Source of the DNA: an uncultured virus (IMG/VR IMGVR_UViG_3300020471_001437)
Lineage: Duplodnaviria > Heunggongvirae > Uroviricota > Caudoviricetes
Length of the DNA: 64,000 nt
Strand: one strand, 5' to 3'
IMG/VR virus record: IMGVR_UViG_3300020471_001437
Of the stretch, positions 1 to 64,000 are shown one piece after another (the stretch's first letter is position 1; the number at the start of each line of letters is the position of its first letter). Below the pieces are notes generated by a model. The model did not search any database. It saw only the letters and a program-made list of their open reading frames with translations, and was not told where the DNA came from. The position numbers and the translations under genes were made by a program.

Positions 1-3
1 TGG

Positions 4-825
4 TTGGGAATGCCCAACCCAAAATGGCGACAGATTCGATATTTCGTGTGGGACGATAGAGAGGAGAGATTCATTGTGAAGAAGCATGACAGGAGCATCC
101 GTAACAAGACGCAACTGCTCAAACTGCTTCGACGCGAGGCTCCTCATCACGTATACTACACAACCTCGCAGTTCCGCAATCCAGCGGAAGTGGGGCCTGA
201 CCCGTGGTCTAAATCGGGTCGGGACAAGTACATCAAGAAGAATGCAAAACGACTTGCTCTGAAAGAGGGCAGACGAGACAAAGAGAGAGTCAAACAATTG
301 ATGACTCCTGTCTCTGATTGGTCGGACTACGGTAATGCGTTCATTCAACAAGAGATGTACTTCGACGTTGACTATGAGATGGAGACCTTCCAAGAATCAG
401 CAAGGGAAACTTTGCGCTTGGCAGAGTTCTATGATACTCTCAACTTCAACGGTTGTGAGAAGGACATACACTTTGTCTTCTCGGGTGGTAAAGGATTCCA
501 CATGGTAGATTACGGCTTCAATGTCGGAAAGGCCTATGGAGACAACTACTCATTTCGCATTGGAGAAATCATTGCGAAAGAGAAAGAAAAAAGTGGAAAG
601 TTCAAGGGTGTCGCATATGCGGCTATGATGTTGAGTCGACAAATGAAAAAGCGACTCATCAAACGCATCCGAAAGGAAGGCATCCTACTCGACTACGAGG
701 TAACAGTAGACCCGCGCCGTATCATTCGGTTGCCGGGAACTATACACGGAAAGAGAGGACGTGTCTGCCGAATTATCAGCAGAGACGAACTACACGATTT
801 CGACCCCGGACCAACTCTTTGGTAG
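4..825 (+). CDS. Archaeo-eukaryotic primase catalytic subunit (PriS-like), probably 5'-truncated by the window edge
   Basis: AEP motifs HVYYTTS, YFDVD (DxD), FSGGKGFH and DYEVTVDPRRIIRLPGTIHGK. Confidence 0.8.
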   Translation: MGMPNPKWRQIRYFVWDDREERFIVKKHDRSIRNKTQLLKLLRREAPHHVYYTTSQFRNPAEVGPDPWSKSGRDKYIKKNAKRLALKEGRRDKERVKQLMTPVSDWSDYGNAFIQQEMYFDVDYEMETFQESARETLRLAEFYDTLNFNGCEKDIHFVFSGGKGFHMVDYGFNVGKAYGDNYSFRIGEIIAKEKEKSGKFKGVAYAAMMLSRQMKKRLIKRIRKEGILLDYEVTVDPRRIIRLPGTIHGKRGRVCRIISRDELHDFDPGPTLW

Positions 826-836
826 GTGGGTCATAG

Positions 837-1688
837 ATGCCAAATTGGTGTATGAATAGTCTCACCGTTTACGGTGACAAAGATGAACTTGAGAAGTTCA
901 TCAAGGATGCCAAAGGGAAAGGAGAAGACAAAGGACGAGCATTCAGTATGCAATCCTTGTTACCTTGCCCTAAATCTCTGACAGAAACGTCGGCCTCGTT
1001 TTGGGATAAAGACCAACCAAAACAATGGCGAGAATTCGTAGACGACCCTGAAAACTCTGCATGGACTGAAGAGGTCTACGCAGAAAGGGTTGCACGACAC
1101 GAAAAAGAAGGCATTCTTTACAAGAAAAACATGAAGGAGCATGGATATGCTTCTTGGTATGAATGGCAAATTGCGAATTGGGGAACGAAGTGGGATGTAG
1201 ACCTTTGGCACGAAGAAGGCTGGAAGTTTACCGACTACTATTCCCCTCCTTTTTTTGAAGCGCACCTTGAGATGATTGAATCTCAAGGCTCGGGTGAACA
1301 TTTTGATATTGGGAAACATTTCCACGCGTACAGTATTAGTTACAATACTGCGTGGTCACCCAATGAAGAGTTCTTGACCACTATCAGCAAAAACTACCCC
1401 AACCTTCGGTTCAGACACACGTTTGGCGAAGGTGGTTGTGACTTTGCTGGTGACAACTTGGTAAAGAACGGAGATAGCACAATAATTGTAACAGGACGTT
1501 ACAACGATTGGGCTGTACACTTGGGCTTTGAAGAATTGGATATATGGGTAGACGACTATGGGCACGAACCGCCCCCTGACGTCAACACACTCATTACTTC
1601 GCCACCTCAACTGTCACCATCAACAAACCCTTTCCTTGAAATGCTCTTAGGGGCATTACAAGGAAACATTACTGACAGTGAGGAATAA
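837..1688 (+). CDS. DUF1281/YubB ferredoxin-like family protein
   Basis: N-terminal MPNWCxN, WYEWQIANWGTKWD and YNTAWSP signatures. Confidence 0.75.
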   Translation: MPNWCMNSLTVYGDKDELEKFIKDAKGKGEDKGRAFSMQSLLPCPKSLTETSASFWDKDQPKQWREFVDDPENSAWTEEVYAERVARHEKEGILYKKNMKEHGYASWYEWQIANWGTKWDVDLWHEEGWKFTDYYSPPFFEAHLEMIESQGSGEHFDIGKHFHAYSISYNTAWSPNEEFLTTISKNYPNLRFRHTFGEGGCDFAGDNLVKNGDSTIIVTGRYNDWAVHLGFEELDIWVDDYGHEPPPDVNTLITSPPQLSPSTNPFLEMLLGALQGNITDSEE

Positions 1689-1741
1689 CGACACATCTGT
1701 GTCATAGAATCATTTATGTCTGCTTTTTACCTCGGAGTTAC

Positions 1742-2047
1742 ATGGTAAGAGCCACCGACATTAAGTACAAACCACTCGGCCCATTAGCAGGGATGATTGG
1801 AAGCAAAGCAAGAACAAGAGGACAAATCGTCAAAGCACTTTGGGCTTTCATTAAGAAAGAAGGCCTTCAGGGTGAAAGCGGTACCGGCAAGAAAATCAAA
1901 GTATCTTCCGGTAAGATGGAATCTTTGGGTAGAGTAATCTATGCTGAAGAGGACGACGATATGTATGAAATGGTTGGCAGAAAGAAACTTGTCACCATGT
2001 TCGAGATGAACAAGCGTATGGAAAAATACCTTGAACGTCAGAACTGA
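1742..2047 (+). CDS. Stand-alone SWIB/MDM2-domain protein
   Basis: LAGMIG...TRGQIVKALWAFIKKEGLQ...VTMFEMNKRMEKYL matches the SWIB consensus. Confidence 0.85.
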   Translation: MVRATDIKYKPLGPLAGMIGSKARTRGQIVKALWAFIKKEGLQGESGTGKKIKVSSGKMESLGRVIYAEEDDDMYEMVGRKKLVTMFEMNKRMEKYLERQN

Positions 2048-2053
2048 TTCATA

Positions 2054-2100
2054 GAACCAAATCAATCAAAACGACATTATCCAAGAATGGTGTATGGTTC
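2054..2100 (+). ncRNA. tigRNA-like stem-loop unit B1
   Basis: GAACC-AAATCA-[ATCAAAACG]-ACATTATCCA-[AGAATGGTG]-TAT-GGTTC; loop is 10 nt rather than 7. Confidence 0.75.
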
Positions 2101-2104
2101 ACAG

Positions 2105-2467
2105 ATGTCAGTCAAGACACTCGAGTTTCTCTCGACAAGGAGAGGAAAAGACGAGTTTGGTAGATTACCTCACTCGGAGTTGACCAACAGTGGCGAACTG
2201 TTGACGAGTTACGCGCTGAATGGCGACTTCTCGATTATTGAACAGATGAGCAGAGACTTCGTAACCGAACTATACGCTTCGGAAAACGAACCGTTTCATC
2301 TGCGAATATACAACACAGGAGTAGGCTATGCCCTATTCCACCTTATCCGTGCTTGGAATCAATGGCATGAAACATCATACAACGTGCACAACACGATGAG
2401 TTTGATGTTCTATGACAGAACATTAGGACAGTGGGTTGAACACCCATGGTACGGAACACGGCCTTGA
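2105..2467 (+). CDS. Hypothetical protein
   Basis: ORF; start moved from 2087 to the ATG directly after the ACAG junction. Confidence 0.65.
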   Translation: MSVKTLEFLSTRRGKDEFGRLPHSELTNSGELLTSYALNGDFSIIEQMSRDFVTELYASENEPFHLRIYNTGVGYALFHLIRAWNQWHETSYNVHNTMSLMFYDRTLGQWVEHPWYGTRP

Positions 2468-2475
2468 GGGCCATA

Positions 2476-2517
2476 GAGCAAAACAATGTCGACATATTGC
2501 ACGGTGATGGAATGCTC
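2476..2517 (+). ncRNA. tigRNA-like stem-loop unit A1
   Basis: GAGCA-AAACA-[ATGTCGACA]-TATTGCA-[CGGTGATGG]-AA-TGCTC. Confidence 0.8.
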
Positions 2518-2520
2518 ATA

Positions 2521-2564
2521 GAACCGAATCAGTAAGTTCGCATTACAAGGCGTTTGTATGGTTC
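2521..2564 (+). ncRNA. tigRNA-like stem-loop unit B2
   Basis: GAACC-GAATCA-[GTAAGTTCG]-CATTACA-[AGGCGTTTG]-TAT-GGTTC. Confidence 0.8.
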
Positions 2565-2568
2565 ATAG

Positions 2569-3018
2569 ATGTACGACGTGTACACCGACGGTGCATGTCT
2601 AAACAACGGTAGCCCCAATGCACGGGGTGGTATGGGAATTTACAGCAAGGAACTTGAGATTGAGAAATCATCAGTATGGACCTTGACTAATCCGCCTACC
2701 AATCAAAAGACAGAGATGATGGCAGTTGCTATTGCTCTTTCAATGACAAAAGACGTTAACGGACATGTACGCATCCTCTCTGACTCTGAATATGTTGTGA
2801 GGGGATTGAATGAATGGATGGAAGGTTGGAAACTACGAGAGTGGCGAACCTCCAAAGGACGGGAAGTGAAAAACCGTTGGCTTTGGGAACTTCTTGATTC
2901 ACTCAACCAAGAAAGAGATTGTTCCTTCGTACATGTACGAGGGCACGTTGGGATAGAAGGAAACGAGAAAGCAGACGAACTTGCTAATCGTGCGGCCTTC
3001 AGTGTCCCAAAAGAGTAA
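2569..3018 (+). CDS. rnhA: Ribonuclease HI
   Basis: VYTDGACLNNG, TNQKTE, SDSEYV, VKNRWLW, HVRGHVGIEGNEKADELA. Confidence 0.95.
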   Translation: MYDVYTDGACLNNGSPNARGGMGIYSKELEIEKSSVWTLTNPPTNQKTEMMAVAIALSMTKDVNGHVRILSDSEYVVRGLNEWMEGWKLREWRTSKGREVKNRWLWELLDSLNQERDCSFVHVRGHVGIEGNEKADELANRAAFSVPKE

Positions 3019-3068
3019 GAAACGTGAATCAATGTTTAACAATCATTATACGCCCCCTACGGGCATAG

Positions 3069-3419
3069 ATGTCAGCAATGGCAAGAGGAGGAGACGACAA
3101 GGGCGATGCTATGATTGAATCATACAAGGAACTTGTCTCTTTCGCATCGGAAGGTATAGAAGAATACCTTGCGGTAGTGGCTGAACTTCAAGACGCAAGC
3201 ATTGTCCTCGGTCAAATTGGCAAAGACACGCCAATAGACGCCGAGCAATGGGCGGCAAACTTGACAGCGAAAATTACGGAAACGATGGCAGAAGATGGAG
3301 TGGTGCCACACTACTACATTTCTGCTTTGATTTATTCCTTGCACCAAATGGGGCAAGCGTTTCTCTTCGACGGTCTCGAAGGAGCCGTAAGAAGTAAATT
3401 CGTGGAGGATAATATCTGA
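3069..3419 (+). CDS. Hypothetical protein
   Basis: ORF starting at a junction motif. Confidence 0.65.
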   Translation: MSAMARGGDDKGDAMIESYKELVSFASEGIEEYLAVVAELQDASIVLGQIGKDTPIDAEQWAANLTAKITETMAEDGVVPHYYISALIYSLHQMGQAFLFDGLEGAVRSKFVEDNI

Positions 3420-3724
3420 TGCCACTCGAAGGTGAAACCTTAGAAGAGTTCTATACGGCCATGGAGGCCATTTCAGAATTCGCTTGCGGTATACTTGACG
3501 GAAGTATAGGCAACATCGCGGGACCTACAAGTGAAGGACACTTTGGACATGACCATACGGTCATGCAAGTGCTACCTGAAAATCACCCGCATGTAACTAT
3601 TTACTTCATCAGTGAAGTAGACACCGGAAGGTTGGTTGGATGTAAAGTCCATCACCGAGACTACGAATTGCCTTGTTTGGAGATACCTCCACCAACGGCA
3701 ATGATGTTAGATAACGACGCATAG
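3419..3724 (+). CDS. Hypothetical protein
   Basis: Coupled to upstream gene by TGATG overlap; ends in a junction hairpin. Confidence 0.6.
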   Translation: MPLEGETLEEFYTAMEAISEFACGILDGSIGNIAGPTSEGHFGHDHTVMQVLPENHPHVTIYFISEVDTGRLVGCKVHHRDYELPCLEIPPPTAMMLDNDA

Positions 3725-3733
3725 GCGTCATAG

Positions 3734-4351
3734 ATGGCTGACTACGAAGTCAAACGATGGAATTCGAACTGCGGGGAATGGACGGCATATGTCACCCCCT
3801 CGCAAGATGAAGAATCACCAAAGCATTGGTATCAGGGCGATACCGATGTCCTTTTTGTAACTGCTGAAAATGATGGCAGATTTGGGTATACCGCGGCGAT
3901 ATTTGACGAGGTGTACCCAGCAGTTGGTAACAGTTGGCAAGACCTTCTTGACCACGTTATCGACGACCTTGAATACAACAACGTAATTGCTCCGCCGGTC
4001 TGTAAACCGCTATGGATTCACGACCACGGAGGAATTGTGGCGTTCCACACAGGAGGGAGCACCTGCCAATGGGACTCCTATCAGTGCGGATGGGTAATCG
4101 GGAAACCGGGCATCCAAGAAAGTCAAGTTGATTCAAGAGTAAAAGAAATGGAAATGTATCTAACGGGTCAGGTGTACGGAGTAATCGTACTCAAGAAAAC
4201 AGACGAAGGAGAATGGGAGTCAGTTGACTCCTGTTGGAGCATCTATGATGATGGAACCAACGACTATGGACACTGCTTTTCAGTAGCAGTAGACTTAGGC
4301 TTTCCTTTTTCTAACGACTCGGAAGAAACAATTCCGAAAGAAGACGCATGA
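3734..4351 (+). CDS. Hypothetical viral protein
   Basis: ORF starting at a junction motif; HDHGG...WDS..G and YLTGQVYG...DSCW motifs. Confidence 0.7.
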   Translation: MADYEVKRWNSNCGEWTAYVTPSQDEESPKHWYQGDTDVLFVTAENDGRFGYTAAIFDEVYPAVGNSWQDLLDHVIDDLEYNNVIAPPVCKPLWIHDHGGIVAFHTGGSTCQWDSYQCGWVIGKPGIQESQVDSRVKEMEMYLTGQVYGVIVLKKTDEGEWESVDSCWSIYDDGTNDYGHCFSVAVDLGFPFSNDSEETIPKEDA

Positions 4352-4360
4352 GCGTCATAG

Positions 4361-5392
4361 ATGGTACAAGATGTACAATTGTTCGATGAGGCTGACCTCA
4401 TCGTTAAGATGACCAAGGATTTGAAATCTGCGGCATCTACTCTCAAGAAGCCGGAAGTTAGGTTTCTTGTAGACGCATACTATCGTATGCAGGAGCAAAG
4501 AATCCGGTTCGCACACCAAATGCGGACAATGAAGGAATTCGGTGAGCCAAACGAGTTGTTGGATTGGATGTTTAATCAATCCAGCACACTTGAAAAGCAG
4601 GTTGCTGGTGCGCTTGATGCGTACTCAAGGAGCAACATTGTAGGGGATTGGCTTAGGTCTGTCCCGGGAATTGGGCCTGTCCTTGCGGCAGGTTTGATGG
4701 CACACCTAACCACTGCTCCATGGCGTTGCAGAAACGTCGCTTTGAAGGGCAAAAGGAACACCCCTTGTACAGAAGAAATGGGGCCCTGCACAGACAACTG
4801 TGGGGTCGAAGACATTCTGTATGCGGGACAATGGCACTCGTTTGCGGGACTAAACCCAAACGTTGTGTGGAACACAAAGGAACGTCGACCGTGGAACACA
4901 CCACTGAAGACGCTATGCTTCAAGATTGGAGAGTCCTTTGTTAAGATTCAAAGCCACAAAGATGATTTCTACGGAGGCGTATTCGTTGAACGAAAGAACG
5001 CCGAGTGGGAACGAAACTTCAACGGAGATAATGCCAATGCTTGTGAAAAGAAATTGGCAACAAGACTTGGTAAGTCAACCAACGCGTACAAATGGTACTC
5101 GGGTCAAATCGACGCCGAGTGGGCGCGTTCAATGTGGGAAAGTGGAAACTCGTTCCCGCAGACGATACCAAAGAAGGCAATTGTTGGAGAAGGAAAGGGC
5201 ACACCGATGCTTCCTCCTGCTCACATACACGCGCGAGCACGCAGGTACACAGTCAAACTGTTCCTGTATCACTTGCACGAAGTGATGTGGATTGTGGAAA
5301 GGAGCACTAACCCACCTCAACAAACCTTCTTCGCGGAAAGCGAGACCCGTATACCGGTTCCGATTTTCCCGAACTCTCCACAATGGAGTTAA
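4361..5392 (+). CDS. Nuclease-less Nop/IS110-C-terminal-domain RNA-binding protein (TasA-like)
   Basis: Coiled coil (LVDAYYRMQEQRIR...LEKQV), LRSVPGIGPVLAAGL, WHSFAGLNP...WNTPLKTLCFKIGESF and HARARRYTVKLFL. It has no N-terminal DEDD/RuvC domain and no IS110 catalytic SG after AGLxP, and it is surrounded by dual-spacer stem-loops. Confidence 0.8.
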   Translation: MVQDVQLFDEADLIVKMTKDLKSAASTLKKPEVRFLVDAYYRMQEQRIRFAHQMRTMKEFGEPNELLDWMFNQSSTLEKQVAGALDAYSRSNIVGDWLRSVPGIGPVLAAGLMAHLTTAPWRCRNVALKGKRNTPCTEEMGPCTDNCGVEDILYAGQWHSFAGLNPNVVWNTKERRPWNTPLKTLCFKIGESFVKIQSHKDDFYGGVFVERKNAEWERNFNGDNANACEKKLATRLGKSTNAYKWYSGQIDAEWARSMWESGNSFPQTIPKKAIVGEGKGTPMLPPAHIHARARRYTVKLFLYHLHEVMWIVERSTNPPQQTFFAESETRIPVPIFPNSPQWS

Positions 5393-5409
5393 CGGCCTAT
5401 ACGGCCATA

Positions 5410-5451
5410 GAGCAAAACAAACCGAGGGTATTGCACAATTCCGGTATGCTC
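5410..5451 (+). ncRNA. tigRNA-like stem-loop unit A2
   Basis: GAGCA-AAACA-[AACCGAGGG]-TATTGCA-[CAATTCCGG]-TA-TGCTC. Confidence 0.8.
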
Positions 5452-5454
5452 GTA

Positions 5455-5498
5455 GAACCGAATCACTAACTAAGAATTGCATTGTAACTAAATGGTTC
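5455..5498 (+). ncRNA. tigRNA-like stem-loop unit B3
   Basis: GAACC-GAATCA-[CTAACTAAG]-AATTGCA-[TTGTAACTA]-AAT-GGTTC. Confidence 0.8.
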
Positions 5499-5502
5499 AC
5501 AG

Positions 5503-5763
5503 ATGGATATTCACTGTGATAGAGTGACATACCAAGACAAGAAAACCGCCAAGAAAAGTGCAAGAGCACTAAAGGCGATGTCTATGGGAATGTATGGTAG
5601 TGTCAAAACGTACACACCGTACAAATGCAAAGAGTGTGGTCAATGGCACCTCACTACCGGCACGTCTGATAAACAGGCCCGGAGCAAAAAACAGCACGCT
5701 CGCGGTGGACGCAAGAACTTCAGAAAGAAGTCAACGCGTTCTCGAAAGAGCAGGCGTCGGTGA
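5503..5763 (+). CDS. Small basic zinc-finger protein
   Basis: YKCKECGQWHLT motif; Arg/Lys-rich tail. Confidence 0.7.
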   Translation: MDIHCDRVTYQDKKTAKKSARALKAMSMGMYGSVKTYTPYKCKECGQWHLTTGTSDKQARSKKQHARGGRKNFRKKSTRSRKSRRR

Positions 5764-5775
5764 GAAATCACCATA

Positions 5776-5817
5776 GAGCAAAACAAAGGAGATGAATCGC
5801 AAGCGTTCCGAATGCTC
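5776..5817 (+). ncRNA. tigRNA-like stem-loop unit A3
   Basis: GAGCA-AAACA-[AAGGAGATG]-AATCGCA-[AGCGTTCCG]-AA-TGCTC. Confidence 0.8.
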
Positions 5818-5820
5818 ATA

Positions 5821-5864
5821 GAACCGAACCAATATAGTGGTATTGCAATCTAAAAAAGAGGTTC
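5821..5864 (+). ncRNA. tigRNA-like stem-loop unit B4
   Basis: GAACC-GAACCA-[ATATAGTGG]-TATTGCA-[ATCTAAAAA]-AGA-GGTTC. Confidence 0.8.
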
Positions 5865-5868
5865 ACAG

Positions 5869-6225
5869 ATGGATGATAACAATACTATCCTACGTCTGCT
5901 CAGAAACGGCCCGTTCTCGAAAGGTTATCCTTTCGAAAAAGCCGTCAAAGCAAGACTTGACCTTGGCCGAGAACGATACGGCCACGGTATTCGTGTCGAA
6001 GACGACACAACCCAATGGGGAACAAAGACAGACTCTTGGCTCGAAATGGGCTTAGAAGAAGTCGACGACTTGGCGATTTACATCGCGGCGCAATTTGCAA
6101 GATATGTGGATTGGTGGGAACACGGACTTAGAACCGGCGTTCCTGCGACCGAGTATGGTGAAATCATGAACACTCTTACAAAATTGAGAACGCTTATCGT
6201 TGACCTCATGAAAAACCACGGGTGA
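5869..6225 (+). CDS. Possible MazG-like all-alpha NTP pyrophosphohydrolase
   Basis: GRERYG...WLEMGLEEVDDLAIY acidic helix pattern. Confidence 0.5.
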   Translation: MDDNNTILRLLRNGPFSKGYPFEKAVKARLDLGRERYGHGIRVEDDTTQWGTKTDSWLEMGLEEVDDLAIYIAAQFARYVDWWEHGLRTGVPATEYGEIMNTLTKLRTLIVDLMKNHG

Positions 6226-6266
6226 ATAACCCATAGATTGATGTATCAAACCCCATAGGCGGGTGT

Positions 6267-6479
6267 ATGGGCCGATTCACTACTCAAGCAATCAAGATAT
6301 TGCATGAGCAAGGTAGGCCCATGAACATACATGAAATTCATTCAGAGATGCGAATGAGATGGAGAAATACTCCGAACACTCGCTCTCTTGCAAAGGCACT
6401 GATGAAAAACAGTGAGGTTACAAGAATTGGTATAGACACGCCCTCGGTTTGGGCTGTCCGCCAACCTCTTAACCGATAA
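6267..6479 (+). CDS. Small winged-helix DNA-binding protein
   Basis: ILHEQGRPMNIHEI...TRSLAKAL...SVW wHTH-like pattern. Confidence 0.55.
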   Translation: MGRFTTQAIKILHEQGRPMNIHEIHSEMRMRWRNTPNTRSLAKALMKNSEVTRIGIDTPSVWAVRQPLNR

Positions 6480-6506
6480 GTCGTCGCCGACAAAAAGGGG
6501 ACACAG

Positions 6507-6749
6507 ATGATGCGACTACAAACGCATAAAGAACCGACGTATGACCGTACGTGGGATGAGATTGAGGAAATGCTCAATCAAGCGATACATGAGAGAAACT
6601 CATGGATTACTCGCTACGAGAAGGCAAGTGTTCGAAAAGACCGTCAGGTTATGAAGGACGCCGCTCGTAATTGTAAAGCACTTGAAGGAGTCATCAAGAC
6701 CCTAAAGTGGACAATCGGTACCCCCGGTATCGAAGACCCGCTCTCTTGA
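6507..6749 (+). CDS. Hypothetical helical protein
   Basis: ORF starting directly after CACAG and ending in a junction hairpin. Confidence 0.7.
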   Translation: MMRLQTHKEPTYDRTWDEIEEMLNQAIHERNSWITRYEKASVRKDRQVMKDAARNCKALEGVIKTLKWTIGTPGIEDPLS

Positions 6750-6758
6750 AAGAGCATA

Positions 6759-6802
6759 GAACCGAAACAAGGGCAAAGAATTGCATTGTCCATGAAAGGT
6801 TC
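6759..6802 (+). ncRNA. tigRNA-like stem-loop unit B5
   Basis: GAACC-GAAACA-[AGGGCAAAG]-AATTGCA-[TTGTCCATG]-AAA-GGTTC. Confidence 0.8.
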
Positions 6803-6806
6803 ACAG

Positions 6807-7226
6807 ATGGCATTAGTATGTCCGGATTGCGGCCAAGAGGCCGCTTATGCTCGGGTCCCTATTTACGTGGACCCGGACAATACGAGTGAGGACGCGCTTG
6901 CAGAAGCCGTTTCTGACATCGTTGGTGCAACTGCGGAAGATTTTGACGATTACGTCAACGTAGTATGCGCGGAGTGTGAAGCGGAAGTTCCGTTCAGACT
7001 TGCCTTCGCGGCAACCGTAAGAACACGCGCACACCGCAATTCAGAAGAGGAGGCAATGGCTTACCGTCATGCGTTGGCAGGAATCGTTCATTTCTTTGGA
7101 CGCTTACCAATGACAGACAGAAGCACTTGGACAGAAGAACAGACAGAGTGTTACGATGCTACTGTCAGGTTGTTCTCTGCTCTCGATGAAGCAGACACCT
7201 CTGAAGAATCTTCGGAAGAAGAGTGA
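6807..7226 (+). CDS. Zinc-ribbon protein
   Basis: CPDC...CAEC; start moved to the ATG after ACAG. Confidence 0.65.
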   Translation: MALVCPDCGQEAAYARVPIYVDPDNTSEDALAEAVSDIVGATAEDFDDYVNVVCAECEAEVPFRLAFAATVRTRAHRNSEEEAMAYRHALAGIVHFFGRLPMTDRSTWTEEQTECYDATVRLFSALDEADTSEESSEEE

Positions 7227-7244
7227 CGGCCGAAAGGCCATAGA

Positions 7245-8003
7245 ATGGGATTTCTCATACACACAAAGGAACACCCCGAATACCGAATACATTTCAGTAT
7301 GTGGGAATGGGGTAGATTCTTGGACCTAATTTTGTGGTCCAATGACCTTATCACTCTTGACGAGTTGAAAGAAAGTTTGACTAAGAGCAATCTTAGAGAG
7401 TCAAACGCCAAAGCAGAACAACTTGGAATCAAACCAACTGATTTCGATTTGGATGAATGGACAGAAAAAGTCAGAGTAGAAAAAGGAGACACCAAACAGC
7501 ACAAGAGCATTATCAATGTTCACGCTACGCCGGATGCTACCGGTAGGAACATATACGAAGGAGTTTCACAAACAATACCTTCGGATGTCGATTTTGGAAA
7601 AGAAGCCATAGATGCTATGGTTCGAACGGCGGCGATTAGTCTGTCGGTATTCCAAGAACTTGAAGATAAAATGTTCTACAACAAAGACAAATTGGGACAT
7701 CTGTACGGTATACAGGGGAACGATTTCGACTTTACAAGAAAGGGCTGTTGGGAAATATACAACACAATAACGTCACTGATTACAGGTGACATTGACTTCT
7801 TGGACATGATGGAAAAGTCGGGTATGCCCCCTCTTACGGACAGACCCAAGAAGCGAAGAAAATCAAAACAAAATGAATTCTTGGAGGCTGATGATAGCAT
7901 CGTGGGAGAATACCTCCACATGGAGATGCTTGGAAAGATGGCACGACTGAATGGTATCGTAATCAACGGTATCTGCGCCGACCAACAAGTCATTGTGAGA
8001 TAA
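7245..8003 (+). CDS. Hypothetical protein
   Basis: 252 aa ORF bounded by junction motifs. Confidence 0.7.
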   Translation: MGFLIHTKEHPEYRIHFSMWEWGRFLDLILWSNDLITLDELKESLTKSNLRESNAKAEQLGIKPTDFDLDEWTEKVRVEKGDTKQHKSIINVHATPDATGRNIYEGVSQTIPSDVDFGKEAIDAMVRTAAISLSVFQELEDKMFYNKDKLGHLYGIQGNDFDFTRKGCWEIYNTITSLITGDIDFLDMMEKSGMPPLTDRPKKRRKSKQNEFLEADDSIVGEYLHMEMLGKMARLNGIVINGICADQQVIVR

Positions 8004-8020
8004 CGGCCTTATGGCCATAG

Positions 8021-9070
8021 ATGACGTCATGGGATTATGACGGTGCGTTAGATTATCTACGCAAAGGACGTGACCCTTATGGAAAGGGGCGTCCTATGGG
8101 CAAGGCTACGAGACTTCAGTATCGCGGTCAGGTTGAAAATGGATATGAGTGCATTGCACTCCGCTATTGGCAAACTGATGTGGTACGATGGTATCGTTCC
8201 ATTGCCAACAAATCAAACAAATGGTACTCTATCGACGCACAGTATGATAGTAGAACCACCAACGATAGAATACAAGCCTACACAGGCTTGTGGACTTCGC
8301 CTTGTAAAGCAACAGGAAAGAGAGTTATCCAACAATGGCGTTGGGACTACGACACCTGTGAGCAGACAGGGAGTAAGAGCAATTGGAGAGAAGTAGTTGT
8401 TGAAGGAAGTGAAATTCCTTTGATTGCTGACCATCAAACGTGGTTCCGTAAAGACGGACATGTTAGACACTTGAAGCGGTGCCAAGACAGGTACCGTAGA
8501 GAGATGGGTGAGTACAATGTTCGGAAAAACAACCGACGAATAGACTACGAAGAAAAACTCCTCAAAGCAAGACAGGCCAACTTGAAAATACTCAGGGAAT
8601 GGTCTAACAGCAAACTTGTAAGGGCTTTGGACGGGATGAAATCCAAAAGTCTTGTTCAGGTTCAAAGAGAAATGGAAACCTTACATTTTCGTACACAGCG
8701 TGCGAAAGCAGAAGCAGAGAGAAGAGAAGTTCACTTTGCTGAATTAGAAGACAAAATCATTGTCGGCAAACGCTTGAAGAAAATGGAGCAAGAAATGAAA
8801 GCACGCGCTGAAGTCTTAAAAGTTGCAGAAACTTACCCTGAAATCAGGAAGGCGATGCACAAACTCAATCTTCAACTTGACAACCTTAGAGGAAAGGTAG
8901 ACCTCGCTGAAGATACTTATCGAATGCAAAAGGTGAGAGACAATCTTAGCCTCGAAAACATACGATTGCTAAAAGAAAAAGAAGCGTTGGAAAAAGAAGT
9001 TGGCTACTTACTTGCAAAAAAGGAAGGAGCCCAAGCAGACGAACATTCGTCTGTACTAAACCGTCTCTAA
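8021..9070 (+). CDS. Coiled-coil protein, paralog of 10433-11299
   Basis: C-terminal coiled coil ending SVLNRL, similar to DVLNRL in the paralog. Confidence 0.75.
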   Translation: MTSWDYDGALDYLRKGRDPYGKGRPMGKATRLQYRGQVENGYECIALRYWQTDVVRWYRSIANKSNKWYSIDAQYDSRTTNDRIQAYTGLWTSPCKATGKRVIQQWRWDYDTCEQTGSKSNWREVVVEGSEIPLIADHQTWFRKDGHVRHLKRCQDRYRREMGEYNVRKNNRRIDYEEKLLKARQANLKILREWSNSKLVRALDGMKSKSLVQVQREMETLHFRTQRAKAEAERREVHFAELEDKIIVGKRLKKMEQEMKARAEVLKVAETYPEIRKAMHKLNLQLDNLRGKVDLAEDTYRMQKVRDNLSLENIRLLKEKEALEKEVGYLLAKKEGAQADEHSSVLNRL

Positions 9071-9080
9071 AGAGACATAG

Positions 9081-9314
9081 ATGACTGATACAAGATTCAG
9101 CATACACAAGCCAAAGTCGTCAACAGAAAACAAGAACACCGACAGTGTCGAATGTGTTCTGTCTGTTAACGATGGAGTTGCCAGCATCAAGTGTGAAATG
9201 CTTGATGGGTTTAACGCCGAAATTAGGCTTGGTTACGACGGTTACAAGATAATCGTCGTCTTGATGGATTCCGAGGACTACATGGAATCATTGACTATTT
9301 ACAAGGGCGTATAA
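9081..9314 (+). CDS. Hypothetical protein
   Basis: ORF starting at a junction motif. Confidence 0.6.
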   Translation: MTDTRFSIHKPKSSTENKNTDSVECVLSVNDGVASIKCEMLDGFNAEIRLGYDGYKIIVVLMDSEDYMESLTIYKGV

Positions 9315-9337
9315 CGCTCGTCTCCAAGTGAGACATA

Positions 9338-9380
9338 GAACCGAACATAGATTATGTATTACAAAGCCGACGAATGGTTC
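9338..9380 (+). ncRNA. tigRNA-like stem-loop unit B6
   Basis: GAACC-GAACA-[TAGATTATG]-TATTACA-[AAGCCGACG]-AAT-GGTTC. Confidence 0.8.
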
Positions 9381-9384
9381 ACAG

Positions 9385-9789
9385 ATGTCTGATACAGACG
9401 ACATTGAGTACGTCATGGCACGTATCTCCGCAATGAGCGAAGCGAAGAAAGAACTTGACAGAGCCATCAAGGCCGACAAGAAGTACATTCGTGAAAAGAT
9501 GGGCGACAGAGAAGAACTCGTAACTGATTCTTTTACTGCGTCTACATTCTTGTTCAAGCGGAAGCAAGCCATGAAGTTAGATGAAATCCGGAAAGTTCTC
9601 GGTGACGAGGCGGCGGATTCTGTTACAAAGACCATAGAGGTCGAATATCTCAACATCAACCCCACAGAAGGAGAACTTGAGCCGTGGATATTGCAACCGG
9701 GAGAACTACTTCCGGAATGGGCAATGACGGCATACAAGATGCTTCATGGGAACTATCACCGAGAGGTGCTTGTTGATAACGACGCATAA
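9385..9789 (+). CDS. Hypothetical protein, paralog of 11402-11800
   Basis: Shared KAxKKxxRExxG...TxxFT pattern; start moved to the ATG after ACAG. Confidence 0.7.
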   Translation: MSDTDDIEYVMARISAMSEAKKELDRAIKADKKYIREKMGDREELVTDSFTASTFLFKRKQAMKLDEIRKVLGDEAADSVTKTIEVEYLNINPTEGELEPWILQPGELLPEWAMTAYKMLHGNYHREVLVDNDA

Positions 9790-9797
9790 GCGTCATA

Positions 9798-9841
9798 GAA
9801 CCGAACCATGGAAAGGATAATGCACGATGGGGGAACGGTTC
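9798..9841 (+). ncRNA. tigRNA-like stem-loop unit B7
   Basis: GAACC-GAACCA-[TGGAAAGGA]-TAATGCA-[CGATGGGGG]-AAC-GGTTC. Confidence 0.8.
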
Positions 9842-9845
9842 ACAG

Positions 9846-10322
9846 ATGCCTGACTTTAGAGAAGGGTTAGATGTAGGAAGAGAGGTAAGCAATGGTGAAA
9901 ACTTTGAGATGCCTCCTCATACATATACGAAGGACCAAGTTCTTCGAATATACGGAGACGCAAAAACCATGAAAGACATAGGCGAAGATGCCTACGATGG
10001 ATTTCTGAAATGGTTTCTTGACGAACTCGAACAAGAGAAGGATAAGCAACAACAACCCCTTTACAGACACGCAATCATCGCCATAGAAGGGCGACAATGG
10101 TGTGACTACGACGTTCAATACAGACAGAGTAAAATTACTGTCAATGAAGAGAACATCGAAGATGTAAAGAGAATATCAAAAGAACCTGTTGAAATAGGGG
10201 ACAAAATCCCTTCGATTCACTTCTACTTGTATACAGCAATACGTGTGAGAAACCCCACTTTCACAAGACTGTCGTTCTCGGCAGGAGAAGACATGTGGGA
10301 TGAACTCGCAGACTTGTTGTGA
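9846..10322 (+). CDS. Hypothetical protein
   Basis: ORF starting at a junction motif. Confidence 0.7.
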   Translation: MPDFREGLDVGREVSNGENFEMPPHTYTKDQVLRIYGDAKTMKDIGEDAYDGFLKWFLDELEQEKDKQQQPLYRHAIIAIEGRQWCDYDVQYRQSKITVNEENIEDVKRISKEPVEIGDKIPSIHFYLYTAIRVRNPTFTRLSFSAGEDMWDELADLL

Positions 10323-10339
10323 CCGGTCGTAAGACCATA

Positions 10340-10381
10340 GAGCAAAACATTTGTTGAGTATTACATTAATCCCGAATGCTC
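10340..10381 (+). ncRNA. tigRNA-like stem-loop unit A4
   Basis: GAGCA-AAACA-[TTTGTTGAG]-TATTACA-[TTAATCCCG]-AA-TGCTC. Confidence 0.8.
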
Positions 10382-10384
10382 ATA

Positions 10385-10428
10385 GAACCAAATCAAGCGT
10401 ACTGAATTGCAAGGGTTACGTAAGGTTC
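10385..10428 (+). ncRNA. tigRNA-like stem-loop unit B8
   Basis: GAACC-AAATCA-[AGCGTACTG]-AATTGCA-[AGGGTTACG]-TAA-GGTTC. Confidence 0.8.
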
Positions 10429-10432
10429 GTAG

Positions 10433-11299
10433 ATGAAAAATAGGAGAAAACCCTATCTCCCGTATGGTAACATCGGAAAGAAGTTACCAATACTGCGGGA
10501 TTTCGACGACGCTTTCGCCTATTGGGAACAGCGTCGATTCAAGAAAAACAATTACCGGACTTTGCCTTATGCACAAGGTAGATACCGGATTCAATTGAAA
10601 GAAAAAAGAGACCGACTTTACAGTTGGTCACATCAAGAGATGCACATTGTAGACATGGACAGTGGAAATTTTGGGTGGTCTATGTTCAATGAAAATTCTA
10701 TTGTGATTTTCTACAAAACCAAGGAAGGAGAAAAGTACTTCTCTGTTGCTGGATTTGATGGGAGAAATAGACAAACAAGAAGAGGTTACTACCCGATTTA
10801 CCGCAAATGCGGTATCAGTGTTCAATGGGACCCTGTTTTGAGACAGGCGTTCATTAGACAGTTGACGGGAGTCGAAGACACAGAGCCGAGTTTAGGTTAT
10901 GTGGCCGACCACACAACAGTAATCTCTCATAAATACGAACCGAAAGACAAAGAGCAAGCGGAACTGATAGCCAAGTTGCAGAAGCAAAAGGCGTTTAGGT
11001 CTGAATTGCGAAGAATACATCGTTCGTACAATATGGAAAAAGAACATGCAAAGCGAACTCTGAATAGTGTTCGGGAGAAACTGAAGAGAGACATAAAGAG
11101 ACTTGAAAGTGACTACCGAACTTTGGAAAGAGATGCTACGATGAAACACAACCTCGCGCTCGCAAAAATGGCTGACGAAGTCAATGAATTGAAGAGCGAA
11201 AGGGATGCGTTATACGCACGTGTGAAATATCTTGAAGATTTGGGCAAGAAGGCTGACGCTGATGGCGAGAAGTTTTCTGATGTCCTAAACCGTCTCTAA
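10433..11299 (+). CDS. Coiled-coil protein, paralog of 8021-9070
   Basis: Similar N-terminus (DFDDAFAY vs DYDGALDY) and C-terminus VLNRL. Confidence 0.75.
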   Translation: MKNRRKPYLPYGNIGKKLPILRDFDDAFAYWEQRRFKKNNYRTLPYAQGRYRIQLKEKRDRLYSWSHQEMHIVDMDSGNFGWSMFNENSIVIFYKTKEGEKYFSVAGFDGRNRQTRRGYYPIYRKCGISVQWDPVLRQAFIRQLTGVEDTEPSLGYVADHTTVISHKYEPKDKEQAELIAKLQKQKAFRSELRRIHRSYNMEKEHAKRTLNSVREKLKRDIKRLESDYRTLERDATMKHNLALAKMADEVNELKSERDALYARVKYLEDLGKKADADGEKFSDVLNRL

Positions 11300-11308
11300 G
11301 GAGACATA

Positions 11309-11350
11309 GAGCAAAACAAATCATAAGAATTACACCATAGATGAATGCTC
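11309..11350 (+). ncRNA. tigRNA-like stem-loop unit A5
   Basis: GAGCA-AAACA-[AATCATAAG]-AATTACA-[CCATAGATG]-AA-TGCTC. Confidence 0.8.
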
Positions 11351-11353
11351 ATA

Positions 11354-11397
11354 GAACCGAACCATTTCCTGTGTATTCCACTCTACGTGAACGGTTC
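11354..11397 (+). ncRNA. tigRNA-like stem-loop unit B9
   Basis: GAACC-GAACCA-[TTTCCTGTG]-TATTCCA-[CTCTACGTG]-AAC-GGTTC. Confidence 0.8.
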
Positions 11398-11401
11398 ACA
11401 G

Positions 11402-11800
11402 ATGTTGTTGGAAAACGACGAAGAAGTTGCGCTAAACAATTTGGCACAACGATTCCTTGACGAGAAAGAGCGATTCAAGGAGGTAGAGGCACAAGTGAAA
11501 GCACTCAAGAAAGAACTGCGTGAATCTGTTGGTTCAGGCAAGATTATTGAGACAAGCAAATTCACACTTGAAATCAGAGAGATTGAAGCCAACCGTATGA
11601 TGCCAAAGGATGATTTCATCCACAAGCATTCTCCCATCAGGGAAGACGAACAAGGAAACGTAATGGTAAACTCAAAAGGAGTACCACTACGCGACTTATC
11701 GGTAGGTACGAAAATCTACGACGACCACTTAGTGGCCTCTACACAACAGCGTTTCTATGTGAAGCGCAAGGACAAAACACAGACTTCGAAAGAAGAATGA
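11402..11800 (+). CDS. Hypothetical protein, paralog of 9385-9789
   Basis: Start moved to the ATG after ACAG; similar to 9385-9789. Confidence 0.7.
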   Translation: MLLENDEEVALNNLAQRFLDEKERFKEVEAQVKALKKELRESVGSGKIIETSKFTLEIREIEANRMMPKDDFIHKHSPIREDEQGNVMVNSKGVPLRDLSVGTKIYDDHLVASTQQRFYVKRKDKTQTSKEE

Positions 11801-11817
11801 CGGCCTTACGGCCATAG

Positions 11818-12225
11818 ATGTTTAACGAAAACACCACTGACGAAGATGTCAAACTTATGTCCCGCATGATTGCGGGAGCATTAAGGAATCAAATCTTCGA
11901 GCCAATCCATCAGCACATTAGTGATGATGAAATGGGTCCAATACAAGACCGTATGAGGGGATGTATCTACGAAATACTGAATGGTATTCGTATAACACAT
12001 GAACCTCGGGTCGGGCTGGACCTATACCGAGAACACCTTGCCAAGTTGGAACTATACCCAATCGACACTACTGAATTTGAAGTAGAGGCGACAAGAAGAA
12101 CAATACAAGGCGAGACTTGGTCCCCCCCGACTAAGGGAAGACAATTAGAAGAATGGGAGATGGCGAGGGCACGACGAGAGAAAGCATTTTCTCGCCGAGG
12201 TCCTTTCTCCTGTGAAGAAGAATGA
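11818..12225 (+). CDS. Hypothetical protein
   Basis: ORF bounded by identical junction hairpins. Confidence 0.65.
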   Translation: MFNENTTDEDVKLMSRMIAGALRNQIFEPIHQHISDDEMGPIQDRMRGCIYEILNGIRITHEPRVGLDLYREHLAKLELYPIDTTEFEVEATRRTIQGETWSPPTKGRQLEEWEMARARREKAFSRRGPFSCEEE

Positions 12226-12257
12226 CGGCCTTACGGCCATAGTAGCGATTGGTCACA

Positions 12258-12301
12258 GAATCGAAACAAAATGTTGACTTTGCAAAAAACATGTAAGATT
12301 C
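12258..12301 (+). ncRNA. tigRNA-like stem-loop unit C1 (variant stem)
   Basis: GAATC-GAAACA-[AAATGTTGA]-CTTTGCA-[AAAAACATG]-TAA-GATTC; GAATC/GATTC is a compensatory change relative to GAACC/GGTTC. Confidence 0.75.
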
Positions 12302-12306
12302 ATTGA

Positions 12307-12353
12307 GAGAGAGAAGTAGACAGAAATGTCCGCTTCTCTCTCATTTTTTTTTT
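12307..12353 (+). terminator. Hairpin plus T10 terminator closing the early cluster
   Basis: GAGAGAGAAG..GACA-GAAA-TGTC..CTTCTCTCTC followed by 10 T, at the convergence with the replication operon. Confidence 0.8.
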
Positions 12354-12356
12354 GGA

Positions 12357-13709
12357 CTATTCAGCGGCGACGTCGGCTTCTTCGGGAGTCGATGTCGTCG
12401 CTTTTTCTTTTTTGGCGTCTTCGGCGGCAAGGTCCGAGCATAGAATCGAGTATGCTTCGTAGCGGGGTACAGTGTAGTCTCCGGGGACTACGTGTCTGTC
12501 CAACGGGTAGACGTAAACTTCGTTCTTCACGGAAACATCTACCAAGTCCTTACCAAGACTCTCTCGAATGTGCTCAAACAACTTGTCTACGTTGTCAAGC
12601 ATTTCGTACGTGATTTCGATACACGGAAGGCCCGATGTGGTGTGTAGTGAACCAACTGCTCTCAATTGTCTCTTCAAGTCCTTGGTGATTTGGTCAGCCT
12701 CTACACCCTTGCGTAATTGTGTCTGTTGCACCACCATGCGAATCAGGTGTTGAATAGCCGCGTTCTTCATTCCGCTTGACTTGGCCCAATGTGTTAGACG
12801 CCAATCCTTGGATAGATTGCGTAGAACGTGTTGGTTCAGCAAGAAGTTGTGAATCTGTAACAACGTCGGTTCCTTGATGTTCTCTTTCACGTCAGATACG
12901 AACTTCGGACGCTTGAACATAGAGTGATTGATGGATTGCTTGATTGGAATCCAAGACCGTAGAAGGTTAAGTCTGTCTTCTTCGGTTAGGTGCTCTTGGT
13001 GGTATTCGTCTACTAACTCGATGAATGTGTCAGTGAAGTGACCGCCCCAACCGGGGACGCCTTTCGGGTACAGACGGTATTCGTACTGCCCGCGAGGGTT
13101 AGACCATACCTTCTTGCTGTTTGATACATCTATGAAACCACTCAAGTGGACTTCATCGCCCCGTACATAGTTCTCTATGTTGGTTCTCTCTTCTGCCCCC
13201 ATTGTGATGAGGTTTTCGTCGTCGATTACCATGTGGTACCCACGGTTGCCCGAGAAGCGGATAGAAATCGCTTCGGAGTCGATACCAAGGTCCTTGGTCA
13301 AGAATCTGTGAAGTCGCTTTGCGTTGGCACTTGCCTGTTCGAGACCATTACGGTAAGAGGTGATATTCGGAAGGTGGTCGTAGTCAATATCGAATCCAAT
13401 GTCGATGCTTTCGAAGCCTTTGTCTTCCATGACCCATGTCTTGTGAACATCGGGGTCAATCTTCTTTGTTGCAAATGGTTCCCTGCGAGCAGGGTCAAAG
13501 TAACGGGCAAGACTGTGATAGAAGACCCGTGGTGGTTTCTCGTTGATGTATTCCTTTAGGTCGTCCATACTGCCGAAACCATGGTGTCGGTTTGTCTTGT
13601 CGAAACAGAACTCTCTCCGTTGTAGTGAACTGATTTTCAGTTCAGTGCGCGAGTAGAAGTCACGAATGACTTCGTCAAAGTCATCAATCGACAATGGCAT
13701 CGGGCTCAC
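12357..13709 (-). CDS. priS: Archaeal-type DNA primase small subunit
   Basis: RREFCF, FYHSLARYFDP, GFDIDYDHL, FSGNRGYH, DQITKDLKRQLRAVGSLH. Confidence 0.9.
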   Translation of the reverse strand: MSPMPLSIDDFDEVIRDFYSRTELKISSLQRREFCFDKTNRHHGFGSMDDLKEYINEKPPRVFYHSLARYFDPARREPFATKKIDPDVHKTWVMEDKGFESIDIGFDIDYDHLPNITSYRNGLEQASANAKRLHRFLTKDLGIDSEAISIRFSGNRGYHMVIDDENLITMGAEERTNIENYVRGDEVHLSGFIDVSNSKKVWSNPRGQYEYRLYPKGVPGWGGHFTDTFIELVDEYHQEHLTEEDRLNLLRSWIPIKQSINHSMFKRPKFVSDVKENIKEPTLLQIHNFLLNQHVLRNLSKDWRLTHWAKSSGMKNAAIQHLIRMVVQQTQLRKGVEADQITKDLKRQLRAVGSLHTTSGLPCIEITYEMLDNVDKLFEHIRESLGKDLVDVSVKNEVYVYPLDRHVVPGDYTVPRYEAYSILCSDLAAEDAKKEKATTSTPEEADVAAE

Positions 13710-14488
13710 TCCGAAGCGTAAGCGGTGGCCACTGTCAAGACGGACAGAACGTCTACTGCAAGACTCTTCGTCATGTTACCGTAGCCGATACGTGCAAGAC
13801 CGGTGCCATCAGGTGAACCTGAAAGGTTCTCTTTGGTCACGTCGACGTTCTTGTCGTTCAGCCACTTCACTGCGTCGTCCACGGTGTAGCCGTCGTCAAG
13901 GACTTCTCTTAGCATGGTCTTGATTGAAGACCATTGTTCGTCAGTCGCCTTGTTACCGGTTGGTGCCTTGGATGGCGTTACTACGGATTTAGACGGTATA
14001 GATGCGTCATTGTTCGGGTCGTCTCTTGGGTCTACACCAAGGTCGCCTTCAATGTCGTCACTGCTGGCGACGAAAATCGGTTGTAGTTCCTTGTATGTGT
14101 TCCCTGTGTGTTGTGATGTTCGTTCTACTATCTTGAACTTGAACTCGATTGGGTAGTGGTGACCTGCTTCTTTTGCTTTGTCAAGCATAATTGATAGTCG
14201 GTCTCGGAAGATGCTGTTGCGTCCTGAAGCGGATGTAGAAGAGAACCACCAATCCATGCGGTGTCCATTCTCAAGGTTCACGATGTTTACTGCAACTGAA
14301 GGTTGCCATGTGGGGTTCTTTGATGGTACTTCCCACGATGGTTCTCTCAAAATTGCGAGTCGGTCGTAGACCTCTCCCACTTCAGGCTTGAACTTGTCGT
14401 TGTTACCACCGCGTGCGGGGGTTACGATTGCTCTTCCTGTGCTGTTCCATTCGGCGTCAAATTCGGCGTGCTTGTCTGCTTTACTCAT
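13706..14488 (-). CDS. Replication-operon protein (possible ssDNA-binding)
   Basis: Lies between MCM and PriS with a GGAGG RBS and a beta-rich N-domain; function inferred from context only. Confidence 0.6.
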   Translation of the reverse strand: MSKADKHAEFDAEWNSTGRAIVTPARGGNNDKFKPEVGEVYDRLAILREPSWEVPSKNPTWQPSVAVNIVNLENGHRMDWWFSSTSASGRNSIFRDRLSIMLDKAKEAGHHYPIEFKFKIVERTSQHTGNTYKELQPIFVASSDDIEGDLGVDPRDDPNNDASIPSKSVVTPSKAPTGNKATDEQWSSIKTMLREVLDDGYTVDDAVKWLNDKNVDVTKENLSGSPDGTGLARIGYGNMTKSLAVDVLSVLTVATAYASE

Positions 14489-14549
14489 ATTGGATTCCTC
14501 CTTCGTTTAGGTGAAGTATAGGTCGTCTATAACCATTGCGGCTTATTAC

Positions 14550-16952
14550 CTATCTTCCCTTGATTCCCATCATTTTTCCACGCTTCTCAATCTTGTTTTG
14601 CTTGACCAAAACATCGCACATTGTGTCGAACATTCTCTTGTCCGGACAGGGGTGTTCAGCAGGGTCAAGGTTCCAATTCTTGGCGACATAGTCAAAGGCA
14701 TCATCCTTCGTACCAAAGTCTTGCGTGAGTAGTTCGTAGTCGTCCCAATCAATCAAGCAACGTAACAGTTCTTCATACACAACGGTCTGTGTAGAGGACA
14801 ACATGCTACCTCCTTCGTTGACCATGTTAGGTTCCTTTGTGGTTAGCGATTCTGCGAGTATACTGTAAGCGAAGTCAACGTGTTTTGGCTCAACGACTGA
14901 TGACAGGTCAATGCGAGCGACAGCGTTAGACATTCTTACGAGAGAAGCCATCCATCTTTTGCTCACTGTCGCACCACCAACGCTGTTTTGACGGGCTCTT
15001 ACGCCTATCTTTACGGCATGATTCTTCGACGCAGTTGGCCACACTTCTTCGGTGGCCTCTACTTGGCGGGCTAACTGCAAAAACTTGCGGTAGCCTTCAG
15101 GAATCGGGAATGATTCGTTCGGGTCTTGATTCGACCTGTTCATAGAACCAACCATGCCGGTGAAAATTGCTTCGTCTTGGCTTTCGTCGACCCTGTCAAA
15201 GAATGGGAAGATTAGGTCAAACCGTGTAGTGAAGTTGTTCGGTAGCCCTGCTTGCTCAAGGAAGGGTTCTCCACTATCCATGTCGAAACGGGTGTTGTCT
15301 CCTTTCCTTGGGTTTGCACACCCGAGTACGGGTGTTGGTGTGCGAATCGTTCCGCGCATTTGCATTTCTACGTGGACTATTCCTGATTCAAGGGCATCAT
15401 TCAGGTATTGGAATGTCTTGTCGTCGCCAAGGGCGTGGAGTTCGTCGATACCAGCAATTGCACCTTCGGGTATCAATGCAAGAAGACCCGGAGACAATGT
15501 CGTCTGCGAACTTCCAAGCAATCGCTGATTCTCTGATTTTCCACCAATGAGACCTCTGATAGACGAACGTGGTCCGCTTGCAATCTTAGAACCGGGGTGT
15601 GGGACGCTTGTAGCGAACTTGAGCAATTCTGTCTTCGCGGTTCCGGGGTCCCCGATGAATAGTACATGTATGAAAGGACGCTTGCCGTCCGGTAGATTTC
15701 TGTAAGAACCGACAGATTGTATGACCAATGCAGTCTTCTCTACACTGTGTCCGATGACGTGTGTTGCTGTTGCGTTGACAAGCATTTCCATTACTTTCTC
15801 GAAACCGTGTTCTTCTTTCCAAGCACGTAGCATTACTTCCTCGGGTTCTGTTACTACGACAACGGAGTCCTGTGAAGTTCGTGTAAGGTCTGTTCCGTAG
15901 AGCAGTGGTAGTCTTTCGGCTTTGGAACCGTTCTTGTCTTCGATAGTTCGGAAGATTCCTGTAATTGCAACGTCTTCGCCTTGGTTCATCGAGTGAACGT
16001 GAGTACCACGAACCTCTACGAGTAATTGTGGTGGGGTTGTCATTTGTGTATCTGTTTGGCGCATCATCAGTCGTTGGTATGTGATGAAGGTAGTGTTGGG
16101 TGCGCCGTCTTGGATGAATTCCGCTTTATGAGAAGATTCTGCGCTACCCCATCCACAGTATTCACATTCGCGAGGTTTGCTTTCAGTGTACTCAAAGGGG
16201 TCGACGACCCGTGGCGTAATGCAACCGCATGTTGGGTTTTGACATTTCCATGCGATTCTGATTGCTCTTTTTCGTGCGTCTCCCATCTCGAGCACCTGTC
16301 CGGTGACGGTGGTAAGGTGTCCATCGTGTCTTTGCGAACAAAGAATGTCGTTGATAGACAGTGAATCTTCTACCCCACTGATTCGTATTTCGGGTGGAAT
16401 GAAGGCTTCTCCTTCTAAACGAATTGCCATGTCGGGATTGATTAGTGGTCCAAAGGTTCTCCACATATCGTACTTGATGCTGTCGAGAACAATCTCGGGG
16501 TAGTATTGGACACATAGGGCAAGGTCCCTGTAAGATTGGTGGAACGCTTGATAGTTGTCGAATATGATTGTCACGTTAGGGACAACGCTGATTTGGATTG
16601 AACAAGGCGCAGGGAAGTTCAATGTTTGATTACTGTTGACGGGTGGTAGATGTATGGCACGTTCCAATACGTGAGAATCCATGCGTATTGCCTCTATTCC
16701 GGTTTGCGTGAATTGTGCATTGAAAGACAATGCTGATTCTGCTCGCGCCAAACTGATGTCTTCGACTGATGTGTAAGTCTCAATCGCTTCGTTTGCACGG
16801 TCGTCTACTACGCTTGCGTCAATCCCATACTGTTCGAGGTAACCCGAATGGTATGCCATGAACGCTGTTAGGGCGCGGGTGACCCGAGTCTTTCTGTTCA
16901 GTTGACTCAATTCTGCGTGGTTGCCTTCTCCTTGTTGAAACCCAAATGTCAT
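14550..16952 (-). CDS. mcm: MCM replicative helicase
   Basis: Zn finger CQNPTC...CEYC, IHVLFIGDPGTAKT (Walker A), GIDE (Walker B), GCANP, TRFDLIF. Confidence 0.93.
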   Translation of the reverse strand: MTFGFQQGEGNHAELSQLNRKTRVTRALTAFMAYHSGYLEQYGIDASVVDDRANEAIETYTSVEDISLARAESALSFNAQFTQTGIEAIRMDSHVLERAIHLPPVNSNQTLNFPAPCSIQISVVPNVTIIFDNYQAFHQSYRDLALCVQYYPEIVLDSIKYDMWRTFGPLINPDMAIRLEGEAFIPPEIRISGVEDSLSINDILCSQRHDGHLTTVTGQVLEMGDARKRAIRIAWKCQNPTCGCITPRVVDPFEYTESKPRECEYCGWGSAESSHKAEFIQDGAPNTTFITYQRLMMRQTDTQMTTPPQLLVEVRGTHVHSMNQGEDVAITGIFRTIEDKNGSKAERLPLLYGTDLTRTSQDSVVVVTEPEEVMLRAWKEEHGFEKVMEMLVNATATHVIGHSVEKTALVIQSVGSYRNLPDGKRPFIHVLFIGDPGTAKTELLKFATSVPHPGSKIASGPRSSIRGLIGGKSENQRLLGSSQTTLSPGLLALIPEGAIAGIDELHALGDDKTFQYLNDALESGIVHVEMQMRGTIRTPTPVLGCANPRKGDNTRFDMDSGEPFLEQAGLPNNFTTRFDLIFPFFDRVDESQDEAIFTGMVGSMNRSNQDPNESFPIPEGYRKFLQLARQVEATEEVWPTASKNHAVKIGVRARQNSVGGATVSKRWMASLVRMSNAVARIDLSSVVEPKHVDFAYSILAESLTTKEPNMVNEGGSMLSSTQTVVYEELLRCLIDWDDYELLTQDFGTKDDAFDYVAKNWNLDPAEHPCPDKRMFDTMCDVLVKQNKIEKRGKMMGIKGR

Positions 16953-16953
16953 C

Positions 16954-17667
16954 TTACTCTCTCCTCATCAATATCTTTCCTTGGGACACCCAACTACCTC
17001 TACCCGACTCATGTAAGGCGGGAACAAGGTGGTGCTCAAGGAATGTGTTAATTTGGGATAGGTCGTTGAAAGTCCACTTAGGGAACAACGGGTGTTGGAT
17101 TTGCTTTGTCAGAGTTATGATGTCCGTCTTAGGTTCAACAATGCGGTCTGATTCGAGAATGATTTCTACCATCCTTCTCGCATCTTTCGGGTTCTTCGGG
17201 TCGTACAAGTTTGCTCGTTCATTGAACAGAGCATCAATGTCACAATCGTCTGTGATGTAAAGAGCGGCTCTTGCCCCTGCTTTACCTGAAGTAGTGGGTA
17301 ACTTGGAGTCATGTTTCCTGAAACCGGCAACGTAATTTCTGTTTTCGAATGTTTTCATGATTGATGCCCACGAAGAGCGAGGGATGTCGGCAGGTACTAT
17401 GCCTTGTTCGATGGCAATCGGTTTGTTGATGTAACCTCTGATTCCTCGGACGTCTGCAAAAGAGGTTAGGTGTTCCTCGATTGCCGAGTAGACGTCTTCG
17501 TTAGAGTTACGGACGCGCACCCCTTTGATGAAGTTCGAAGCGTTTCTTCTGACTACCTCGCTCTCACTATTGAGTGCGAACTTTAGTTGCCGGAGTGCTT
17601 CTTCCTGTATGGCGGGGTTCATAGAAATGAATGACTGAACCCAAGAATCTGTTGTCTGTCTAACCAT
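16954..17667 (-). CDS. Hypothetical protein next to the putative origin (possible initiator)
   Basis: GAGGTGA RBS before ATG at 17667; first gene of the MCM operon. Confidence 0.6.
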   Translation of the reverse strand: MVRQTTDSWVQSFISMNPAIQEEALRQLKFALNSESEVVRRNASNFIKGVRVRNSNEDVYSAIEEHLTSFADVRGIRGYINKPIAIEQGIVPADIPRSSWASIMKTFENRNYVAGFRKHDSKLPTTSGKAGARAALYITDDCDIDALFNERANLYDPKNPKDARRMVEIILESDRIVEPKTDIITLTKQIQHPLFPKWTFNDLSQINTFLEHHLVPALHESGRGSWVSQGKILMRRE

Positions 17668-17730
17668 CTGCTTCTTCACCTCGCTACGCTGGGAGTTAGC
17701 CCGAACTACAACAAGCATATGAAGTTTGTT

Positions 17731-17968
17731 AATTTGTACGTGTACGAATGTAGTGTACGAATAGATTCCTTTCAGTACCACGGTTTATTCGTACAGTGGT
17801 ACAAAGCAACCACAATGAAAACGCTATACTGCAATGGATTTTAATTCGTACAGTCTATTCGTACACGTACGAATTCAGGGCGAGCGCGTATAGCGTCTTT
17901 TTTCCTACACGATGTTACATACAATACAATACAAAACAAATCATTTCTTTTCTATTCTATTCTATTCT
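17731..17968. promoter_or_regulatory. Putative replication origin / iteron cluster
   Basis: TGTACGAAT at 17741 and 17754; inverted copies at 17787, 17844, 17857; near copy at 17866; 14-bp inverted repeat 17736-17749 / 17857-17870; AT-rich (ACAAT)n and (CTATT)n tract; upstream of the MCM operon. Confidence 0.55.
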
Positions 17969-18309
17969 TCTTCAGCATGATAAAGGACATCTCTGCCCAA
18001 AATTACCGGATTCGAAAGTTTGCTACGGTCTGCTACGGTGAATGTTGTACCGACAACACCAACGGTGCAATCGAATTCGGCGTAGCATCTTCTTCTCTTG
18101 GTGACACCATTTGCGTTGCGCACCTTCACAATTGTGCCTGTGTATTCAACACCAACGAAATCTGCAAGGTGTTCGTCAATTGAAGATGAAGAAGCACCTG
18201 TATCACAAAGAGCCTCTACTGTCACGGGCCATCCTTCGTCGGTCAGGAAAGTGACATTGATGACGGGACCATCACGGAGGAGAGCCGTATGCACGGGTGT
18301 GTGCCGCAT
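17962..18309 (-). CDS. Retropepsin-like aspartic protease
   Basis: ALCDTGASSSSID and VILGRD motifs; GGAGG RBS before ATG at 18309. Confidence 0.8.
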   Translation of the reverse strand: MRHTPVHTALLRDGPVINVTFLTDEGWPVTVEALCDTGASSSSIDEHLADFVGVEYTGTIVKVRNANGVTKRRRCYAEFDCTVGVVGTTFTVADRSKLSNPVILGRDVLYHAEEE

Positions 18310-18940
18310 CCAATCCCTCCTCTTCGTTGTACCAAAACCACCACATGTTGTTGCGCTTCCAATAGGTAATGCCTTCCCTTTCTTCAAGAATCTCTCTTAC
18401 CTTCTTCCTATCATCGTAATCATAGGTGTCCGGAACTAAACCTTTCTTCTTCCAATCAGCGTTGGCTACACCACCATTGTCAGAGATGTAGTCAAGGATT
18501 GCAAGAGCACAGTCATTGTGTGTAACAGAATCGGGTTCATCCTCTGAAGGTTTGTACTCGTCTTCAAGTACGTCAGGGTTTTCTTCTTCCACGGGTAATT
18601 CATCATCTTCCTTAGTGAAAGTGAAACCGGATTCAATTGTTTTCACCTTTTCCCCGTCGTCAACATAGTCTTCTTTGTCAGGCCATACGCCAATTTTTGT
18701 CCCTACCAATTCGTTCAGTTCTTCAGGGCTCATAATATCAAGTACAGAATTCGGGGCTTCACTCTGCTCCAAGTTGCCGACTCTTCTTTGTAGAGACTCG
18801 ATACTACCAAGTAATTCTACTTGTACCGTGTCTAATTTTTTCTCGAGATTGCCGAGACGTTCCTTGATTTCTTCTATGTCCTGTTGACCAATACCTGCTG
18901 AACGTCCAAGCATTGACCACGCTGAAGTTTTCTCCTCCAT
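18272..18940 (-). CDS. Acidic coiled-coil hypothetical protein
   Basis: ORF; start moved to MEEKTSAW to avoid overlap with the divergent glutaredoxin-fold gene. Confidence 0.6.
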   Translation of the reverse strand: MEEKTSAWSMLGRSAGIGQQDIEEIKERLGNLEKKLDTVQVELLGSIESLQRRVGNLEQSEAPNSVLDIMSPEELNELVGTKIGVWPDKEDYVDDGEKVKTIESGFTFTKEDDELPVEEENPDVLEDEYKPSEDEPDSVTHNDCALAILDYISDNGGVANADWKKKGLVPDTYDYDDRKKVREILEEREGITYWKRNNMWWFWYNEEEGLDAAHTRAYGSPP

Positions 18941-19000
18941 GTTACCCGTACGCTTCGTAGTGGTCAAAAGCGTGATGTAGCCGAGCACCCTCGGAAGGTC

Positions 19001-19234
19001 ATGCCGACCAAACTGTTCGGGGCCTCTTGGATGAGACAAACACGTACCGCAATCAACATTCTTGACGACGCGAACATTGGATACCAATTCATAGACGTAC
19101 ACGCCGAACCCACCATTGCACTTGCCCTCGAAGGGGCAATCGGACCGTACACATTACCCGTCTTGTTCGTAGATGGTCGAGAGTACAAGGGGGTGGAAAG
19201 AGTCCGTGAGTACATCAAATCAACAACCAAGTGA
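19001..19234 (+). CDS. Glutaredoxin-fold protein lacking CxxC
   Basis: KLFGASW(MRQT)...YQFIDV...TLPVLFVDG..YKG; no cysteine. Confidence 0.65.
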   Translation: MPTKLFGASWMRQTRTAINILDDANIGYQFIDVHAEPTIALALEGAIGPYTLPVLFVDGREYKGVERVREYIKSTTK

Positions 19235-20093
19235 AAGTTCATCCTATGTTGTCCCCGACGACTTCGAATGTATTGTCGACCTACCCGACAACAAGTGTGC
19301 CGCTAAGAAGGGCAAATTCATCTCAAGTGACACTCACTTAACATGCGAGTTTTGCGGCGGGCAAGTGGTCGCAATAATCAACGAGCCCGAAGAATCAATG
19401 CAAGTTGGTGAAGAAGAAAGTGACGACGACGACGGAGATTATGTCGACGAAGTTACTGTTTCCGAATCAGAGATGCTCGCAGGTAGAACACCGGAAGAAT
19501 CGGCGGCGGCCTTGGCCTTCACAGCAATTGATAACATCAAAAATATCTGCCGGACATCCCCCGACACAGATATACAACAATTCGGAGAATGGGTTGACAG
19601 CAACAAATTTCAAATCAGAGACATATACATGATTCTGTTCGCAAAGGACTTCTTTTCTCTTGGTCAATCTAAGGAAAGAAGAGTTATGGGAATCATAGTA
19701 GCGTATGCAACCTATATTGACAAGTTCGAAATCCTTGGTAAAGTGTATGACTTCTTGAACTTCAACGAAACGATGTCTCGCAAAGATGCCGATAGAGTCT
19801 ACGAAGAATACACCGGAGATACCGAATCAAGAGTGCTGATGTGGATACGAATCTACGGAGACCAACTGAAAGTCGAGAAAGAAATCATTAGAACAGCAAT
19901 TGAGATGTGGGAGACAGCAGAACCCGTGTACGTAGCCACAGATGAACAGATAAGAGCAGTAGTTTGGTTGATGCTAACCCGTTCAAAAATCACAGGGAAG
20001 AAATTCAACCGAGCCGCACTATCAAGAGCGACAGGCTTTGATTCAAGAACAATAGCAAAAGTGCAAAACAAGTTTGAACCATATTTCGAGTAA
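19173..20093 (+). CDS. TFIIB/TFB-like transcription initiation factor
   Basis: N-terminal Cys cluster (C...CEFCG), acidic linker and C-terminal cyclin-like helices ending in an HTH (RAALSRATGFDSRTI); start uncertain. Confidence 0.55.
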   Translation: MVESTRGWKESVSTSNQQPSESSSYVVPDDFECIVDLPDNKCAAKKGKFISSDTHLTCEFCGGQVVAIINEPEESMQVGEEESDDDDGDYVDEVTVSESEMLAGRTPEESAAALAFTAIDNIKNICRTSPDTDIQQFGEWVDSNKFQIRDIYMILFAKDFFSLGQSKERRVMGIIVAYATYIDKFEILGKVYDFLNFNETMSRKDADRVYEEYTGDTESRVLMWIRIYGDQLKVEKEIIRTAIEMWETAEPVYVATDEQIRAVVWLMLTRSKITGKKFNRAALSRATGFDSRTIAKVQNKFEPYFE

Positions 20094-20126
20094 CGGTTAA
20101 GGCTGATTGGAAGCGTCGCTTGTAGC

Positions 20127-20756
20127 ATGGCCGACATCAAGTGGAACGAGTTCCGGTCTTTGCACAAGGGACTCGAGAAAGAAGAAATTAGTGAACTATG
20201 GGCGCAATACAAGGAAGGCGAGTATGAGATACCTTCCCAAGAAGCCGAAGAACAACCAACCGAAGAGACTGTCGAAGAGACTGTCGAAGAGACTGTTGAA
20301 GAGGCAGTCGAGGAACCCGACATAGACCCGTTAGCAGAGTTTGGTAAACTATTCAATGAACTATTCAACAACCCGACACTTTCTGAAGGTGAAGCAAACG
20401 CCCTGCGTGCAGAATTGATGCAAGTAGCCAAAATGACCGGCATCCAAGACTATGTCTGCGAACCAACAGATGGATGGAAACTTTGGCTCGGACCTACTAA
20501 GGCCGCAGTACTTTGTAACGAAACCAAAGATGTAGCCTTTGCATGTAACCGAGGGTGGTGGCACACATTCTACCACGGCGCATCTCTATGTTACGTTGAA
20601 ACATGCAGTGAAGCACAAACAGTCCACCGCATGGCAGACTACTTCAGAAAGAGAGACCGGTTCATCGAGCGTGTCCCGATTCCATCTGTGGAAATCATGC
20701 TACCCGCTTCCAAGTTGGAAATCATCAACAAGGCAAGCGGGAGTTGGAACCCTTGA
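20127..20756 (+). CDS. Hypothetical protein with acidic EETV repeats
   Basis: ORF; 12-bp repeat x3 near 20261-20296. Confidence 0.7.
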   Translation: MADIKWNEFRSLHKGLEKEEISELWAQYKEGEYEIPSQEAEEQPTEETVEETVEETVEEAVEEPDIDPLAEFGKLFNELFNNPTLSEGEANALRAELMQVAKMTGIQDYVCEPTDGWKLWLGPTKAAVLCNETKDVAFACNRGWWHTFYHGASLCYVETCSEAQTVHRMADYFRKRDRFIERVPIPSVEIMLPASKLEIINKASGSWNP

Positions 20757-21187
20757 CCTCGGTCGAGGAACTCGCCGAACAATTAGCCGCCATGCAACAA
20801 CAAATGGCAAATATGGTCAAAGGCGATGACAAACTTCCCATTCAAGATGAGTTGTACCTTGTGTACAACCCTCACACTGTAAGGGTGTGGTGTCATAAAA
20901 CAGACTGTCCACACCTTGAACGCGAATCAAGAATCGACATGGTGTCACAACCCATAGACGAAGACTTGGCCAAGGCTATGTTAGAAGATGGCGAAGAAGT
21001 TCCCGAAGAAATCAAAATTCCTGTCGTCCGGGTTAGTGAACCACGGAACGGCGCACACCCACTTGGTATTATGGCCGTATTTGGTACAGAAAGAGAAGCA
21101 GTTCGATTCGTAGAACGATACTACAAGCAAAACAAGAGTTTCATCGGAGTGGGGTTTGAACTTCAAATCTCCAAGGTGGACATCTGA
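20744..21187 (+). CDS. Hypothetical protein
   Basis: ORF in operon-like arrangement. Confidence 0.6.
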   Translation: MEPLTSVEELAEQLAAMQQQMANMVKGDDKLPIQDELYLVYNPHTVRVWCHKTDCPHLERESRIDMVSQPIDEDLAKAMLEDGEEVPEEIKIPVVRVSEPRNGAHPLGIMAVFGTEREAVRFVERYYKQNKSFIGVGFELQISKVDI

Positions 21188-21423
21188 TGACAGAGAAGCC
21201 GAGACACAGGGCGCACGCGAATTACTGCGACATATGCGACGCGCCTATGCCCAACTCAAGAAAGCGCAGAATGGAAATCAACATGTGCATGACGTGTGTT
21301 CGACACCCACCCGAACATATGCGATGCGGAGCAATTACCTCCCAAGGCACACCATGTAAAGCCCTTGGCAGATTCAATGGTAGGTGTCACAATCACAAGG
21401 AATCCCAATCGACATCTTCGTAA
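21187..21423 (+). CDS. Small double zinc-finger protein
   Basis: CDIC...CMTC and RCGAITSQGTPC...GRCHNH. Confidence 0.6.
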   Translation: MTEKPRHRAHANYCDICDAPMPNSRKRRMEINMCMTCVRHPPEHMRCGAITSQGTPCKALGRFNGRCHNHKESQSTSS

Positions 21424-21938
21424 TGCTCTTTGTCAGAGTCACTATTCTCTATGATTCTTCGAACGGCTTCCATATCTGCCCCATGCTTGAATCTCTTCAT
21501 GAACACTGTACGTGTCGCTTCGCCCCTGTCTACTTGTGTAACTTTCGGAATCAGTCTTCTATTCCAAGGATTTGCGCCTTGTAAGTAGAGACGCAAAAGT
21601 CTTACAGCCATGTGCACCAAAGCAGAATCAGACAATGTTTCCACTAACTTACCCTCGTCATCGTGGTACTGCGAGGTTGACACTATACGTTCAAACAACA
21701 ATTGAGCCACTTCCTCGGGTATGTACTTCCACGTTTCCACTTCAGAGAGATAACGAATCTGTGTCAAGTCATTCAGAACTTCCCCCCTCAAGGTGATTTT
21801 GAGATTAGATTTGTCTACCGGAACCGGCTCTAAATCATCTGTAAATATTGCCCGGAGTTTCTCCTCCCGCATTCTCATTTCGCGAATTGAACGCAAATTC
21901 AAATCAAGATTTTTCTTCGGTCTTCCACGTTTAGGCAT
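21393..21938 (-). CDS. AT-hook-containing DNA-binding protein
   Basis: N-terminal MPKRGRPKK. Confidence 0.55.
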   Translation of the reverse strand: MPKRGRPKKNLDLNLRSIREMRMREEKLRAIFTDDLEPVPVDKSNLKITLRGEVLNDLTQIRYLSEVETWKYIPEEVAQLLFERIVSTSQYHDDEGKLVETLSDSALVHMAVRLLRLYLQGANPWNRRLIPKVTQVDRGEATRTVFMKRFKHGADMEAVRRIIENSDSDKEHYEDVDWDSL

Positions 21939-22052
21939 GTCATTTCCCCTGTGCAGACGATGTTGAAACCAGCCATGAACGTTTTCCATACTTTTGTAAG
22001 TTGACTGTTTCAAAAGTACGATAATTCAAAACACAAATCAAGCGTCTCGCTT

Positions 22053-22421
22053 ATGTCCAATGCGAAGCGTACGGGATTCATGCAGGTGACACCGACCAGC
22101 GTGGTAGTGCGCGAAAGGAATGGAGAAGAGAAAAAGTACGACAGTCCAACTGTCTTGATGGCAGACTTTGGTTTGTGGGTAAAGACAGACGAAAGTTTGA
22201 GCATGTATACATGGGAAAGAGTAGTCAAGTTGAGTTTCGACGGAGAAGATTCAATCAAGAAAGTATGGGAAGAAGCAGTACTGACTGTTTTCGAAGACTT
22301 ACTTGAAGACCTCGAAGATGAATTCGAAGACGAATCAGAATTAACAGAAGATTCTGCACCGGAAGTCCAACAAACAGAACAACCAAGCGCAGACGACCCT
22401 GAAGCAAACCCGTATCAGTGA
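22053..22421 (+). CDS. Hypothetical acidic protein
   Basis: ORF, first gene of a + strand operon. Confidence 0.65.
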   Translation: MSNAKRTGFMQVTPTSVVVRERNGEEKKYDSPTVLMADFGLWVKTDESLSMYTWERVVKLSFDGEDSIKKVWEEAVLTVFEDLLEDLEDEFEDESELTEDSAPEVQQTEQPSADDPEANPYQ

Positions 22422-22430
22422 GGTGATTGA

Positions 22431-22922
22431 ATGGTGAAAGAGAAAGACTTCTTTGCAGGTGGAGATGACTTCGAACAAGCAGAGATTCTCAACCCTACGA
22501 ACAATTTGGACACCAAACTCAAAACAATGCAGGATGATTGTATGAACATTTACGCATTGATGATTAGTGACCCACACAAACACGCCGCATCTGCTTTAGA
22601 TGAGTTACGGCGCAATGTGATTCGCACAGCCGCCGCGCTAATGGAGCACGGCGTCAGAATACAAATTCCAACTAAGGAGCGTACAGCAGAAGACGTAATG
22701 AAAGAAGCCGCAGGAGAACTTGGTTCCATGTTTGGTGCTAAAGGAGTTGCTTACGGTCTTTCATTTGTTAACCGCGTGCGTGAAAACATAGCATCCGGTG
22801 GAGAAGAGATAGTAATTTACGAAGACGAAGATGGCGTTCTATACGTTATTGACGACGACGGTAATGAAGTCGAATGTGATGAGGAAGGAAACCCGTTAGA
22901 AGGAGATGATGACAATGAGTGA
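22431..22922 (+). CDS. Hypothetical acidic protein
   Basis: GAGGTGA RBS at 22420. Confidence 0.7.
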   Translation: MVKEKDFFAGGDDFEQAEILNPTNNLDTKLKTMQDDCMNIYALMISDPHKHAASALDELRRNVIRTAAALMEHGVRIQIPTKERTAEDVMKEAAGELGSMFGAKGVAYGLSFVNRVRENIASGGEEIVIYEDEDGVLYVIDDDGNEVECDEEGNPLEGDDDNE

Positions 22923-24411
22923 AGAAGAATATGACTTTGAAGACATGAGTCAAGACAGTGACGACCCACAATGGAGTTCGTTGACAACTGAACAAAAGAA
23001 AGAATTGATGGTCGAGGTATTCGATGATGACGAATGGTATTCAGGCACCCCTGCACACATTGGTGGAACCGCACTACCGGAATTCGGTGAAATAGCGTCG
23101 CGCCTTTCCGCACCGAAATCTGACATTATGAAGTACTATGCGGCTTGGGTCAAAACCAAAGGCTTGAATCCTCAAGAAGTAATGTCACGTGGTAAGACAA
23201 TGGAACCTGCCCCACCGACAAGTACCCAACCACCTACACAACAAGAGCAACCTATGATGTCCCCACCAAAGGTATCACCATCGGGTGCAGGTGTAGCCGG
23301 TCAAATGAAAGGCGCACTAATGAATGACATGCTTGGTTCAATGTTTGGTGGCACTCAACAAAGCGGTGGCGGTAACGACATGAAATACATGATGGGTATG
23401 ATGATGATGTCCAATATGCTCGAATCAGAAAGACGGCAACACGAAGCACAAATGCAAATTCAACGTGAACAGTTCGCCGCCTCTCAAAACAATTCAATCA
23501 GGCAAGAGCAACAACAGCGTCAAGATATGATGATGACTCAACAGATGAATTTCATGAACAACATGTTCAAACAAGGGATGAAATCCAATGAAGATGAATT
23601 CAGCACACTATTGAAAACCGCCGCAATGGAAAAAGTCGCAGACAATCTATTCGGTGGTAGTGAATCAACAGCAGAGAGAATCTTGAGCAAGGTTCTCGAC
23701 CCTGATGCGCTTGGTGCCGTGGTGGCGGGTGCAAAAGGAGTCATGACAAACCGTCAGAACGCCGTACCTGCTGGATACGACGTGCCGTCGTACAACCCAT
23801 ACGCACAACCACTGCCTAACCCCGCACAGCAACCTCCCGCACAAGCACCCCAACAAATTGAAGAAGAAGGCGAATTAGGTGGTTTCTTCGAAGGGCCGGA
23901 ACAAGAAGGCGGTCCAACAGGTGTTTCTGAAGTAATCGAAGTTACCGATGCAGAATTCAGAGACACATTGATTGAAGCATTCAAGCAAAACATGGGCCCC
24001 CAATTGGAAGACGAAAAGACCCGCAAGGCATTGCTCGAACAGATTGACATTGCAGTTTCAACTGTAAAGGTCAAATATCCTGAACTAACTCCGCAGAACC
24101 AATTAGAAAAGATGTCACAGCAACTCATTCTTGTTCGCTCATTGAGAGACATTGGTATGGGAATGAGAGAGGCTCAAAACTACCTTGATAACGGAGTAGG
24201 AGAGGGAACTGTCGTTAGTGGTATCAAAGACGAAATCATCAAGCAACCGGTGTTCGCGCAAATCTTTGCAGAGAATACTTACACCGAAATGATGGGTATC
24301 ATCGAACCATACAAGAATACCGGAGGCGTCGTGCATGACTACAACTACCTGCTACAACCTGAAATTGCAAACTTGTGTAGAAAGGTACTCGAGTCATTCA
24401 AGCAGGGGTGA
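22906..24411 (+). CDS. Gln/Met/Pro-rich low-complexity protein
   Basis: 501 aa ORF with Q/M-rich coiled coil. Confidence 0.75.
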   Translation: MMTMSEEEYDFEDMSQDSDDPQWSSLTTEQKKELMVEVFDDDEWYSGTPAHIGGTALPEFGEIASRLSAPKSDIMKYYAAWVKTKGLNPQEVMSRGKTMEPAPPTSTQPPTQQEQPMMSPPKVSPSGAGVAGQMKGALMNDMLGSMFGGTQQSGGGNDMKYMMGMMMMSNMLESERRQHEAQMQIQREQFAASQNNSIRQEQQQRQDMMMTQQMNFMNNMFKQGMKSNEDEFSTLLKTAAMEKVADNLFGGSESTAERILSKVLDPDALGAVVAGAKGVMTNRQNAVPAGYDVPSYNPYAQPLPNPAQQPPAQAPQQIEEEGELGGFFEGPEQEGGPTGVSEVIEVTDAEFRDTLIEAFKQNMGPQLEDEKTRKALLEQIDIAVSTVKVKYPELTPQNQLEKMSQQLILVRSLRDIGMGMREAQNYLDNGVGEGTVVSGIKDEIIKQPVFAQIFAENTYTEMMGIIEPYKNTGGVVHDYNYLLQPEIANLCRKVLESFKQG

Positions 24412-24416
24412 TTTGA

Positions 24417-25289
24417 TTGTCAGATGATTGGGATAGTGAATCAGCGGACGCTTTAGACGAAGACGTCGTAGCGGTGTTGCCTAAAGAAATTGATGTTGAC
24501 CAACTTGTTTCAATCGCTAATCAACTTGACGAAGGTTCTGAAAAACTAATGGCACCATGGTTGTACCTTGTGTTGTTTTTCTTACCTGCTACGATTGCAT
24601 TTGTCATCTCATACATGTACCTTGAGTGGGATGTTCTGTTTTCAGCAATTACATCTCTTGCAATCATGAACGGTTCAATCAACATGGTTATCGCATGGCT
24701 TACTATTCGACTCGACGGTCATTCCAATGAAGCACTCGACCATCTCGAAACAATCATGGATGAAATGGATAAATTGGAAGATACGTTGGATGAAGCGAAC
24801 AATATGGTGACCTCATTTACAACCGACCTAAACGAAGCGAAAGAACTGTTTGGTAAGGTAGGTGTTGATTTGAATGACCTTGACCTTGAACCGATTGCGG
24901 ACGTTGTCGAATCACTAAAGATGAACAAGGAAGACCTCAATGAAATACTAACAAACTTGCGTGAGGTTGACGTCAAGCACTACATTCACGAAGCAAAGCA
25001 AATTGATTGGGATGCGCTACTCGCGGGTCTGAATGATGTAATGGGATTCATCAAAGCAAAGCAAGGTGAAACTACGCCACGAAAGAAGATTTCACAACCA
25101 ATCAATGTAATGCCAACCTTTGACGACGACATGCCGGAAGACGAAACACTTGATGACTTTGACATCTTCGACGACGAAGAAGACGAGGAAGATGAATACC
25201 GCTTAATGCCTATGCCAAAGGTGAACGCACCTAAGCCTAAATTGAAGCGAAACGCACCGAAGAAGTTCTCGCTCAAGCGGAACCGTTGA
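24417..25289 (+). CDS. Membrane protein with coiled coil
   Basis: Two hydrophobic helices, then an acidic coiled coil and basic tail. Confidence 0.7.
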   Translation: MSDDWDSESADALDEDVVAVLPKEIDVDQLVSIANQLDEGSEKLMAPWLYLVLFFLPATIAFVISYMYLEWDVLFSAITSLAIMNGSINMVIAWLTIRLDGHSNEALDHLETIMDEMDKLEDTLDEANNMVTSFTTDLNEAKELFGKVGVDLNDLDLEPIADVVESLKMNKEDLNEILTNLREVDVKHYIHEAKQIDWDALLAGLNDVMGFIKAKQGETTPRKKISQPINVMPTFDDDMPEDETLDDFDIFDDEEDEEDEYRLMPMPKVNAPKPKLKRNAPKKFSLKRNR

Positions 25290-25722
25290 GTTCCTCGGCC
25301 TTTGAGAATTCAACAGCCACGAATGGTGCTTCTCCCTGTGCACAGATTATCTTGTCTGCGACTAATCTAACGATTTGAGTGTCGTTTAGAAACACAACGG
25401 ATTCACACGCATCAAAGATTGCTTTAGTGAGATTGTCAATATCAGGTCGCTTAGTGTGCCATGACCTGACACGTGGGGTGCGTTTCCTGTATTGACTCTT
25501 GGGTAATGAAAACCCAAAACGAATTCTTGCAACTAAAGGGCCTTGTAATGGGTCATCATAACCGGATTTGTCCATTGCTGATGAAGCAACGTCCTTGATG
25601 AATGCCTTCCAATCCTTCGACTTCTTTGGGTCAAAGGCTCTCGCCTGTCCTCTGATGGTTGTTAATCGCGGTCTGCCTTGCGCTACCGGTTCTGCCTGTA
25701 TTCGGAATCTTACTGACTCCAT
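25273..25722 (-). CDS. rusA: RusA-like Holliday junction resolvase
   Basis: EPVAQGRPR...KRPDIDNLTKAIFDA...NDTQIV. Confidence 0.88.
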   Translation of the reverse strand: MESVRFRIQAEPVAQGRPRLTTIRGQARAFDPKKSKDWKAFIKDVASSAMDKSGYDDPLQGPLVARIRFGFSLPKSQYRKRTPRVRSWHTKRPDIDNLTKAIFDACESVVFLNDTQIVRLVADKIICAQGEAPFVAVEFSKAEELNGSA

Positions 25723-25795
25723 GTACAGACGCAGGTTGGCATCGGACTTTACACTTGGGGCAAGTCCAATAAGCATACACATCATCGGCCTGCAT

Positions 25796-26482
25796 ATGGC
25801 GGAGCGAATCTTACGCATGAAATTCCCCGCAGGCACTCGTCCCGAGGACAGATTCAAACACGTTGTTCACCTTCTCGTACAACTAATCGAAGATGGGTTG
25901 CGTGATGAGTATGTTCGCAGAAAGGCAGTTGAAATTGTAAATCGCGCAGGTATACGCGGGCATGACGAACTCGGAGAAATCCGTGCAATCACTAAATGGG
26001 TTCAACACAATGTGGTTTATCGAAAGGACCCAATCAACGTTGAATACTTTCAAACAGCAAGACGGCTCATCAAAGATGTTGAGTCAGGACGCTCGGCCGC
26101 CGACTGTGATGACTTTGTAATTGTGTGGGGTGCGATGCTTGGTGCGCTTGGTTACGAGGTCGCCGCATGTATCGTTGACAGCAATGGAGACGGAATGCTA
26201 AATCACGTTATGGGTCTTGTGAAAACATTCGCACCTACGCCGCAGTTTGGCAACAAATGGATTCCTTGTGAACTCATCTTCACAGACTTTGACCTTGGAC
26301 AATCAGTCAAAGTTTCACAAGTATACCCACTTACTGCTGATGGCAATTCAACACGAATACCCGTGATGATGCAGAAGTTGGCTGGGCTTGCCGGAATTGG
26401 CAATAATGAGCATACACATTCAAATGTAGGATATGTCCACCCTGCGGCAAGGCTGTTGGGTATAATGAGGGGGAAACGATAA
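25796..26482 (+). CDS. Transglutaminase-like cysteine protease (candidate maturation protease)
   Basis: WVQHNVVYRKDP...EYFQT...ADCDD...HV...E triad pattern; start moved to MAERIL. Confidence 0.75.
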   Translation: MAERILRMKFPAGTRPEDRFKHVVHLLVQLIEDGLRDEYVRRKAVEIVNRAGIRGHDELGEIRAITKWVQHNVVYRKDPINVEYFQTARRLIKDVESGRSAADCDDFVIVWGAMLGALGYEVAACIVDSNGDGMLNHVMGLVKTFAPTPQFGNKWIPCELIFTDFDLGQSVKVSQVYPLTADGNSTRIPVMMQKLAGLAGIGNNEHTHSNVGYVHPAARLLGIMRGKR

Positions 26483-26823
26483 TGTCGTGGTTCGGAAAAG
26501 ACGAAGAAGAAGGGATGACTAACGCGTTTGTTCCTGATTTAGATGGTGCCGGACAAACCAATCTTGGTAACTCAAACATGATGAATATTCCCAAAGACGA
26601 TTCTGCAATGAACTTGGTCAATGACCCAAGCACAAAGGAAGCATTTAATCTCGGTTCCGCCCCTATTCCTCCACCCCGTAAGGGGTTACGCAAAGCAATG
26701 CCCAAGTTCAATCGGGCCGTTGGTGACATCCAATGGAAGACCGGTGAAACGTGGGGAGTTTTGATAGGGGGTATCGCTATCGGCATGGTAGCACTGACCG
26801 TATGGAACCGTGCAACACGTTGA
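26482..26823 (+). CDS. Small membrane (putative virion) protein
   Basis: C-terminal TM helix; LDGAG motif. Confidence 0.65.
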   Translation: MSWFGKDEEEGMTNAFVPDLDGAGQTNLGNSNMMNIPKDDSAMNLVNDPSTKEAFNLGSAPIPPPRKGLRKAMPKFNRAVGDIQWKTGETWGVLIGGIAIGMVALTVWNRATR

Positions 26824-26851
26824 TAGACAAAACATACAATTGGTGATAGAA

Positions 26852-27238
26852 ATGGCACAAATGAGCGCAAAAGAAGCAAGACGAAGAGGACTTACCTCAA
26901 AGACAGTATACCCAAGGTCTCCGGACCCGAATGCAGGAATGTTCGTTAGTAGAGACGTAAACCCACAAGAGGTTGAACGCTACGACGCAACTCCAATCAT
27001 GTTCGGCGGACTTGGTAATGTAAATTGGTTCGGCAATGAGCCCGAATCAAAAGTTACAGGTGGGGCTAACATGTACGTCAATGGACTGTACGGTGTTGGC
27101 GTTACACAAGAAGATGAATTGGCATACCTCGGCAACGTCGAGCATTACAAAGACCCTGATTTCTACCTTGGTGGGGCAACAGGTCTAATGCTTGGTGCAG
27201 TCGCACTATTCGCATTAAAGTGGACAGGTCGCCTGTGA
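26852..27238 (+). CDS. Small membrane (putative virion) protein
   Basis: GGTGA RBS; C-terminal TM; MFGGLG motif. Confidence 0.65.
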   Translation: MAQMSAKEARRRGLTSKTVYPRSPDPNAGMFVSRDVNPQEVERYDATPIMFGGLGNVNWFGNEPESKVTGGANMYVNGLYGVGVTQEDELAYLGNVEHYKDPDFYLGGATGLMLGAVALFALKWTGRL

Positions 27239-27249
27239 TTGGCAGGTGA

Positions 27250-27942
27250 ATGCACGTGCGATACATTAGTGACAAGGTGTTGAATTCGTACAAGGCGAAA
27301 GCAAAACAACTTGTATCAACACAGAAGGAACTCGATGCGCTCAAAAAGAGTTCCATCAATCCTAATTTGTATCGGTCTGTAAAGAAATCGCTATCACAAA
27401 CCAAAACCAAACTCGATTTGGCTTCAAAGAAATCGTCAACGTACAGTCGCCTGTATGTTGGCTTGAAAGAAAAGTACTCTGCGGCCGAAGATGTAATGAC
27501 CGGTCTAAGAGATAAGATTACTCGTCAAGAGAAATCTATGAAATACATCAAAGACAGGTCAGAAGCATTCGAAAGAAGTTACCGACAAATGCTCAAACAA
27601 TCGGCAACATCTCGCACAACTATCACCAAGATGAAAATGAATCACCAAAGGCAAATGCTGAACCTGTCGAAAAAACTCGAAGAAGTTCAAGCAGAAGCAG
27701 ATTCCGCCAATCAACAAGTTACAACACTTCTCAAACAGATTGATGAAATCGAAAAGAACGAGAAGATGGCACGCGAAAACAGTCTTACTCAAGCATTGAT
27801 TAACACCCGTGATGTGGTGTTTGACAATACAATTGCCACTAACTTGAGTGGTGTAGGTGAAATAGGAGAAAACACATCGAGAGGCCTTGCCTTCCTTACA
27901 GGATTAGCATTAGTCGGCTTCATGGTTTCAAGGGTGGATTAA
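27250..27942 (+). CDS. Coiled-coil membrane-anchored protein
   Basis: Long coiled coil, LSGVG motif, C-terminal TM. Confidence 0.7.
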   Translation: MHVRYISDKVLNSYKAKAKQLVSTQKELDALKKSSINPNLYRSVKKSLSQTKTKLDLASKKSSTYSRLYVGLKEKYSAAEDVMTGLRDKITRQEKSMKYIKDRSEAFERSYRQMLKQSATSRTTITKMKMNHQRQMLNLSKKLEEVQAEADSANQQVTTLLKQIDEIEKNEKMARENSLTQALINTRDVVFDNTIATNLSGVGEIGENTSRGLAFLTGLALVGFMVSRVD

Positions 27943-27943
27943 C

Positions 27944-29401
27944 ATGATGGAAGGAACAAGACCAATCACTCTACGGATGATGCCGGGAGACAAAGAACGT
28001 ATTGACAGAACAAAGAGAACACTCGAAAGGAACATTGCCAAGTTAGAGAGGCAATTGGCTCATCGAAGGTCAAAGGAAGGTCAAGAAGCGACACGTGCAA
28101 CCATCCTATCACTACGTGCTCGCGTTCACCGTCTCAACGATTACCTTCGCTATGCTCAACCGTCAAAGGTTCAAAGAGTTATGAAACCAATTCCATCATC
28201 TCATGTGCAAAGACATGTACCACCAAAAGGTTCTCAATTGCACAGGAAGCGCATGTCTGACGCAAGAAAGAAGTTGAAGCAAGACACAGCACCACCACCA
28301 CCACCCACAGAAATCAAAGCAGACATCAAACCGGTACCCCCGATAGTCGACGAAAAGTCAGCACAAAAAGCAGTCGAAGTAGCAGAAGCAAACAAGAAAG
28401 CGGTGCACGAAGCGCAAACGGCAAAAGCGGCCGCTGAAAGAAAGGCCCAAGTCAACAACGAGCCAGCAGTGAAAGAGGTACCAAAACCCCCTGCTCTTAC
28501 CCCCAACGAACAGGGACAATTGCGCGATTTACCAAGAATGAAACAACATCTACAAAGAAGACTTGATGTTGTGAATAAAACGGTCAACAAACTAAACATT
28601 CTCGAAGTTCGCATGGATGCCGTTAAATGGAAAAGGTCACGGAGTCGAGCATTGGCAGATAAACTCACAAAAAAGGGCATTTCACTTTCAGTATTACAAC
28701 AAGTAATTCCAACGCGAGAAAAGATGCGAGTGAAGTTTACAACCCCGCGTGGTTCCCGCTACATTTACATACAAAAATTAACTCACCCTGACCTCAAGAA
28801 CATCCCACAGAAAATTGAGTCAATTGACAACCGGTTGAACTTCTTGAAAGCAAAAGAGGCTGGACAAACAGAGCGTGCACGACCCGAAGAGGGACCTGCT
28901 CCTCCAAAGAAAGACGATTCGTTACCAATGGCTACTCTCAACCTTCTGAAAGAATTAGACGCAGAAGCACAGATGTTGCCCAAGGACGATGAGGAAATAC
29001 AAGGCTGGCTTGCAGAAATCAAATCAATCATAATCAAGAATAGGTTGACAAACTTACGCGAAGCCTTCAAGAGACCGGACCTCAATAAGTTAGCAATGCT
29101 AATCGGAAAGAAAATGCAATCAAAACCAAGACAACAACAACTCGGTAGCATATCTGACCCACGCCCCTATGCAATGTCACGGGGCCTTGGTATGCTAACT
29201 ATACACAAACAAAGACACATGCAACGCCTTCACAGACCAAAGATTGAGTCAAACAACATGAACGGTCTGCGTCGTTACACCAACGCCCAATACGCGCGTG
29301 AACAGCGTGAACGCGCCGCGCAAGAGGCTGACAAACAAGTCGCCAATCTTGCCGGGGCCTTTTCACACACTCGCGCTGTAATGGAGCGGTTGGTGAGGTG
29401 A
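27944..29401 (+). CDS. Basic Pro-rich hypothetical protein
   Basis: 485 aa ORF. Confidence 0.7.
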   Translation: MMEGTRPITLRMMPGDKERIDRTKRTLERNIAKLERQLAHRRSKEGQEATRATILSLRARVHRLNDYLRYAQPSKVQRVMKPIPSSHVQRHVPPKGSQLHRKRMSDARKKLKQDTAPPPPPTEIKADIKPVPPIVDEKSAQKAVEVAEANKKAVHEAQTAKAAAERKAQVNNEPAVKEVPKPPALTPNEQGQLRDLPRMKQHLQRRLDVVNKTVNKLNILEVRMDAVKWKRSRSRALADKLTKKGISLSVLQQVIPTREKMRVKFTTPRGSRYIYIQKLTHPDLKNIPQKIESIDNRLNFLKAKEAGQTERARPEEGPAPPKKDDSLPMATLNLLKELDAEAQMLPKDDEEIQGWLAEIKSIIIKNRLTNLREAFKRPDLNKLAMLIGKKMQSKPRQQQLGSISDPRPYAMSRGLGMLTIHKQRHMQRLHRPKIESNNMNGLRRYTNAQYAREQRERAAQEADKQVANLAGAFSHTRAVMERLVR

Positions 29402-29402
29402 A

Positions 29403-32351
29403 ATGCAACCACACATGCAGGCAAAGAAAGTGCGTAAGCACACCCGATTCGGTTCTTTGTCTGCGCAAGCAACGCCTGTTCAATCTCCTGTCCCTGAACT
29501 TGTCAACTTAACAATGAGAGTTAATGGTTCACAACGACCGTACGTAATTTTTTCAGGCGGTCAATGGACACAAAGACCACTTAATTTGAAGGAAGGAATG
29601 CAAGTTACCTTCGAGTACGAAACCAAAGGCAACGCTCTTTGTCACGGTTTTTTGTACGCTACATTCTCCAAAAAGCAATTCCTTGCTCAAGACGCGGGGC
29701 CGACAGGCGTAGTACGCCAATTTCTTTTCGTGCGTCCAATATCTCCTTCCAACAATCGTTCACTAAGTGGCAAGGTTTCTATGACAGTACTTACCGATGC
29801 CCCTAACCTCGTATTCTACCTGACGCCCAAATTACCAATGGACGCACAAGCAGAGTTTCTCAACACACCCAAGGAGAAGCAAATATTGACTGTTCCGGGG
29901 ATGCGCGAACCTTTGTCAGACAATGCGTTTCGTTCACCGTCATTAGGATTTTCTAATGCCGCAATGAAACAACTGCAAGAAATGTACAGCAAATTCCCGT
30001 ACGCGGTTCCGACCGAGGGTAAAAGGTCTGAACACTACAAACTTTGGGACTTCAAAAGAGGTAGTCACAGTTGGAAAGAGGTAGGATATTCAGGAGCACA
30101 AGAGTCGTTAGAGAGTGGTAAAACACTGAACGCACCAAAATGGTTGGTGGGTGGGGACCCTTACGTTGCTGTCAGAGCATCTATCTATCAATGGAGAGAT
30201 GGGCCACAAGAACAATTCGGAGGAGACAACATCAAAGGATGGGACGCCGTTCGATTAAACGCAGAAATACCCGCAGGCGTACCAATGTGTTTAGTTTGGA
30301 AGAGTATCACTCACGATAGAGATAGTGGTATGAGTAGACCGGAATGGCACAACTCTTCAGGGAGTTGGAAGAAAGAAAATGTCTTCTTTGCCCCATATCT
30401 TGAGAAGTTAGTAAACACAGGGAAAAAGGGTTCAATGAAGAAGGTATGGGACGGGTACGGTTCAGACACGGTAATTGATTACATGATTTCTCCCGGCCAA
30501 TCATATGGCGCAGGCAAGGTAATGGACACATCGGATTTCAGAAAAGCAGACGGCAGTCCCTTAGAAGAATATCGCATGACACATGCTTCGTCTGACGAAA
30601 AAGGATACCACCTCGCTGATGCTCGTAATCACGCGTTGAAAGTAGAATGGTGGAATGGAACGAGTTGGACAGAACCACGCGTACACCCACCCAAAGATGT
30701 CACAAGAGAGTCAGGTGCCCTATACCGTAGCGTATTTCGATTGCCTCGTCAACTTAGTGACGGCAATCCCCTGTTGAAAACAAACCCTGAATGGCATATC
30801 GAAAAGACATGGGATTGCTATCCAAGTTTTTCAGTACACGGTTCGGGAAGCGAGCGCACGTTGCGAAGAAAACAAGTAGTACTCGGTAGGAAAAAAGTAG
30901 TAGGTGATGACGGAGTTGCAAGATTCGCACATGTTGATTATAACGGTCAAAAACTAATGGCTGTCGAATCTGTTGATTTCCAAGCCTATTTCATTAACCA
31001 CGACCAAATAATGACAGGCAATTCGTCTAAGTTTGCGGCCGCCGACCCGGTAAATTACGCGTATGTCAATAGTACACAATTCAATAACGTGTATTGGAAA
31101 GAAGGCGAGTTTTCTCCCGGGTGCACATTGATTGTTATTGGCCAAGGACTAAACAAGGCTTGGGACATTGCTATGACTACCAAGAAAAATGACAAGCCAT
31201 CAGACATATACAGTCTAACAAGAAACATGGATAGGTCCACAGAAGGGGGTGCGGGTACTGCACGGGGTGACCTGTTGAACGCGCGTACAGTAATTACAGC
31301 GGACACCCTTCTCGATAACGTTTCCACAGCGAGAGAAACCGAGGTACGTGAAGCATGGAAAGAAGTATTCGGAGTGGAACTAAGTGCGTCTTGGTTTGAC
31401 GTTGTAGGTGCAGGTGGAACTTTACCTGACGGTAGTACACTAAGCCCTCTCAAAAATCAATCACCAAACAACAAACTCAACTATCGTACCTTGCACGATG
31501 GGGTTGAATATGAATTTCCTTACAGTATTGCTATTGTCAAAGTTCCTTCCAATTGGGTTGGACCGGTACTCGATTTCGAAAAAGATGTAGCGGGAGAACC
31601 TCAACTGACAGAGAAGTCTATCAAAAAAGGAACAATGTTGTACATAACTTCCCAAACTGCCTTCGACCAAATATTGGAGCAACCTATCTTACTTGACGAA
31701 GAAATCCAATATCAACTCGACAAACTCGCAGAAGGACTAACTCCCGATGCGGTGCTTGTTGGTAACGACATGGACCACGATTCGGTAGTCAACACTGCCG
31801 CCGTAGTAGACCAAGACAGAATGGATAATTTGGACGATGGTGATGACGGCACAAGCGGTGGATTCGGTATATTTTCAGCATTGTTCAACCTGTTCAAAGG
31901 AAAACGTAAAACCCTTGTCGCAGATAACGCGATACGCAGAAAGACCCTCATTCCTATCGGTAAGACACAACGCATCTCCGGTTTTGGTAGCACCCCAATC
32001 ATGGAAGATGTTACGAAACAATACAGTGCTGACCACGTGTCAGGCCTCGGTGCAATAAGGAATGTACCGACACCAACCACAATCAATTATGATAATTTTT
32101 CAGAAATCGAGGAGGTGTACGCTATGAATGGCAAAGCAACATCCCCTAACCTTGGCTGGTTTGCAGGAGCAACACCGGACAGGCGCGACGTTATTCGCGC
32201 TAATCCGATTGAGCGCAAGCAGTTCGGAAGCATCGGTAGTGCGTCAATGCACTCCCGTGCAACCCGCAGAGGTAATCCGATGGAAGTAACGCTCGTCCAC
32301 GGGGTGAGCCGACCTTTTCGGAAAGGGGACCGCCGTCACCGCATGGGTTGA
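29403..32351 (+). CDS. Large beta-rich putative virion protein
   Basis: 982 aa with GAGGTGA RBS; several Gly motifs near the C-terminus. Confidence 0.7.
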   Translation: MQPHMQAKKVRKHTRFGSLSAQATPVQSPVPELVNLTMRVNGSQRPYVIFSGGQWTQRPLNLKEGMQVTFEYETKGNALCHGFLYATFSKKQFLAQDAGPTGVVRQFLFVRPISPSNNRSLSGKVSMTVLTDAPNLVFYLTPKLPMDAQAEFLNTPKEKQILTVPGMREPLSDNAFRSPSLGFSNAAMKQLQEMYSKFPYAVPTEGKRSEHYKLWDFKRGSHSWKEVGYSGAQESLESGKTLNAPKWLVGGDPYVAVRASIYQWRDGPQEQFGGDNIKGWDAVRLNAEIPAGVPMCLVWKSITHDRDSGMSRPEWHNSSGSWKKENVFFAPYLEKLVNTGKKGSMKKVWDGYGSDTVIDYMISPGQSYGAGKVMDTSDFRKADGSPLEEYRMTHASSDEKGYHLADARNHALKVEWWNGTSWTEPRVHPPKDVTRESGALYRSVFRLPRQLSDGNPLLKTNPEWHIEKTWDCYPSFSVHGSGSERTLRRKQVVLGRKKVVGDDGVARFAHVDYNGQKLMAVESVDFQAYFINHDQIMTGNSSKFAAADPVNYAYVNSTQFNNVYWKEGEFSPGCTLIVIGQGLNKAWDIAMTTKKNDKPSDIYSLTRNMDRSTEGGAGTARGDLLNARTVITADTLLDNVSTARETEVREAWKEVFGVELSASWFDVVGAGGTLPDGSTLSPLKNQSPNNKLNYRTLHDGVEYEFPYSIAIVKVPSNWVGPVLDFEKDVAGEPQLTEKSIKKGTMLYITSQTAFDQILEQPILLDEEIQYQLDKLAEGLTPDAVLVGNDMDHDSVVNTAAVVDQDRMDNLDDGDDGTSGGFGIFSALFNLFKGKRKTLVADNAIRRKTLIPIGKTQRISGFGSTPIMEDVTKQYSADHVSGLGAIRNVPTPTTINYDNFSEIEEVYAMNGKATSPNLGWFAGATPDRRDVIRANPIERKQFGSIGSASMHSRATRRGNPMEVTLVHGVSRPFRKGDRRHRMG

Positions 32352-32650
32352 GCGGTCCCCGATTTAGTGACCTTGGCAAATCGCCAGCCGATTACGCCAA
32401 GGACCTAAGCGACTCACTTGAGGCCTTTTCAGTCGAATCTATTCTCAAAACAACTCTTGTTGTTGCGGGACTTACATTGATTGCACCAATCGCAATTTAT
32501 GGCACTGCAAAGACCGCACCTGCTGTTGTAAAGGGCGCAGGTAAAACAATCAAAGAAGTACCAACATTAGTTGGTAATGTACTACGCTTACCATTCCGGC
32601 TCGGGGGATGGTTCAAGCAAGTCCGTAAGGACATGGAACCGAGCGATTAA
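32348..32650 (+). CDS. Small membrane protein
   Basis: One TM helix; overlaps upstream stop. Confidence 0.55.
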   Translation: MSGPRFSDLGKSPADYAKDLSDSLEAFSVESILKTTLVVAGLTLIAPIAIYGTAKTAPAVVKGAGKTIKEVPTLVGNVLRLPFRLGGWFKQVRKDMEPSD

Positions 32651-32688
32651 CACAAATAGAATACACATACTCGCTTGGAGGGACCGAC

Positions 32689-34164
32689 ATGACGCTGACA
32701 TCAACAACCGTGCAACAAATAGGACAAGAATACGACAGAAAAGTAGAAGATTTGCTCAAGGAAACAGACCTTGCGCGTTACTTGGGAAGCGACATGCTGA
32801 ACCCCGTTCAGATGGAAGTGAACCGCTTCAATCAGTTTTTGGAACAAGCCTTCGCAAGCAAATCAACTTCGATGTCGTCTGTCAACAATGAAATCAACAA
32901 AAGTATGAGTAATTTGAGACAAATTGTCAAAACAATTCAAAAGAACCGATTCGAGTCAGCAAACCTTGGTTCAATTAGTAATCAAATGAACATAATGGAT
33001 TCACCTGCGTGGAGCGCAGTCCTTTCCGATGTTGCTATGAAGATTGATGAAATTGGTTCACAATACGGTCAAGTGATTGTCAATCAACCCGACAAGGTAC
33101 AAATCGACAAAGGAATGGCATCTGCTTTAGAAATGGTTGAGTCGGCATTCACCCTAAACCCATCACCGGGCAGTGCAAACAACACAAGAAACTCGGCAAT
33201 GGGAGTTCTAAACCAAATCGAAACAATGCTCGCGCAACGCAAAGGCACACTTGCCCAAGCATCACTTACAACGCTAATCGCACAAAAAGAAATGGAAATG
33301 TTGAACACCATATCGGTATTGAAGATGCACGAAGCAGACTTATCCAATGGTGAAAAATCAGTTGTTCAGATGCACACACTAAAGGCAACAGAACATCTTG
33401 CAAATATGAAAGGTAACCCATCATCTTACGACAAAGCAATTCTTCGTCAGAATTTGAATTTGTTTGATACTATACTTGCTCCACTTGTACAGATGCGTGA
33501 AAGCGTTCAATACAGGTCTGCACTATCAGGTGGTAACTTTTCATCACCACGTCGCCCATCCCTCAAGACACATGGGTTCGGTTCAATACCGAAAAGAAGG
33601 TATCATGAGAGTCAATCCTCAAGGCCGGTGAACCGTTCACCTTTTCGCGTCGCCCCTAACGTTGCAGGCGTTAGGGGCTTCGGCAGTGTCACAGGAGACA
33701 GTGTCGCGACACAAATGGAAAAGGTAGATGAAACAAACACACCACCTGAAGACATTGATGGGGTTATGGCAGATACTCTTGATTCCAATCTTGAGATTGC
33801 CGCCGCACAAGGGTTCGTATCTCCTGCTGACGAAGCAATTCTTCGCGAGCAATTGTCTCGCTTGAATGTCAGCGCGTTTGGTGGCGACCAAGATTTGTAC
33901 ATGTCGTCAAAAACAGCGATTAAGAATACAATTGACCACTATGCAGAGATTTACTACAACAAGGTAGCATCAGGTGAAATTGATGCAAACTTACCACCAA
34001 ATTACAACAAAGAAACAGGACAGAAATATCCCGAGGGCTTCCGTCCCGTCAACTCATTTGTCTCAAGACTTGGGGTCACTCTTGGAGTGGGCACTGTTGC
34101 CTTTTCCCTATTGAGTCTTGCAATAGCATACAAGATAGCAACAAAGGGAACCACTAAGTCGTGA
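32689..34164 (+). CDS. Helical membrane-anchored putative virion protein
   Basis: GGAGG RBS; C-terminal TM; LSGG and VRGFG motifs. Confidence 0.7.
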   Translation: MTLTSTTVQQIGQEYDRKVEDLLKETDLARYLGSDMLNPVQMEVNRFNQFLEQAFASKSTSMSSVNNEINKSMSNLRQIVKTIQKNRFESANLGSISNQMNIMDSPAWSAVLSDVAMKIDEIGSQYGQVIVNQPDKVQIDKGMASALEMVESAFTLNPSPGSANNTRNSAMGVLNQIETMLAQRKGTLAQASLTTLIAQKEMEMLNTISVLKMHEADLSNGEKSVVQMHTLKATEHLANMKGNPSSYDKAILRQNLNLFDTILAPLVQMRESVQYRSALSGGNFSSPRRPSLKTHGFGSIPKRRYHESQSSRPVNRSPFRVAPNVAGVRGFGSVTGDSVATQMEKVDETNTPPEDIDGVMADTLDSNLEIAAAQGFVSPADEAILREQLSRLNVSAFGGDQDLYMSSKTAIKNTIDHYAEIYYNKVASGEIDANLPPNYNKETGQKYPEGFRPVNSFVSRLGVTLGVGTVAFSLLSLAIAYKIATKGTTKS

Positions 34165-34198
34165 AACGTATTCGGTAGCAATAAGGGGAGTAGATAAA

Positions 34199-36265
34199 AT
34201 GCAAGCAGTCACATTCAAAGACCCGGTCACAAGCGAAGAGTTCTCTTCATCGGACTACGAAGTACGAAGTAATGGGTCCGGCAATATTCTCCGAACAAAA
34301 GCACCTTCAGGTGCAACAGCAGTACGTATGCAAACAAGCGCACTGCAAGGAGATACTTACGCTGATGATGCACCATCAACTCCACAATTTGATAGTGACA
34401 TCAGCCAAGGAGAATTGGTTAACATGGCAGAAGATTACCAAGATAGCATGAGCATAGAAACAAACCCCGCAGGGAGACTAACGAGAGGCGTAGGCCGACT
34501 AACATCGGCTATTGGGGGACTTGGTCCCGGTTCGTGGCAAGCACTACGCTTGCCTTCCGTAGCCTTTGGTGAAAGAAAAGGACTCGTAAGTAGTGTAGCG
34601 AGTTTATTCAAGTCCCTCGGTATCGACAGAGGAACATTCCGTGCAGGTCCTTATGCTAACCTGATTACTGCCCGCATGTGGACTGACTACATCAATAACA
34701 TGGACATGCAAGATGTTGGTGCTGAACTTTCTGCCGAAGTTTCTGCCGAAGAGAAGTTGTCTGTGTTTTCATTCTGTAAAGAATGGGAAAACGACCCCGG
34801 TCATGTCGCATTCACACAAAGACTGTACAACACGCCCGACACCAATTCAGTTGACGAAATTGCAAAAGGCAACATCGTTTATGACTTGATGACGGGCGGT
34901 ATCAACCCCGGACCAAGTGGAGTAAAGGACCCACGAACAGTCAAGCACGACAAGATGTTTCGTCTCGCCGTAGATATACTAAATTCAATGCGACTTGTAG
35001 ATTACAACTTCTACACACTAAACCTCGTACACAGAAACGAAGGAACTCGCCTGTATGACGAGTTTATGGCGAACTATGTTGCACTTGAACCGGATGAAGT
35101 TGAAATCATTCACGAAGTTATGAGAGGAACTGAAAACCACGGTCACTCATACGCAATGCGAACTGTTGATGAGAAAGGCGACCCAATGGGCGCATACGAC
35201 CTCATGGTAAGATTGGGTAACGCATACAACTCCGGAGACACCCGCCTATGTCGTTCAATCCTTGACACCCTCTTCGCATACCCGTACAACTTCGTACCGC
35301 AAGTGGGTTACAAAGGACTGTTCGACGGAACATCTTCACGCTTTATTGGGCAGGAACCTGAACACCTTTGGATTAACAACGGATGGCGTTGGATTCTGCC
35401 AAACGACGCAATCAGGAACGTCAAAGACGCAGGCAAGTCATTCGAAGTCAACGATGGCACTCAATTAATTGAAGTCCTATCATACACATACCCACGTCCA
35501 ATCGGTGTATTCACAAAGATTAGTGGCGGTAAGAACAAGTTCTCATTCATGCCTTGGTCGCAGTTTGAAGCAACCGGAAGACAAGCCGCATCAATGGTTC
35601 CTAAGTCAAGTGGAAGTTTCGACCAACGCATACAAGAAGCAGAAAGCCGAGAGCGAGGTAAAGACAAGCAACAATCACACGGTGGCGGCGGAAAAGGCAA
35701 AGGCAAAGGCCGAAACCAACGCAGAGCCAAAACAAACCCCGCACCGGGACGCAAAGGACGCAAGTCCGGAACACTTTCACTTGGTCGCGGCAAGCAATAT
35801 CATATTGAAATCTTGCCAAAGACACAACTTAAATTGGCCACGAAAGGGGCACCCGGGGTTGACAAGGCTACGGGCAAACCCCGAAGCAAAGGACGTCCGA
35901 CTTTGAAAGGACAAGGTGCTACCGGAGCCGAACGCAAAGCAGGTATCACCGAGGCATTCAACTCATACATGCACTATGGTACAGACAAGAAGACAGGCAA
36001 GAAGGTCCCATTCGTAATCAAAGTACCATCCAACAAATTCAGAGCAGTCAACCTTGAGGTCGAAGGCAAAACCATCAGAACATTGATGCCAATGACAAAG
36101 ACATCAAAAGCACAACAAAATGCTTGGGCTAAGTTCCTAACTGTGTATGGCTACCCTAAGTTGGCAAACACCAAAGGAGACCCTGTAAGATTCAAGATTC
36201 ACAAGCCAACACGCGGTACATTCTATCGTCAATTGGCTAAAGACAGAAAGAAGGTAGGTGCATGA
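34199..36265 (+). CDS. Large hypothetical protein with basic C-terminal module
   Basis: 688 aa; ETNP and KTNP mark composition changes. Confidence 0.7.
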   Translation: MQAVTFKDPVTSEEFSSSDYEVRSNGSGNILRTKAPSGATAVRMQTSALQGDTYADDAPSTPQFDSDISQGELVNMAEDYQDSMSIETNPAGRLTRGVGRLTSAIGGLGPGSWQALRLPSVAFGERKGLVSSVASLFKSLGIDRGTFRAGPYANLITARMWTDYINNMDMQDVGAELSAEVSAEEKLSVFSFCKEWENDPGHVAFTQRLYNTPDTNSVDEIAKGNIVYDLMTGGINPGPSGVKDPRTVKHDKMFRLAVDILNSMRLVDYNFYTLNLVHRNEGTRLYDEFMANYVALEPDEVEIIHEVMRGTENHGHSYAMRTVDEKGDPMGAYDLMVRLGNAYNSGDTRLCRSILDTLFAYPYNFVPQVGYKGLFDGTSSRFIGQEPEHLWINNGWRWILPNDAIRNVKDAGKSFEVNDGTQLIEVLSYTYPRPIGVFTKISGGKNKFSFMPWSQFEATGRQAASMVPKSSGSFDQRIQEAESRERGKDKQQSHGGGGKGKGKGRNQRRAKTNPAPGRKGRKSGTLSLGRGKQYHIEILPKTQLKLATKGAPGVDKATGKPRSKGRPTLKGQGATGAERKAGITEAFNSYMHYGTDKKTGKKVPFVIKVPSNKFRAVNLEVEGKTIRTLMPMTKTSKAQQNAWAKFLTVYGYPKLANTKGDPVRFKIHKPTRGTFYRQLAKDRKKVGA

Positions 36266-36269
36266 TGGC

Positions 36270-36647
36270 ATGGCGAACGAACTAACTAAAAAAATCAAAG
36301 AAACAAGTGCATACGACCTCATGCTTACAGGAGTATTCATGGGCGCATTTGCGGCCATTTCCGGGGCAGGTTATTGGGTCGACAAGAACGTATTGGGTAA
36401 GAGATTGGGTATGAAGTCCAAGACTAACAAGGACACACTTCTACGGGGTGCGTTGGTCGGTGGATTGCTATCATTGCCATTGGCATACTACTCGTCAACA
36501 TCAGTACTTGATGGTGCAGGACTTGGTGCCGCATTCATCAATCCATCACTGAAAGGCGAGTTACCTCCGGCACCGAAAGATTACATCTATTCGTCGGTTG
36601 AAGGAGAGCAACCGTATCTCATCCTTGACCCAAAGTATGGTCTATGA
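36270..36647 (+). CDS. Two-TM membrane protein
   Basis: Two hydrophobic segments; LDGAGLG motif. Confidence 0.65.
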   Translation: MANELTKKIKETSAYDLMLTGVFMGAFAAISGAGYWVDKNVLGKRLGMKSKTNKDTLLRGALVGGLLSLPLAYYSSTSVLDGAGLGAAFINPSLKGELPPAPKDYIYSSVEGEQPYLILDPKYGL

Positions 36648-36658
36648 GGTGAGAAAGA

Positions 36659-39600
36659 ATGGTTACAGTTCCAAGTAGTTTGAAAGGGAAAACAACCCTT
36701 GACGCCCATCAATGGGTACAAGGCATGTTAGATGGACATGCTGATTACGAGTTGATGTCCGGCGGTGCAAGAGTTACTTTGTCCGATATTACGAAAGGAA
36801 ATGTCACCGATGTAGACGTGAGGCCACTTGGTGCACGTGTAAACCCAGCAGGTTCATACTTGTTCAAGCCAAGTCACCAACCACAGAAACATAGCAGGCA
36901 ATTCACAACAAGAGTCGTTACACCTGAAGGATTGTCACCATCGTTAGTGCAATCTATGGAAGCGGCACACGGAACACACGCCGCAGTACACATGTTATCC
37001 AAGATGTTGTCTCAACGCTCCCTTAACATGCCACTTACACCAAAAGGCATGGAAAGTTTGTCATCATTCATACTTGCTGACCCTGCACCAGTTGTTAGGA
37101 GAAACCCAATCGGGTTGCGCCAAACACCATCAGGTCTGCGCATGGCTCGCGTAATAGGCGAACGTGGTCGTGTCATGGATGACATGATGCTCAAAGAAGT
37201 GATGGACTATCTGAAAGAAGGTGAGAAGAATACTTTCAATTATGAACTTCCAACAGACTTCCCCGCAACAGAGCACCAATTCAAGTTGTTCAAGAACAAT
37301 GTACTGCAACCTTACATCATTAGTGTCGAGGCCAACCGCGCGCTAATCAAGTATCTAAACGACGTATTGATTCCTCACATGAACCAATTGGTTGACGATG
37401 GTGCATTTTCAAAGAAAGGGCTTGGAGAGGCAGGTGGAGTCACGCTCTCTAAGACCAAAGTAAAGCAGATGATTGCTAAGAGGTATGACAATCTCGTAGC
37501 AAGACTCGCAACTTCCCCCGAAGATTTCTACATGGGACGTAACGAAGCACTCATCGCTCACCCTGCATTCTTGTACCCGCAGATGCAATACATTCTACTC
37601 CCACCACCGCTCGAACTAACCGGCGGTACTCGCGCAGAGGTCTTCCTGTATCAGACAGGAGAGCCACCAAAGTATGGTAAATCAGTTGATGACCCTACAA
37701 AGGTCACACAACACATGCCACGTCACATGTTAGCCGCAATCAAAAAACAACAAGAGGGTGCAGAAGAACTGACATTCCCTGTCGCCCGAGTAAACAACCG
37801 ACCGGTTGACTTTGTCAACATTATCAACCCCGATGTTATTGGTCGCTCATTGAGAGCAGGTAACATAGCAGAAGTCCTTGTTATTGCAGGTCGATGGTGG
37901 CGCGGTATGCCTGCCAAAGTCAAGAGCCTGTTCAAAGGTAGAAAAGGAACGGTCAACGCGGCCAACCCTCTTACCGATGAACAGTCCGACGCTCTACTTG
38001 AGTTAAACAAAGTAGCAAACGAAGTACAGGCCGCAGGTCCTAACTTGATACCGGCACTACTGTCAAAGATTGGTAAAGACGGTGTAGCAAGACTCGACCA
38101 TTTACCCGTAGCCGCCGCAATCGAAGTAAACATCGGTGGTATCAAACCTCGACCGGTTAGATGGCCTGAACACCTCATAAATTCAATGATGAAAGTCTTG
38201 AGCGACAACTCTGACCAAATCTTGCGAATTGATACTGCCGGCGGCGAAGACCCTAAATTCTCCAAGTTCTTCCAACCTAATCTCAACCTGTTGCCCCCTT
38301 CTATTCAATCGAATATCAAATTGGAATATCTCAAGAATGGCAAACCCAAAAACAAAAACGACCACAGCGCAGGTGGTGGAAAGTATCAACACCTAAGCAA
38401 TGATGTCAAAACCAAGGTTGAGAATTACTTCCTTCACGGACTTACTCTCAACGACCTTATACAAAAAGGCAAAGACGACTTGGACGCTTACGCCGCCACT
38501 ATTGCGCTCGACATGGCCACTAACGTCGGCGAAACTCACCGAGCCGTCAGGGCTAATATCTACCCATCCAACAAAAGCAAAGAAACTCGTCAAGGTGCAC
38601 TCGACGCGTTTAACGACTTACCAGCCAACCCAACAAAAGACCCACGTGACGGCGATGCCCGCGCAGTTAAGTTCCTACACATAGTTGGTGACCGTGCACA
38701 AGACTACGGACTACAAGGTTCAACACCACGTAGACTTTCCATTCTACACATCATGCAATTAGCAATCACCAAGTGTAAAACAGCGGGTATCGAACCTACA
38801 CCCGAAGAAGTGAAATTCGTTACTCACTTACTGCTATACTGTATTGCCAACATGGACACCGATGTTACCACGTTCATGGAAGAAAAGGACACAGGCCCAA
38901 TCACTGCATTGGCTCAAGCATTGGAAGCCCGTGAACTAAGGCAAAAAGGCGACATCAAGAAAAAACAGCAAGAACTCATTGAAGCAATCAATCAAGCAGT
39001 GGAAGGTGTCAATGTAGGGGGAGCCGACATGGGTGCGGCATTCCAACAATTGGTAGTCAATCAATTGCTTTCCAATGCCTTCGGAGATGCTCTTGAGGGT
39101 GGCGACATTATGAGCGCACTTGGAATAGACATCCTCGAAGCAGAGCAACCGCCCCCACCAAAACCACTACCAATAGAAGAAGAAGTGATGGAAAACCCCG
39201 GTCACGGTGCGGCTCTCGACAGTCTTTCCGAACAACTGAAAGATAGCCCTGTGCTTGACCGAGCGGTGATACGACAAATCAAGAACAATCTCGATACAAG
39301 TAATGCAGAGATAGTTCGCAAGTATAGTTCCGCATTGCCGAGTCAGGAAGTAGTTGGTATATTGGCCGATAGTTTGCGAAACGTGTTTGCAGAAGCAGTT
39401 CTCCAAACCAACGAGGAAAGAAAAGAGGCCCAAGAGTTGGCCGCCGCTAACCTACGTATTGCTAAACTACTTGACAGAGAAAGTATCGAAGATGCAGAAC
39501 AAGACGCAATGGAAGGGTTCCTTGAATTGATTCGCAACGTTCAAACAACAACTTCTTCACTACTTCGCGCAGAAGAAGAGTTCGTCAAAGAGTTCGCGGA

Positions 39601-40876
39601 CTTCTTGCCACTTGACCCATTCAATGCTCGCGACGACGAGTTCTATGCCGTACACGCACTGAACGCCAATTACAGAGTTTTGATAGGTCAGATTGAAGCG
39701 ACAGAAAATACAGCAAGGTCGGCTCTTAGTGCAATTCGATTGTTTACTCAAGATGCAGATACTCTTTCGGCAAACGAACCCCGCATCCGCTATCTTGGAC
39801 AACTCATCAAATTCTGCAACGCAATGCAAGCGGCATATGGTGAAGTGGGTGGTTTGCTTGACCAAGCCATGGAAGACATGTTCGATGACGAAGGCGGCAT
39901 CTCCCCGTACATATACAGGGCCGCATTCAACACCGCAGACAACTTCAACCTACGCGGGTTGGCTCGCATCACATTACGGAAAAAGGCACAAGTCGCCGCA
40001 ACCAATGTAGACCCAATCGGCATCAAGAAAACGTTCTTCAAACTGTACGAAAATTGCCTTGATGTAATCGGCAAGTTATTTGGGGCATTCCCGTCTGAAA
40101 GTGAAATGCCTGACATTCTCGGAATCCGAACGGGGTACAGAGTTCCCGGTCTCAAATTCGCAGATGATTACCTTGTTCGCTTGATTGACGAAGGACTTGA
40201 CTTTGGCGGCGATTCAAGTGACCAAGCACGTCGAGACGCCATCTTCATTGAGATGGTTTCACCATCAGAAGCGGCACGTCGTCGACTTGAACAACACAAA
40301 GAGAACGTAGCAGAAATGCGACGCATACAGCAAGAACAGAGAGAGAAAGCACTCAAAGTGGCTAAGGACCGATTGCTTGGTACCCCTGAATTCACTACGA
40401 GAAACGTAGCAAAAGCCGCAAACCTATTCGACTTTGTAGATGAACAAGCAATGTCCGACAACGAACTTAGAAAAGCACAACAAGAAAATTTAGAGGCAAC
40501 TAAACGACTTGTGCAATCACAACTATACGGTCAAACGCTTGGCGTCATCAGAGATACAAATCTGCAAAAACTACATGACCGAGAAGCGCAAGTACGACTC
40601 GCAATCAACAGACTCGAAGAAGAAGAACAAGATATGGAAGACCAAAAGTACCTCGATTATCGTAAAGAACAAGAACAAATCAAAGAAGGTTTGCTTGATT
40701 CTGTTGTCGAAGAAGCAAGAAAGCAGTCATTAGAAATTCCTAAGAAACTTTGGCCAAGGGAAGAACGCACACAAGAAGAGGAAGACGAATTAGACCTCGG
40801 GGTTGCGTTGGCTGAATTCCGACAAGAAGACCGCATTATTGGAAGAAACCCCGGAGGCGTGGTGTGGTATGAATGA
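36659..40876 (+). CDS. Giant helical protein (NP-motif class)
   Basis: 1405 aa with GAGGTGA RBS; RVNP, RRNP, MENP, GRNP motifs. Confidence 0.75.
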   Translation: MVTVPSSLKGKTTLDAHQWVQGMLDGHADYELMSGGARVTLSDITKGNVTDVDVRPLGARVNPAGSYLFKPSHQPQKHSRQFTTRVVTPEGLSPSLVQSMEAAHGTHAAVHMLSKMLSQRSLNMPLTPKGMESLSSFILADPAPVVRRNPIGLRQTPSGLRMARVIGERGRVMDDMMLKEVMDYLKEGEKNTFNYELPTDFPATEHQFKLFKNNVLQPYIISVEANRALIKYLNDVLIPHMNQLVDDGAFSKKGLGEAGGVTLSKTKVKQMIAKRYDNLVARLATSPEDFYMGRNEALIAHPAFLYPQMQYILLPPPLELTGGTRAEVFLYQTGEPPKYGKSVDDPTKVTQHMPRHMLAAIKKQQEGAEELTFPVARVNNRPVDFVNIINPDVIGRSLRAGNIAEVLVIAGRWWRGMPAKVKSLFKGRKGTVNAANPLTDEQSDALLELNKVANEVQAAGPNLIPALLSKIGKDGVARLDHLPVAAAIEVNIGGIKPRPVRWPEHLINSMMKVLSDNSDQILRIDTAGGEDPKFSKFFQPNLNLLPPSIQSNIKLEYLKNGKPKNKNDHSAGGGKYQHLSNDVKTKVENYFLHGLTLNDLIQKGKDDLDAYAATIALDMATNVGETHRAVRANIYPSNKSKETRQGALDAFNDLPANPTKDPRDGDARAVKFLHIVGDRAQDYGLQGSTPRRLSILHIMQLAITKCKTAGIEPTPEEVKFVTHLLLYCIANMDTDVTTFMEEKDTGPITALAQALEARELRQKGDIKKKQQELIEAINQAVEGVNVGGADMGAAFQQLVVNQLLSNAFGDALEGGDIMSALGIDILEAEQPPPPKPLPIEEEVMENPGHGAALDSLSEQLKDSPVLDRAVIRQIKNNLDTSNAEIVRKYSSALPSQEVVGILADSLRNVFAEAVLQTNEERKEAQELAAANLRIAKLLDRESIEDAEQDAMEGFLELIRNVQTTTSSLLRAEEEFVKEFADFLPLDPFNARDDEFYAVHALNANYRVLIGQIEATENTARSALSAIRLFTQDADTLSANEPRIRYLGQLIKFCNAMQAAYGEVGGLLDQAMEDMFDDEGGISPYIYRAAFNTADNFNLRGLARITLRKKAQVAATNVDPIGIKKTFFKLYENCLDVIGKLFGAFPSESEMPDILGIRTGYRVPGLKFADDYLVRLIDEGLDFGGDSSDQARRDAIFIEMVSPSEAARRRLEQHKENVAEMRRIQQEQREKALKVAKDRLLGTPEFTTRNVAKAANLFDFVDEQAMSDNELRKAQQENLEATKRLVQSQLYGQTLGVIRDTNLQKLHDREAQVRLAINRLEEEEQDMEDQKYLDYRKEQEQIKEGLLDSVVEEARKQSLEIPKKLWPREERTQEEEDELDLGVALAEFRQEDRIIGRNPGGVVWYE

Positions 40877-43433
40877 GTGTCCAACCTGTAACTACACGAA
40901 CCCACAAGGCGTTCGAGATTGTGTAGTGTGCGGAAGGGCAATGAACAAACCACGCAGAAACCCATCATCAACAGTATATCCCGTTGACCATAACATTCAC
41001 ACAAAGATGGTACTGCCAAAAATGGCGGTATTCGACATTGACGAAACGCTGACCGACCCATCAAAAAGAGTGAGGGCGGCACGTAGAGCAGGTTACTTGG
41101 CAGGAGAAGAGTACGGTGGAAAACAATCCTATCCTAAAGGTATGAACGCATTCATAGAGTGGTTTGACTCCCCTGAAAGATTCCGTTCAGACACACCACT
41201 GCCCGGAGCAGTTCAATATGTCAATTCGCTTGTATCACAAGGCTACATCATTGCTTACTTGACTGCAAGAAGAGAAATCAGAAAAGATGCTACGGTAGAG
41301 CATTTGAAGTCGATGGGCTTCCCAATCTTTGATAGCAACACAAGAGAGCCACTCGTATACTTGAAGAAAAGCAAGAAGAAGTCCACACCGAAGTACAAGT
41401 ATGAAACAATGCGTGACTTACAACGCTATTACGATATTCATTATTTCTTCGACGACCAGCAGAAAAACCGCGACGTAGCATTCCAACTTGGAGTCATCGG
41501 AGTATACGACTTACGTGACCGTCTTGGTATACGTAACAACCCGACCGGCTATGGTCCTGAATGGTATGTTGGTTCTTCCTACGACCTTTCCCCCGAAGAC
41601 ACGCCCGACCGTACAATCTACATGCCCTCTGAAGAAGCGTTAGCCCGCCAATATGCGAAAAGACAAGCACAAAAGGCACCCAAGAAATCTGTCAAAATGA
41701 TTGATTGTATGCGTTGTGGTAAGCCGACATTCGAAGATACATTGGTAGAAGATTCGTTTTGTCAGAAGTGTGCCCGAGAACTTGCAAAGCAAAACCCATC
41801 GCATCTTAACTGCGGGTGTGGAAAGACACCCTGTGTAACATACGGCTCAAAACCAAATCCTAATGACGAATTACAACGGACAATTGACGCTATCAAAGGG
41901 TTAATTGAATCAAGAGAATTGCGTCTAACCCAAGCAGACAAAATGCTCCGCGCGTATGGTCCTAATGAAGAGTTGGAAGCCAAATATTGGGCAATAGACA
42001 AGGACCGACGTGCCCTCCTAAACTTGCAATATGAATTCTTCAATGCAAAAGACGACCCGGTAGAAACAGCAAGACTCAAACAAAAGTTGAATGAAATAGT
42101 GGCTCGTAGTAACCCTAACACAGAAGTCCCTGAAGGTTATCGAGAAGCCGCAGGTTGTCTCGTACAACGCAAATCCGACGGCAAGATTCTGTTTTTACGC
42201 AGGTCCCCAAAGGAAACCTCGAAACACGGATTGTATGAGTTCCCCGGTGGAAAGTTAGAATCAGGCGAAACTGCGCGAGACACGGCACTTATCGAAACAT
42301 TGGAGGAAGCCGGTCTTGAGGTCAACATCATTCGTCAGTTAGATTCTCACGTTGACCATACAATGAGAAAGGTATACCATTGCTTCGTTGCGGCACCAAA
42401 GAAAGGCGCAAAGGTGAAACTATCTGAAGAGCATGATATGTACAAGTGGTGCTCATTGAGCAAAAAATGGCCAAAAGACAAGTTGAGCCACCACGCACGT
42501 TTCATGCTCAATCAATTGAAGGAAGGGGCACTACCTAACCCACTACCACGACCCAAGAAGAAGGGCAATCGCAAAGAACCAGCAAAAGCGTATGTCAAGA
42601 GAATGATGGGTAACACCAAAATGCGTGCCGAGTTCCCTGACAGAAGTCAAAGATATGCAGTAACAATCAACCTTGTAGAAAAGCACTACGGGAAGCGTGG
42701 TCTGAAATCTATTGGTGCTAAACCAAATCCAAAGACCAAAGTTCTCCCTATCCTAAGCGGAGAGCCTTCGGGTAAGCATACTAAGTTAGGTGCTGTCTTC
42801 GCTGAAGTCGTAATTGGTAGAAACATTGTCAAGGACGTTGGAGAAGTAGTACAAGGAATCTATCGCGGACTCATTGGTGGCCGTACATCTATGGCAGAAA
42901 AAAGAATGGCAATGGGAGTCGCAAGTATGCAAAAGGAACTGTCAGACAGAACACAAGAACTTGGCGGCAATGCAGTATGTAACTTGAAAATCGACTACGA
43001 AATGATTCAAGGTTCACAAACAATCACCATAATCGCTACGGCAGACGCTATCAAAATGGCTCGCCCTCCTACTCGCAAAAACCCCCGTATGCCACTCGAT
43101 GGTATGGAAGACGACAAGAAAGTCAAGAAGGCCAAGAAAAAGTACAAGAAATTTCACGGAGGCAAAGAGCCCGAAAATGTGGAAAAGGCCACTATTGATG
43201 TTGGGGAGGTTTGGTATTCACTTGGTCCGTGTTGGTCTATTGGTTACATGTCTCCAAAAGAAACAGGTGATGATGAGCAGAAATACATCCACCACACAAA
43301 CGAAGACAGCAAGGATGGCAATTATCCTATGATGTATGCTACAATGCCCGAAAGTGGCGAACCGATGATTATCATCAAAGGCGGTTCAATGAAGATTGGA
43401 ATGCGAGATGGGTTAGCGTGGTTGATTGATTGA
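40869..43433 (+). CDS. Multidomain protein: Zn ribbon - HAD phosphatase - Zn finger - Nudix hydrolase - YbjQ-like - C-terminal domain
   Basis: AVFDIDETL...LTAR...FFDD (HAD); PGGKLESGETARDTALIETLEEAG (Nudix box); VIGRNIVKD...GGRT...GGNAV...IDYE (YbjQ/UPF0145). Confidence 0.85.
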   Translation: MNECPTCNYTNPQGVRDCVVCGRAMNKPRRNPSSTVYPVDHNIHTKMVLPKMAVFDIDETLTDPSKRVRAARRAGYLAGEEYGGKQSYPKGMNAFIEWFDSPERFRSDTPLPGAVQYVNSLVSQGYIIAYLTARREIRKDATVEHLKSMGFPIFDSNTREPLVYLKKSKKKSTPKYKYETMRDLQRYYDIHYFFDDQQKNRDVAFQLGVIGVYDLRDRLGIRNNPTGYGPEWYVGSSYDLSPEDTPDRTIYMPSEEALARQYAKRQAQKAPKKSVKMIDCMRCGKPTFEDTLVEDSFCQKCARELAKQNPSHLNCGCGKTPCVTYGSKPNPNDELQRTIDAIKGLIESRELRLTQADKMLRAYGPNEELEAKYWAIDKDRRALLNLQYEFFNAKDDPVETARLKQKLNEIVARSNPNTEVPEGYREAAGCLVQRKSDGKILFLRRSPKETSKHGLYEFPGGKLESGETARDTALIETLEEAGLEVNIIRQLDSHVDHTMRKVYHCFVAAPKKGAKVKLSEEHDMYKWCSLSKKWPKDKLSHHARFMLNQLKEGALPNPLPRPKKKGNRKEPAKAYVKRMMGNTKMRAEFPDRSQRYAVTINLVEKHYGKRGLKSIGAKPNPKTKVLPILSGEPSGKHTKLGAVFAEVVIGRNIVKDVGEVVQGIYRGLIGGRTSMAEKRMAMGVASMQKELSDRTQELGGNAVCNLKIDYEMIQGSQTITIIATADAIKMARPPTRKNPRMPLDGMEDDKKVKKAKKKYKKFHGGKEPENVEKATIDVGEVWYSLGPCWSIGYMSPKETGDDEQKYIHHTNEDSKDGNYPMMYATMPESGEPMIIIKGGSMKIGMRDGLAWLID

Positions 43434-43442
43434 GGTGAAAAG

Positions 43443-43751
43443 ATGACACATGATGGACCGCTTAACATCGACCATAGAACATGGGTCAGATTAGACGCTC
43501 TTGCCGCAACCGGTGTCGCACTATCACTTGGTAGGGAACTACTCGAAAAGAGAGGAAGAAGAGTTTCATTCGGTCTATCCAACAAAGCATGGGGCCGTAT
43601 TGAAATGGGTTCAATCGCTCTCGCACTTCTGTTTGCTTTCCGTAACATATACGAAGCAATCGACGAGTACGAAGGCGAATACGGAGTCGGTTCCTTCTTC
43701 AACCCGAACGCAGTGGCGGTGACAACTCGGAGGTCGTACAACGAGTTTTGA
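43443..43751 (+). CDS. Small membrane protein
   Basis: GAGGTGA RBS; hydrophobic helices. Confidence 0.6.
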   Translation: MTHDGPLNIDHRTWVRLDALAATGVALSLGRELLEKRGRRVSFGLSNKAWGRIEMGSIALALLFAFRNIYEAIDEYEGEYGVGSFFNPNAVAVTTRRSYNEF

Positions 43752-43759
43752 GAGGTGGT

Positions 43760-44302
43760 ATGATGACGAAGTACAACCCATACAAAGGACTCTCTCCTAA
43801 CAGGGGGCGACGTTACATGACCCGTGGACAAAGACAGCGATGGGGCATAATTGCCGCTTCTGCATTTGGTTTTTACATTTGGAACAGGACAAAGCAGGAC
43901 GCCGCTATATCAGGTGCTATCGGACAGGGAACAGCAAGTTCAGTTGAATTCTCGCAAACCGCGGCAACGGCACTCGTATCTGAAAAGGTCGATGTCAAAC
44001 CAAGCGGTACATACGACCTCGGTATGACGCTCGCTACAACACCTCTCAATATCCAAGTCAATTTGACAAAGGCAGAGAGAGGTCACACAGTGAGGGTTGC
44101 ACCTGTCATTGACGGGAATGAATTGAGTAATGTCATCGTAAGCACCACCGATGGCAGTGGGGTTGCGTCCTTTACGTTCTCTGCCGAGGACATGAATATC
44201 ATCAAGAACAGCGGGGCAATGGTGACAAACGTAGGGTTCCGAATTGTTGTCGATGGGGCATACGCCGACTCCATTATGGTCAGGTGCCCCATCGGAGCAT
44301 GA
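43760..44302 (+). CDS. Membrane-anchored beta-sandwich protein
   Basis: Basic N-terminus, TM helix, beta-rich C-domain. Confidence 0.6.
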   Translation: MMTKYNPYKGLSPNRGRRYMTRGQRQRWGIIAASAFGFYIWNRTKQDAAISGAIGQGTASSVEFSQTAATALVSEKVDVKPSGTYDLGMTLATTPLNIQVNLTKAERGHTVRVAPVIDGNELSNVIVSTTDGSGVASFTFSAEDMNIIKNSGAMVTNVGFRIVVDGAYADSIMVRCPIGA

Positions 44303-44307
44303 GGGCC

Positions 44308-47190
44308 ATGTCGGATAAGCAAGATTACAGGCGCGCCAAACCACTGTTCGTGGCTGATGTTGTCAAGCCTGACGGCAAGACCAACAGTGTTCTCAATGAC
44401 AATGACAAGAAGTTCGCCAATGTAGCAAAGAAGGCACTTGAGCCATTTTACGCTCACAAGTACAACATGTACTTCGATTACTCGCGTGGCAACCCAACCT
44501 TGTTTGATTTACTTCACTTTCACGTAAACGGAGAATACAGATTGACCATAGACCAATCACTTAACCCACCAGCAGGTTTGAGGTTTACAACTACAAGATA
44601 CCATGATGCACCTAACAGGTCAAGCCCACAAGAAAACTTCGAAAACGGACAAGGGCTTGATAACTACACAACTGACCAAATCACAGGTCTTCACGGGTTA
44701 CGCCAAGGAACCAACAATGACTTAGATGTGGGGACTTCAAGATTCTTCAACGACTTGATTAACAGAAACGACCCCGGTTCGTTGTTCTTTCTACCTTCCA
44801 TTGGTACGGCGATTATGTCCTTGATAGCGTACACAAGGGGATGGCCGACCTCACTACGCAAGTATTTCGTCGGCAATCAAAACAACCAATCAGGTGGTAG
44901 AATACCCGAACTATTTGACAAGTTGACAAACAACATAAACGAAGATGATAACAAAAAACTCTCAACGAGAGATGGCGGGGAACTTGCAAGGGCACCATGG
45001 TTCGAAGTAGGCGACGTTTTGGATTATAGTACAGTTTTTGCGTATGCTTATGGCAGATATATGGACTCTGCCGGAAGAAACCGTGACCACGTGGATTACG
45101 ACGAGGACACCGAAAGATTTGTTCTTGGTCAGTTAGATGATATTGGAGTAGAATTGCGCGACCTACAAGCGAACTTGTTTTTCCTTTCATGGGCTAAATC
45201 AACAATCAGTTCACCCGAAGTACAAGAGTTAGCAAATTGGCAGGAGTTTGTACAACAAATTAGCCGTTGCGCCGTTCGCGCAACATTCAGCACTCGGAAA
45301 GTTGGCATGAATTTTGACGAAGCAAACAACATGAGTTTCGACACGCCCGCAGATGCAGAACTTCCAAGCGGATATGGTGGACCATCTGATATGAACATAT
45401 ACGGGGCTACTGACGAATTTTTACGCTTCTTAGACGCAACTGCCGACGTGGTAGGTGCATCCGTTGACCCATGGAAAGGAAAATATGTAAGACTCAACGA
45501 TAACACAGAATGGTACGACAATGTATTCACCCAGCATCGTCGTCCATTTGGTGCTAACACTCCATTTGACATCACCGATGATGTAATGACTTGGTTGCCA
45601 TTTGATGGTGAAACTGACGACGAAGGGAACGTAAGTTGGGAAGCAGATGGCGAATGGTTAGTTGACAGACCGGACGGCAATACGGGACGTTACTTCCTAA
45701 GACAATCGGGGTATGAACTATTGTTCCCCGACGACGGTGACCACACTGATAGCACACCTATTGGACTTGGTGCAGAAACGATATACGAGTTACCATTTTC
45801 GGTAAGACCGACTGTCAACGAAGGCGGCGAAATCAAAGACCTGTTTCTCCAAGACGAAGATGAAGACGAAGAAAAGCCCGTCACCGTTACCGCAGGCGAG
45901 TATAACGCTTCATTAGCGATTTTCACACGTATGGTGCTCGACAGATACTTTGAGATGGAAGCATATCTCAATCTTGTTCTAAACAGCACGAAGATTTCAT
46001 TCAACCGCTTTTCCAAAGAATTCAATGATGGAAACGCAGATTACAATAAGAATCTAACTCCTTCTAACGAGTTCCACACGACAGGAGGTAAAGGCAAAAC
46101 TCAATTGGCCGTATTCCTCGCAGAGCAAAGAGCATCAATCATGTCAGGAGTTTACGCTTCATACATTGCTTTGACAAAGGACACCGGATTCAAAAAACTG
46201 TTTGAAAGCGAACTCAAAGAATTGGAAGTCCAATGGTATACAAACACCATCGCAGAAAGACTGCTTGCCGCTGTTAGGGAAGAGTCACAAGAGACGGCAT
46301 TGGCACAATTAAGGGCAGAGCCCGTTCCCGGGACTGCACAAGCAATACAACTTGCAGTACCAAGAACCATTCTTCGAAGATTGGACGTACCAACCCTTCG
46401 TCTAATCATGTCAGAATATTTCCAATCGTTTTACCAAGAAGTAGCCCAAATGGCAGAAATACACGATAACAGGCCAAAGAAGAAAGGAAAGAAAGGAAAG
46501 AAGAAACAACTGCTTGTTGACAAAATGTGGGACACTGTTGAAGCAACCCTCGTAGCCGTGATGTCCCTTGAAGGTGTACGCCCTCACGCAATATGGTCAC
46601 AAGTATTCAGTCAAGTAGAACAAGCCCGAAGAGAGCAAGGTGCAGGGGCACCGATTCTCCCCCCTTCGTGGGCAGGTTCGGTATTCAGAGAAGAACTTAC
46701 GCGAGACCCTAAACTGATAGGCCAAACCCCAAACATCGAAAGGAATGCAACACTGTTCCGCAACTATGTCGGTTTCCTTCGTTCAGCCTTCCATAAGGAC
46801 TACACTTTGATTGCTAATCTTTTGACTGCAATACAGACTGTAAGCACTCGCCAAATTAGAGACATTGACGAATTACGGAGATTCTTCGAACAGAGATTGA
46901 AGAGCGATGAAAAATACAGAGTCAAAGACCAAGCAGTTGGCGCATATCGTCGTTTCATTTACATTTGTAGAGGAATCCTGACAATGCCTGCGTATGACTT
47001 TGCATTGAGTATATCAGAAGACAGAGACGCCTTGCTAAGAGAAAGAGGCCCCGAATTGCAAGATGCTTTGTTGGTACAAGGTGAACAAGCAGTACCGGTA
47101 CCAGCCCGCGCACCCGCAGAGCAAATTGATTACATGGGTATGCCTGTAAGAGCCAATCCAAGCCTTCTACGACCGGATGGGGGTGTTTGA
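44308..47190 (+). CDS. Large hypothetical protein
   Basis: About 960 aa; C-terminal RANP; start uncertain (44284/44299/44308). Confidence 0.7.
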   Translation: MSDKQDYRRAKPLFVADVVKPDGKTNSVLNDNDKKFANVAKKALEPFYAHKYNMYFDYSRGNPTLFDLLHFHVNGEYRLTIDQSLNPPAGLRFTTTRYHDAPNRSSPQENFENGQGLDNYTTDQITGLHGLRQGTNNDLDVGTSRFFNDLINRNDPGSLFFLPSIGTAIMSLIAYTRGWPTSLRKYFVGNQNNQSGGRIPELFDKLTNNINEDDNKKLSTRDGGELARAPWFEVGDVLDYSTVFAYAYGRYMDSAGRNRDHVDYDEDTERFVLGQLDDIGVELRDLQANLFFLSWAKSTISSPEVQELANWQEFVQQISRCAVRATFSTRKVGMNFDEANNMSFDTPADAELPSGYGGPSDMNIYGATDEFLRFLDATADVVGASVDPWKGKYVRLNDNTEWYDNVFTQHRRPFGANTPFDITDDVMTWLPFDGETDDEGNVSWEADGEWLVDRPDGNTGRYFLRQSGYELLFPDDGDHTDSTPIGLGAETIYELPFSVRPTVNEGGEIKDLFLQDEDEDEEKPVTVTAGEYNASLAIFTRMVLDRYFEMEAYLNLVLNSTKISFNRFSKEFNDGNADYNKNLTPSNEFHTTGGKGKTQLAVFLAEQRASIMSGVYASYIALTKDTGFKKLFESELKELEVQWYTNTIAERLLAAVREESQETALAQLRAEPVPGTAQAIQLAVPRTILRRLDVPTLRLIMSEYFQSFYQEVAQMAEIHDNRPKKKGKKGKKKQLLVDKMWDTVEATLVAVMSLEGVRPHAIWSQVFSQVEQARREQGAGAPILPPSWAGSVFREELTRDPKLIGQTPNIERNATLFRNYVGFLRSAFHKDYTLIANLLTAIQTVSTRQIRDIDELRRFFEQRLKSDEKYRVKDQAVGAYRRFIYICRGILTMPAYDFALSISEDRDALLRERGPELQDALLVQGEQAVPVPARAPAEQIDYMGMPVRANPSLLRPDGGV

Positions 47191-50100
47191 TGTGCGTGAC
47201 TATTCACTATACCTCACCGAGTTTGACAAGTTCATCAATCTCATAGTAGGTTCAGGAAGAGTCCCAAGCGAGTCTGACATAGACACGTTTGTTGAAAAGA
47301 TGTGGACAAAGAAGTATTGGGCCTATGATAACAACAACTTCGCAGGCTACGCATCGACATTCAAAGGTGTAAACGGCTTCGATATTGTGTCCGGAAAGAA
47401 AGTTCTTGACATTGAAGGCCTTGAGTATTCGACTTACATTTCAGAGGTAAAGCCTATGTTGCTTTCGAAACTGTCCTCTGTAATCGGCGACGTGACGTCG
47501 TCTTCCGGTGCAAAATCGTGGCAACCTACTCCATACCCTCTCGAAACACTCTCATACATGTATGCGAAGCAAAACAAGGATTCCAAATACCAGACCATGG
47601 AGAAAAAGGACAAGCGACAAACCGAATATTGGTTCAAAGCAGAAGCAGAAATCAACTACATGAAAGATAGGATTGCCGAATACAATCGCAAGATAGTTCC
47701 ATACCAATTACGTAAAACAATGTTCCACAACTTGACCGCAGTACACTATTCACACGGTAGTGGAAAGTGTTGGCCCGACAGGGGCATGGTTGTCAGCGGA
47801 GAGGAAGACATAGCACCATTCATGGACGAATATGTCAAAGACACGTTCCGTTCTTTGTGGTTTTCATTCAGTAGTACGGGTGAGAACTACAAAGGCTCTG
47901 TTGTTGACATCGACTTTCACCATGTAGAAAAGAGTGAGAAAGAAAAGAAGAAGGTAGCCATCGAAGTAGCAAAAAAATTGCAAGCGGCAGGACATCCTGT
48001 ACTAATCCAATACACAGGACACGGTTACCACGTATGGTTCGGCCGAGGCACAGGCCCCGAATTCACAGACCGTCACACGATTCAGAACCTTGTAATCAGA
48101 ACACTCGGCAAGGTGCAAGGTGCCACAACCAACAAAACCGAAGCAATAGCCGATGGCATTGCCCACCTTGAGTTCGAAAACAAAGCAGACCAACAATGGG
48201 CAATGTACTTTGGTATGCACTTCAAACCGAATTTCAAGAAACCTATCGACGAAGAAACAGGTTACCCTCCTCTGCCGGGAACCGGTTTGGTCAGGGTACC
48301 ACTTTCTCTCGATACAATCACTACGTTCGACCCACAGTATGACGCACACCCCGAAGCAGTGTTGAAGAATTTCGACAAACTTTCACTTCTTGTTGACAAC
48401 TTCTTCGATGAAATCGAGGTCGGATATGGTCACGAAGACCCTACTTCACTCGAGTCAACACCTCCGTGCCTTCGTAATGAAAACCCTGACCCCGAGCACC
48501 CTTTGGCAGTAGCCGCGACAGAATGGAAGAAGAAACCTGCCTTCAATGAGGTGAGGTGGTCTGATGCTCTTGACACGTTTGAAGATGAAACGGGTTTTAC
48601 CGTTTCACCCAAATTCAATGGCACCCTATTCGCCATTCATTACAAGAAAAAAGGAGGCCATAGAGTAGACGGCAGTGTTCTTTCAAAGAGCAAGTCAATC
48701 GTTTCACGTACGTCAGGTTCCGCTTCACTCAAAACACCAATCACTACCATCATGTCTACCAAAGGTGGCATCATATTGTGGGAGAACCACATCACAAGAG
48801 AATTCGAAGACGCGTGTATCAAACGGGGAGTTTCTGAAGCCATGTTTGTAGGGGAGTTATTCGATTACGATGCTTTTGGTGTGGTCAGAGGCCCGCAAGC
48901 AATTACAGCCGTAGTAATGCGAAAAGACATAGAGCCATCTGCCTTCAAGCAATTGAGATACGCATTGTTCGATGTGATTTCTATTGATGGGCAAAAAATG
49001 GATGTTGAGTATCGTTTGCGAAGACAAGAATTGCTTCCATACCAAGGAGACAGGGTTAGAGTTGCTGATATGGAGTATATCGAGGATGGTGCAGGCCCAA
49101 GATTGACAGCCTTGTGGAATTTGCACGTATCACAAAACAAACAAGAAGGGCTTGTAATCCACCACAAAGGAAAACGCTTCAAGGTCAAAGAAAAGAACAC
49201 GATTGATGTAGCAATCATAGGAGTCAACACAAACAGCGCATCTTGGTTGAAAGGGCGTAAGAACAGGCATAAGTTCCATGTCGCCGTTGCAAGGACAACG
49301 AAGTACGGAGACCCAACGTTCATTCATATTGGGCCTGTGAATTGGGGTCTTGGCTGGGACAACGAGAAACAGGCAGAACTGTTTGACATGGTGATGGGTG
49401 AGAAGATTTCCGATAACAAATACGAGAACACAATCACAATGCCCAACATAGATGTGGGCGGGGTTGCATTGGGGTTACCATTGTCCGAAATAATGTTGGT
49501 AGAGCCAAAGGTGGTAGTCGAAGTAGAGTACGAAAGATTGTCCGAAGGTTCGACGCCCACCTTCGGTGCATATTATCTGCAAGAGACCAAGAAGGCAAGT
49601 AAAGACAGAAGGCCAAGGAAATCAGGTTACAAACTATACCCCCAACTGATACAGTCTCGACGAATGATTGGTCCCGCGCAAATGACGCGGGTTCGTGACG
49701 ACAAGGACCCAATGAATACTCACGACATCAGAATGGAGCAGGCAGACGGCGCAGGCGGCCTCGAAATAAAGAGAGCACCGAGAAAGAACCCTATCGCAGT
49801 GTACGGCTATCCGTCTTGGTTACAAAAAATAGCCAACTTACTCCCGATTGTACCGTCAACCGGTTCACCCGTAGGTAGAGTTCTGATTATGGATGATACC
49901 ATGAGCAAGATGAGATACAAGCAAAGCCCACAAGGATTCCCAAGAGAAGAGCCTTGGTACATGCCGATTGAAGCGTACCGTAAACTATGGAACTTTTCAA
50001 AAAGGTCAGGAAGAAGCAAAGAGTTCGGCGGCTATTCGATTGATGGTAACATCTACTATGGTTCTTCACAAGGAAGGGACAATTTGGCAATGATGTATAC

Positions 50101-51574
50101 GAGTGACGTGTATGGTGCAGACTTCTTGTTCCACACTCACCCGAGAGACCACTTTTCCCCACCAAGGTACCCGATAATTTCGGGGCACGACCTTGCGGGT
50201 TCTTTGCTCACCAAGTATGCGTTTGGTATACCTTGGGAGATTATTGTAGTGCCTCACGGTTTTGTATTCTTCTGCCCACGTGGTCTCAAAAAGGGTTCTA
50301 AGATTCTCAAGGCAATAGAAGCACTCAAGAAAAGCGATTCCAAGAAAACAGTCGACAGACTGTTCACCGAGATTGCAGACGAAGAAAAGCGAGTTATGAA
50401 AGCATACTCAAATGCACGTAAGAATTACTCAAAGATAGAACAAGAAAGGCGTAAGAAGATGGGATTCATTACAGACCACCCTGCTTGGTATGAAAGTAGC
50501 ATAGTGGAAGAAATGAATGCAAGTGGAGACTGCAATGTCTTCTTTGACTACGTATATGTACCACTGTACGTTTTAGGGCCCAATTTCAAAAAGAAGAAGT
50601 TCGAAGCAATCAAGGCTAATCCATCCACCGGCTTCTTTGGCGTTTCTAAGCAGAGAGAAACCTTCGGTTCGGGCACTATTGGTCCGGAAGGAGAACCAAT
50701 GCCCAAGACGATAAAATTCGAGAAAGAGTTTGAGAAGGCACTTGACCGCGGTAGAAAGGGAGAGCCCGGATTTAAGTTGTACCTTCCAAGACCTGAATAT
50801 TCGATTCAACAAGGGAAAGGGTGGCCCTTTGTTCTCGGTTTACCAATGTCCATGCAAATGGATTTCGCAGACATGTATGGTGGTCCGGGGGCAAATCGTG
50901 TAGCAATGTTGAGTAGTGACGCCGGTAACATCAGAGCCCATACAGAGCAACTAAGCATTTCATACAAAAACCGCGATTCAAGACAAGGGAAAAACGACAA
51001 CATGCTGTTCACAATACAGGCCTTCCAAATGCCGAAGAAAGAAGAAAACCCGGAAGTGTCTTCGGGCGTACCTACTCAATATGATGAAGGAACAGGCAAT
51101 CGTCGAGGAGAGTTCGCTCGACAATTAGATGGTGCACAAAAAGGATTCAAGTTCACGAACAACAAAGAAGAAAGGCGACGACACTTGCAAAACCTGTATG
51201 ATTCTCTCGGGGTCAAATCAAACCCGCCGACAGGAATACAAGAGTGGGATAACAAGGTAGCAGAATTCAGAAAGGACTACGCTGACTTTGTAGTAGGTAA
51301 CTTGGGTGCTGGCCAAAGTTGGGCAGATTACATTTCGTACAAACACCCCGAGTGGGAGTTTGCCTTACTTGAAAAAGGAAGGTTACTGATGGATGCGATT
51401 GACTTGTACACCCTCACGGACGAGGAAGAAGCGCGAGTCAGGCAGGAATACTCATCTATATCATTAGACCTCGACAACCCATTGGGGAACCTCTTGGCCT
51501 CGCTCGACGAGGACGACGAGGCCGATGATGAAGACGAAGAAGGAGGTGACGAAGTTGAAGAAGAGACTGAATGA
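47177..51574 (+). CDS. LigD-like fusion: AEP primase-polymerase + ATP-dependent DNA ligase + JAB/MPN-like domain
   Basis: VVDID...YTGHGYHVWF (AEP); SPKFNG, FVGEL, YALFDV, QEGLVI, KVKEKNTIDVAIIG, EPKVVVEVEY, RVRDDK (ligase motifs and OB domain); KEFGG...FHTHP...SGHD (JAB). Confidence 0.8.
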   Translation: MGVFDVRDYSLYLTEFDKFINLIVGSGRVPSESDIDTFVEKMWTKKYWAYDNNNFAGYASTFKGVNGFDIVSGKKVLDIEGLEYSTYISEVKPMLLSKLSSVIGDVTSSSGAKSWQPTPYPLETLSYMYAKQNKDSKYQTMEKKDKRQTEYWFKAEAEINYMKDRIAEYNRKIVPYQLRKTMFHNLTAVHYSHGSGKCWPDRGMVVSGEEDIAPFMDEYVKDTFRSLWFSFSSTGENYKGSVVDIDFHHVEKSEKEKKKVAIEVAKKLQAAGHPVLIQYTGHGYHVWFGRGTGPEFTDRHTIQNLVIRTLGKVQGATTNKTEAIADGIAHLEFENKADQQWAMYFGMHFKPNFKKPIDEETGYPPLPGTGLVRVPLSLDTITTFDPQYDAHPEAVLKNFDKLSLLVDNFFDEIEVGYGHEDPTSLESTPPCLRNENPDPEHPLAVAATEWKKKPAFNEVRWSDALDTFEDETGFTVSPKFNGTLFAIHYKKKGGHRVDGSVLSKSKSIVSRTSGSASLKTPITTIMSTKGGIILWENHITREFEDACIKRGVSEAMFVGELFDYDAFGVVRGPQAITAVVMRKDIEPSAFKQLRYALFDVISIDGQKMDVEYRLRRQELLPYQGDRVRVADMEYIEDGAGPRLTALWNLHVSQNKQEGLVIHHKGKRFKVKEKNTIDVAIIGVNTNSASWLKGRKNRHKFHVAVARTTKYGDPTFIHIGPVNWGLGWDNEKQAELFDMVMGEKISDNKYENTITMPNIDVGGVALGLPLSEIMLVEPKVVVEVEYERLSEGSTPTFGAYYLQETKKASKDRRPRKSGYKLYPQLIQSRRMIGPAQMTRVRDDKDPMNTHDIRMEQADGAGGLEIKRAPRKNPIAVYGYPSWLQKIANLLPIVPSTGSPVGRVLIMDDTMSKMRYKQSPQGFPREEPWYMPIEAYRKLWNFSKRSGRSKEFGGYSIDGNIYYGSSQGRDNLAMMYTSDVYGADFLFHTHPRDHFSPPRYPIISGHDLAGSLLTKYAFGIPWEIIVVPHGFVFFCPRGLKKGSKILKAIEALKKSDSKKTVDRLFTEIADEEKRVMKAYSNARKNYSKIEQERRKKMGFITDHPAWYESSIVEEMNASGDCNVFFDYVYVPLYVLGPNFKKKKFEAIKANPSTGFFGVSKQRETFGSGTIGPEGEPMPKTIKFEKEFEKALDRGRKGEPGFKLYLPRPEYSIQQGKGWPFVLGLPMSMQMDFADMYGGPGANRVAMLSSDAGNIRAHTEQLSISYKNRDSRQGKNDNMLFTIQAFQMPKKEENPEVSSGVPTQYDEGTGNRRGEFARQLDGAQKGFKFTNNKEERRRHLQNLYDSLGVKSNPPTGIQEWDNKVAEFRKDYADFVVGNLGAGQSWADYISYKHPEWEFALLEKGRLLMDAIDLYTLTDEEEARVRQEYSSISLDLDNPLGNLLASLDEDDEADDEDEEGGDEVEEETE

Positions 51575-54500
51575 AGCAATCGTCGCCAAGTCGTACGGCA
51601 TACCGTCAGAAGGCGAACTGTTCTGCGAACAACCCGTTCTTGCTTCGGGTGTCGACCTTGAGAACGATAGATGGTTCATTATCACACAAGGAACAATACA
51701 AAAGACACTTGTCAACGAGTCACTCAAGCCCACTTTAGGCAAAACCAAATTCTTTACTGCTCGCGATAAGGTGTATGAACTAAACACCGGCCCGAATTAC
51801 GCATTAGAGACAATCAACAGCAACCCACCCGGTCAATTGCAAACAGTGATTGGCGGTTCAATTACAACCAAGAGAGTGCGCCAAAACCCTGTATCGGTAG
51901 ATGAGTTCCGTTCTGAAATGACCGGTATGTATGTGGGTGACCCAAGAAGGGACTTCCGTGAATATGATTCGCCAAAACTACACTCTGCCGCATTCCGAGA
52001 CAAACTCTTCACGTTTGTATCATACAGAGGGGAGTCGTATGGATGGGTCAAAGGCGGTAAAATCTACCACCGTAGAGGTTCATTGATTATGCCCAAACTA
52101 AAGGTCAACAAAGCGGTAGAAGGTTCAACCCTGTTCTATCATACACATCCGTCAAAAGACGAGCCTTCACTATCGAGCGCAGATGATTATCAGTTCTACT
52201 GTGACCTTGCATATGCGTTTGGCATCAAACACTTCTATACCATCATGGAAAACAGAATTGACCACTTTGTATTCTCAATCAAGAAGAGCAAGGAAGAGGA
52301 CTACCTCAAGATGGATGAGGACAAGTTCCTTGACGATTTGAATGCAATCATCGACAGCGCAGAGGCCAAGGTCACCAAGAAACACAAGAACAACCAAAAG
52401 ATGTCCGATGAGGTATTCAACTCCACGATTACCAAGCACACTGTAAGTGAAATCAATAAACGGTTCAGTGACTTTGTCAATATCAAATACAAAGGACACA
52501 CTCGACCGGGGATAATACGGGACAATCCCGGGGATGCCGGGTTTCTACGCAACCCACCCATTCGTATCTCCCACCGCCATTCAGCATCTCAATTCGATGA
52601 ACTTCGAGACACCACCAACAACTTCGAACACTACGGGGCCAATGAATTCGGACACTCAAAGTACGTATATTGGTGGGTGGACCACTACTTCTCACAATCA
52701 AACACACACCCGAAAGGACGACTATGGAAACTGAAAGACTACGGGGTTGACGATGATACCCGACGCAAACTTCGAGACTATCTCTCGGAAGAATTAGCAC
52801 CGGGCTACTCCAACCTTGACTTACTACTATTCCTTGCATTGTATCACGATGTTGGTAAGAAGCGAGAAAAGGAACAGGGTAGGCACCATTCGATAATCGC
52901 GGCCGAGATGTTCAGAGACGAAATATCTCATGAGTTGAAATTGCCACCTCAAGTGACAGACGCATTCTACATGTTGATGATGACAGATTGCGGGAGAAAG
53001 AACATCTCATTGGAAGGATTCATCACGCAAGCAGGAGACCATCTTGGTGTTGCATACCTATTACAAGTCGCAGATATGCTTGCACACCACCCGTTCATGT
53101 TCACTACCATTGCAAAAGAAGCAAAGGATTCAGGCTTCATAGACAAGGCAAACGTCGACTCTTACAAACAAAAAGCGGCAGAACAGCACTTCGACAACAT
53201 CAAGAAATTCTTGAACAACCGTGTAAAAGCAAACCCACCTCCATCCGTAAAGGCAGTTTTCTATGAAGGAGATTATGGGGTTCCAATTGACGGTGACTTC
53301 GCACAAGAGGCATTAGAGGAATACTCCGGTCAAACCGTTCCAATGCTCGGTAGCCCGCTGTCGAAGAACTTCTTCTACAACGGTCAACTTTTCTGCCGAT
53401 ACCCAATGACTGACGATGATAGCGTTGGAGTGGTTTTGTACCTAAACCGAGGTCAGTCAAGCATTAAGATGCAATCTCGCTACATGACGGAAGACGACCC
53501 ATTTGGTCAGAAACTCGCAAACAAGATTCACCGCGAGATTGGGGAGAAAATCGCAGAGGTCAACCCGTATGAGATTGTTCTCGACGACCCCGAGCCTGCC
53601 GTCTTAGTTAACCCACGACACGCCAAGAATGTTCACATCATCACGATTACAAGCGGTCTCCGCAGAGCGGGTATGGCACAAGCAATACGAAGAGTTCTCG
53701 CAGAAATGCTTGGGGCCGATGACATACCCGTTATCTCGACAAGACCGAAAGGTGGTAAAGTAGTAACAGAGAAACAATTCCTCAAAATGATTGAGAACGG
53801 AGAAATGGCTCAATGGCGCAAAACAAGTTCAGGATTCTATGTTGGTCGACGTTTTGCAGACTTCAAGAAAAAGATTGCCGTCTTAGACACTACACTGAAA
53901 GAAGCCACCCAATATGCGAAAGTATTCCCCAACTCCACTAACGTTTATCTTGAGTCTACCGAAACTCCTGAAGAAATGCGAGATAGGATTGACCGTTCAA
54001 ATTCATTAGGCATGGAAAAAGCAAAGGAATTCACGAACGAAGTCATCCAAGAAAATGAAAAAGCCCACGCTAAAGGATTCGAAATAATTCGAGTTCATAC
54101 TTCACCCAAAAAGCCAATCGCTCGGGACATTGCAGAACGCATTGCAAACGACATCGTAAAGAAGAATCCACCTGTCATGCTAAAGGCAAGAGGTACCGAT
54201 GACCTTCTTTCTCGCTTCATCAACCCCGAGACCGGTGAAGAACTAACCGGCCGTTGGTTTGACGGCGGAGTGATAGACACCTCACAGGGTTCACGTCCCA
54301 TCTCTGAACTTGGCGACGAGATTACTGACGTTGATATGATTGCTAATTTGGACGGTCCTCGCCATACATTCAATGTAGGTAAGTGGGGGGACAGAACCAT
54401 AATTCAAGGATGGCGATTGGGTAGGTACTACGAAAAGGTGGAGATAAAAACACCTGTGTTCCTCCTTTCTAACCCAACAGAAATAGGTGAGCCTTCTGCG

Positions 54501-57500
54501 TACTTTGCTACCCGAGGCTTCCTTCAAATCGAAGACCCCGAAGACTATGAAGTGGTAAAACCGGGAGAAATAACCGACTTCCAAGGCAATGCCAAAGGCC
54601 AACGACCCGACATGGTTTTCAAATCTGCCGTAGTGGTCAGTAGAGCCGAAGCAGAGACCGACAAACTTTGGCCACGGGCGAATCCTTCAACGAACTTCTT
54701 TCCCGGTGAAGCGGTCGAACAATACCCTTGGCTACGACACGCTGACCTCATCAAGCAAAATGCAAAGACCCGAGAAGAATGGTTCATGGATTGGGCTAAA
54801 CTCATCAACATGAAGAACAAGGAACTCGAAGCGTTCCTCGATTCACCGCTTGGAAAGAAGGCGGGCCTATCTGCATCTGAAGCCAAAGAGCAAGGCATCC
54901 ATTCCGGTCGAGTAAGTGGAAGAGCCATTTTGAGAATGAGGAAGAAGATTGCTCTCGGCGGTCCAAAGGACTACATCAAAGGACCTGTCCACGCATCGGC
55001 GGTGTTTCTGCGAGCCAAGAAAAAGTGGAACAACAACGATTGGGAATGGTGTGCTCGACAAGTAAGATTCAACAAGCGATTCATGGGAGATTGGTTCGGC
55101 AAGCGAAAAGGTCCTCTTGTACGCGATGGTCAACCTACTCGCAGACTCCTTGCTTTGTGGGTGTGGGGATTCGACCCATGGCGATACGCACGTAAAATCG
55201 AGAAGCGAAAGACCATGCCAAAGTGTCCGAAGGTACCGTGGATAGGTATGACCGAGAAGCGCAAGTACGGTGTTCAATCAGAAGAAGTACGTATGAACCC
55301 AATGGCTCCCGGCTACCAATCGTATGGCTGGACTACTCAAGATTGGAGGTCAATCAAAGTCAACAACAAAGGCGACATAGATTACTCCGAAAAGTGTGGC
55401 GCAGAAGGAACCAAAACACCAAGCGGTTCTCCACGCCTATGTCTCCCGAAAAAGGTCATTCAAACGCTTATGCGTACGGAATCCGGTAAAGAAATACTCC
55501 GAGAACAGGCTCGAAAGAAGGCGAGAGCCAAGAAGGGCGAACGTGTTCCTTGGCATCCTCGTATCAAGAAGTTACATGGTAAGTTAGAGAAGAAAACACC
55601 AAAGGACAGAAAGAAGAAAAAATCACGCTCAATCTTCACTAACCCGCAGACAGGACTCCCCGGATTAGGCACTCCTCCGGTTGACCCTGCCACACTTGAC
55701 CCTCATCTCGATTGGCCGAAGTGGACTCCGCCTGCTTGGTTTGACCACAAGATGATTCCAAAGTCTGCTGTATGGAGGCCACCGGCAAAGGGCGCAGGTT
55801 CCTTATCCCCCGGTTACTACTACATCAGGCAAAGCGAACTCAATCAATTACTCCAATCACAGGCATACCTTGACGCTCAAGAAGCAGATAGACAGAGGAA
55901 GATTAGAGAGGCAAAAGAGACAAGAGAACGCCTGATTAGTGAAGGCCAGCAGTTTGTTGATGATTTCAGAACTAACCCAATGTCACTCGTTTGCAGAACG
56001 CACGGAGTGGTTGCCCCTCATCAAATAGGACAGAACAGTGTGGGTTCACTTGTTTGTACTATGTGTGGAGGAGACCTCAAAGCAATGCGTACTGACGAGC
56101 AAGGTAACATTGTAGGCAGACAGAATCCCGAGAAACCTATTGCGACAATTCAAGACGCTGAAAATATTGTATCCGGTTCAACCGCTCTTACTTGGTTGAA
56201 GAACAATCGACGAGCATTTATTGACGCTAAACTAAGCCGACAAGCAGTGTTTGACATGATTGCAAAAGGAATTGCGAGTAAGTATGGGGTCCGCTATGTT
56301 TTGGTTTCTGAAGAGGAAGCCCGAAAGATTCCATATCTCGCAAACAAGGATAGTTTCTATGAAAATACTAAACAGACCCCCAACCCCGGAACTTGGGACG
56401 AAAGTGCCGGAATCGTCTACTTTAACAAGTACATGCTCAACGATAGGTGGCGAATGTTTGGTGAACTCACACATGAAACAGGAGCCGTCATAATTGCAAG
56501 CAAGTACGGTGGTAAAGCCTTAATCCCCCATTTGTACTACTATGTGTCAACTCGTAATGGACGCATTCGACCGTACGCTTTGACCCATGCAGTTGATACG
56601 ATAGTAAGCGGCGGCATCCACCCCCCAATACATTCACCAATATTGAGCAACCCACGCATACCGAAAAAGTATGAGGGACAAGACCCGAGTGAACACTCTG
56701 ATTTGTATACCGACGAGGACCCAAAAGGAACAATCCAAGGACTTGGGTTCAAAGACAAAAGCACTGCTGAAAGGTCAATCAACATTATCCGTAGGTCAGG
56801 AAAGACCCACGCTCACAAGATACAAGCGGCCATGGCTATGGAGCAGAGAGCGAGATTCCATCCTCACCAAACGACAGGAATCAAGCAAGCACAGAAAGTA
56901 TATGCTCGCTTCATTGAAGAAATGAAGAAGAAGACGAAAGCAATGCGCAACCCGCCTAACATTCCGTTCCCGATTCCCGAGGAATACCAAGAGGAACTTG
57001 AACGCCGTCTTACCGAAGAGATGACCTCCGAAGGATACAAGCCACACACAATCCCCGAAGTTATCGAGGAAGGACTGTATGATGACTCTCCATCAGACTT
57101 TGCATATGCGCAAGGAGAGTATGAAGAATTCCTTGAAGAAATAGAGAAGGGAGACTTTGACGAAGCGTATGCAGAATATAGTGACGTGGAGGGACATGTC
57201 GCTTATTGGCTGTGGACCAATCATCGTATCCAAGTCCCAATCTATACAGGGACTCACGTAGATAAGACCCGAGTAAGAATACAGATATTCAATCATCTAT
57301 TCAACCAATACGGTTTGAAATTCGAACCTAAGTATCTCAAGGGTGGTTCCAATTATGAGAAGGTCCACAAAGTGCGTAAGGCTCTCGATGCCGCCGCAGA
57401 TGACCAAGGTAAGCCACGCAGTAAAGATACGGACGAAGAGATGGCCAAGAAGGTGGCAACATCAGTAGCGGCAATAGTAAAGAAAAACCCACCACTTGAC

Positions 57501-57941
57501 TACCCTGACAACCTTGCAGAAGCGTTCGAAATGATGAAGCGACAGGCGAAGAAGAACCGTGAACTCGAAATGACGGAAGGCTTCGATGCTTACGGGTGGT
57601 GGAAGTTTGAGCAAAAGGATGCAATAGACGCGAAGTACGGCGAAGACGTCGTTCCGGGTGCATCATGGAAGTTGCCGGTATTCGACCCTAACTTCGACCC
57701 GCACATACCCGACAAGCAACCTCAACCAAACTATGAAGATGATTTTTATCCACTCAAGCCGGGTCAAAAGGAACCTGATGTCAAGAACCACTTCTACAAT
57801 CAATTGATGCGTATTCCTCAAACATCCCCACCTACACCACGTAAGATACTACAAGTCGCACTCAACATCGGGCAGGGACATGCTAACGGAACAGTTACAG
57901 AAGACTACACCATCGACGACTTCATTGAGGTGAGTGCATGA
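51555..57941 (+). CDS. Giant mosaic protein: JAB, HD, guanylate-kinase-like, DUF3140-like, Zn finger, MazG-like and other small domains
   Basis: TTG start after GGAGGTGA; YHTHP...SSAD (JAB); ALYHDVGK...HH...D (HD); STRP...FLKMIENGEM.QW (degenerate GK); LINM..ELEAFL...SGRAI...WGFDP (DUF3140-like); EYEEFLEE...EYSD (MazG-like). Confidence 0.75.
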   Translation: MKKRLNEAIVAKSYGIPSEGELFCEQPVLASGVDLENDRWFIITQGTIQKTLVNESLKPTLGKTKFFTARDKVYELNTGPNYALETINSNPPGQLQTVIGGSITTKRVRQNPVSVDEFRSEMTGMYVGDPRRDFREYDSPKLHSAAFRDKLFTFVSYRGESYGWVKGGKIYHRRGSLIMPKLKVNKAVEGSTLFYHTHPSKDEPSLSSADDYQFYCDLAYAFGIKHFYTIMENRIDHFVFSIKKSKEEDYLKMDEDKFLDDLNAIIDSAEAKVTKKHKNNQKMSDEVFNSTITKHTVSEINKRFSDFVNIKYKGHTRPGIIRDNPGDAGFLRNPPIRISHRHSASQFDELRDTTNNFEHYGANEFGHSKYVYWWVDHYFSQSNTHPKGRLWKLKDYGVDDDTRRKLRDYLSEELAPGYSNLDLLLFLALYHDVGKKREKEQGRHHSIIAAEMFRDEISHELKLPPQVTDAFYMLMMTDCGRKNISLEGFITQAGDHLGVAYLLQVADMLAHHPFMFTTIAKEAKDSGFIDKANVDSYKQKAAEQHFDNIKKFLNNRVKANPPPSVKAVFYEGDYGVPIDGDFAQEALEEYSGQTVPMLGSPLSKNFFYNGQLFCRYPMTDDDSVGVVLYLNRGQSSIKMQSRYMTEDDPFGQKLANKIHREIGEKIAEVNPYEIVLDDPEPAVLVNPRHAKNVHIITITSGLRRAGMAQAIRRVLAEMLGADDIPVISTRPKGGKVVTEKQFLKMIENGEMAQWRKTSSGFYVGRRFADFKKKIAVLDTTLKEATQYAKVFPNSTNVYLESTETPEEMRDRIDRSNSLGMEKAKEFTNEVIQENEKAHAKGFEIIRVHTSPKKPIARDIAERIANDIVKKNPPVMLKARGTDDLLSRFINPETGEELTGRWFDGGVIDTSQGSRPISELGDEITDVDMIANLDGPRHTFNVGKWGDRTIIQGWRLGRYYEKVEIKTPVFLLSNPTEIGEPSAYFATRGFLQIEDPEDYEVVKPGEITDFQGNAKGQRPDMVFKSAVVVSRAEAETDKLWPRANPSTNFFPGEAVEQYPWLRHADLIKQNAKTREEWFMDWAKLINMKNKELEAFLDSPLGKKAGLSASEAKEQGIHSGRVSGRAILRMRKKIALGGPKDYIKGPVHASAVFLRAKKKWNNNDWEWCARQVRFNKRFMGDWFGKRKGPLVRDGQPTRRLLALWVWGFDPWRYARKIEKRKTMPKCPKVPWIGMTEKRKYGVQSEEVRMNPMAPGYQSYGWTTQDWRSIKVNNKGDIDYSEKCGAEGTKTPSGSPRLCLPKKVIQTLMRTESGKEILREQARKKARAKKGERVPWHPRIKKLHGKLEKKTPKDRKKKKSRSIFTNPQTGLPGLGTPPVDPATLDPHLDWPKWTPPAWFDHKMIPKSAVWRPPAKGAGSLSPGYYYIRQSELNQLLQSQAYLDAQEADRQRKIREAKETRERLISEGQQFVDDFRTNPMSLVCRTHGVVAPHQIGQNSVGSLVCTMCGGDLKAMRTDEQGNIVGRQNPEKPIATIQDAENIVSGSTALTWLKNNRRAFIDAKLSRQAVFDMIAKGIASKYGVRYVLVSEEEARKIPYLANKDSFYENTKQTPNPGTWDESAGIVYFNKYMLNDRWRMFGELTHETGAVIIASKYGGKALIPHLYYYVSTRNGRIRPYALTHAVDTIVSGGIHPPIHSPILSNPRIPKKYEGQDPSEHSDLYTDEDPKGTIQGLGFKDKSTAERSINIIRRSGKTHAHKIQAAMAMEQRARFHPHQTTGIKQAQKVYARFIEEMKKKTKAMRNPPNIPFPIPEEYQEELERRLTEEMTSEGYKPHTIPEVIEEGLYDDSPSDFAYAQGEYEEFLEEIEKGDFDEAYAEYSDVEGHVAYWLWTNHRIQVPIYTGTHVDKTRVRIQIFNHLFNQYGLKFEPKYLKGGSNYEKVHKVRKALDAAADDQGKPRSKDTDEEMAKKVATSVAAIVKKNPPLDYPDNLAEAFEMMKRQAKKNRELEMTEGFDAYGWWKFEQKDAIDAKYGEDVVPGASWKLPVFDPNFDPHIPDKQPQPNYEDDFYPLKPGQKEPDVKNHFYNQLMRIPQTSPPTPRKILQVALNIGQGHANGTVTEDYTIDDFIEVSA

Positions 57942-58219
57942 GTGAGTGGTATGGTGATGTTAACGTAACCCCATTCGACGCTTGGTCATTCGTTCACTTA
58001 GCAAGCGGCGTTGTGGCGGCTTCTTTGAAAACTACACTACCTACTTTCATTATACTCCACACGTTGTTTGAATTGATTGAAAACACAGAAGAAGTATCGG
58101 GTTTGATGAAACAGGTTGGCTTTGACAGGCGGAGGATGGACACCCCTGCAAACATGTTAGGCGACACTGTCGCCGCAGGCATTGGCTGGGCAATAGGCAA
58201 TTCTCAATACAAAAGGTGA
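57938..58219 (+). CDS. Small membrane protein (DUF2585-like)
   Basis: DAWSFVH...FELIEN...DTPANMLGD pattern. Confidence 0.6.
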   Translation: MSEWYGDVNVTPFDAWSFVHLASGVVAASLKTTLPTFIILHTLFELIENTEEVSGLMKQVGFDRRRMDTPANMLGDTVAAGIGWAIGNSQYKR

Positions 58220-58223
58220 TTGA

Positions 58224-58682
58224 ATGAAGTATGTTGGTAAAGACGGTACTCCTGTATTCTACCTCTCGGACGAAGACTTCAATCAGAAGTTGAATGAGTA
58301 TCTGAAAGACATCCCAAAGGAACAATGGCCCCGATACATGCAAGAAAGACCGCTGTACATATACAGGACGACAGGGATAGGCTACTACCCAAATGGAATG
58401 GCTACTTCTGAAGGAGAAATATACATCAGATACCGTGCACGCGGAGACCCTGAATTGTTGGCTCATGAGTACGGACATGTCCTCGGTCTCGGCCATACAG
58501 ATAATTTCACAACCATGAATCCTGTGGGTCACAAGCGGTTTGGAGACCCGCACAATTTGATTCCAAAGACAAAGGCGAATTTTCCCGAAATATGGCGGAA
58601 GCATATTCACCCCCACGAAGCATACCGGCACACGCTGATAGGGGGCCTCGGCCTCATGACGGCGTGGGCGTGGTTTGCGTGA
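58224..58682 (+). CDS. Membrane-anchored metzincin (matrixin-like) zinc protease
   Basis: HEYGHVLGLGH plus Met-turn TTM; C-terminal TM. Confidence 0.85.
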   Translation: MKYVGKDGTPVFYLSDEDFNQKLNEYLKDIPKEQWPRYMQERPLYIYRTTGIGYYPNGMATSEGEIYIRYRARGDPELLAHEYGHVLGLGHTDNFTTMNPVGHKRFGDPHNLIPKTKANFPEIWRKHIHPHEAYRHTLIGGLGLMTAWAWFA

Positions 58683-59398
58683 ACGATGGAAAAGAGTTGT
58701 CGAAAGCATTCTTGAGCGACATAGCAAAGAGACATTCAACCATTATTGGAATGACTCGTTCGGGCAAGACATACCTGTGCAAGCACATTCTTGAGGAACT
58801 TCACAATATGAATGTGCATACTGTATTCTATGACCCTAAGCATGATGATGATTATTCGTCACTTGGTACAATATGCACCACACCAATGCAATTCTATGCA
58901 CAATTGATTGCAAAGAACCCAAGGATAGTTTACCGGCCTCCCGGTACCAAAGAAGGTAGACAAAAAGACCTTACAGAGATTATCGACCTCATATTCAATG
59001 CGCAGAAGAATAAGAAATTCAAGAACATCAAACGAGTCATCGCTATTGACGAGATACAACTAATGGTGAAGAAAGGCGGGCACGATGGTATTGAAAAACT
59101 GTGGACTGTCGGTGCGGGTCAAGGTATTGTAGGTCTCGCGATTACCCAAAGAGTACAGTTGCTCAACGAGACGGTATGGTCGCAATCTGAAAACAAGATA
59201 TTGTTCAAAGTAGAAGACAGACCCGAGTATCTACGTAGTCGTAACCTTGTTCACTTCGCTGACCTGCGTGAGTTCTTCATTGACATTGCGCACAAGTATT
59301 GGTTCTACTATACGACAGGCGGAGGAGATTGGTATCGTCACCCACCTGTTCGCGGAAAGCCCAAGTACACCGGACCTCTCCGCTTGAAGCGAGCGTAA
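58679..59398 (+). CDS. FtsK/HerA-superfamily ATPase, probable genome packaging ATPase
   Basis: Walker A GMTRSGKT, YDPK, Walker B IAIDE and ITQR motif; about 240 aa stand-alone; GTG start overlapping upstream stop. Confidence 0.8.
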   Translation: MNDGKELSKAFLSDIAKRHSTIIGMTRSGKTYLCKHILEELHNMNVHTVFYDPKHDDDYSSLGTICTTPMQFYAQLIAKNPRIVYRPPGTKEGRQKDLTEIIDLIFNAQKNKKFKNIKRVIAIDEIQLMVKKGGHDGIEKLWTVGAGQGIVGLAITQRVQLLNETVWSQSENKILFKVEDRPEYLRSRNLVHFADLREFFIDIAHKYWFYYTTGGGDWYRHPPVRGKPKYTGPLRLKRA

Positions 59399-59994
59399 TG
59401 TTGTTGGTCACCGTCCCACATGGTAAGAGAGAGGCTTCTGAAAACCATGATGAAGGCGCAATACGAATGATTCCTCATCTTGCAAAGGAGTTAGACAACT
59501 ACGGCGTCCCTCATACTATACATGTAGGAGATGACAATTACCGTGGCATCATCGACCTCAATAGAGCAGAATCCCGTCATACTGAATACGCAAAGGAGTT
59601 TGTTCGACTATTACAGGAAAACGATTTGCACATTGATTTGCACTCTTACCCCTATGTTGGTGAAGAAGAAGCAGAACAAGACGCATTTACTGTGTTAGGT
59701 GATGACCTACGTGAGTGGTCACGTTCTGATGTAGTATTCCTTACTATACCAAAGATAACAGAACCTATGTTCGCAGAAGCAATGTTATCTGCTACCGAAA
59801 AATATGTAGTTGTAGACGACATCGAAGGAGGTCTTTCCAACTACCTTACTGTTTTTGCAAACATCATCATGGACGTCCCGTCCGTCCTTCTTGAGTTGAA
59901 TGAGGGTTCATCGGAGGCATACCCCCTTGTTGCAAAGGCGGTTGCGGAGGGCGTTGCTGTCCACCTTGGTTTGCTTGAACCTGCTGACGCATGA
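59398..59994 (+). CDS. Zn-carboxypeptidase/N-formylglutamate amidohydrolase-fold hydrolase
   Basis: VTVPHG...HD...DLNR...IDLHSY...LLE. Confidence 0.65.
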   Translation: MLLVTVPHGKREASENHDEGAIRMIPHLAKELDNYGVPHTIHVGDDNYRGIIDLNRAESRHTEYAKEFVRLLQENDLHIDLHSYPYVGEEEAEQDAFTVLGDDLREWSRSDVVFLTIPKITEPMFAEAMLSATEKYVVVDDIEGGLSNYLTVFANIIMDVPSVLLELNEGSSEAYPLVAKAVAEGVAVHLGLLEPADA

Positions 59995-60118
59995 CCTGTG
60001 CGATGCACATATTGATGCCAGCAGACCTCGATGGCCACCATCTCATACGTATACCATGTTCAATGAAATCGAATACATCACGGTCCAATGTGATGCTTAC
60101 TTTTTCCTTTGAGGCCAT
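59867..60118 (-). CDS. Ribbon-helix-helix transcription regulator
   Basis: KEKVSITLDRDVFDFIE...SRSAGIN; Q/P-rich tail overlaps the neighbouring gene. Confidence 0.6.
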   Translation of the reverse strand: MASKEKVSITLDRDVFDFIEHGIRMRWWPSRSAGINMCIAQVMRQQVQANQGGQQRPPQPPLQQGGMPPMNPHSTQEGRTGRP

Positions 60119-60282
60119 CTCACGTTGTGGATGTCGAGGCCCCGCCATAAGCCTCCCACGATAGCGGTGGACTTCATACTTCCCCTTTGTGACCTACCGA
60201 TATGATTTATCCTACTCTATCCTACTCCATCTCACCACCCTTCATATGTGTATGCGCATTCGGATACGCCAAGGCGACCACA

Positions 60283-61374
60283 ATGGCACTGAATGAAGTC
60301 ATCATCGTAAATCCTTCAAAGAAGCGAAAGAAGACTACACGTAGCCGTAAATCGTCCCGAAAAACAGGAGTGAAAAATATGGCTCGAAGAAAAGCATCAA
60401 GACGAAAGACAGTGGCTCGACGTAAGTCGCCAGCCCGTAGAAAGACCACGACTCGCCGACGCAAGTCAACGACACGCCGCCGCAAATCACCTGCGCGCCG
60501 CAAGTCAACGACTCGTCGCCGCAAGTCAACGACTCGCCGCCGCAAGTCACCTGCACGCCGCAGGTCCACGACTCGCCGCCGCAAGTCCACGACTCGCCGC
60601 CGCAAGTCACCTGCACGTAGGAAGACTACTCGCCGCCGCAAGACTACTCGCCGCCGCAAGTCACCTGCACGCCGCCGCAAGACTACTCGCCGCCGCAAAT
60701 CAACACGCCGCCGCAAGTCACCAGCACGCCGCCGCACAACACGCCGCCGCAAATCCGGTGGTCGCCGCCGCCGCGTTTCTCGCCGCCGCACAGTTGCACG
60801 CCGCCGCTCATCCGGTGGTTCCCGCAAATTCAACTTCAAGAACATCAGCAGTTTCGTAACTGACAAAATGACTGCTCTTGAAGCGATTGGTGCAGTCAGC
60901 ATCGGTCTTGTCAGCGGTCTAATGCTACCACAGTACGTCCAGCGCGGACTTGCTAAGGTAGGAGTTCCAAGCAAGTACACCAATTGGATGACCTCCGGAC
61001 AATACACCCCATACCTTGCGGGTGCATTGACCACAAGCGTCGCCGCTTTCGGTCTGTACAGCCTAAAGTTCGTTAACATGGAAACTGCAAGTGCAATCGC
61101 TGTAACAGGTGTTGCAATCAACGCACTAAACCTGTTGGCTAACAAAGGTCCATTCGCTAAATACCTTCCAGCAGTTGGAATGAGTGCAAGCCTATCCGGC
61201 TACGGTGGCTACGGTTACCTTGGAGCAGGACACGAAGGCTACCACATGAGCGGTCACATGGACATGGTTGGCATGGGTGGACAACACGACGACGGAATGT
61301 TCGGCGTTCACCAAGGCTACGGCAACTCCAACAGCAACATGTTCGGCTCAAGCCGTGAGATGAACTTCTACTGA
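60283..61374 (+). CDS. Protamine-like Arg-rich DNA-condensing protein fused to a membrane domain
   Basis: RRKSPARRK(S)TT repeats followed by hydrophobic helices and a Gly-rich tail; second in-frame ATG at 60379 with GGAGTGA RBS. Confidence 0.8.
   Translation: MALNEVIIVNPSKKRKKTTRSRKSSRKTGVKNMARRKASRRKTVARRKSPARRKTTTRRRKSTTRRRKSPARRKSTTRRRKSTTRRRKSPARRRSTTRRRKSTTRRRKSPARRKTTRRRKTTRRRKSPARRRKTTRRRKSTRRRKSPARRRTTRRRKSGGRRRRVSRRRTVARRRSSGGSRKFNFKNISSFVTDKMTALEAIGAVSIGLVSGLMLPQYVQRGLAKVGVPSKYTNWMTSGQYTPYLAGALTTSVAAFGLYSLKFVNMETASAIAVTGVAINALNLLANKGPFAKYLPAVGMSASLSGYGGYGYLGAGHEGYHMSGHMDMVGMGGQHDDGMFGVHQGYGNSNSNMFGSSREMNFY
60418..60810 (+). repeat. Degenerate coding tandem repeat (CGCCGCAAGTC... 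units)
   Basis: Repeated CGC-CGC-CGC-AAG-TCA/TCC-CCT/ACG units. Confidence 0.9.
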
Positions 61375-61394
61375 AGTCCAACATACACTCCGCC

Positions 61395-61429
61395 GGTTCG
61401 GGGCGGGTCTTTCGGGGCCCGCCCTAACC
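61395..61429 (+). other. Strong GC hairpin with UUCG tetraloop after the core-protein gene
   Basis: GGGCGGGTCT-TTCG-GGGCCCGCCC, extended by GGTT/AACC; no T-run. Confidence 0.65.
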
Positions 61430-61460
61430 CAGCGGTCGTGACACGGTGGTGAGAAGAAAT

Positions 61461-61646
61461 ATGGAGACAGGCGGAAGCGTTGCATACCACGCAATAGCGG
61501 GTTTGCTATCAGCCGGTCTCTTTATGCTTGTCACCAAGAAAGGGTACAGTGAGGGCTTCAAGTCAACGAAGACCCTTGGAACATTGATGGCTCCCGCTAT
61601 TGGTGGTGCGCTGATAGGGTACGCTCGAACTCGTAACGATGGTTAA
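61461..61646 (+). CDS. Small two-TM membrane protein
   Basis: GGTGA RBS; two hydrophobic helices. Confidence 0.6.
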   Translation: METGGSVAYHAIAGLLSAGLFMLVTKKGYSEGFKSTKTLGTLMAPAIGGALIGYARTRNDG

Positions 61647-62120
61647 ACATTGACGACTTCGAACACCTTTACGCCGCACACCCGGCAGAATCCCGTGTAT
61701 AGGCACACAAAGCCGCCATTGCGGCAGATGTAACACTCCACGTCTGCTTGTTGATGTCTGTATACTGTGCTCTGCACGTTCTACCGCAACCAATTATTAC
61801 ATTTGTACGTTACGTACGTTTGTGTACGAATAAGGTCAATGTTCCGTTTTAGGTGCTCTGACAAAAATGAGGAACAACACGACAGGGAAACATATCGAGA
61901 GAAGAATGTCTTCTGTTACGTGATGTATGGCCATACCCATGAATACAAGGACAGAGAAAACGATTGTCAATCCGAGTAATAGATGTGGTATGTAGAACTC
62001 TTTCTTTTCTTCCATTTACTTCACAACCTGCTTCTGTTGAAATCAATGTTAGTGCTCAAGTTACACGCACATACGCGCGCGCGTGTGTAGTAATACTCCC
62101 CACACCTGTTACACTTATCA

Positions 62121-62309
62121 TCAGAATTCATTCAATCGCCTCTTATCGGGCTCAACTAACTGACCCGTGACGCGCATCTTAGCAGACACTCGTACATAAT
62201 TGGCGACTGTCTCTCCACGACGTTCTGCTTCTGCTTGAAGTAGTTTCATCAGGTCAGGGTCAACCCTAACCCCAATGGTGTGGACTTTCCGCGCATCGCC
62301 GTCTGCCAT
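62121..62309 (-). CDS. CopG-like ribbon-helix-helix regulator
   Basis: TIGVRVDPDLMKLLQAEAERRGETVANYVR. Confidence 0.75.
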   Translation of the reverse strand: MADGDARKVHTIGVRVDPDLMKLLQAEAERRGETVANYVRVSAKMRVTGQLVEPDKRRLNEF

Positions 62310-62475
62310 GATACCCTGACGCTTCGAGAAGGCTATGAGGCTACCGCTTGGTTTCACTTTGTTTAACAAAGATTCACATGTGTATTCGTATTCGAGCGTC
62401 CATTCATATACCAATGGTACATCCCACAGTTTGCCCCAACAACAAGGGCACTGAAAAAATAGGAGACTGAAAAAA

Positions 62476-63090
62476 ATGGAACTACGACCATACTACGATA
62501 GACCTACGGCCGTTATCAGCGATTACCTCGCTCGTATCGACCAAAAGGTGAGAGCGAACTACCCTCATTGGGGTTACGAAAACAAAGGCGTTTGGCCGAA
62601 AGGCGAATACGGAAAGGGTATTCTACGCGCAGACCAATTCTCATTATTGGGAACTTTTGGTCAGTGGCTTATCCCTTCTTCCGGAGCAAACGGTAACTCA
62701 ACAACCATCAGCGTTGACTCATTCGGTTGGGCACAGCGCACACTTGACTTCAAAACTCTTGAAGAATTCTACTACTTGCTAATGGGAATTCAATACCCTG
62801 TGACACCTCTTTTGGTGACAGAACACCAATGGAGAATTTCCGGTATCGAGACTCCGGTCATCGACCAGCAAATCTTCGAGGTACTTGAGGAACCATTCGT
62901 ATGGTACGAAGAGCCAATCGTAATCGAACCTGAAAAGACCGTTGTCTGTGCACACCGTGTCGTTGGTGGACTTTCCAACTTCGGAAACAGCACCATCGCA
63001 GGTGGAGAGAAATGGCGTGTTATCGGCAGTGTAGTCGGTCAGCACCACGAATTGATTCAACAGAGACAATCCATTGGAGAGTTGTCCTGA
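62476..63090 (+). CDS. Putative capsid protein (possible single jelly-roll)
   Basis: AGGAG RBS; 204 aa, beta-rich; YEEPIVIEP...IGSVVG ending; near packaging ATPase and core protein. Fold not verified. Confidence 0.45.
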   Translation: MELRPYYDRPTAVISDYLARIDQKVRANYPHWGYENKGVWPKGEYGKGILRADQFSLLGTFGQWLIPSSGANGNSTTISVDSFGWAQRTLDFKTLEEFYYLLMGIQYPVTPLLVTEHQWRISGIETPVIDQQIFEVLEEPFVWYEEPIVIEPEKTVVCAHRVVGGLSNFGNSTIAGGEKWRVIGSVVGQHHELIQQRQSIGELS

Positions 63091-63125
63091 TACCCTTTGG
63101 TATTCAGTAACAGGAGGAATCTAAA

Positions 63126-63824
63126 ATGGGAGCAATTGGAGGATTGGACGTCGCTTACGGTGCGTCCGCACAAATCATACAGACGAATGTACTCATTGTT
63201 GATAACACAGGCGAAACAGCCGGAGACGTCAATCCTGACGACATGGCTAACTTTTTGACACTATACAACCACCACGTAGTGAATCTTGCAAGCGGACGTT
63301 CAGTCCTTGAAGCAGACTTCATTTGCGCCGCTGTCGGTCCAACCGGTAGCACCGGTCAAGTGTCTCACCGCAATGTGCTTGAAGCAAACATTTCAGCAAT
63401 CACCGAAATCCCTGTGGCTGGTGCTGGTGCCGGAGACGGTACCGGATTGACCGGTGTCACACCTGTTTCAATCATCGCTTGCGGTGCTTGTGAGTTTACA
63501 GGTGGAAACGCCCTCAACGCCGCTACTGCTGGGGACTTACTCGGTGGAACAGGTGGATACGTCTCACAACTAAACGGAGACTTACTCGCTAACAACATCG
63601 GTACAGTCGGAAAAGAACACATGTTGCCTGTCGGCGACTTGTTGACTGACACACTCGGATTATTGACTAACGCAACCAACTTGAACCAAGCGAGCCTTGC
63701 AACAGGCACCTTCGTCGAGAAAGGTAACGCAACAGGCGCAACGCCAACGGCTATGAGCGACTTGACCGTGGGGGCTAACTCCATCGGACTTGCCACCATC
63801 ACCGCGCTTTGCTACAATATCTGA
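63126..63824 (+). CDS. Gly/Ala/Thr-rich putative structural protein
   Basis: AGGAGG RBS; small-residue-rich; follows the putative capsid gene. Confidence 0.55.
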   Translation: MGAIGGLDVAYGASAQIIQTNVLIVDNTGETAGDVNPDDMANFLTLYNHHVVNLASGRSVLEADFICAAVGPTGSTGQVSHRNVLEANISAITEIPVAGAGAGDGTGLTGVTPVSIIACGACEFTGGNALNAATAGDLLGGTGGYVSQLNGDLLANNIGTVGKEHMLPVGDLLTDTLGLLTNATNLNQASLATGTFVEKGNATGATPTAMSDLTVGANSIGLATITALCYNI

Positions 63825-64000
63825 TTGTATCAGGACATTCGGCATCTGTATGCCCTTTGACGGGCAGACGTGGCAGTGAACGCTGTATAGCGTGAGCCAC
63901 GTCTGTCGGTTAACGGCTAAGTCGATGTGACCGGATAGGATTATATCCGCATACACATTCGGCTGACACAGGGCCGTACGGTCCACACCCACACAGAAAG

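Follow-up and report, generated by a model that had tools for sequence, protein, structure and literature searches.

A block of co-oriented genes is punctuated by hairpins and RYAG

The window, by which we mean the whole 64,000-nt stretch of viral DNA analysed here, carries on its + strand, between 1 and 12.35 kb, a block of co-oriented, tightly packed gene cassettes that are promoter-less and largely devoid of Shine-Dalgarno (SD) sequences. The block belongs to a marine virus, probably of archaea and more precisely of euryarchaea. By eye, one motif is found at 19 of its 22 gene ends and 18 of its 21 gene starts. It consists of a G..C-closed hairpin of 4-6 bp, a single-stranded RYA (ATA or ACA, in rare cases GTA or GCA) and a G that never varies and either directly precedes an ATG or opens the stem of a 42/44-nt unit. 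These guide units are closed by a stem and carry conserved box nucleotides, between which lie two short and hypervariable spacers. They are interspersed in the junctions, type A preceding type B. RYAG also ends the units, whose stems enclose 32-34 nt and covary.

In the simplest junctions, all on the + strand, a hairpin followed by ATAG abuts the next ATG. This is the case for GCCC/GGGC at 3052..3068 (ATG 3069), whose stem covaries among relatives at the syntenic junction, for GACGC/GCGTC at 3716..3733 (stop codon TAG in the loop; ATG 3734) and 4343..4360 (TGA in the loop; ATG 4361), for GTCTC/GAGAC at 9063..9080 (TAA in the loop; ATG 9081), and for GGCC/GGCC at 8005..8020 (ATG 8021) and 11802..11817 (ATG 11818). 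At 802..836 a GACCC/GGGTC stem has a 21-nt loop holding the stop codon TAG of gene 1-825, and its ATAG abuts ATG 837. At 7228..7243 a GGCC/GGCC hairpin with ATAG is separated from ATG 7245 by one A. The stem upstream of ATG 6507 (6480..6506), assigned by eye, is weak (3-4 bp; GTCG/CGAC or GTC..GAC) and is followed by ACAG, which abuts the ATG. Leaders follow the ATAG of two + strand hairpins: GACAC/GTGTC at 1690..1707, 3' of gene 837-1688, precedes 34 nt that contain GGAG and lead to ATG 1742, and GGGT/ACCC at 6220..6236, 3' of gene 5869-6225 and with the stop codon TGA inside, precedes 30 nt that lead to gene 6267. Finally, GGCC/GGCC with ATAG at 12227..12242 lies 3' of the block's final gene, and no gene follows it. 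At the end of the + strand block, a long G+C-rich hairpin, then T10 (12297..12350), faces a convergent - strand primase gene.

Other + strand junctions are composite. The one at 2460..2568 opens with GGCC/GGCC (stop codon TGA in the loop) and ATAG, continues with unit A (2476-2517, then ATAG) and unit B (2521-2564, then ATAG), and abuts ATG 2569 of an RNase H gene. The same order is seen at 5394..5502 (GGCC, ATAG; A 5410-5451, GTAG; B 5455-5498, ACAG; ATG 5503), 5759..5868 (GGTGA/TCACC with TGA in the 5' arm, ATAG; A 5776-5817, ATAG; B 5821-5864, ACAG; ATG 5869), 10325..10432 (GGTC/GACC, ATAG; A 10340-10381, ATAG; B 10385-10428, GTAG; ATG 10433) and 11292..11401 (GTCTC/GAGAC with TAA in the loop, ATAG; A 11309-11350, ATAG; B 11354-11397, ACAG; ATG 11402). 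Unit B alone follows the hairpin at 6740..6806 (GCTCT/AGAGC with TGA in the loop, ATAG; B 6759-6802, ACAG; ATG 6807), 9320..9384 (GTCTC/GAGAC, ATAG; B 9338-9380, ACAG; ATG 9385) and 9781..9845 (GACGC/GCGTC with TAA in the loop, ATAG; B 9798-9841, ACAG; ATG 9846). A 47-nt variant of unit B with the stem GAACCA/TGGTTC and ACAG (2054..2104) abuts ATG 2105.

The pattern is strand-specific and exceeds chance

The hairpin-RYAG pattern is real, strand-specific and well beyond chance expectation. A first-pass annotation of this DNA had put the number of stems with RYAG at about 36, and a formal scan that included the long-loop stems of the guides returned 36; with any loop of 3-47 nt there were 41 sites, of which 34 were judged junctional and seven intragenic chance matches. 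The 14 guide units are counted in these 34 junction sites of the block. Every stem it had named (GGCC, GACGC, GTCTC, GGTGA, GACAC, GCTCT, GGTC and GCCC) was found. We defined a simple site as a perfect G..C-closed stem of at least 4 bp with a loop of 3-8 nt, then ATAG. There are 18 such sites on the + strand of positions 1-12350, compared to a mean of 0.21 and a maximum of 1 in 100 dinucleotide shuffles, one on the - strand of the block and two in the window outside it (1.05 expected). Among the tetramers 3' of G..C-closed hairpins on the + strand (n=459), ATAG ranks first with 20 occurrences and the runner-up has nine. On the + strand ten of 11 copies of CATAGATG and eight of ten copies of CACAGATG lie below 12.3 kb, and the - strand has three and two copies, respectively. 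Automated calls place a 3' hairpin with RYAG after 17 of 22 block ORFs, after none of the 31 + strand ORFs in the rest of the window, and after none of the 82 ORFs outside the block in G001, a complete 140-kb relative.

The same grammar is present at 45-95 kb of G001, where 45 simple ATAG sites compare to 1.0 expected, and in about 50 marine metagenome loci; more distant Tas-encoding relatives lack it. Over the family we collected 550 non-redundant sites. The next stem comes directly after the site in 191 of them, and an ATG follows within 0-3 nt in 256, of which 246 open ORFs of at least 40 codons.

A Tas homologue is encoded among the guide units

The + strand gene at 4361..5392 encodes a Tas homologue of 343 aa, which in profile searches matches PDB 9MTY (TasR; profile A1, E 6.2e-11) and phrog_4285 (E 3.4e-27). 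It consists of a Nop-type RNA-binding core and is too short for the N-terminal nuclease domain; neither a nuclease nor a recombinase domain was found in it. The 42/44-nt units next to this gene are relatives of tigRNAs, and their central motif GaAtTgCA has a homologue in the loop repeat of a 36-nt TIGR array of the classical kind, present in a relative (L119). An ATG comes next after unit B in 127 of 146 cases and after unit A in 17, and 63 junctions lead from a simple hairpin to unit B.

Published stem-loop tigRNAs are 46 nt long and are excised from precursors at the stem base by an as yet unidentified nuclease (Faure 2025, PMC12045711; Xu 2026, bioRxiv 10.64898/2026.09.09.750476; Guan 2026, bioRxiv 10.64898/2026.08.11.744272). 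They can lie at flexible positions around or inside tas (Faure 2025; Xu 2026; Guan 2026). Our locus resembles the stem-loop TIGR-Tas systems in its Tas homologue, its stem-closed units and the two hypervariable spacers between conserved box nucleotides. However, it has no array: one A and/or one B is found per junction at many junctions, interspersed over 12 kb of the window and 45 kb of G001. Moreover, the motif at the stem base is RYA+G, whereas CUU is given for stem-loop TIGR-Tas, and the joint is also found at the close of gene-end hairpins that have no guide, and directly before start codons. The preprint by Xu et al. 2026 (bioRxiv 10.64898/2026.09.09.750476) does not use the words 'interspersed', 'dispersed' or 'leaderless'.

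The hairpin is a conserved 3' element of the upstream gene

In a correction to the first-pass annotation, the hairpin is a 3' element of the upstream gene and frequently holds its stop codon. Of 249 simple sites, 119 have a stop codon that begins in the loop, 14 one that overlaps the 5' arm and 61 one that lies 0-3 nt ahead of the stem. Since the stop codon begins in the loop in 119 of these sites, terminating ribosomes must melt the hairpin, and the arrangement is compatible with a translational role too.

Comparative data lend strong support to a conserved structure on the + strand with a fixed RYAG. Orthologous gene tails keep the hairpin with different paired sequences (61 distinct stems over the 249 simple sites), and the stems covary between orthologues while CATAG is unchanged. 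At the syntenic RNase H junction five distinct sequences are all 100% paired and CATAGATG is invariant; two of the four pairs are changed on both sides, and G-U is seen in two. Single mismatches on the + strand comprise 35 G-T/T-G and 17 A-C/C-A, compared to seven and eight on the control strand. This excess on one strand points to + strand RNA, although the 17 A-C mismatches count against such a reading. With -6 to -9 kcal/mol and z of -1.7 to -2.1 these are small hairpins, and in folded composite junctions the stem of unit B is missing from the MFE structure (z about 0). In 177 of the 249 simple sites a C directly precedes the stem, a preference that the processing model proposed below does not explain.

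The block is also rearranged. The window and G001 have 16 block proteins in common, yet in a scrambled gene order, and orthologues keep their 3' hairpin, while the element past RYAG (another gene, unit A or unit B) varies by genome. PeSL cassettes of T4-type phages and integron arrays likewise consist of small co-oriented genes that are bounded by a conserved structured element and shuffled. In contrast to these, our block shows no promoter consensus and no integrase, its hairpins are much smaller and the joint touches the start codon. The motif could be a DNA-level cassette boundary, akin to attC sites of integrons or the promoter-stem-loop modules of T4-type phages, which drives gene insertion and shuffling and affects expression only secondarily; the co-oriented, packed and promoter-less cassettes would suit this. 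We nevertheless regard it as very improbable. The hairpins measure 11-20 nt, far less than attC, a scan of 64 proteins revealed neither a recombinase nor an integrase domain, and the Tas homologue has no nuclease or recombinase domain. The one-strand excess of G-U over A-C and the G-U pairs in covarying stems argue against a DNA site, which would not need the abutment to AUG or the SD depletion described below, both features of expression. Homologous exchange at the conserved units and CATAG accounts for the shuffling.

Gene starts abut RYAG and are depleted of SD sequences

Inspection by eye confirmed that 17 of the 21 block genes start right after RYAG (837, 2105, 2569, 3069, 3734, 4361, 5503, 5869, 6507, 6807, 8021, 9081, 9385, 9846, 10433, 11402 and 11818) and that gene 7245 starts 1 nt later. 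The three remaining starts have SD-like sequences or an ATGA overlap: 1742 (GGAG upstream), 3419 (ATGA overlap and GGAGG) and 6267. Two of 18 RYAG genes match GGAGGTGAT over at least 5 nt at -20..-3, compared to ten of 23 ATG-start genes outside the block. The claim that RYAG genes lack a ribosome-binding site therefore holds as depletion, not as strict absence, because two of them still match. RYAG is linked to SD-less starts as proposed, but hairpin and ATAG also precede the SD-led genes 1742 and 6267 and follow the last block gene, so the motif is not strictly tied to start codons.

The helix ends at a constant distance from the AUG, 4 nt in 204 of the 256 ATG-following sites. This constancy, the position of the stop codons and an SD depletion that falls exactly at RYAG starts would fit a scheme in which the mRNAs stay uncut and the helix, its 3' strand ending 5 nt ahead of the AUG, is itself the initiation device, the hairpin also stabilising the message. 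Either a ribosome that stops in or beside the hairpin would re-initiate at the AUG about 10 nt downstream, or the helix would position the small subunit in place of an SD duplex; only part of the transcripts would have their guides trimmed out. We consider this unlikely. RYAG-AUG also follows guide units, which put 50-105 nt between stop and start and make termination-reinitiation implausible. The hairpins before SD-led genes and after the last gene do not fit either, and we know of no precedent for an SD-helix mimic.

The contrary scenario named in the first-pass annotation, an upstream TATA/BRE for each gene, is disfavoured by the 77 simple junctions that lead from hairpin to ATG: they contain no conserved TATA/BRE-like signal, every position from -70 to -20 carrying at most 0.13 bit. 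In the window as a whole there is no TTTAWATA-type box, and sigma-70-like sites are at chance level (26 versus 26.8 expected). Since canonical promoters are invisible anywhere in the window, the virus may use unusual ones. Each junction might then be a transcription start with RYA|G as initiator, so that mRNAs and guides are primary transcripts beginning with a purine. The promoter would be GaAtTgCA of the unit, which in unit B, at -29 to -22 from the AUG, lies at archaeal TATA-box distance (consensus spacing), or the hairpin, as in phage N4, where a viral RNA polymerase reads hairpin promoters. A conserved TGTTTAACAA at 3034, about 30 nt upstream of ATG 3069, agrees with such starts. We find this reading improbable, given the 77 signal-less junctions and the 63 simple-to-B junctions, which have no upstream unit to drive B. 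The unit stems, which have 32-34 nt between their arms, covary, so that both arms must be part of one transcript; as DNA, a stem of 5 bp around so large a loop would fail to extrude. Moreover, GaAtTgCA has its homologue in a TIGR loop repeat, and no RNA polymerase domain was detected in 64 proteins, although large proteins of unknown function remain.

TGTTTAACAA could be an internal promoter. Since it lies inside the block, as do a T7 run at 1250 and three T5 runs, the supposed single long transcript may be several. Two RNA-library runs yielded contigs of 150-280 nt only, all within genes.

A proposed processing signal that may free guides and leaderless mRNAs

With moderate confidence, we favour the view that the motif is an RNA processing signal that frees guides and leaderless mRNAs with 3' hairpins. 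We infer a polycistronic precursor in which the junction stems would fold and an endoribonuclease, recognising 'helix end C + RYA + G', would cut at or within the RYA linker, the exact bond being conjectural. The cuts would yield, on the one hand, guide RNAs for the Tas protein of 4361-5392 and, on the other, mRNAs that carry the AUG 1-4 nt from the 5' end for leaderless translation and end in a protective hairpin. Known tigRNAs are excised from precursors at the stem base (Faure 2025, PMC12045711; Xu 2026, bioRxiv 10.64898/2026.09.09.750476); if unit B is excised likewise, the next AUG lies at most 4 nt from a 5' end. The common junction may double as a recombination joint, by which gene+hairpin, A and B modules would be shuffled between genomes.

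For RNase P, RNase Z and the splicing endonuclease, which the first-pass annotation had named for testing, the sites offer no tRNA-like or bulge-helix-bulge substrate, and ARAGORN finds 0 tRNAs. No candidate nuclease emerged among 64 proteins searched with Pfam, 30 with PHROGs and two with Atlas. In Cas6/Csy4 and histone pre-mRNA processing, the site of cutting is set by a short hairpin and lies at its 3' base or a few nt past it. Here, however, a nuclease would have to recognise shape plus RYAG, given that the stem sequences vary, and the Pfam scan found no Cas6-like protein among the 64. We would first suspect a host enzyme, for instance aCPSF1, and as the alternative a viral Cas6-like enzyme. 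aCPSF1 cuts single-stranded C|A (PMC3553952). CPSF-73 shares this preference, and CA is present at the helix end in about 95% of our sites.

Two further systems invite comparison with the proposed processing. MazF of E. coli makes leaderless mRNAs by endonucleolytic cuts at ACA just upstream of AUG; in our block the signal occurs at nearly every gene and is coupled to a hairpin, and no toxin homologue was seen. In mitochondria, tRNAs punctuate the polycistron: structured RNAs between nearly all genes mark the cuts, and the mRNAs begin with or close to their start codon and do without a ribosome-binding site. Structured RNA between genes would here, too, mark cuts that free mRNAs with 5'-terminal starts, but the marks are tiny hairpins and guide RNAs rather than tRNAs, and they belong to a virus of prokaryotes.

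Results

A gene block punctuated by hairpins in a probable euryarchaeal virus

The window encodes an MCM helicase (14550-16952, - strand), an RNase H and a SWIB protein and has two archaeo-eukaryotic primase genes, while most of its other proteins have no assigned function according to a Pfam scan that took in 64 of the 79 greedy ORFs. Among the GenBank phage records the MCM protein matches archaeal viruses only, at 23-26% identity, and its nearest named relative (56% identity) comes from the MAG of a marine 'Euryarchaeota archaeon'. Moreover, the DNA runs that contain the stretch are marine metagenomes. Based on the MCM matches and these runs we regard the window as belonging to the genome of a tailed virus that is marine and probably euryarchaeal. 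A scan of genome contigs revealed neither host nor provirus, its 22 single matches all lying in unrelated MAGs, and in the IMG/VR scans G001, a 140-kb viral contig that is complete and has terminal repeats, was the sole further family member found.

The first-pass annotation had claimed that about 36 short stems followed by ATAG, ACAG or GTAG separate almost every gene and guide at 802-12258. In the block of co-oriented genes at 1-12.35 kb our scan of the + strand finds 18 perfect G..C-closed stems (4-5 bp, loop of 4-6 nt) followed by ATAG, whereas 100 dinucleotide shuffles average 0.21 and never exceed 1. Adding the stems that close 42-47-nt units brings the formal total to 36, and the curated catalogue comprises 34 junctional sites and 7 intragenic chance hits, in line with the claimed number. 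The opposite strand of the block has one hairpin + ATAG site, and the remaining 51.6 kb of the window have two, where 1.05 are expected. Thus, the sites are indeed concentrated inside the block (18 versus 2 in the rest of the window).

Reading the boundaries of the block one by one, we found a structured element at 19 of 22 gene ends and 18 of 21 gene starts. Seventeen genes start directly after RYAG and one starts 1 nt later, which agrees with the earlier list at every boundary. The genes at 1742, 3419 and 6267 do not abut RYAG: the first has GGAG upstream, the second an ATGA overlap with GGAGG, and the third GGCGGGTG upstream. Genes outside the block use GAGGTGA-type Shine-Dalgarno (SD) sequences. 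The further claim that RYAG genes lack the GAGGTGA/GGAG ribosome-binding site used elsewhere holds as a depletion, a 5-nt SD match being present in 2 of 18 RYAG genes compared to 10 of 23 genes outside the block, but not as a strict absence, since two RYAG genes do have such a match. Hairpin + ATAG also stands before the two leader-bearing genes and, at 12227-12242 (+), after the last gene of the block.

Hairpins form the tails of upstream genes

Each hairpin forms the tail of the gene that precedes it. Of 22 genes read in the window, 19 terminate in such a hairpin, often with the stop codon in the loop and a coding 5' arm, as in GACGC-aTGA-GCGTC. The same is seen in the 249 simple sites of the family (guide-less hairpin + RYAG), where the stop codon starts in the loop (119), overlaps the 5' arm (14) or precedes the stem (104), and where 12 sites have no visible long ORF. 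Their stems measure 4 bp (100), 5 bp (135), 6 bp (13) or 7 bp (1). Automated ORF calls place a 3' hairpin + RYAG behind 30 of the 48 ORFs at 64-92 kb of G001 and behind 158 of the 268 ORFs in the metagenome loci, compared to 0 of 82 outside the G001 block. The genes at window 8021-9070 and 10433-11299 share identical C-terminal codons and an identical GTCTC/GAGAC hairpin with the stop in its loop, and are probably paralogues duplicated together with their 3' hairpin.

The base directly 5' of the 249 simple hairpins (e.g. window 8004, 11801 and 12226) is C in 177 cases, A in 61, T in 6 and G in 5. This C might pair with the G that invariably follows RYA, leaving RYA as a 3-nt bulge; such pairing fails to explain the preference, in which U is avoided and A tolerated. 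A bulge-helix-bulge motif, with two 3-nt bulges around a 4-bp helix, was rejected: the joint has a single 3-nt single-stranded stretch and stems of 4-7 bp, and the C before the stem could add at most one outer pair.

Pairing is conserved while stem sequences vary

Among the 249 simple sites there are 61 different stems. Orthologous gene tails keep the hairpin with different paired bases (GAGGC/GCCTC versus GAGGAA/TTCCTC; GTCTC/GAGAC versus GGCTC/GAGCC). The syntenic junction after RNase H is represented by five distinct sequences with pairing in 100% of cells; two of its four pairs change on both sides, two sequences contain G-U, and neither the closing G-C nor CATAGATG varies. Its covariation score, computed on the hairpins alone, was reached by 3 of 500 shuffles in this small set. 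The stems of unit B, the 44-nt type of guide unit, are fixed by the search pattern and hence unusable for covariation; the one pair of the 42-nt unit A that our choice of units left free is AU in 36 cases, GC in 4, CG in 1, GU in 4 and other in 4. Moreover, single internal mismatches on the + strand are more often G-T/T-G than A-C/C-A (35 versus 17), compared to 7 versus 8 on the control strand. Together, the covariation, the G-T excess and the strand specificity indicate that the structure resides in the + strand transcript. Simple hairpins are of modest stability, at -6 to -9 kcal/mol (z about -2). Unit stems are not reliably predicted and whole junctions fold with z about 0, which is a weakness, yet one expected for protein-bound box C/D-like RNAs.

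An unusually long spacer separates the RNase H stop from the hairpin that precedes ATG 3069. It contains TGTTTAACAA (window 3034-3043), about 30 nt before the AUG. This motif is conserved in five distinct relatives with differing flanks, does not recur elsewhere in the block, and may act as an internal promoter or as some other signal.

Guide units accompany a Tas homologue

The protein encoded at 4361-5392 (+) is related to the Tas proteins of TIGR systems. A profile of four homologues (A1) matches the TasR RNP model (PDB 9MTY) with E 6.2e-11 and the IS621 transposase with E 0.003, and the protein itself matches phrog_4285 with E 3.4e-27; Pfam gave no match at E<=0.01. By these similarities it has the Nop-type guide-binding domain of stem-loop TIGR-Tas. 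Its alignment with the TasR chain, which has 331 residues, covers positions 125-294 of that chain and, since only about 40 residues precede the aligned part, the protein appears to be a nuclease-less, TasA-type protein. Proteins of this type are reported as RNA-guided repressors (Xu 2026, bioRxiv 10.64898/2026.09.09.750476).

We collected 219 distinct guide units, which are of type B (44 nt; GAACC..GGTTC; consensus GAACCgAA.CA-N8-GaAtTgCA-N8-GaAtGGTTC) or type A (42 nt; GAGCA..TGCTC; consensus GAGCAAAACA-N8-GaAtTgCA-N8-GaATGCTC). Both follow a common plan, stem / ..CA / N8 / GaAtTgCA / N8 / GaA / stem, and thus have the two short spacers between box nucleotides, closed by a stem, of a TIGR-Tas unit. 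The spacers are hypervariable, with 171 distinct sequences among 176 units on each side. There is no tandem array beside tas: a junction carries at most A then B, and the units are dispersed, the 14 of the window lying within 2.0-11.4 kb and the 38 of G001 within 53-91 kb. The order of elements follows strict rules. Simple hairpins are followed by ATG (77, plus 24 at +1-3), unit A (62), unit B (63) or other sequence (33), unit A by B (63) or ATG (17), and unit B by ATG in 127 of 146 cases. A-then-B is almost fixed. The linker ACA is associated with unit-to-ATG joints, and ATA with all others.

In a relative, L119, the gene for a 49% identical Tas is directly followed by a TIGR array of the classical 36-nt dual-repeat kind, with about 22 units (10912-11700). 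The loop repeat of this array, GAAyAUGCA, is homologous to the loop motif of our units, and its edge repeat GAGCGAGCCA is similar to the 5' end of unit A. By this likeness the units of the window family look like an array that gained closing stems and was then dispersed into gene junctions. The family would hence illustrate how such an array breaks up and merges into a genome, the 36-nt form being still present in L119. L119 also has a repeated CCATTAAATACCTTTCACA-like element before at least five genes, which looks like an archaeal promoter.

Self-targeting was sought as both 8-nt spacers of a unit within about 40 nt. The 7 parsable units of the window gave no such case, and the 25 parsable units of G001 gave two co-occurrences, one an overlap artefact and the other at chance level. 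One spacer B, AATCACCT, is common to four otherwise different B units (in L224, L203, G001 83822-83865 and one more). Its complement is similar to the GAGGTGATT ribosome-binding sequence of late genes, an 8-nt likeness that may be due to chance.

The same joint recurs across the family and is a probable site of shuffling

G001, whose Tas-like protein is 68% identical to that of the window, has 116 sites of the same grammar on one strand of its 45-95 kb region. These include 45 simple ATAG sites compared to 1.0 expected, and there is no excess of such sites elsewhere in G001 or on the other strand. A gapped unit B pattern retrieved more than 211 stretches in metagenome contigs, from which 64 loci were fetched. 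Of these, 51 also bear 1-20 simple hairpin + ATAG sites on the strand of the units, and other-strand sites among them are limited to two in L224. The other 13 loci are single chance matches with no site on the unit strand and, in one case (L221), a single site on the other strand. Two loci, L225 and L240, are near-identical to the window and hence not independent. The motif is absent from the more distant Tas relatives L119-L123 (Tas identity 49% and 40%). These have ATGA overlaps and SD sequences of the ordinary kind, and L120 has sigma-70-like promoters as well.

The pooled and de-duplicated set comprises 550 sites (ATAG 328, ACAG 190, GCAG 17, GTAG 15). An ATG follows within 0-3 nt at 256 of them (at 0 in 204), of which 246 open ORFs of at least 40 codons, whereas 191 are followed by the next stem and 103 belong to neither class. 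Even if nothing is cut, hundreds of SD-less starts exactly 4 nt past a helix would suggest an undescribed mode of initiation. We regard such helix-anchored (re)initiation without cutting as an unlikely explanation of the joint.

Sixteen proteins of the window block have homologues in G001, with a different gene order. Depending on the genome, what stands before a given gene is a plain hairpin, unit B, or A+B with unrelated spacers, and the same gene tail leads into different genes or units, the joint always lying at RYAG. We read this as recombination at conserved joints and units that is a consequence of the punctuation and not its purpose. A primarily DNA-level role, with the joint as a cassette boundary, would agree with the shuffling, and is very unlikely in our judgement, the comparisons above pointing to a structure in the + strand transcript. 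An integron cassette array was rejected, as no recombinase domain was found in the 64 proteins scanned with Pfam and the hairpins measure 11-20 nt, unlike attC.

Degenerate forms of the joint are also present beyond the block, at a further pair of + strand genes. One, at 19103-19172, is a GAAC..GTTC element of 66 nt that carries ATTGCA and ATTACC motifs and ends in GTAG-ATG (19173); the other, at 20094-20126, is AAGC-gtc-GCTT GTAG c ATG (20127).

A putative cleavage signal shared by mRNAs and guides

The pattern which the first-pass annotation held to be at odds with its model, an upstream TATA/BRE for each gene, is not what we find. Across the 77 simple-to-ATG junctions every position from -70 to -20 has at most 0.13 bit, the 64-kb window lacks a TTTAWATA-type box, and its sigma-70-like sites number 26, compared to 26.8 in shuffles. 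Per-gene promoters of these kinds were rejected, and we regard junction promoters as quite unlikely. A tRNA-like punctuation cut by RNase P and RNase Z was also rejected, since ARAGORN found 0 genes in the 64 kb, and Rfam gave 0 matches in the window at the gathering score. Translational bypass was considered and rejected as well. No RNase was detected among the window proteins by Pfam (64 proteins), PHROGs (30) or Atlas (the DUF1281_C/YubB-like 837-1688, and 7245-8003).

RNA processing at hairpin + RYAG has, in our view, an even chance of being correct. According to both TIGR papers, tigRNAs are excised from precursors, in stem-loop systems by a cut at the stem base (Faure 2025, PMC12045711; Xu 2026), and the responsible nuclease is stated to be unknown. 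Excision of unit B would place the downstream AUG within 4 nt of a 5' end. An AUG near the 5' end is the form that archaea translate without SD. Because the identical joint follows guide-less hairpins, these would be cut by the same activity, and each mRNA would gain a 3' hairpin. In about 95% of sites the C at the helix end is followed by A, a C|A step, which is preferred by the universal archaeal nuclease aCPSF1 (PMC3553952); by this analogy aCPSF1 is a candidate. The preprint places the processing site of stem-loop TIGR-Tas at a CUU at the stem base (Xu 2026), whereas the joint here is RYA+G, with no CUU among the 550 sites.

In its full form, which we propose tentatively and hold at just short of even, this widespread marine archaeal virus family would express tens of early genes without promoters or ribosome-binding sites of their own, from long transcripts with a minimal 'helix end + RYA|G' endonuclease signal common to the mRNAs and to tigRNA guides dispersed from an ancestral array. 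One cut would mature a guide, provide the upstream mRNA with a protective 3' hairpin and render the downstream mRNA leaderless.

To our knowledge, no prokaryote virus has been described that makes leaderless mRNAs by punctuated processing for a whole gene block. If the joint is a cleavage signal, it would be the first such case and would tie guide-RNA maturation to gene expression. Junction cutting, if true, would be a prokaryotic-virus counterpart of mitochondrial tRNA punctuation. Moreover, a 4-5 bp stem + CAUAG would be a very small, sequence-defined substrate with which to fish out the nuclease for stem-loop tigRNAs. Literature searches on TIGR-Tas/tigRNA, magroviruses and leaderless or polycistronic archaeal virus RNA gave no description of the arrangement, and a term search of the preprint (Xu 2026) did not find it either; such loci may be listed in supplements to the TIGR papers or in TIGRSafari, which is yet to be released.

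Transcripts of the block

The stretch is contained in 22 sequencing runs, two of which are RNA libraries with 7% of its words; both metatranscriptomes are from the same sample as the best DNA run. They gave 7 and 9 contigs, about 150-280 nt long, that lie wholly within genes and neither reach nor bridge a junction. The contigs lie at window 320-574, 1013-1184, 4847-5024 (in the Tas gene), 7532-7684, 8567-9004 and 10047-10210. Their word depth is 20-178, compared to about 5 in the DNA run, which is compatible with expression of the block genes without proving it.

Intrinsic termination at the junctions was rejected: their stems are followed by RYAG and not by a T-run, and only the long hairpin at the end of the block (about 12297-12350) is followed by T10. 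Runs of at least five T occur at 0.33 per kb inside the block, compared to 0.46 outside. The sole run of at least six T in 1-12.3 kb is a T7 on the coding strand at 1250, inside the gene 837-1688, and could terminate part of the transcripts in an archaeal host.

Follow-up and report, generated by a model that had tools for sequence, protein, structure and literature searches.

The window, a 64-kb stretch (64,000 nt) of a marine phage, very probably carries a dispersed, operon-embedded form of the stem-loop TIGR-TasA system, with a Tas protein of the nuclease-less TasA type. The kind of system is known; the novelty is that its guide units sit one or two per junction between early genes instead of in one array. 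On the + strand, between 2054 and 12301, 15 dual-spacer units are spread over 10 gene junctions, and the 15 units of 42–47 nt that a first-pass annotation had placed at 10 intergenic sites are all present there. The features are listed below, with the contig L046 (91.25% identity over 3,989 bp) and the X2 and X3 DNA contigs for comparison.

1..12353, + strand: co-oriented small-gene operon, holding tasA and all units and extending upstream of the window
2054..2100, + strand: unit 1, GAACC type, 47 nt, 10-nt loop; then ACAG and an ATG at 2105
2476..2517, + strand: unit 2, GAGCA type, 42 nt, first of a pair; both spacers replaced in L046
2521..2564, + strand: unit 3, GAACC type, 44 nt; then ATAG and an ATG at 2569; identical in L046
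3716..3733, + strand: unit-less junction, hairpin GACGC-ATAG-GCGTC, ATAG, then an ATG at 3734
4343..4360, + strand: unit-less junction, hairpin GACGC-ATGA-GCGTC with the stop codon TGA in its loop, ATAG, then the tasA ATG
4361..5392, + strand: tasA, predicted nuclease-less TIGR-associated Nop-domain protein, 343 aa
5410..5451, + strand: unit 4, GAGCA type, 42 nt, first of a pair, just 3' of tasA; replaced in the L046, X2 and X3 contigs
5455..5498, + strand: unit 5, GAACC type, 44 nt; then ACAG and an ATG at 5503; replaced in L046
5776..5817, + strand: unit 6, GAGCA type, 42 nt; identical in L046
5821..5864, + strand: unit 7, GAACC type, 44 nt; then ACAG and an ATG at 5869; replaced in L046
6759..6802, + strand: unit 8, GAACC type, 44 nt; then ACAG and an ATG at 6807
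9338..9380, + strand: unit 9, GAACC type, 43 nt; then ACAG and an ATG at 9385
9798..9841, + strand: unit 10, GAACC type, 44 nt; then ACAG and an ATG at 9846
10340..10381, + strand: unit 11, GAGCA type, 42 nt
10385..10428, + strand: unit 12, GAACC type, 44 nt; then GTAG and an ATG at 10433
11309..11350, + strand: unit 13, GAGCA type, 42 nt
11354..11397, + strand: unit 14, GAACC type, 44 nt; then ACAG and an ATG at 11402
12258..12301, + strand: unit 15, GAATC/GATTC stem (compensated variant), 44 nt; last element 5' of the terminator
12307..12353, + strand: terminator-like hairpin, 10-bp stem GAGAGAGAAG/CTTCTCTCTC, 16-nt loop and T10 run; ends the operon

Layout of the putative guide units

All 15 units parse into one frame, stem5-xCA-N8-R-loop7-CA-N8-R-stem5; in detail, a 5-nt stem arm, 2–4 nt plus CA, 9 nt, a loop ending in CA, 9 nt, 2–3 nt and the second stem arm. 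The stems are GAACC...GGTTC in nine units, GAGCA...TGCTC in five and GAATC...GATTC in the one at 12258-12301, and the sizes are 42 nt (five units), 43 nt (one), 44 nt (eight) and 47 nt (one). The proposed 7-nt loop consensus WATTRCA is exact in 9 of the 15 and deviates by one or two bases in five more, but only in part describes the set: 14 units have a 7-nt loop and the unit at 2054 has one of 10 nt. CA stands directly 5' of all 30 spacers. A recount returned the same ninth-base composition as before (G in 25 of 30 spacers, A in 5), and no two of the 30 spacers are alike.

The 9-nt spacers of the first-pass annotation do parse, but a better reading is an 8-nt variable part followed by a conserved box-D purine, because all four bases occur at positions 1–8 in the catalogue of the clade (95 distinct spacer pairs) and position 9 is always a purine (G in 86–87 of 95), and because the arrays of sister TasA proteins and of a Salicola phage have the same CA-N8-R frame. 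No spacer pair is repeated inside any one genome of this catalogue.

The unit set exceeds chance expectation. A strict finder (YA-G context, paired 5-bp stem and frame) returned 16 matches on the + strand of the window, namely the 15 units and an unrelated one at 39918, and one match on the − strand. A unit profile (nhmmer, E ≤ 0.01) recovered 13 of the 15, with no match elsewhere in the 64 kb or on the − strand. Throughout the related DNA searched, a perfect flanking stem accompanied 96 of 617 frame-only matches on the + strand and 15 of 349 on the − strand. GAACC/GGTTC (66) and GAGCA/TGCTC (25) are the commonest stems among 101 clade units, and the variants are compensated (GAGCG/CGCTC, GAATC/GATTC, GGACT/AGTCC), a covariation whose weight is limited to these variant types because the finder required pairing. 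The 5-bp stem alone is weak: minimum-energy folding forms it in 13 of the 15 units, with z-scores against shuffles from +0.28 to −3.25 that fall below −2 in only two.

As had been claimed, the units form no tandem array in the window (TRF), and array finders would probably miss them: 0 of 15 pass the first-pass TIGRFinder rule, applied as a re-implementation of its published description. Their box motifs depart from the stem-loop rule as published (CNA as box C, 9 nt, YG as box D), a re-implementation of which none of the 15 passes, and the CUU motif of stem-loop tigRNA processing boundaries is absent from the unit flanks.

The TasA protein and known Tas systems

The product of 4361-5392, earlier described as a TasA-type Nop-domain protein without RuvC, is predicted to be a TIGR-associated protein without a nuclease domain, and both parts of that description are upheld. 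It passes the NCBIfam model NF052498.1 ('TIGR-Tas system RNA-guided endonuclease') with 147.5 bits (cut-off 100), the match covering residues 33–309. In the PDB, its family profile matches TasR at E 2.4e-25, in an entry (9MTY) that the data statement of PMC12045711 assigns to the TasR RNP, and TasH at 4.7e-12; among IS110 proteins, it matches IS621 at 8e-07 and ISCro4 at 1.2e-05. The AF2 model has a pLDDT of 89.5, and its top 10 Foldseek matches are all TasH or TasR chains. PF02371 is carried by 30 of 48 aligned homologues. A coiled-coil (residues ~19–90), an HhH motif GIGPV and a Cys4 insertion (~119–147) can be recognized. A nuclease domain is missing: the match begins at TasR residue 123, and only ~40 query residues lie N-terminal of the matched part. 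The RuvC/DEDD domain is absent, so this gene does not encode an IS110 recombinase. The homodimer model scored 0.49, compared with 0.00 for the best of three controls, at a mark reached in calibration by 20 of 30 proteins with a solved pair of identical chains and 1 of 23 solved as single chains. At least 54% of contacts are shared between its runs, with a partner pLDDT of at least 77 and interface residues 17–84; because Tas dimers have already been solved, the model may simply reproduce known structures.

Stem-loop TIGR with TasA has been described for PlTasA from a Peromyscus leucopus gut contig (Faure et al. 2025, PMC12045711) and in two preprints (Guan et al. 2026, 10.64898/2026.08.11.744272; Xu et al. 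2026, 10.64898/2026.09.09.750476), with RNA-guided DNA binding and repression as the published function. The dual-spacer layout matches the published stem-loop tigRNAs, as the first-pass annotation had proposed: in both systems a nuclease-less Tas protein accompanies dual-spacer, box-flanked, stem-closed units (PMC12045711, section 9), and the conserved adenine published right before each spacer corresponds here to the invariant CA. However, the published units are arranged in tandem, as arrays or sub-arrays next to tas or within it, whereas this phage has one or two at each junction across at least 18 kb. Table S1 gives the PlTIGR units as stem-CCA-N9-CG...CCA-N9-CG-stem, their 7–8-bp stems abutting the boxes, whereas the window units have 5-bp stems, 2–4-nt internal linkers, a box C of NCA, an 8-nt variable part and a single-purine box D; where CUU is published at the stem base, the window has AYAG linkers.

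Spread and turnover among relatives

A 99.98%-identical contig of the same phage, L045, has nine more units in the 5.6 kb upstream of the window, so the window start cuts the 15-unit set, and the total for the phage is at least 24 units in 18 kb. In the complete 140-kb relative G001, 28 strict units and six found by profile give at least 34, all on the + strand and all between 53.4 and 91.6 kb (38 kb), and L055 (75% TasA identity) has 12 in 15.9 kb. The earlier description of single or paired guides at 10 sites over 10 kb fits the window but understates the extent. G001 contains no tandem 35–36-nt array (TRF matches only at the left end and at 45.4 kb), the window clade (TasA identity ≥68%) is without one, and dispersal of the units is a trait of the lineage.

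The loci L002, L065 and L069, whose TasA proteins are 35–52% identical to that of the window and appear among the TIGR systems (node10324) of Table S1 in PMC12045711, carry tandem 35–36-nt TIGR arrays directly after tas, with the edge repeat GAGCGAGCCA, the loop repeat AAYATGCA (WATTRCA in the window) and the frame CA-N8-R. The SpTIGR array of the TasH of Salicola phage CGphi29 (Table S1) also has 8-nt spacers, with the edge repeat AGCGAGCCA. Unlike the window units, the sister and CGphi29 arrays lie tandem, directly 3' of tas and without terminal stems; compared with the sister arrays, two stem arms plus a linker take the place of the edge repeat in the window clade, whose units are dispersed between genes.

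Invariant spacer positions in related genomes, named in the first-pass annotation as evidence against guides, were not found: spacers are swapped between close strains. Between the window and L046, two of six units are identical and four have both spacers and the loop replaced within identical stems and flanks. Identity amounts to 62/108 in spacers, 138/154 at non-spacer unit positions, 3128/3384 in CDS and 994/1125 (88%) at third codon positions. Furthermore, L046 has a complete GAACC unit between the ATAG and the tasA ATG, a slot that is empty in the window; with ATAG on one side and ACAG on the other, this unit resembles a short duplication. The X2 and X3 contigs align to unit stems and then continue into different spacer-loop-spacer strings, and in place of 9782-9833, which overlaps unit 10, they have 236 other letters. 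In the G001 clade, two orthologous junctions (flanks 88–98% identical) were compared in five strains, which carry 0–3 units there; no two of the 12 units have the same spacer pair. The counterpart of unit 15 in G001 lies at the same place with different spacers. From this pattern, we infer that guide cassettes are exchanged or replaced at a conserved junction motif, which would give a strain-specific guide repertoire; replacement of unit interiors could also reflect recombination at junction repeats, without selection on guide content.

Junctions, proposed action and other readings

Short stop-codon hairpins stand 5' of almost every start codon in one long operon. This hairpin-AYAG-ATG grammar, which the first-pass annotation had missed, is general in the unit-bearing operon: AYAG linkers of 3–4 nt flank every unit and every short hairpin, 9 of the 15 units end 4 nt 5' of an ATG, and at 10 other junctions the same slot is filled by a short hairpin. 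In the window clade, units replace these hairpins or come after them. Sites combining a short hairpin with AYAGA number 16 in the first 10 kb of the window, compared with 0–4 per other 10-kb bin, and 11–21 per bin at 50–90 kb of G001, compared with 0–5 elsewhere. Sigma-70-like sites are not enriched (18, compared with 17.7 in shuffles). Gene-content differences between strains break at these junctions.

In the stem-loop TIGR-TasA reading, guide units would have left a tandem array for the intercistronic gaps of a long early operon, one or two per junction. The 5-bp stem would close a loop in which two 8-nt spacers, each with a box-C-like CA before it and a box-D-like purine after it, are separated by the central 7-nt loop repeat. 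The co-orientation and the terminator of the operon are observed directly, and it would be transcribed as a single polycistron down to 12307-12353. Cuts in the AYAG linkers may then release the units, making guide release and cistron separation one process. By homology with the solved TasA, TasR and TasH complexes and from the dimer model, a TasA dimer would bind each unit through its box C/D nucleotides and stem. Such a complex would bind double-stranded DNA with one spacer per strand. As it has no nuclease, its effect would presumably be to stop a target in the host or a rival element from being transcribed or replicated, the mode of action published for other TasA proteins. In two RNA-library runs from a single sample, contigs at 99–100% identity span 4847–5024 in tasA and five other CDS stretches; the indication of tasA-operon expression is weak, and DNA carry-over into these libraries is possible.

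The junction grammar bears on an unlikely but compatible reading, since it and the guide reading are not mutually exclusive: the elements may be primarily cis-acting punctuation and recombination modules, with TasA binding the units in cis on the mRNA, 4 nt before the start codon, and tuning downstream translation or stability, and with spacers that have no trans target and are length-constrained filler. The pre-ATG position shared by units and short hairpins, the restriction of hairpin-AYAGA sites to unit-bearing regions and the strain breakpoints at junctions speak for it, and no composite targets beyond shuffled controls were found in the window (64 kb), in G001 (140 kb) or across both. The promoter-early stem-loop (PeSL) cassettes of T4-type phages (PMC2839356, PMC4122927) are likewise repeated stem-loop motifs that separate small early genes, and insertions, deletions or replacements of genes in close strains have their boundaries at them; however, PeSLs are promoter-terminator composites, whereas in the window only 4 nt separate hairpin and ATG, sigma-70-like sites are unenriched and many junctions carry dual-spacer units. 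Filler would also drift roughly neutrally, as third positions do, but the units are either identical or wholly replaced. Moreover, the bona fide TIGR arrays of the sister TasA proteins share this frame, and published work describes other TasA proteins as DNA binders that act in trans.

Direction of TasA to RNA (host rRNA, tRNA or mRNA) in the manner of a box C/D snoRNP is quite improbable. Box C/D snoRNAs and IS110 bridge RNAs resemble this system in their two-part guides with C/D-like box flanks and in the Nop/IS110-type RNA-binding domain, which TasA has without a nuclease, and, as with many snoRNAs, the units lie scattered within other transcripts. However, the Tas proteins tested so far, two TasA included, all bind double-stranded DNA, and a Pfam scan of 20 neighbouring proteins gave no methyltransferase (fibrillarin) or L7Ae-like partner. 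More improbable still are MITE-like small mobile insertions or decaying array remnants, now functionless. The duplication-like extra unit before tasA in L046 would suit them, but mobile copies keep their interior and vary at the ends, and the units do the opposite (95 distinct pairs, none twice within one genome); the frame and the position-9 purine are retained in every unit, and all units lie at gene junctions on the coding strand.

The terminator-like hairpin, which a consensus scan with a loop limit of 8 nt did not list, is also conserved 3' of the last unit in G001.

The TasA protein and its guide units

A dispersed, operon-embedded variant of the stem-loop TIGR-TasA system, with strain-specific guide cassettes, is real and well supported in the window, and is carried by the following features:

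4361..5392, + strand: tasA, encoding a protein of 343 aa
4715-4800, within tasA: Cys4 insertion
2054-12301, + strand: 15 dual-spacer stem-loop guide units, situated between genes

By sequence and fold comparison, the product of tasA is assigned to the TasA type, a nuclease-less Tas protein with a Nop/IS110-C-terminal RNA-binding domain. It passes the NCBIfam model NF052498.1 ("TIGR-Tas system RNA-guided endonuclease") with 147.5 bits against a cut-off of 100, over model positions 1–214 of 215. A profile of 48 homologues matches the TasR chain of 9MTY (E 2.4e-25), an entry given as the TasR complex in the data statement of Faure et al. (PMC12045711), and TasH (4.7e-12), as well as IS621 (8e-07) and ISCro4 (1.2e-05). 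Similarly, the best ten Foldseek matches of the AlphaFold model (pLDDT 89.5) are TasH and TasR chains, with IS621 and ISCro4 ranking next. TasR is matched from its residue 123 onwards, with about 40 query residues ahead of the matched part; hence, no space exists for a RuvC or HNH domain, pointing to the TasA type. With Pfam, the protein alone gives neither a match nor a nuclease domain, and a PADLOC scan found nothing. The first-pass annotation had read this gene as a Nop-domain protein of TasA type lacking RuvC and had suggested an HMM and structure comparison, in which the Tas family indeed ranks ahead of IS621 and ISCro4.

The N-terminal DEDD/RuvC-like catalytic domain of an IS110 transposase with a bridge RNA is absent, and the IS110 model NF033542 reaches 16.2 bits on TasA, far below its cut-off of 140, covering residues 73–117 only. 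The list from a word-indexed search comprises 1,615 proteins with E ≤ 0.001, and PF02371 is found in 30 of the 48 aligned homologues. In contrast to the best of three controls (0.00), the TasA homodimer model scores 0.49, with an interface formed by long helices (residues 17–84), contact agreement of at least 54% and pLDDT of at least 77 across runs. Of 30 proteins solved as same-chain pairs, 20 attained this mark, as did 1 of 23 solved as single chains. Coiled-coil dimerization of TasA is a prediction of the model, and the score may echo Tas dimers that are already solved.

The Cys4 insertion (PWRC...PC...C..C, TasA residues about 119–147) follows the HhH motif, is modelled with a confidence of about 70, and is possibly a zinc knuckle. 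It is common to the window's clade, i.e., relatives with TasA identity of at least 68%, and to scattered homologues, and is missing in most of the family; it is present in all five aligned proteins of the clade versus none of five relatives with tandem arrays. As a strict marker of stem-loop guides it was discarded, since in the related locus L003 it coexists with a tandem array. The C-terminal Y...HxGHxH motif, a family consensus whose residues are candidate catalytic ones, is missing in the window's clade; as a lead, this would agree with the Y/H processing loop being reported as lost from stem-loop systems.

The 15 units are distributed over 10 intergenic sites as five pairs and five singles, and the GAGCA unit is invariably the first of a pair. 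The stems are GAACC/GGTTC (9 of 15), GAGCA/TGCTC (5 of 15), and GAATC/GATTC (1 of 15). Every unit opens with a stem arm and 2–4 nt plus CA; a 9-nt stretch, a loop whose last bases are CA, and a second 9-nt stretch follow, and 2–3 nt lead to the closing stem. Fourteen units have a 7-nt loop, and the remaining one has a 10-nt loop. All 15 fit the frame CA-N8-R ... CA-N8-R, resulting in two short variable spacers situated between nucleotides of box C and of box D. All 30 spacers are distinct, and the ninth base is G in 25 and A in 5, exactly as first counted. On the 64-kb window, a strict finder returns the 15 units and one unrelated match on the + strand and a single match on the - strand; a profile built from the units recovers 13 of the 15 and nothing else on either strand. 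Chance does not give such a set.

No Rfam family was assigned to the units, the three sub-threshold matches all lying elsewhere, and a tRNA search of the window found none. Complementarity between spacers A and B within a unit was dropped (mean 2.65 in cognate units versus 2.58 in non-cognate pairs), and thermodynamic support for the stem was set aside as evidence because the folding z-scores are mostly unremarkable. When the published first-pass rule of TIGRFinder was re-implemented, none of the 15 units passed on either strand, in line with the earlier expectation that array finders would miss this layout.

Kinship with tandem TIGR arrays and spread in the clade

Two tandem arrays downstream of distant TasA relatives serve for comparison:

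L002:10900-11700: tandem dual-repeat TIGR array, about 22 units
L003:10060-11500: tandem dual-repeat TIGR array, about 40 units

The loci L002 (on the same contig as L066), L065, and L069 encode TasA relatives at 35–52% identity and carry tandem units of 35–36 nt directly after tas. In each unit, the edge repeat GAGCGAGCCA and the loop repeat AAYATGCA, in this order, are each followed by eight variable nt plus a purine; L003 (40% identity) possesses a further tandem array. These sister proteins appear as TIGR systems under node10324 of Table S1 (PMC12045711), and the Salicola phage array in the same table likewise combines spacers of 8 nt with an edge repeat that resembles theirs. The CA-N8-R frame and the loop repeat are common to the window's units and the sister arrays, which settles the family of the units; furthermore, the sister arrays lie downstream of tas on the tas strand, which settles the strand of the units. 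The 8-nt spacers of the sister and Salicola arrays also correct one point of the first-pass annotation, in which the ninth base was counted as spacer: it is read as the box D purine, and the variable part is 8 nt. The arrangement differs: compared with the tandem units beside tas in the sisters, the window's clade places one or two units at each gene junction. The L002 and L003 arrays are useful outgroups for how an array became dispersed.

The same layout extends beyond the window. Over 15,390 bp, the locus L045 shares 99.98% identity with the window; it reaches 5.6 kb further upstream, where nine additional units bring the number to 24 in about 18 kb. Ten sites over 10 kb therefore hold for the window, but fall short of the full extent of the system. 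In L055 (TasA identity 75%), 12 units in 15.9 kb flank tas on both sides. G001, a complete relative of 140,336 bp with terminal repeats and a TasA identity of 68%, holds 28 units by the strict pattern and 6 more by profile, all on the + strand at 53.4–91.6 kb, with tas at 52.0 kb upstream of all of them. TRF detects no tandem array in the window's operon or in any tested locus with TasA identity of at least 68%, which bears out the reading of guides placed singly or in pairs outside a tandem array; in G001 its matches are confined to the left end and 45.4 kb, with no array of the 35–36-nt type. Units are spread in the window and L045, in L055, and in G001 without a tandem array, so that dispersal characterizes the clade and is no peculiarity of a single genome. 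In a scan of viral contigs with a 16-letter pattern, single matches were mostly chance-like and only those in the G001 record were used. GenBank phages gave no match to window positions 2000–12400, and a scan of prokaryote genome contigs found no relative of TasA and hence no host clue.

Operon junctions and turnover of guide cassettes

12307-12353, + strand: strong terminator-like hairpin with T10, after unit 15 at the operon end, conserved in G001
830-12240, + strand: short stop-codon hairpins, e.g., 3716-3736, 4343-4363, 8004-8023, and 9062-9083, with the stop in or beside the loop

tasA and all units are co-oriented in one operon ending at the terminator-like hairpin. At nearly every gene junction of this operon, the final codons together with the stop codon fold into a short hairpin (GACGC-ATGA-GCGTC at the tasA junction), followed by CATAG, zero to two units, and ATG. 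Within the junctions each unit is trailed by AYAG. NYA precedes all 15 units, the first base G of the unit completing NYAG, and RYAG follows 14 of the 15. In the junction table, 15 rows contain units, and in 10 the short hairpin stands alone, with ATAG or ATAGA ahead of ATG; no Shine-Dalgarno-like sequence was found at the hairpin-CATAG-ATG junctions. Short hairpin + AYAGA sites number 16 in the first 10 kb of the window versus 0–4 in other bins, and 11–21 per 10-kb bin at 50–90 kb of G001 versus 0–5 elsewhere, with about 3 per 10 kb in reversed-sequence controls. The motif is thereby restricted to the unit-bearing regions of both.

At these junctions, the guides change between close strains. 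Over 3,989 bp, the locus L046 matches the window at 91.25% identity and shares six units, two of them identical; in the other four, spacer A, loop, spacer B, and 3' linker are replaced, with stems and flanks unchanged. Identity amounts to 62/108 in spacers, compared with 138/154 at other unit positions, 3128/3384 in CDS, and 994/1125 at third codon positions. At the start of tasA, L046 also contains a complete unit, lying between ATAG and ATG, that is missing from the window. In the clade of G001, five strains with flanks 88–98% identical carry zero to three units at two orthologous junctions, and the 12 units there share no spacer pair. Contigs of the DNA runs X2 and X3 follow the window as far as the unit stems, beyond which they hold different spacer-loop-spacer strings. 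Gene-sized replacements with junctions as their limits are also seen in them: some 290 extra letters at 8003–8021, 236 letters replacing 9782–9833, and 42 letters standing for the whole gene 11818–12225 (junction region 11818–12241). Invariant spacer positions in related genomes had been named beforehand as an observation that would speak against a guide system; spacers are instead swapped between close strains.

One unit behaves otherwise. The GAATC-stem unit at L045:184-227 is kept in L055 (1331–1374) with an identical spacer A and a spacer B one base off, differing in this from all other units, while the TasA proteins are only 75% identical; this unit may have a conserved target.

The bounding of gene indels and replacements by junctions recalls the promoter-early stem-loop (PeSL) cassettes of T4-type phages (PMC2839356, PMC4122927). 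However, a PeSL cassette combines an early promoter with a stem-loop, whereas here the hairpin stands 4 nt from ATG and sigma-70-like sites are not enriched (18 versus 17.7 in shuffles), so an early promoter-stem-loop of this type was rejected.

By analogy with other, published Tas proteins, a TasA dimer would bind each unit through the box C adenine/cytosine, the purine of box D, and the stem. Opposite strands of the target DNA would be paired with one spacer each, and binding would repress the target. In the published geometry, each spacer has its 5' end at the outer unwinding junction, from which we would predict a target site with spacer B first and the reverse complement of spacer A after it. 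Processing is reported to involve a CUU motif in other stem-loop TIGR systems, whereas in the window's clade the units are proposed to be cut from the polycistron within the AYAG linkers. Cassettes, we infer, would be renewed through recombination at the conserved junction motif. A more far-reaching and rather doubtful extension is that the array has dissolved into punctuation of the early operon, the hairpin-AYAG element separating cistrons and simultaneously freeing guides, and the junction motif acting as a recombination site at which spacer-loop-spacer cassettes are swapped between co-infecting phages. If true, guide release would resemble the tRNAs punctuating mitochondrial transcripts, guide dose would be tied to early transcription, and new guides would be obtainable without Cas1/Cas2-like machinery. 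Seemingly arrayless tas loci in dense viral genomes might then be explained likewise.

Targets, relation to described systems, and neighbouring features

Targets were sought as 18-mers with up to 3–4 mismatches and as 8 + 8 sites with gaps of 0–4 nt and up to 2 mismatches. In either spacer order, such composite sites on the two strands occur as often as with shuffled spacers in the window, in G001, and across both; the targets therefore probably lie outside the phage. Exact 9-mer spacer matches, with self-hits removed, are not clearly above shuffles. The catalogue of 95 distinct spacer pairs, none repeated within one genome, can be used to query marine metagenomes for targets. For one sample, the contigs of two RNA-library runs match 178 nt of tasA as well as five further stretches of coding sequence, a faint sign of expression in which DNA carry-over is possible; they cover CDSs and no unit, and contigs as such cannot show small RNAs.

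TIGR-Tas was described in 2025, its authors naming spacer gain, natural targets, maturation of stem-loop guides, and arrayless tas loci as open problems. Stem-loop tigRNAs with TasA have been published at "flexible genomic positions", upstream, downstream, or inside tas (PMC12045711; Guan et al., 10.64898/2026.08.11.744272; Xu et al., 10.64898/2026.09.09.750476), and Xu et al. describe one branch of compact TasR proteins from dense viral genomes in which no arrays were detected. In the accessible portions of the TIGR-Tas and tigRNA literature, including a 2025 review, no account of guides set among unrelated genes was found, and the signature peptides of the window's clade occur in no protein among the 9,182 rows of Table S1 (PMC12045711) that the comparison covered. 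The present lineage bears on three of the four problems, namely arrays, maturation, and spacer gain. Guides need be neither tandem nor beside tas, so array-centred searches can miss them; the conserved linker around guides in mRNA gaps offers a concrete processing hypothesis; and the kept junctions with swapped cassettes provide a natural series for studying spacer turnover.

Other features of the window were recorded as follows:

1742-2047, + strand: gene of a SWIB/MDM2-domain protein
2569-3018, + strand: RNase H gene (PF00075, E 2e-35)
36659-57941, + strand: very large ORFs of 1405, 876, 968, 1465, and 2138 aa
60448-60752: tandem repeats with periods of 21/39/60 nt, rich in CGCCGCCGCAAGTCA

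The SWIB/MDM2 and RNase H genes are members of the tasA operon situated a few genes upstream, the RNase H neighbouring a system expected to form RNA–DNA hybrids. Judging from its repeats, the window may reach a genome terminus near 60448–60752, because related GC-rich repeats adjoin the terminal repeat at the left end of G001 (1–134). Only one of the very large ORFs has a PHROG match, and the 876-aa protein contains polynucleotide-kinase-like and NUDIX-like parts.
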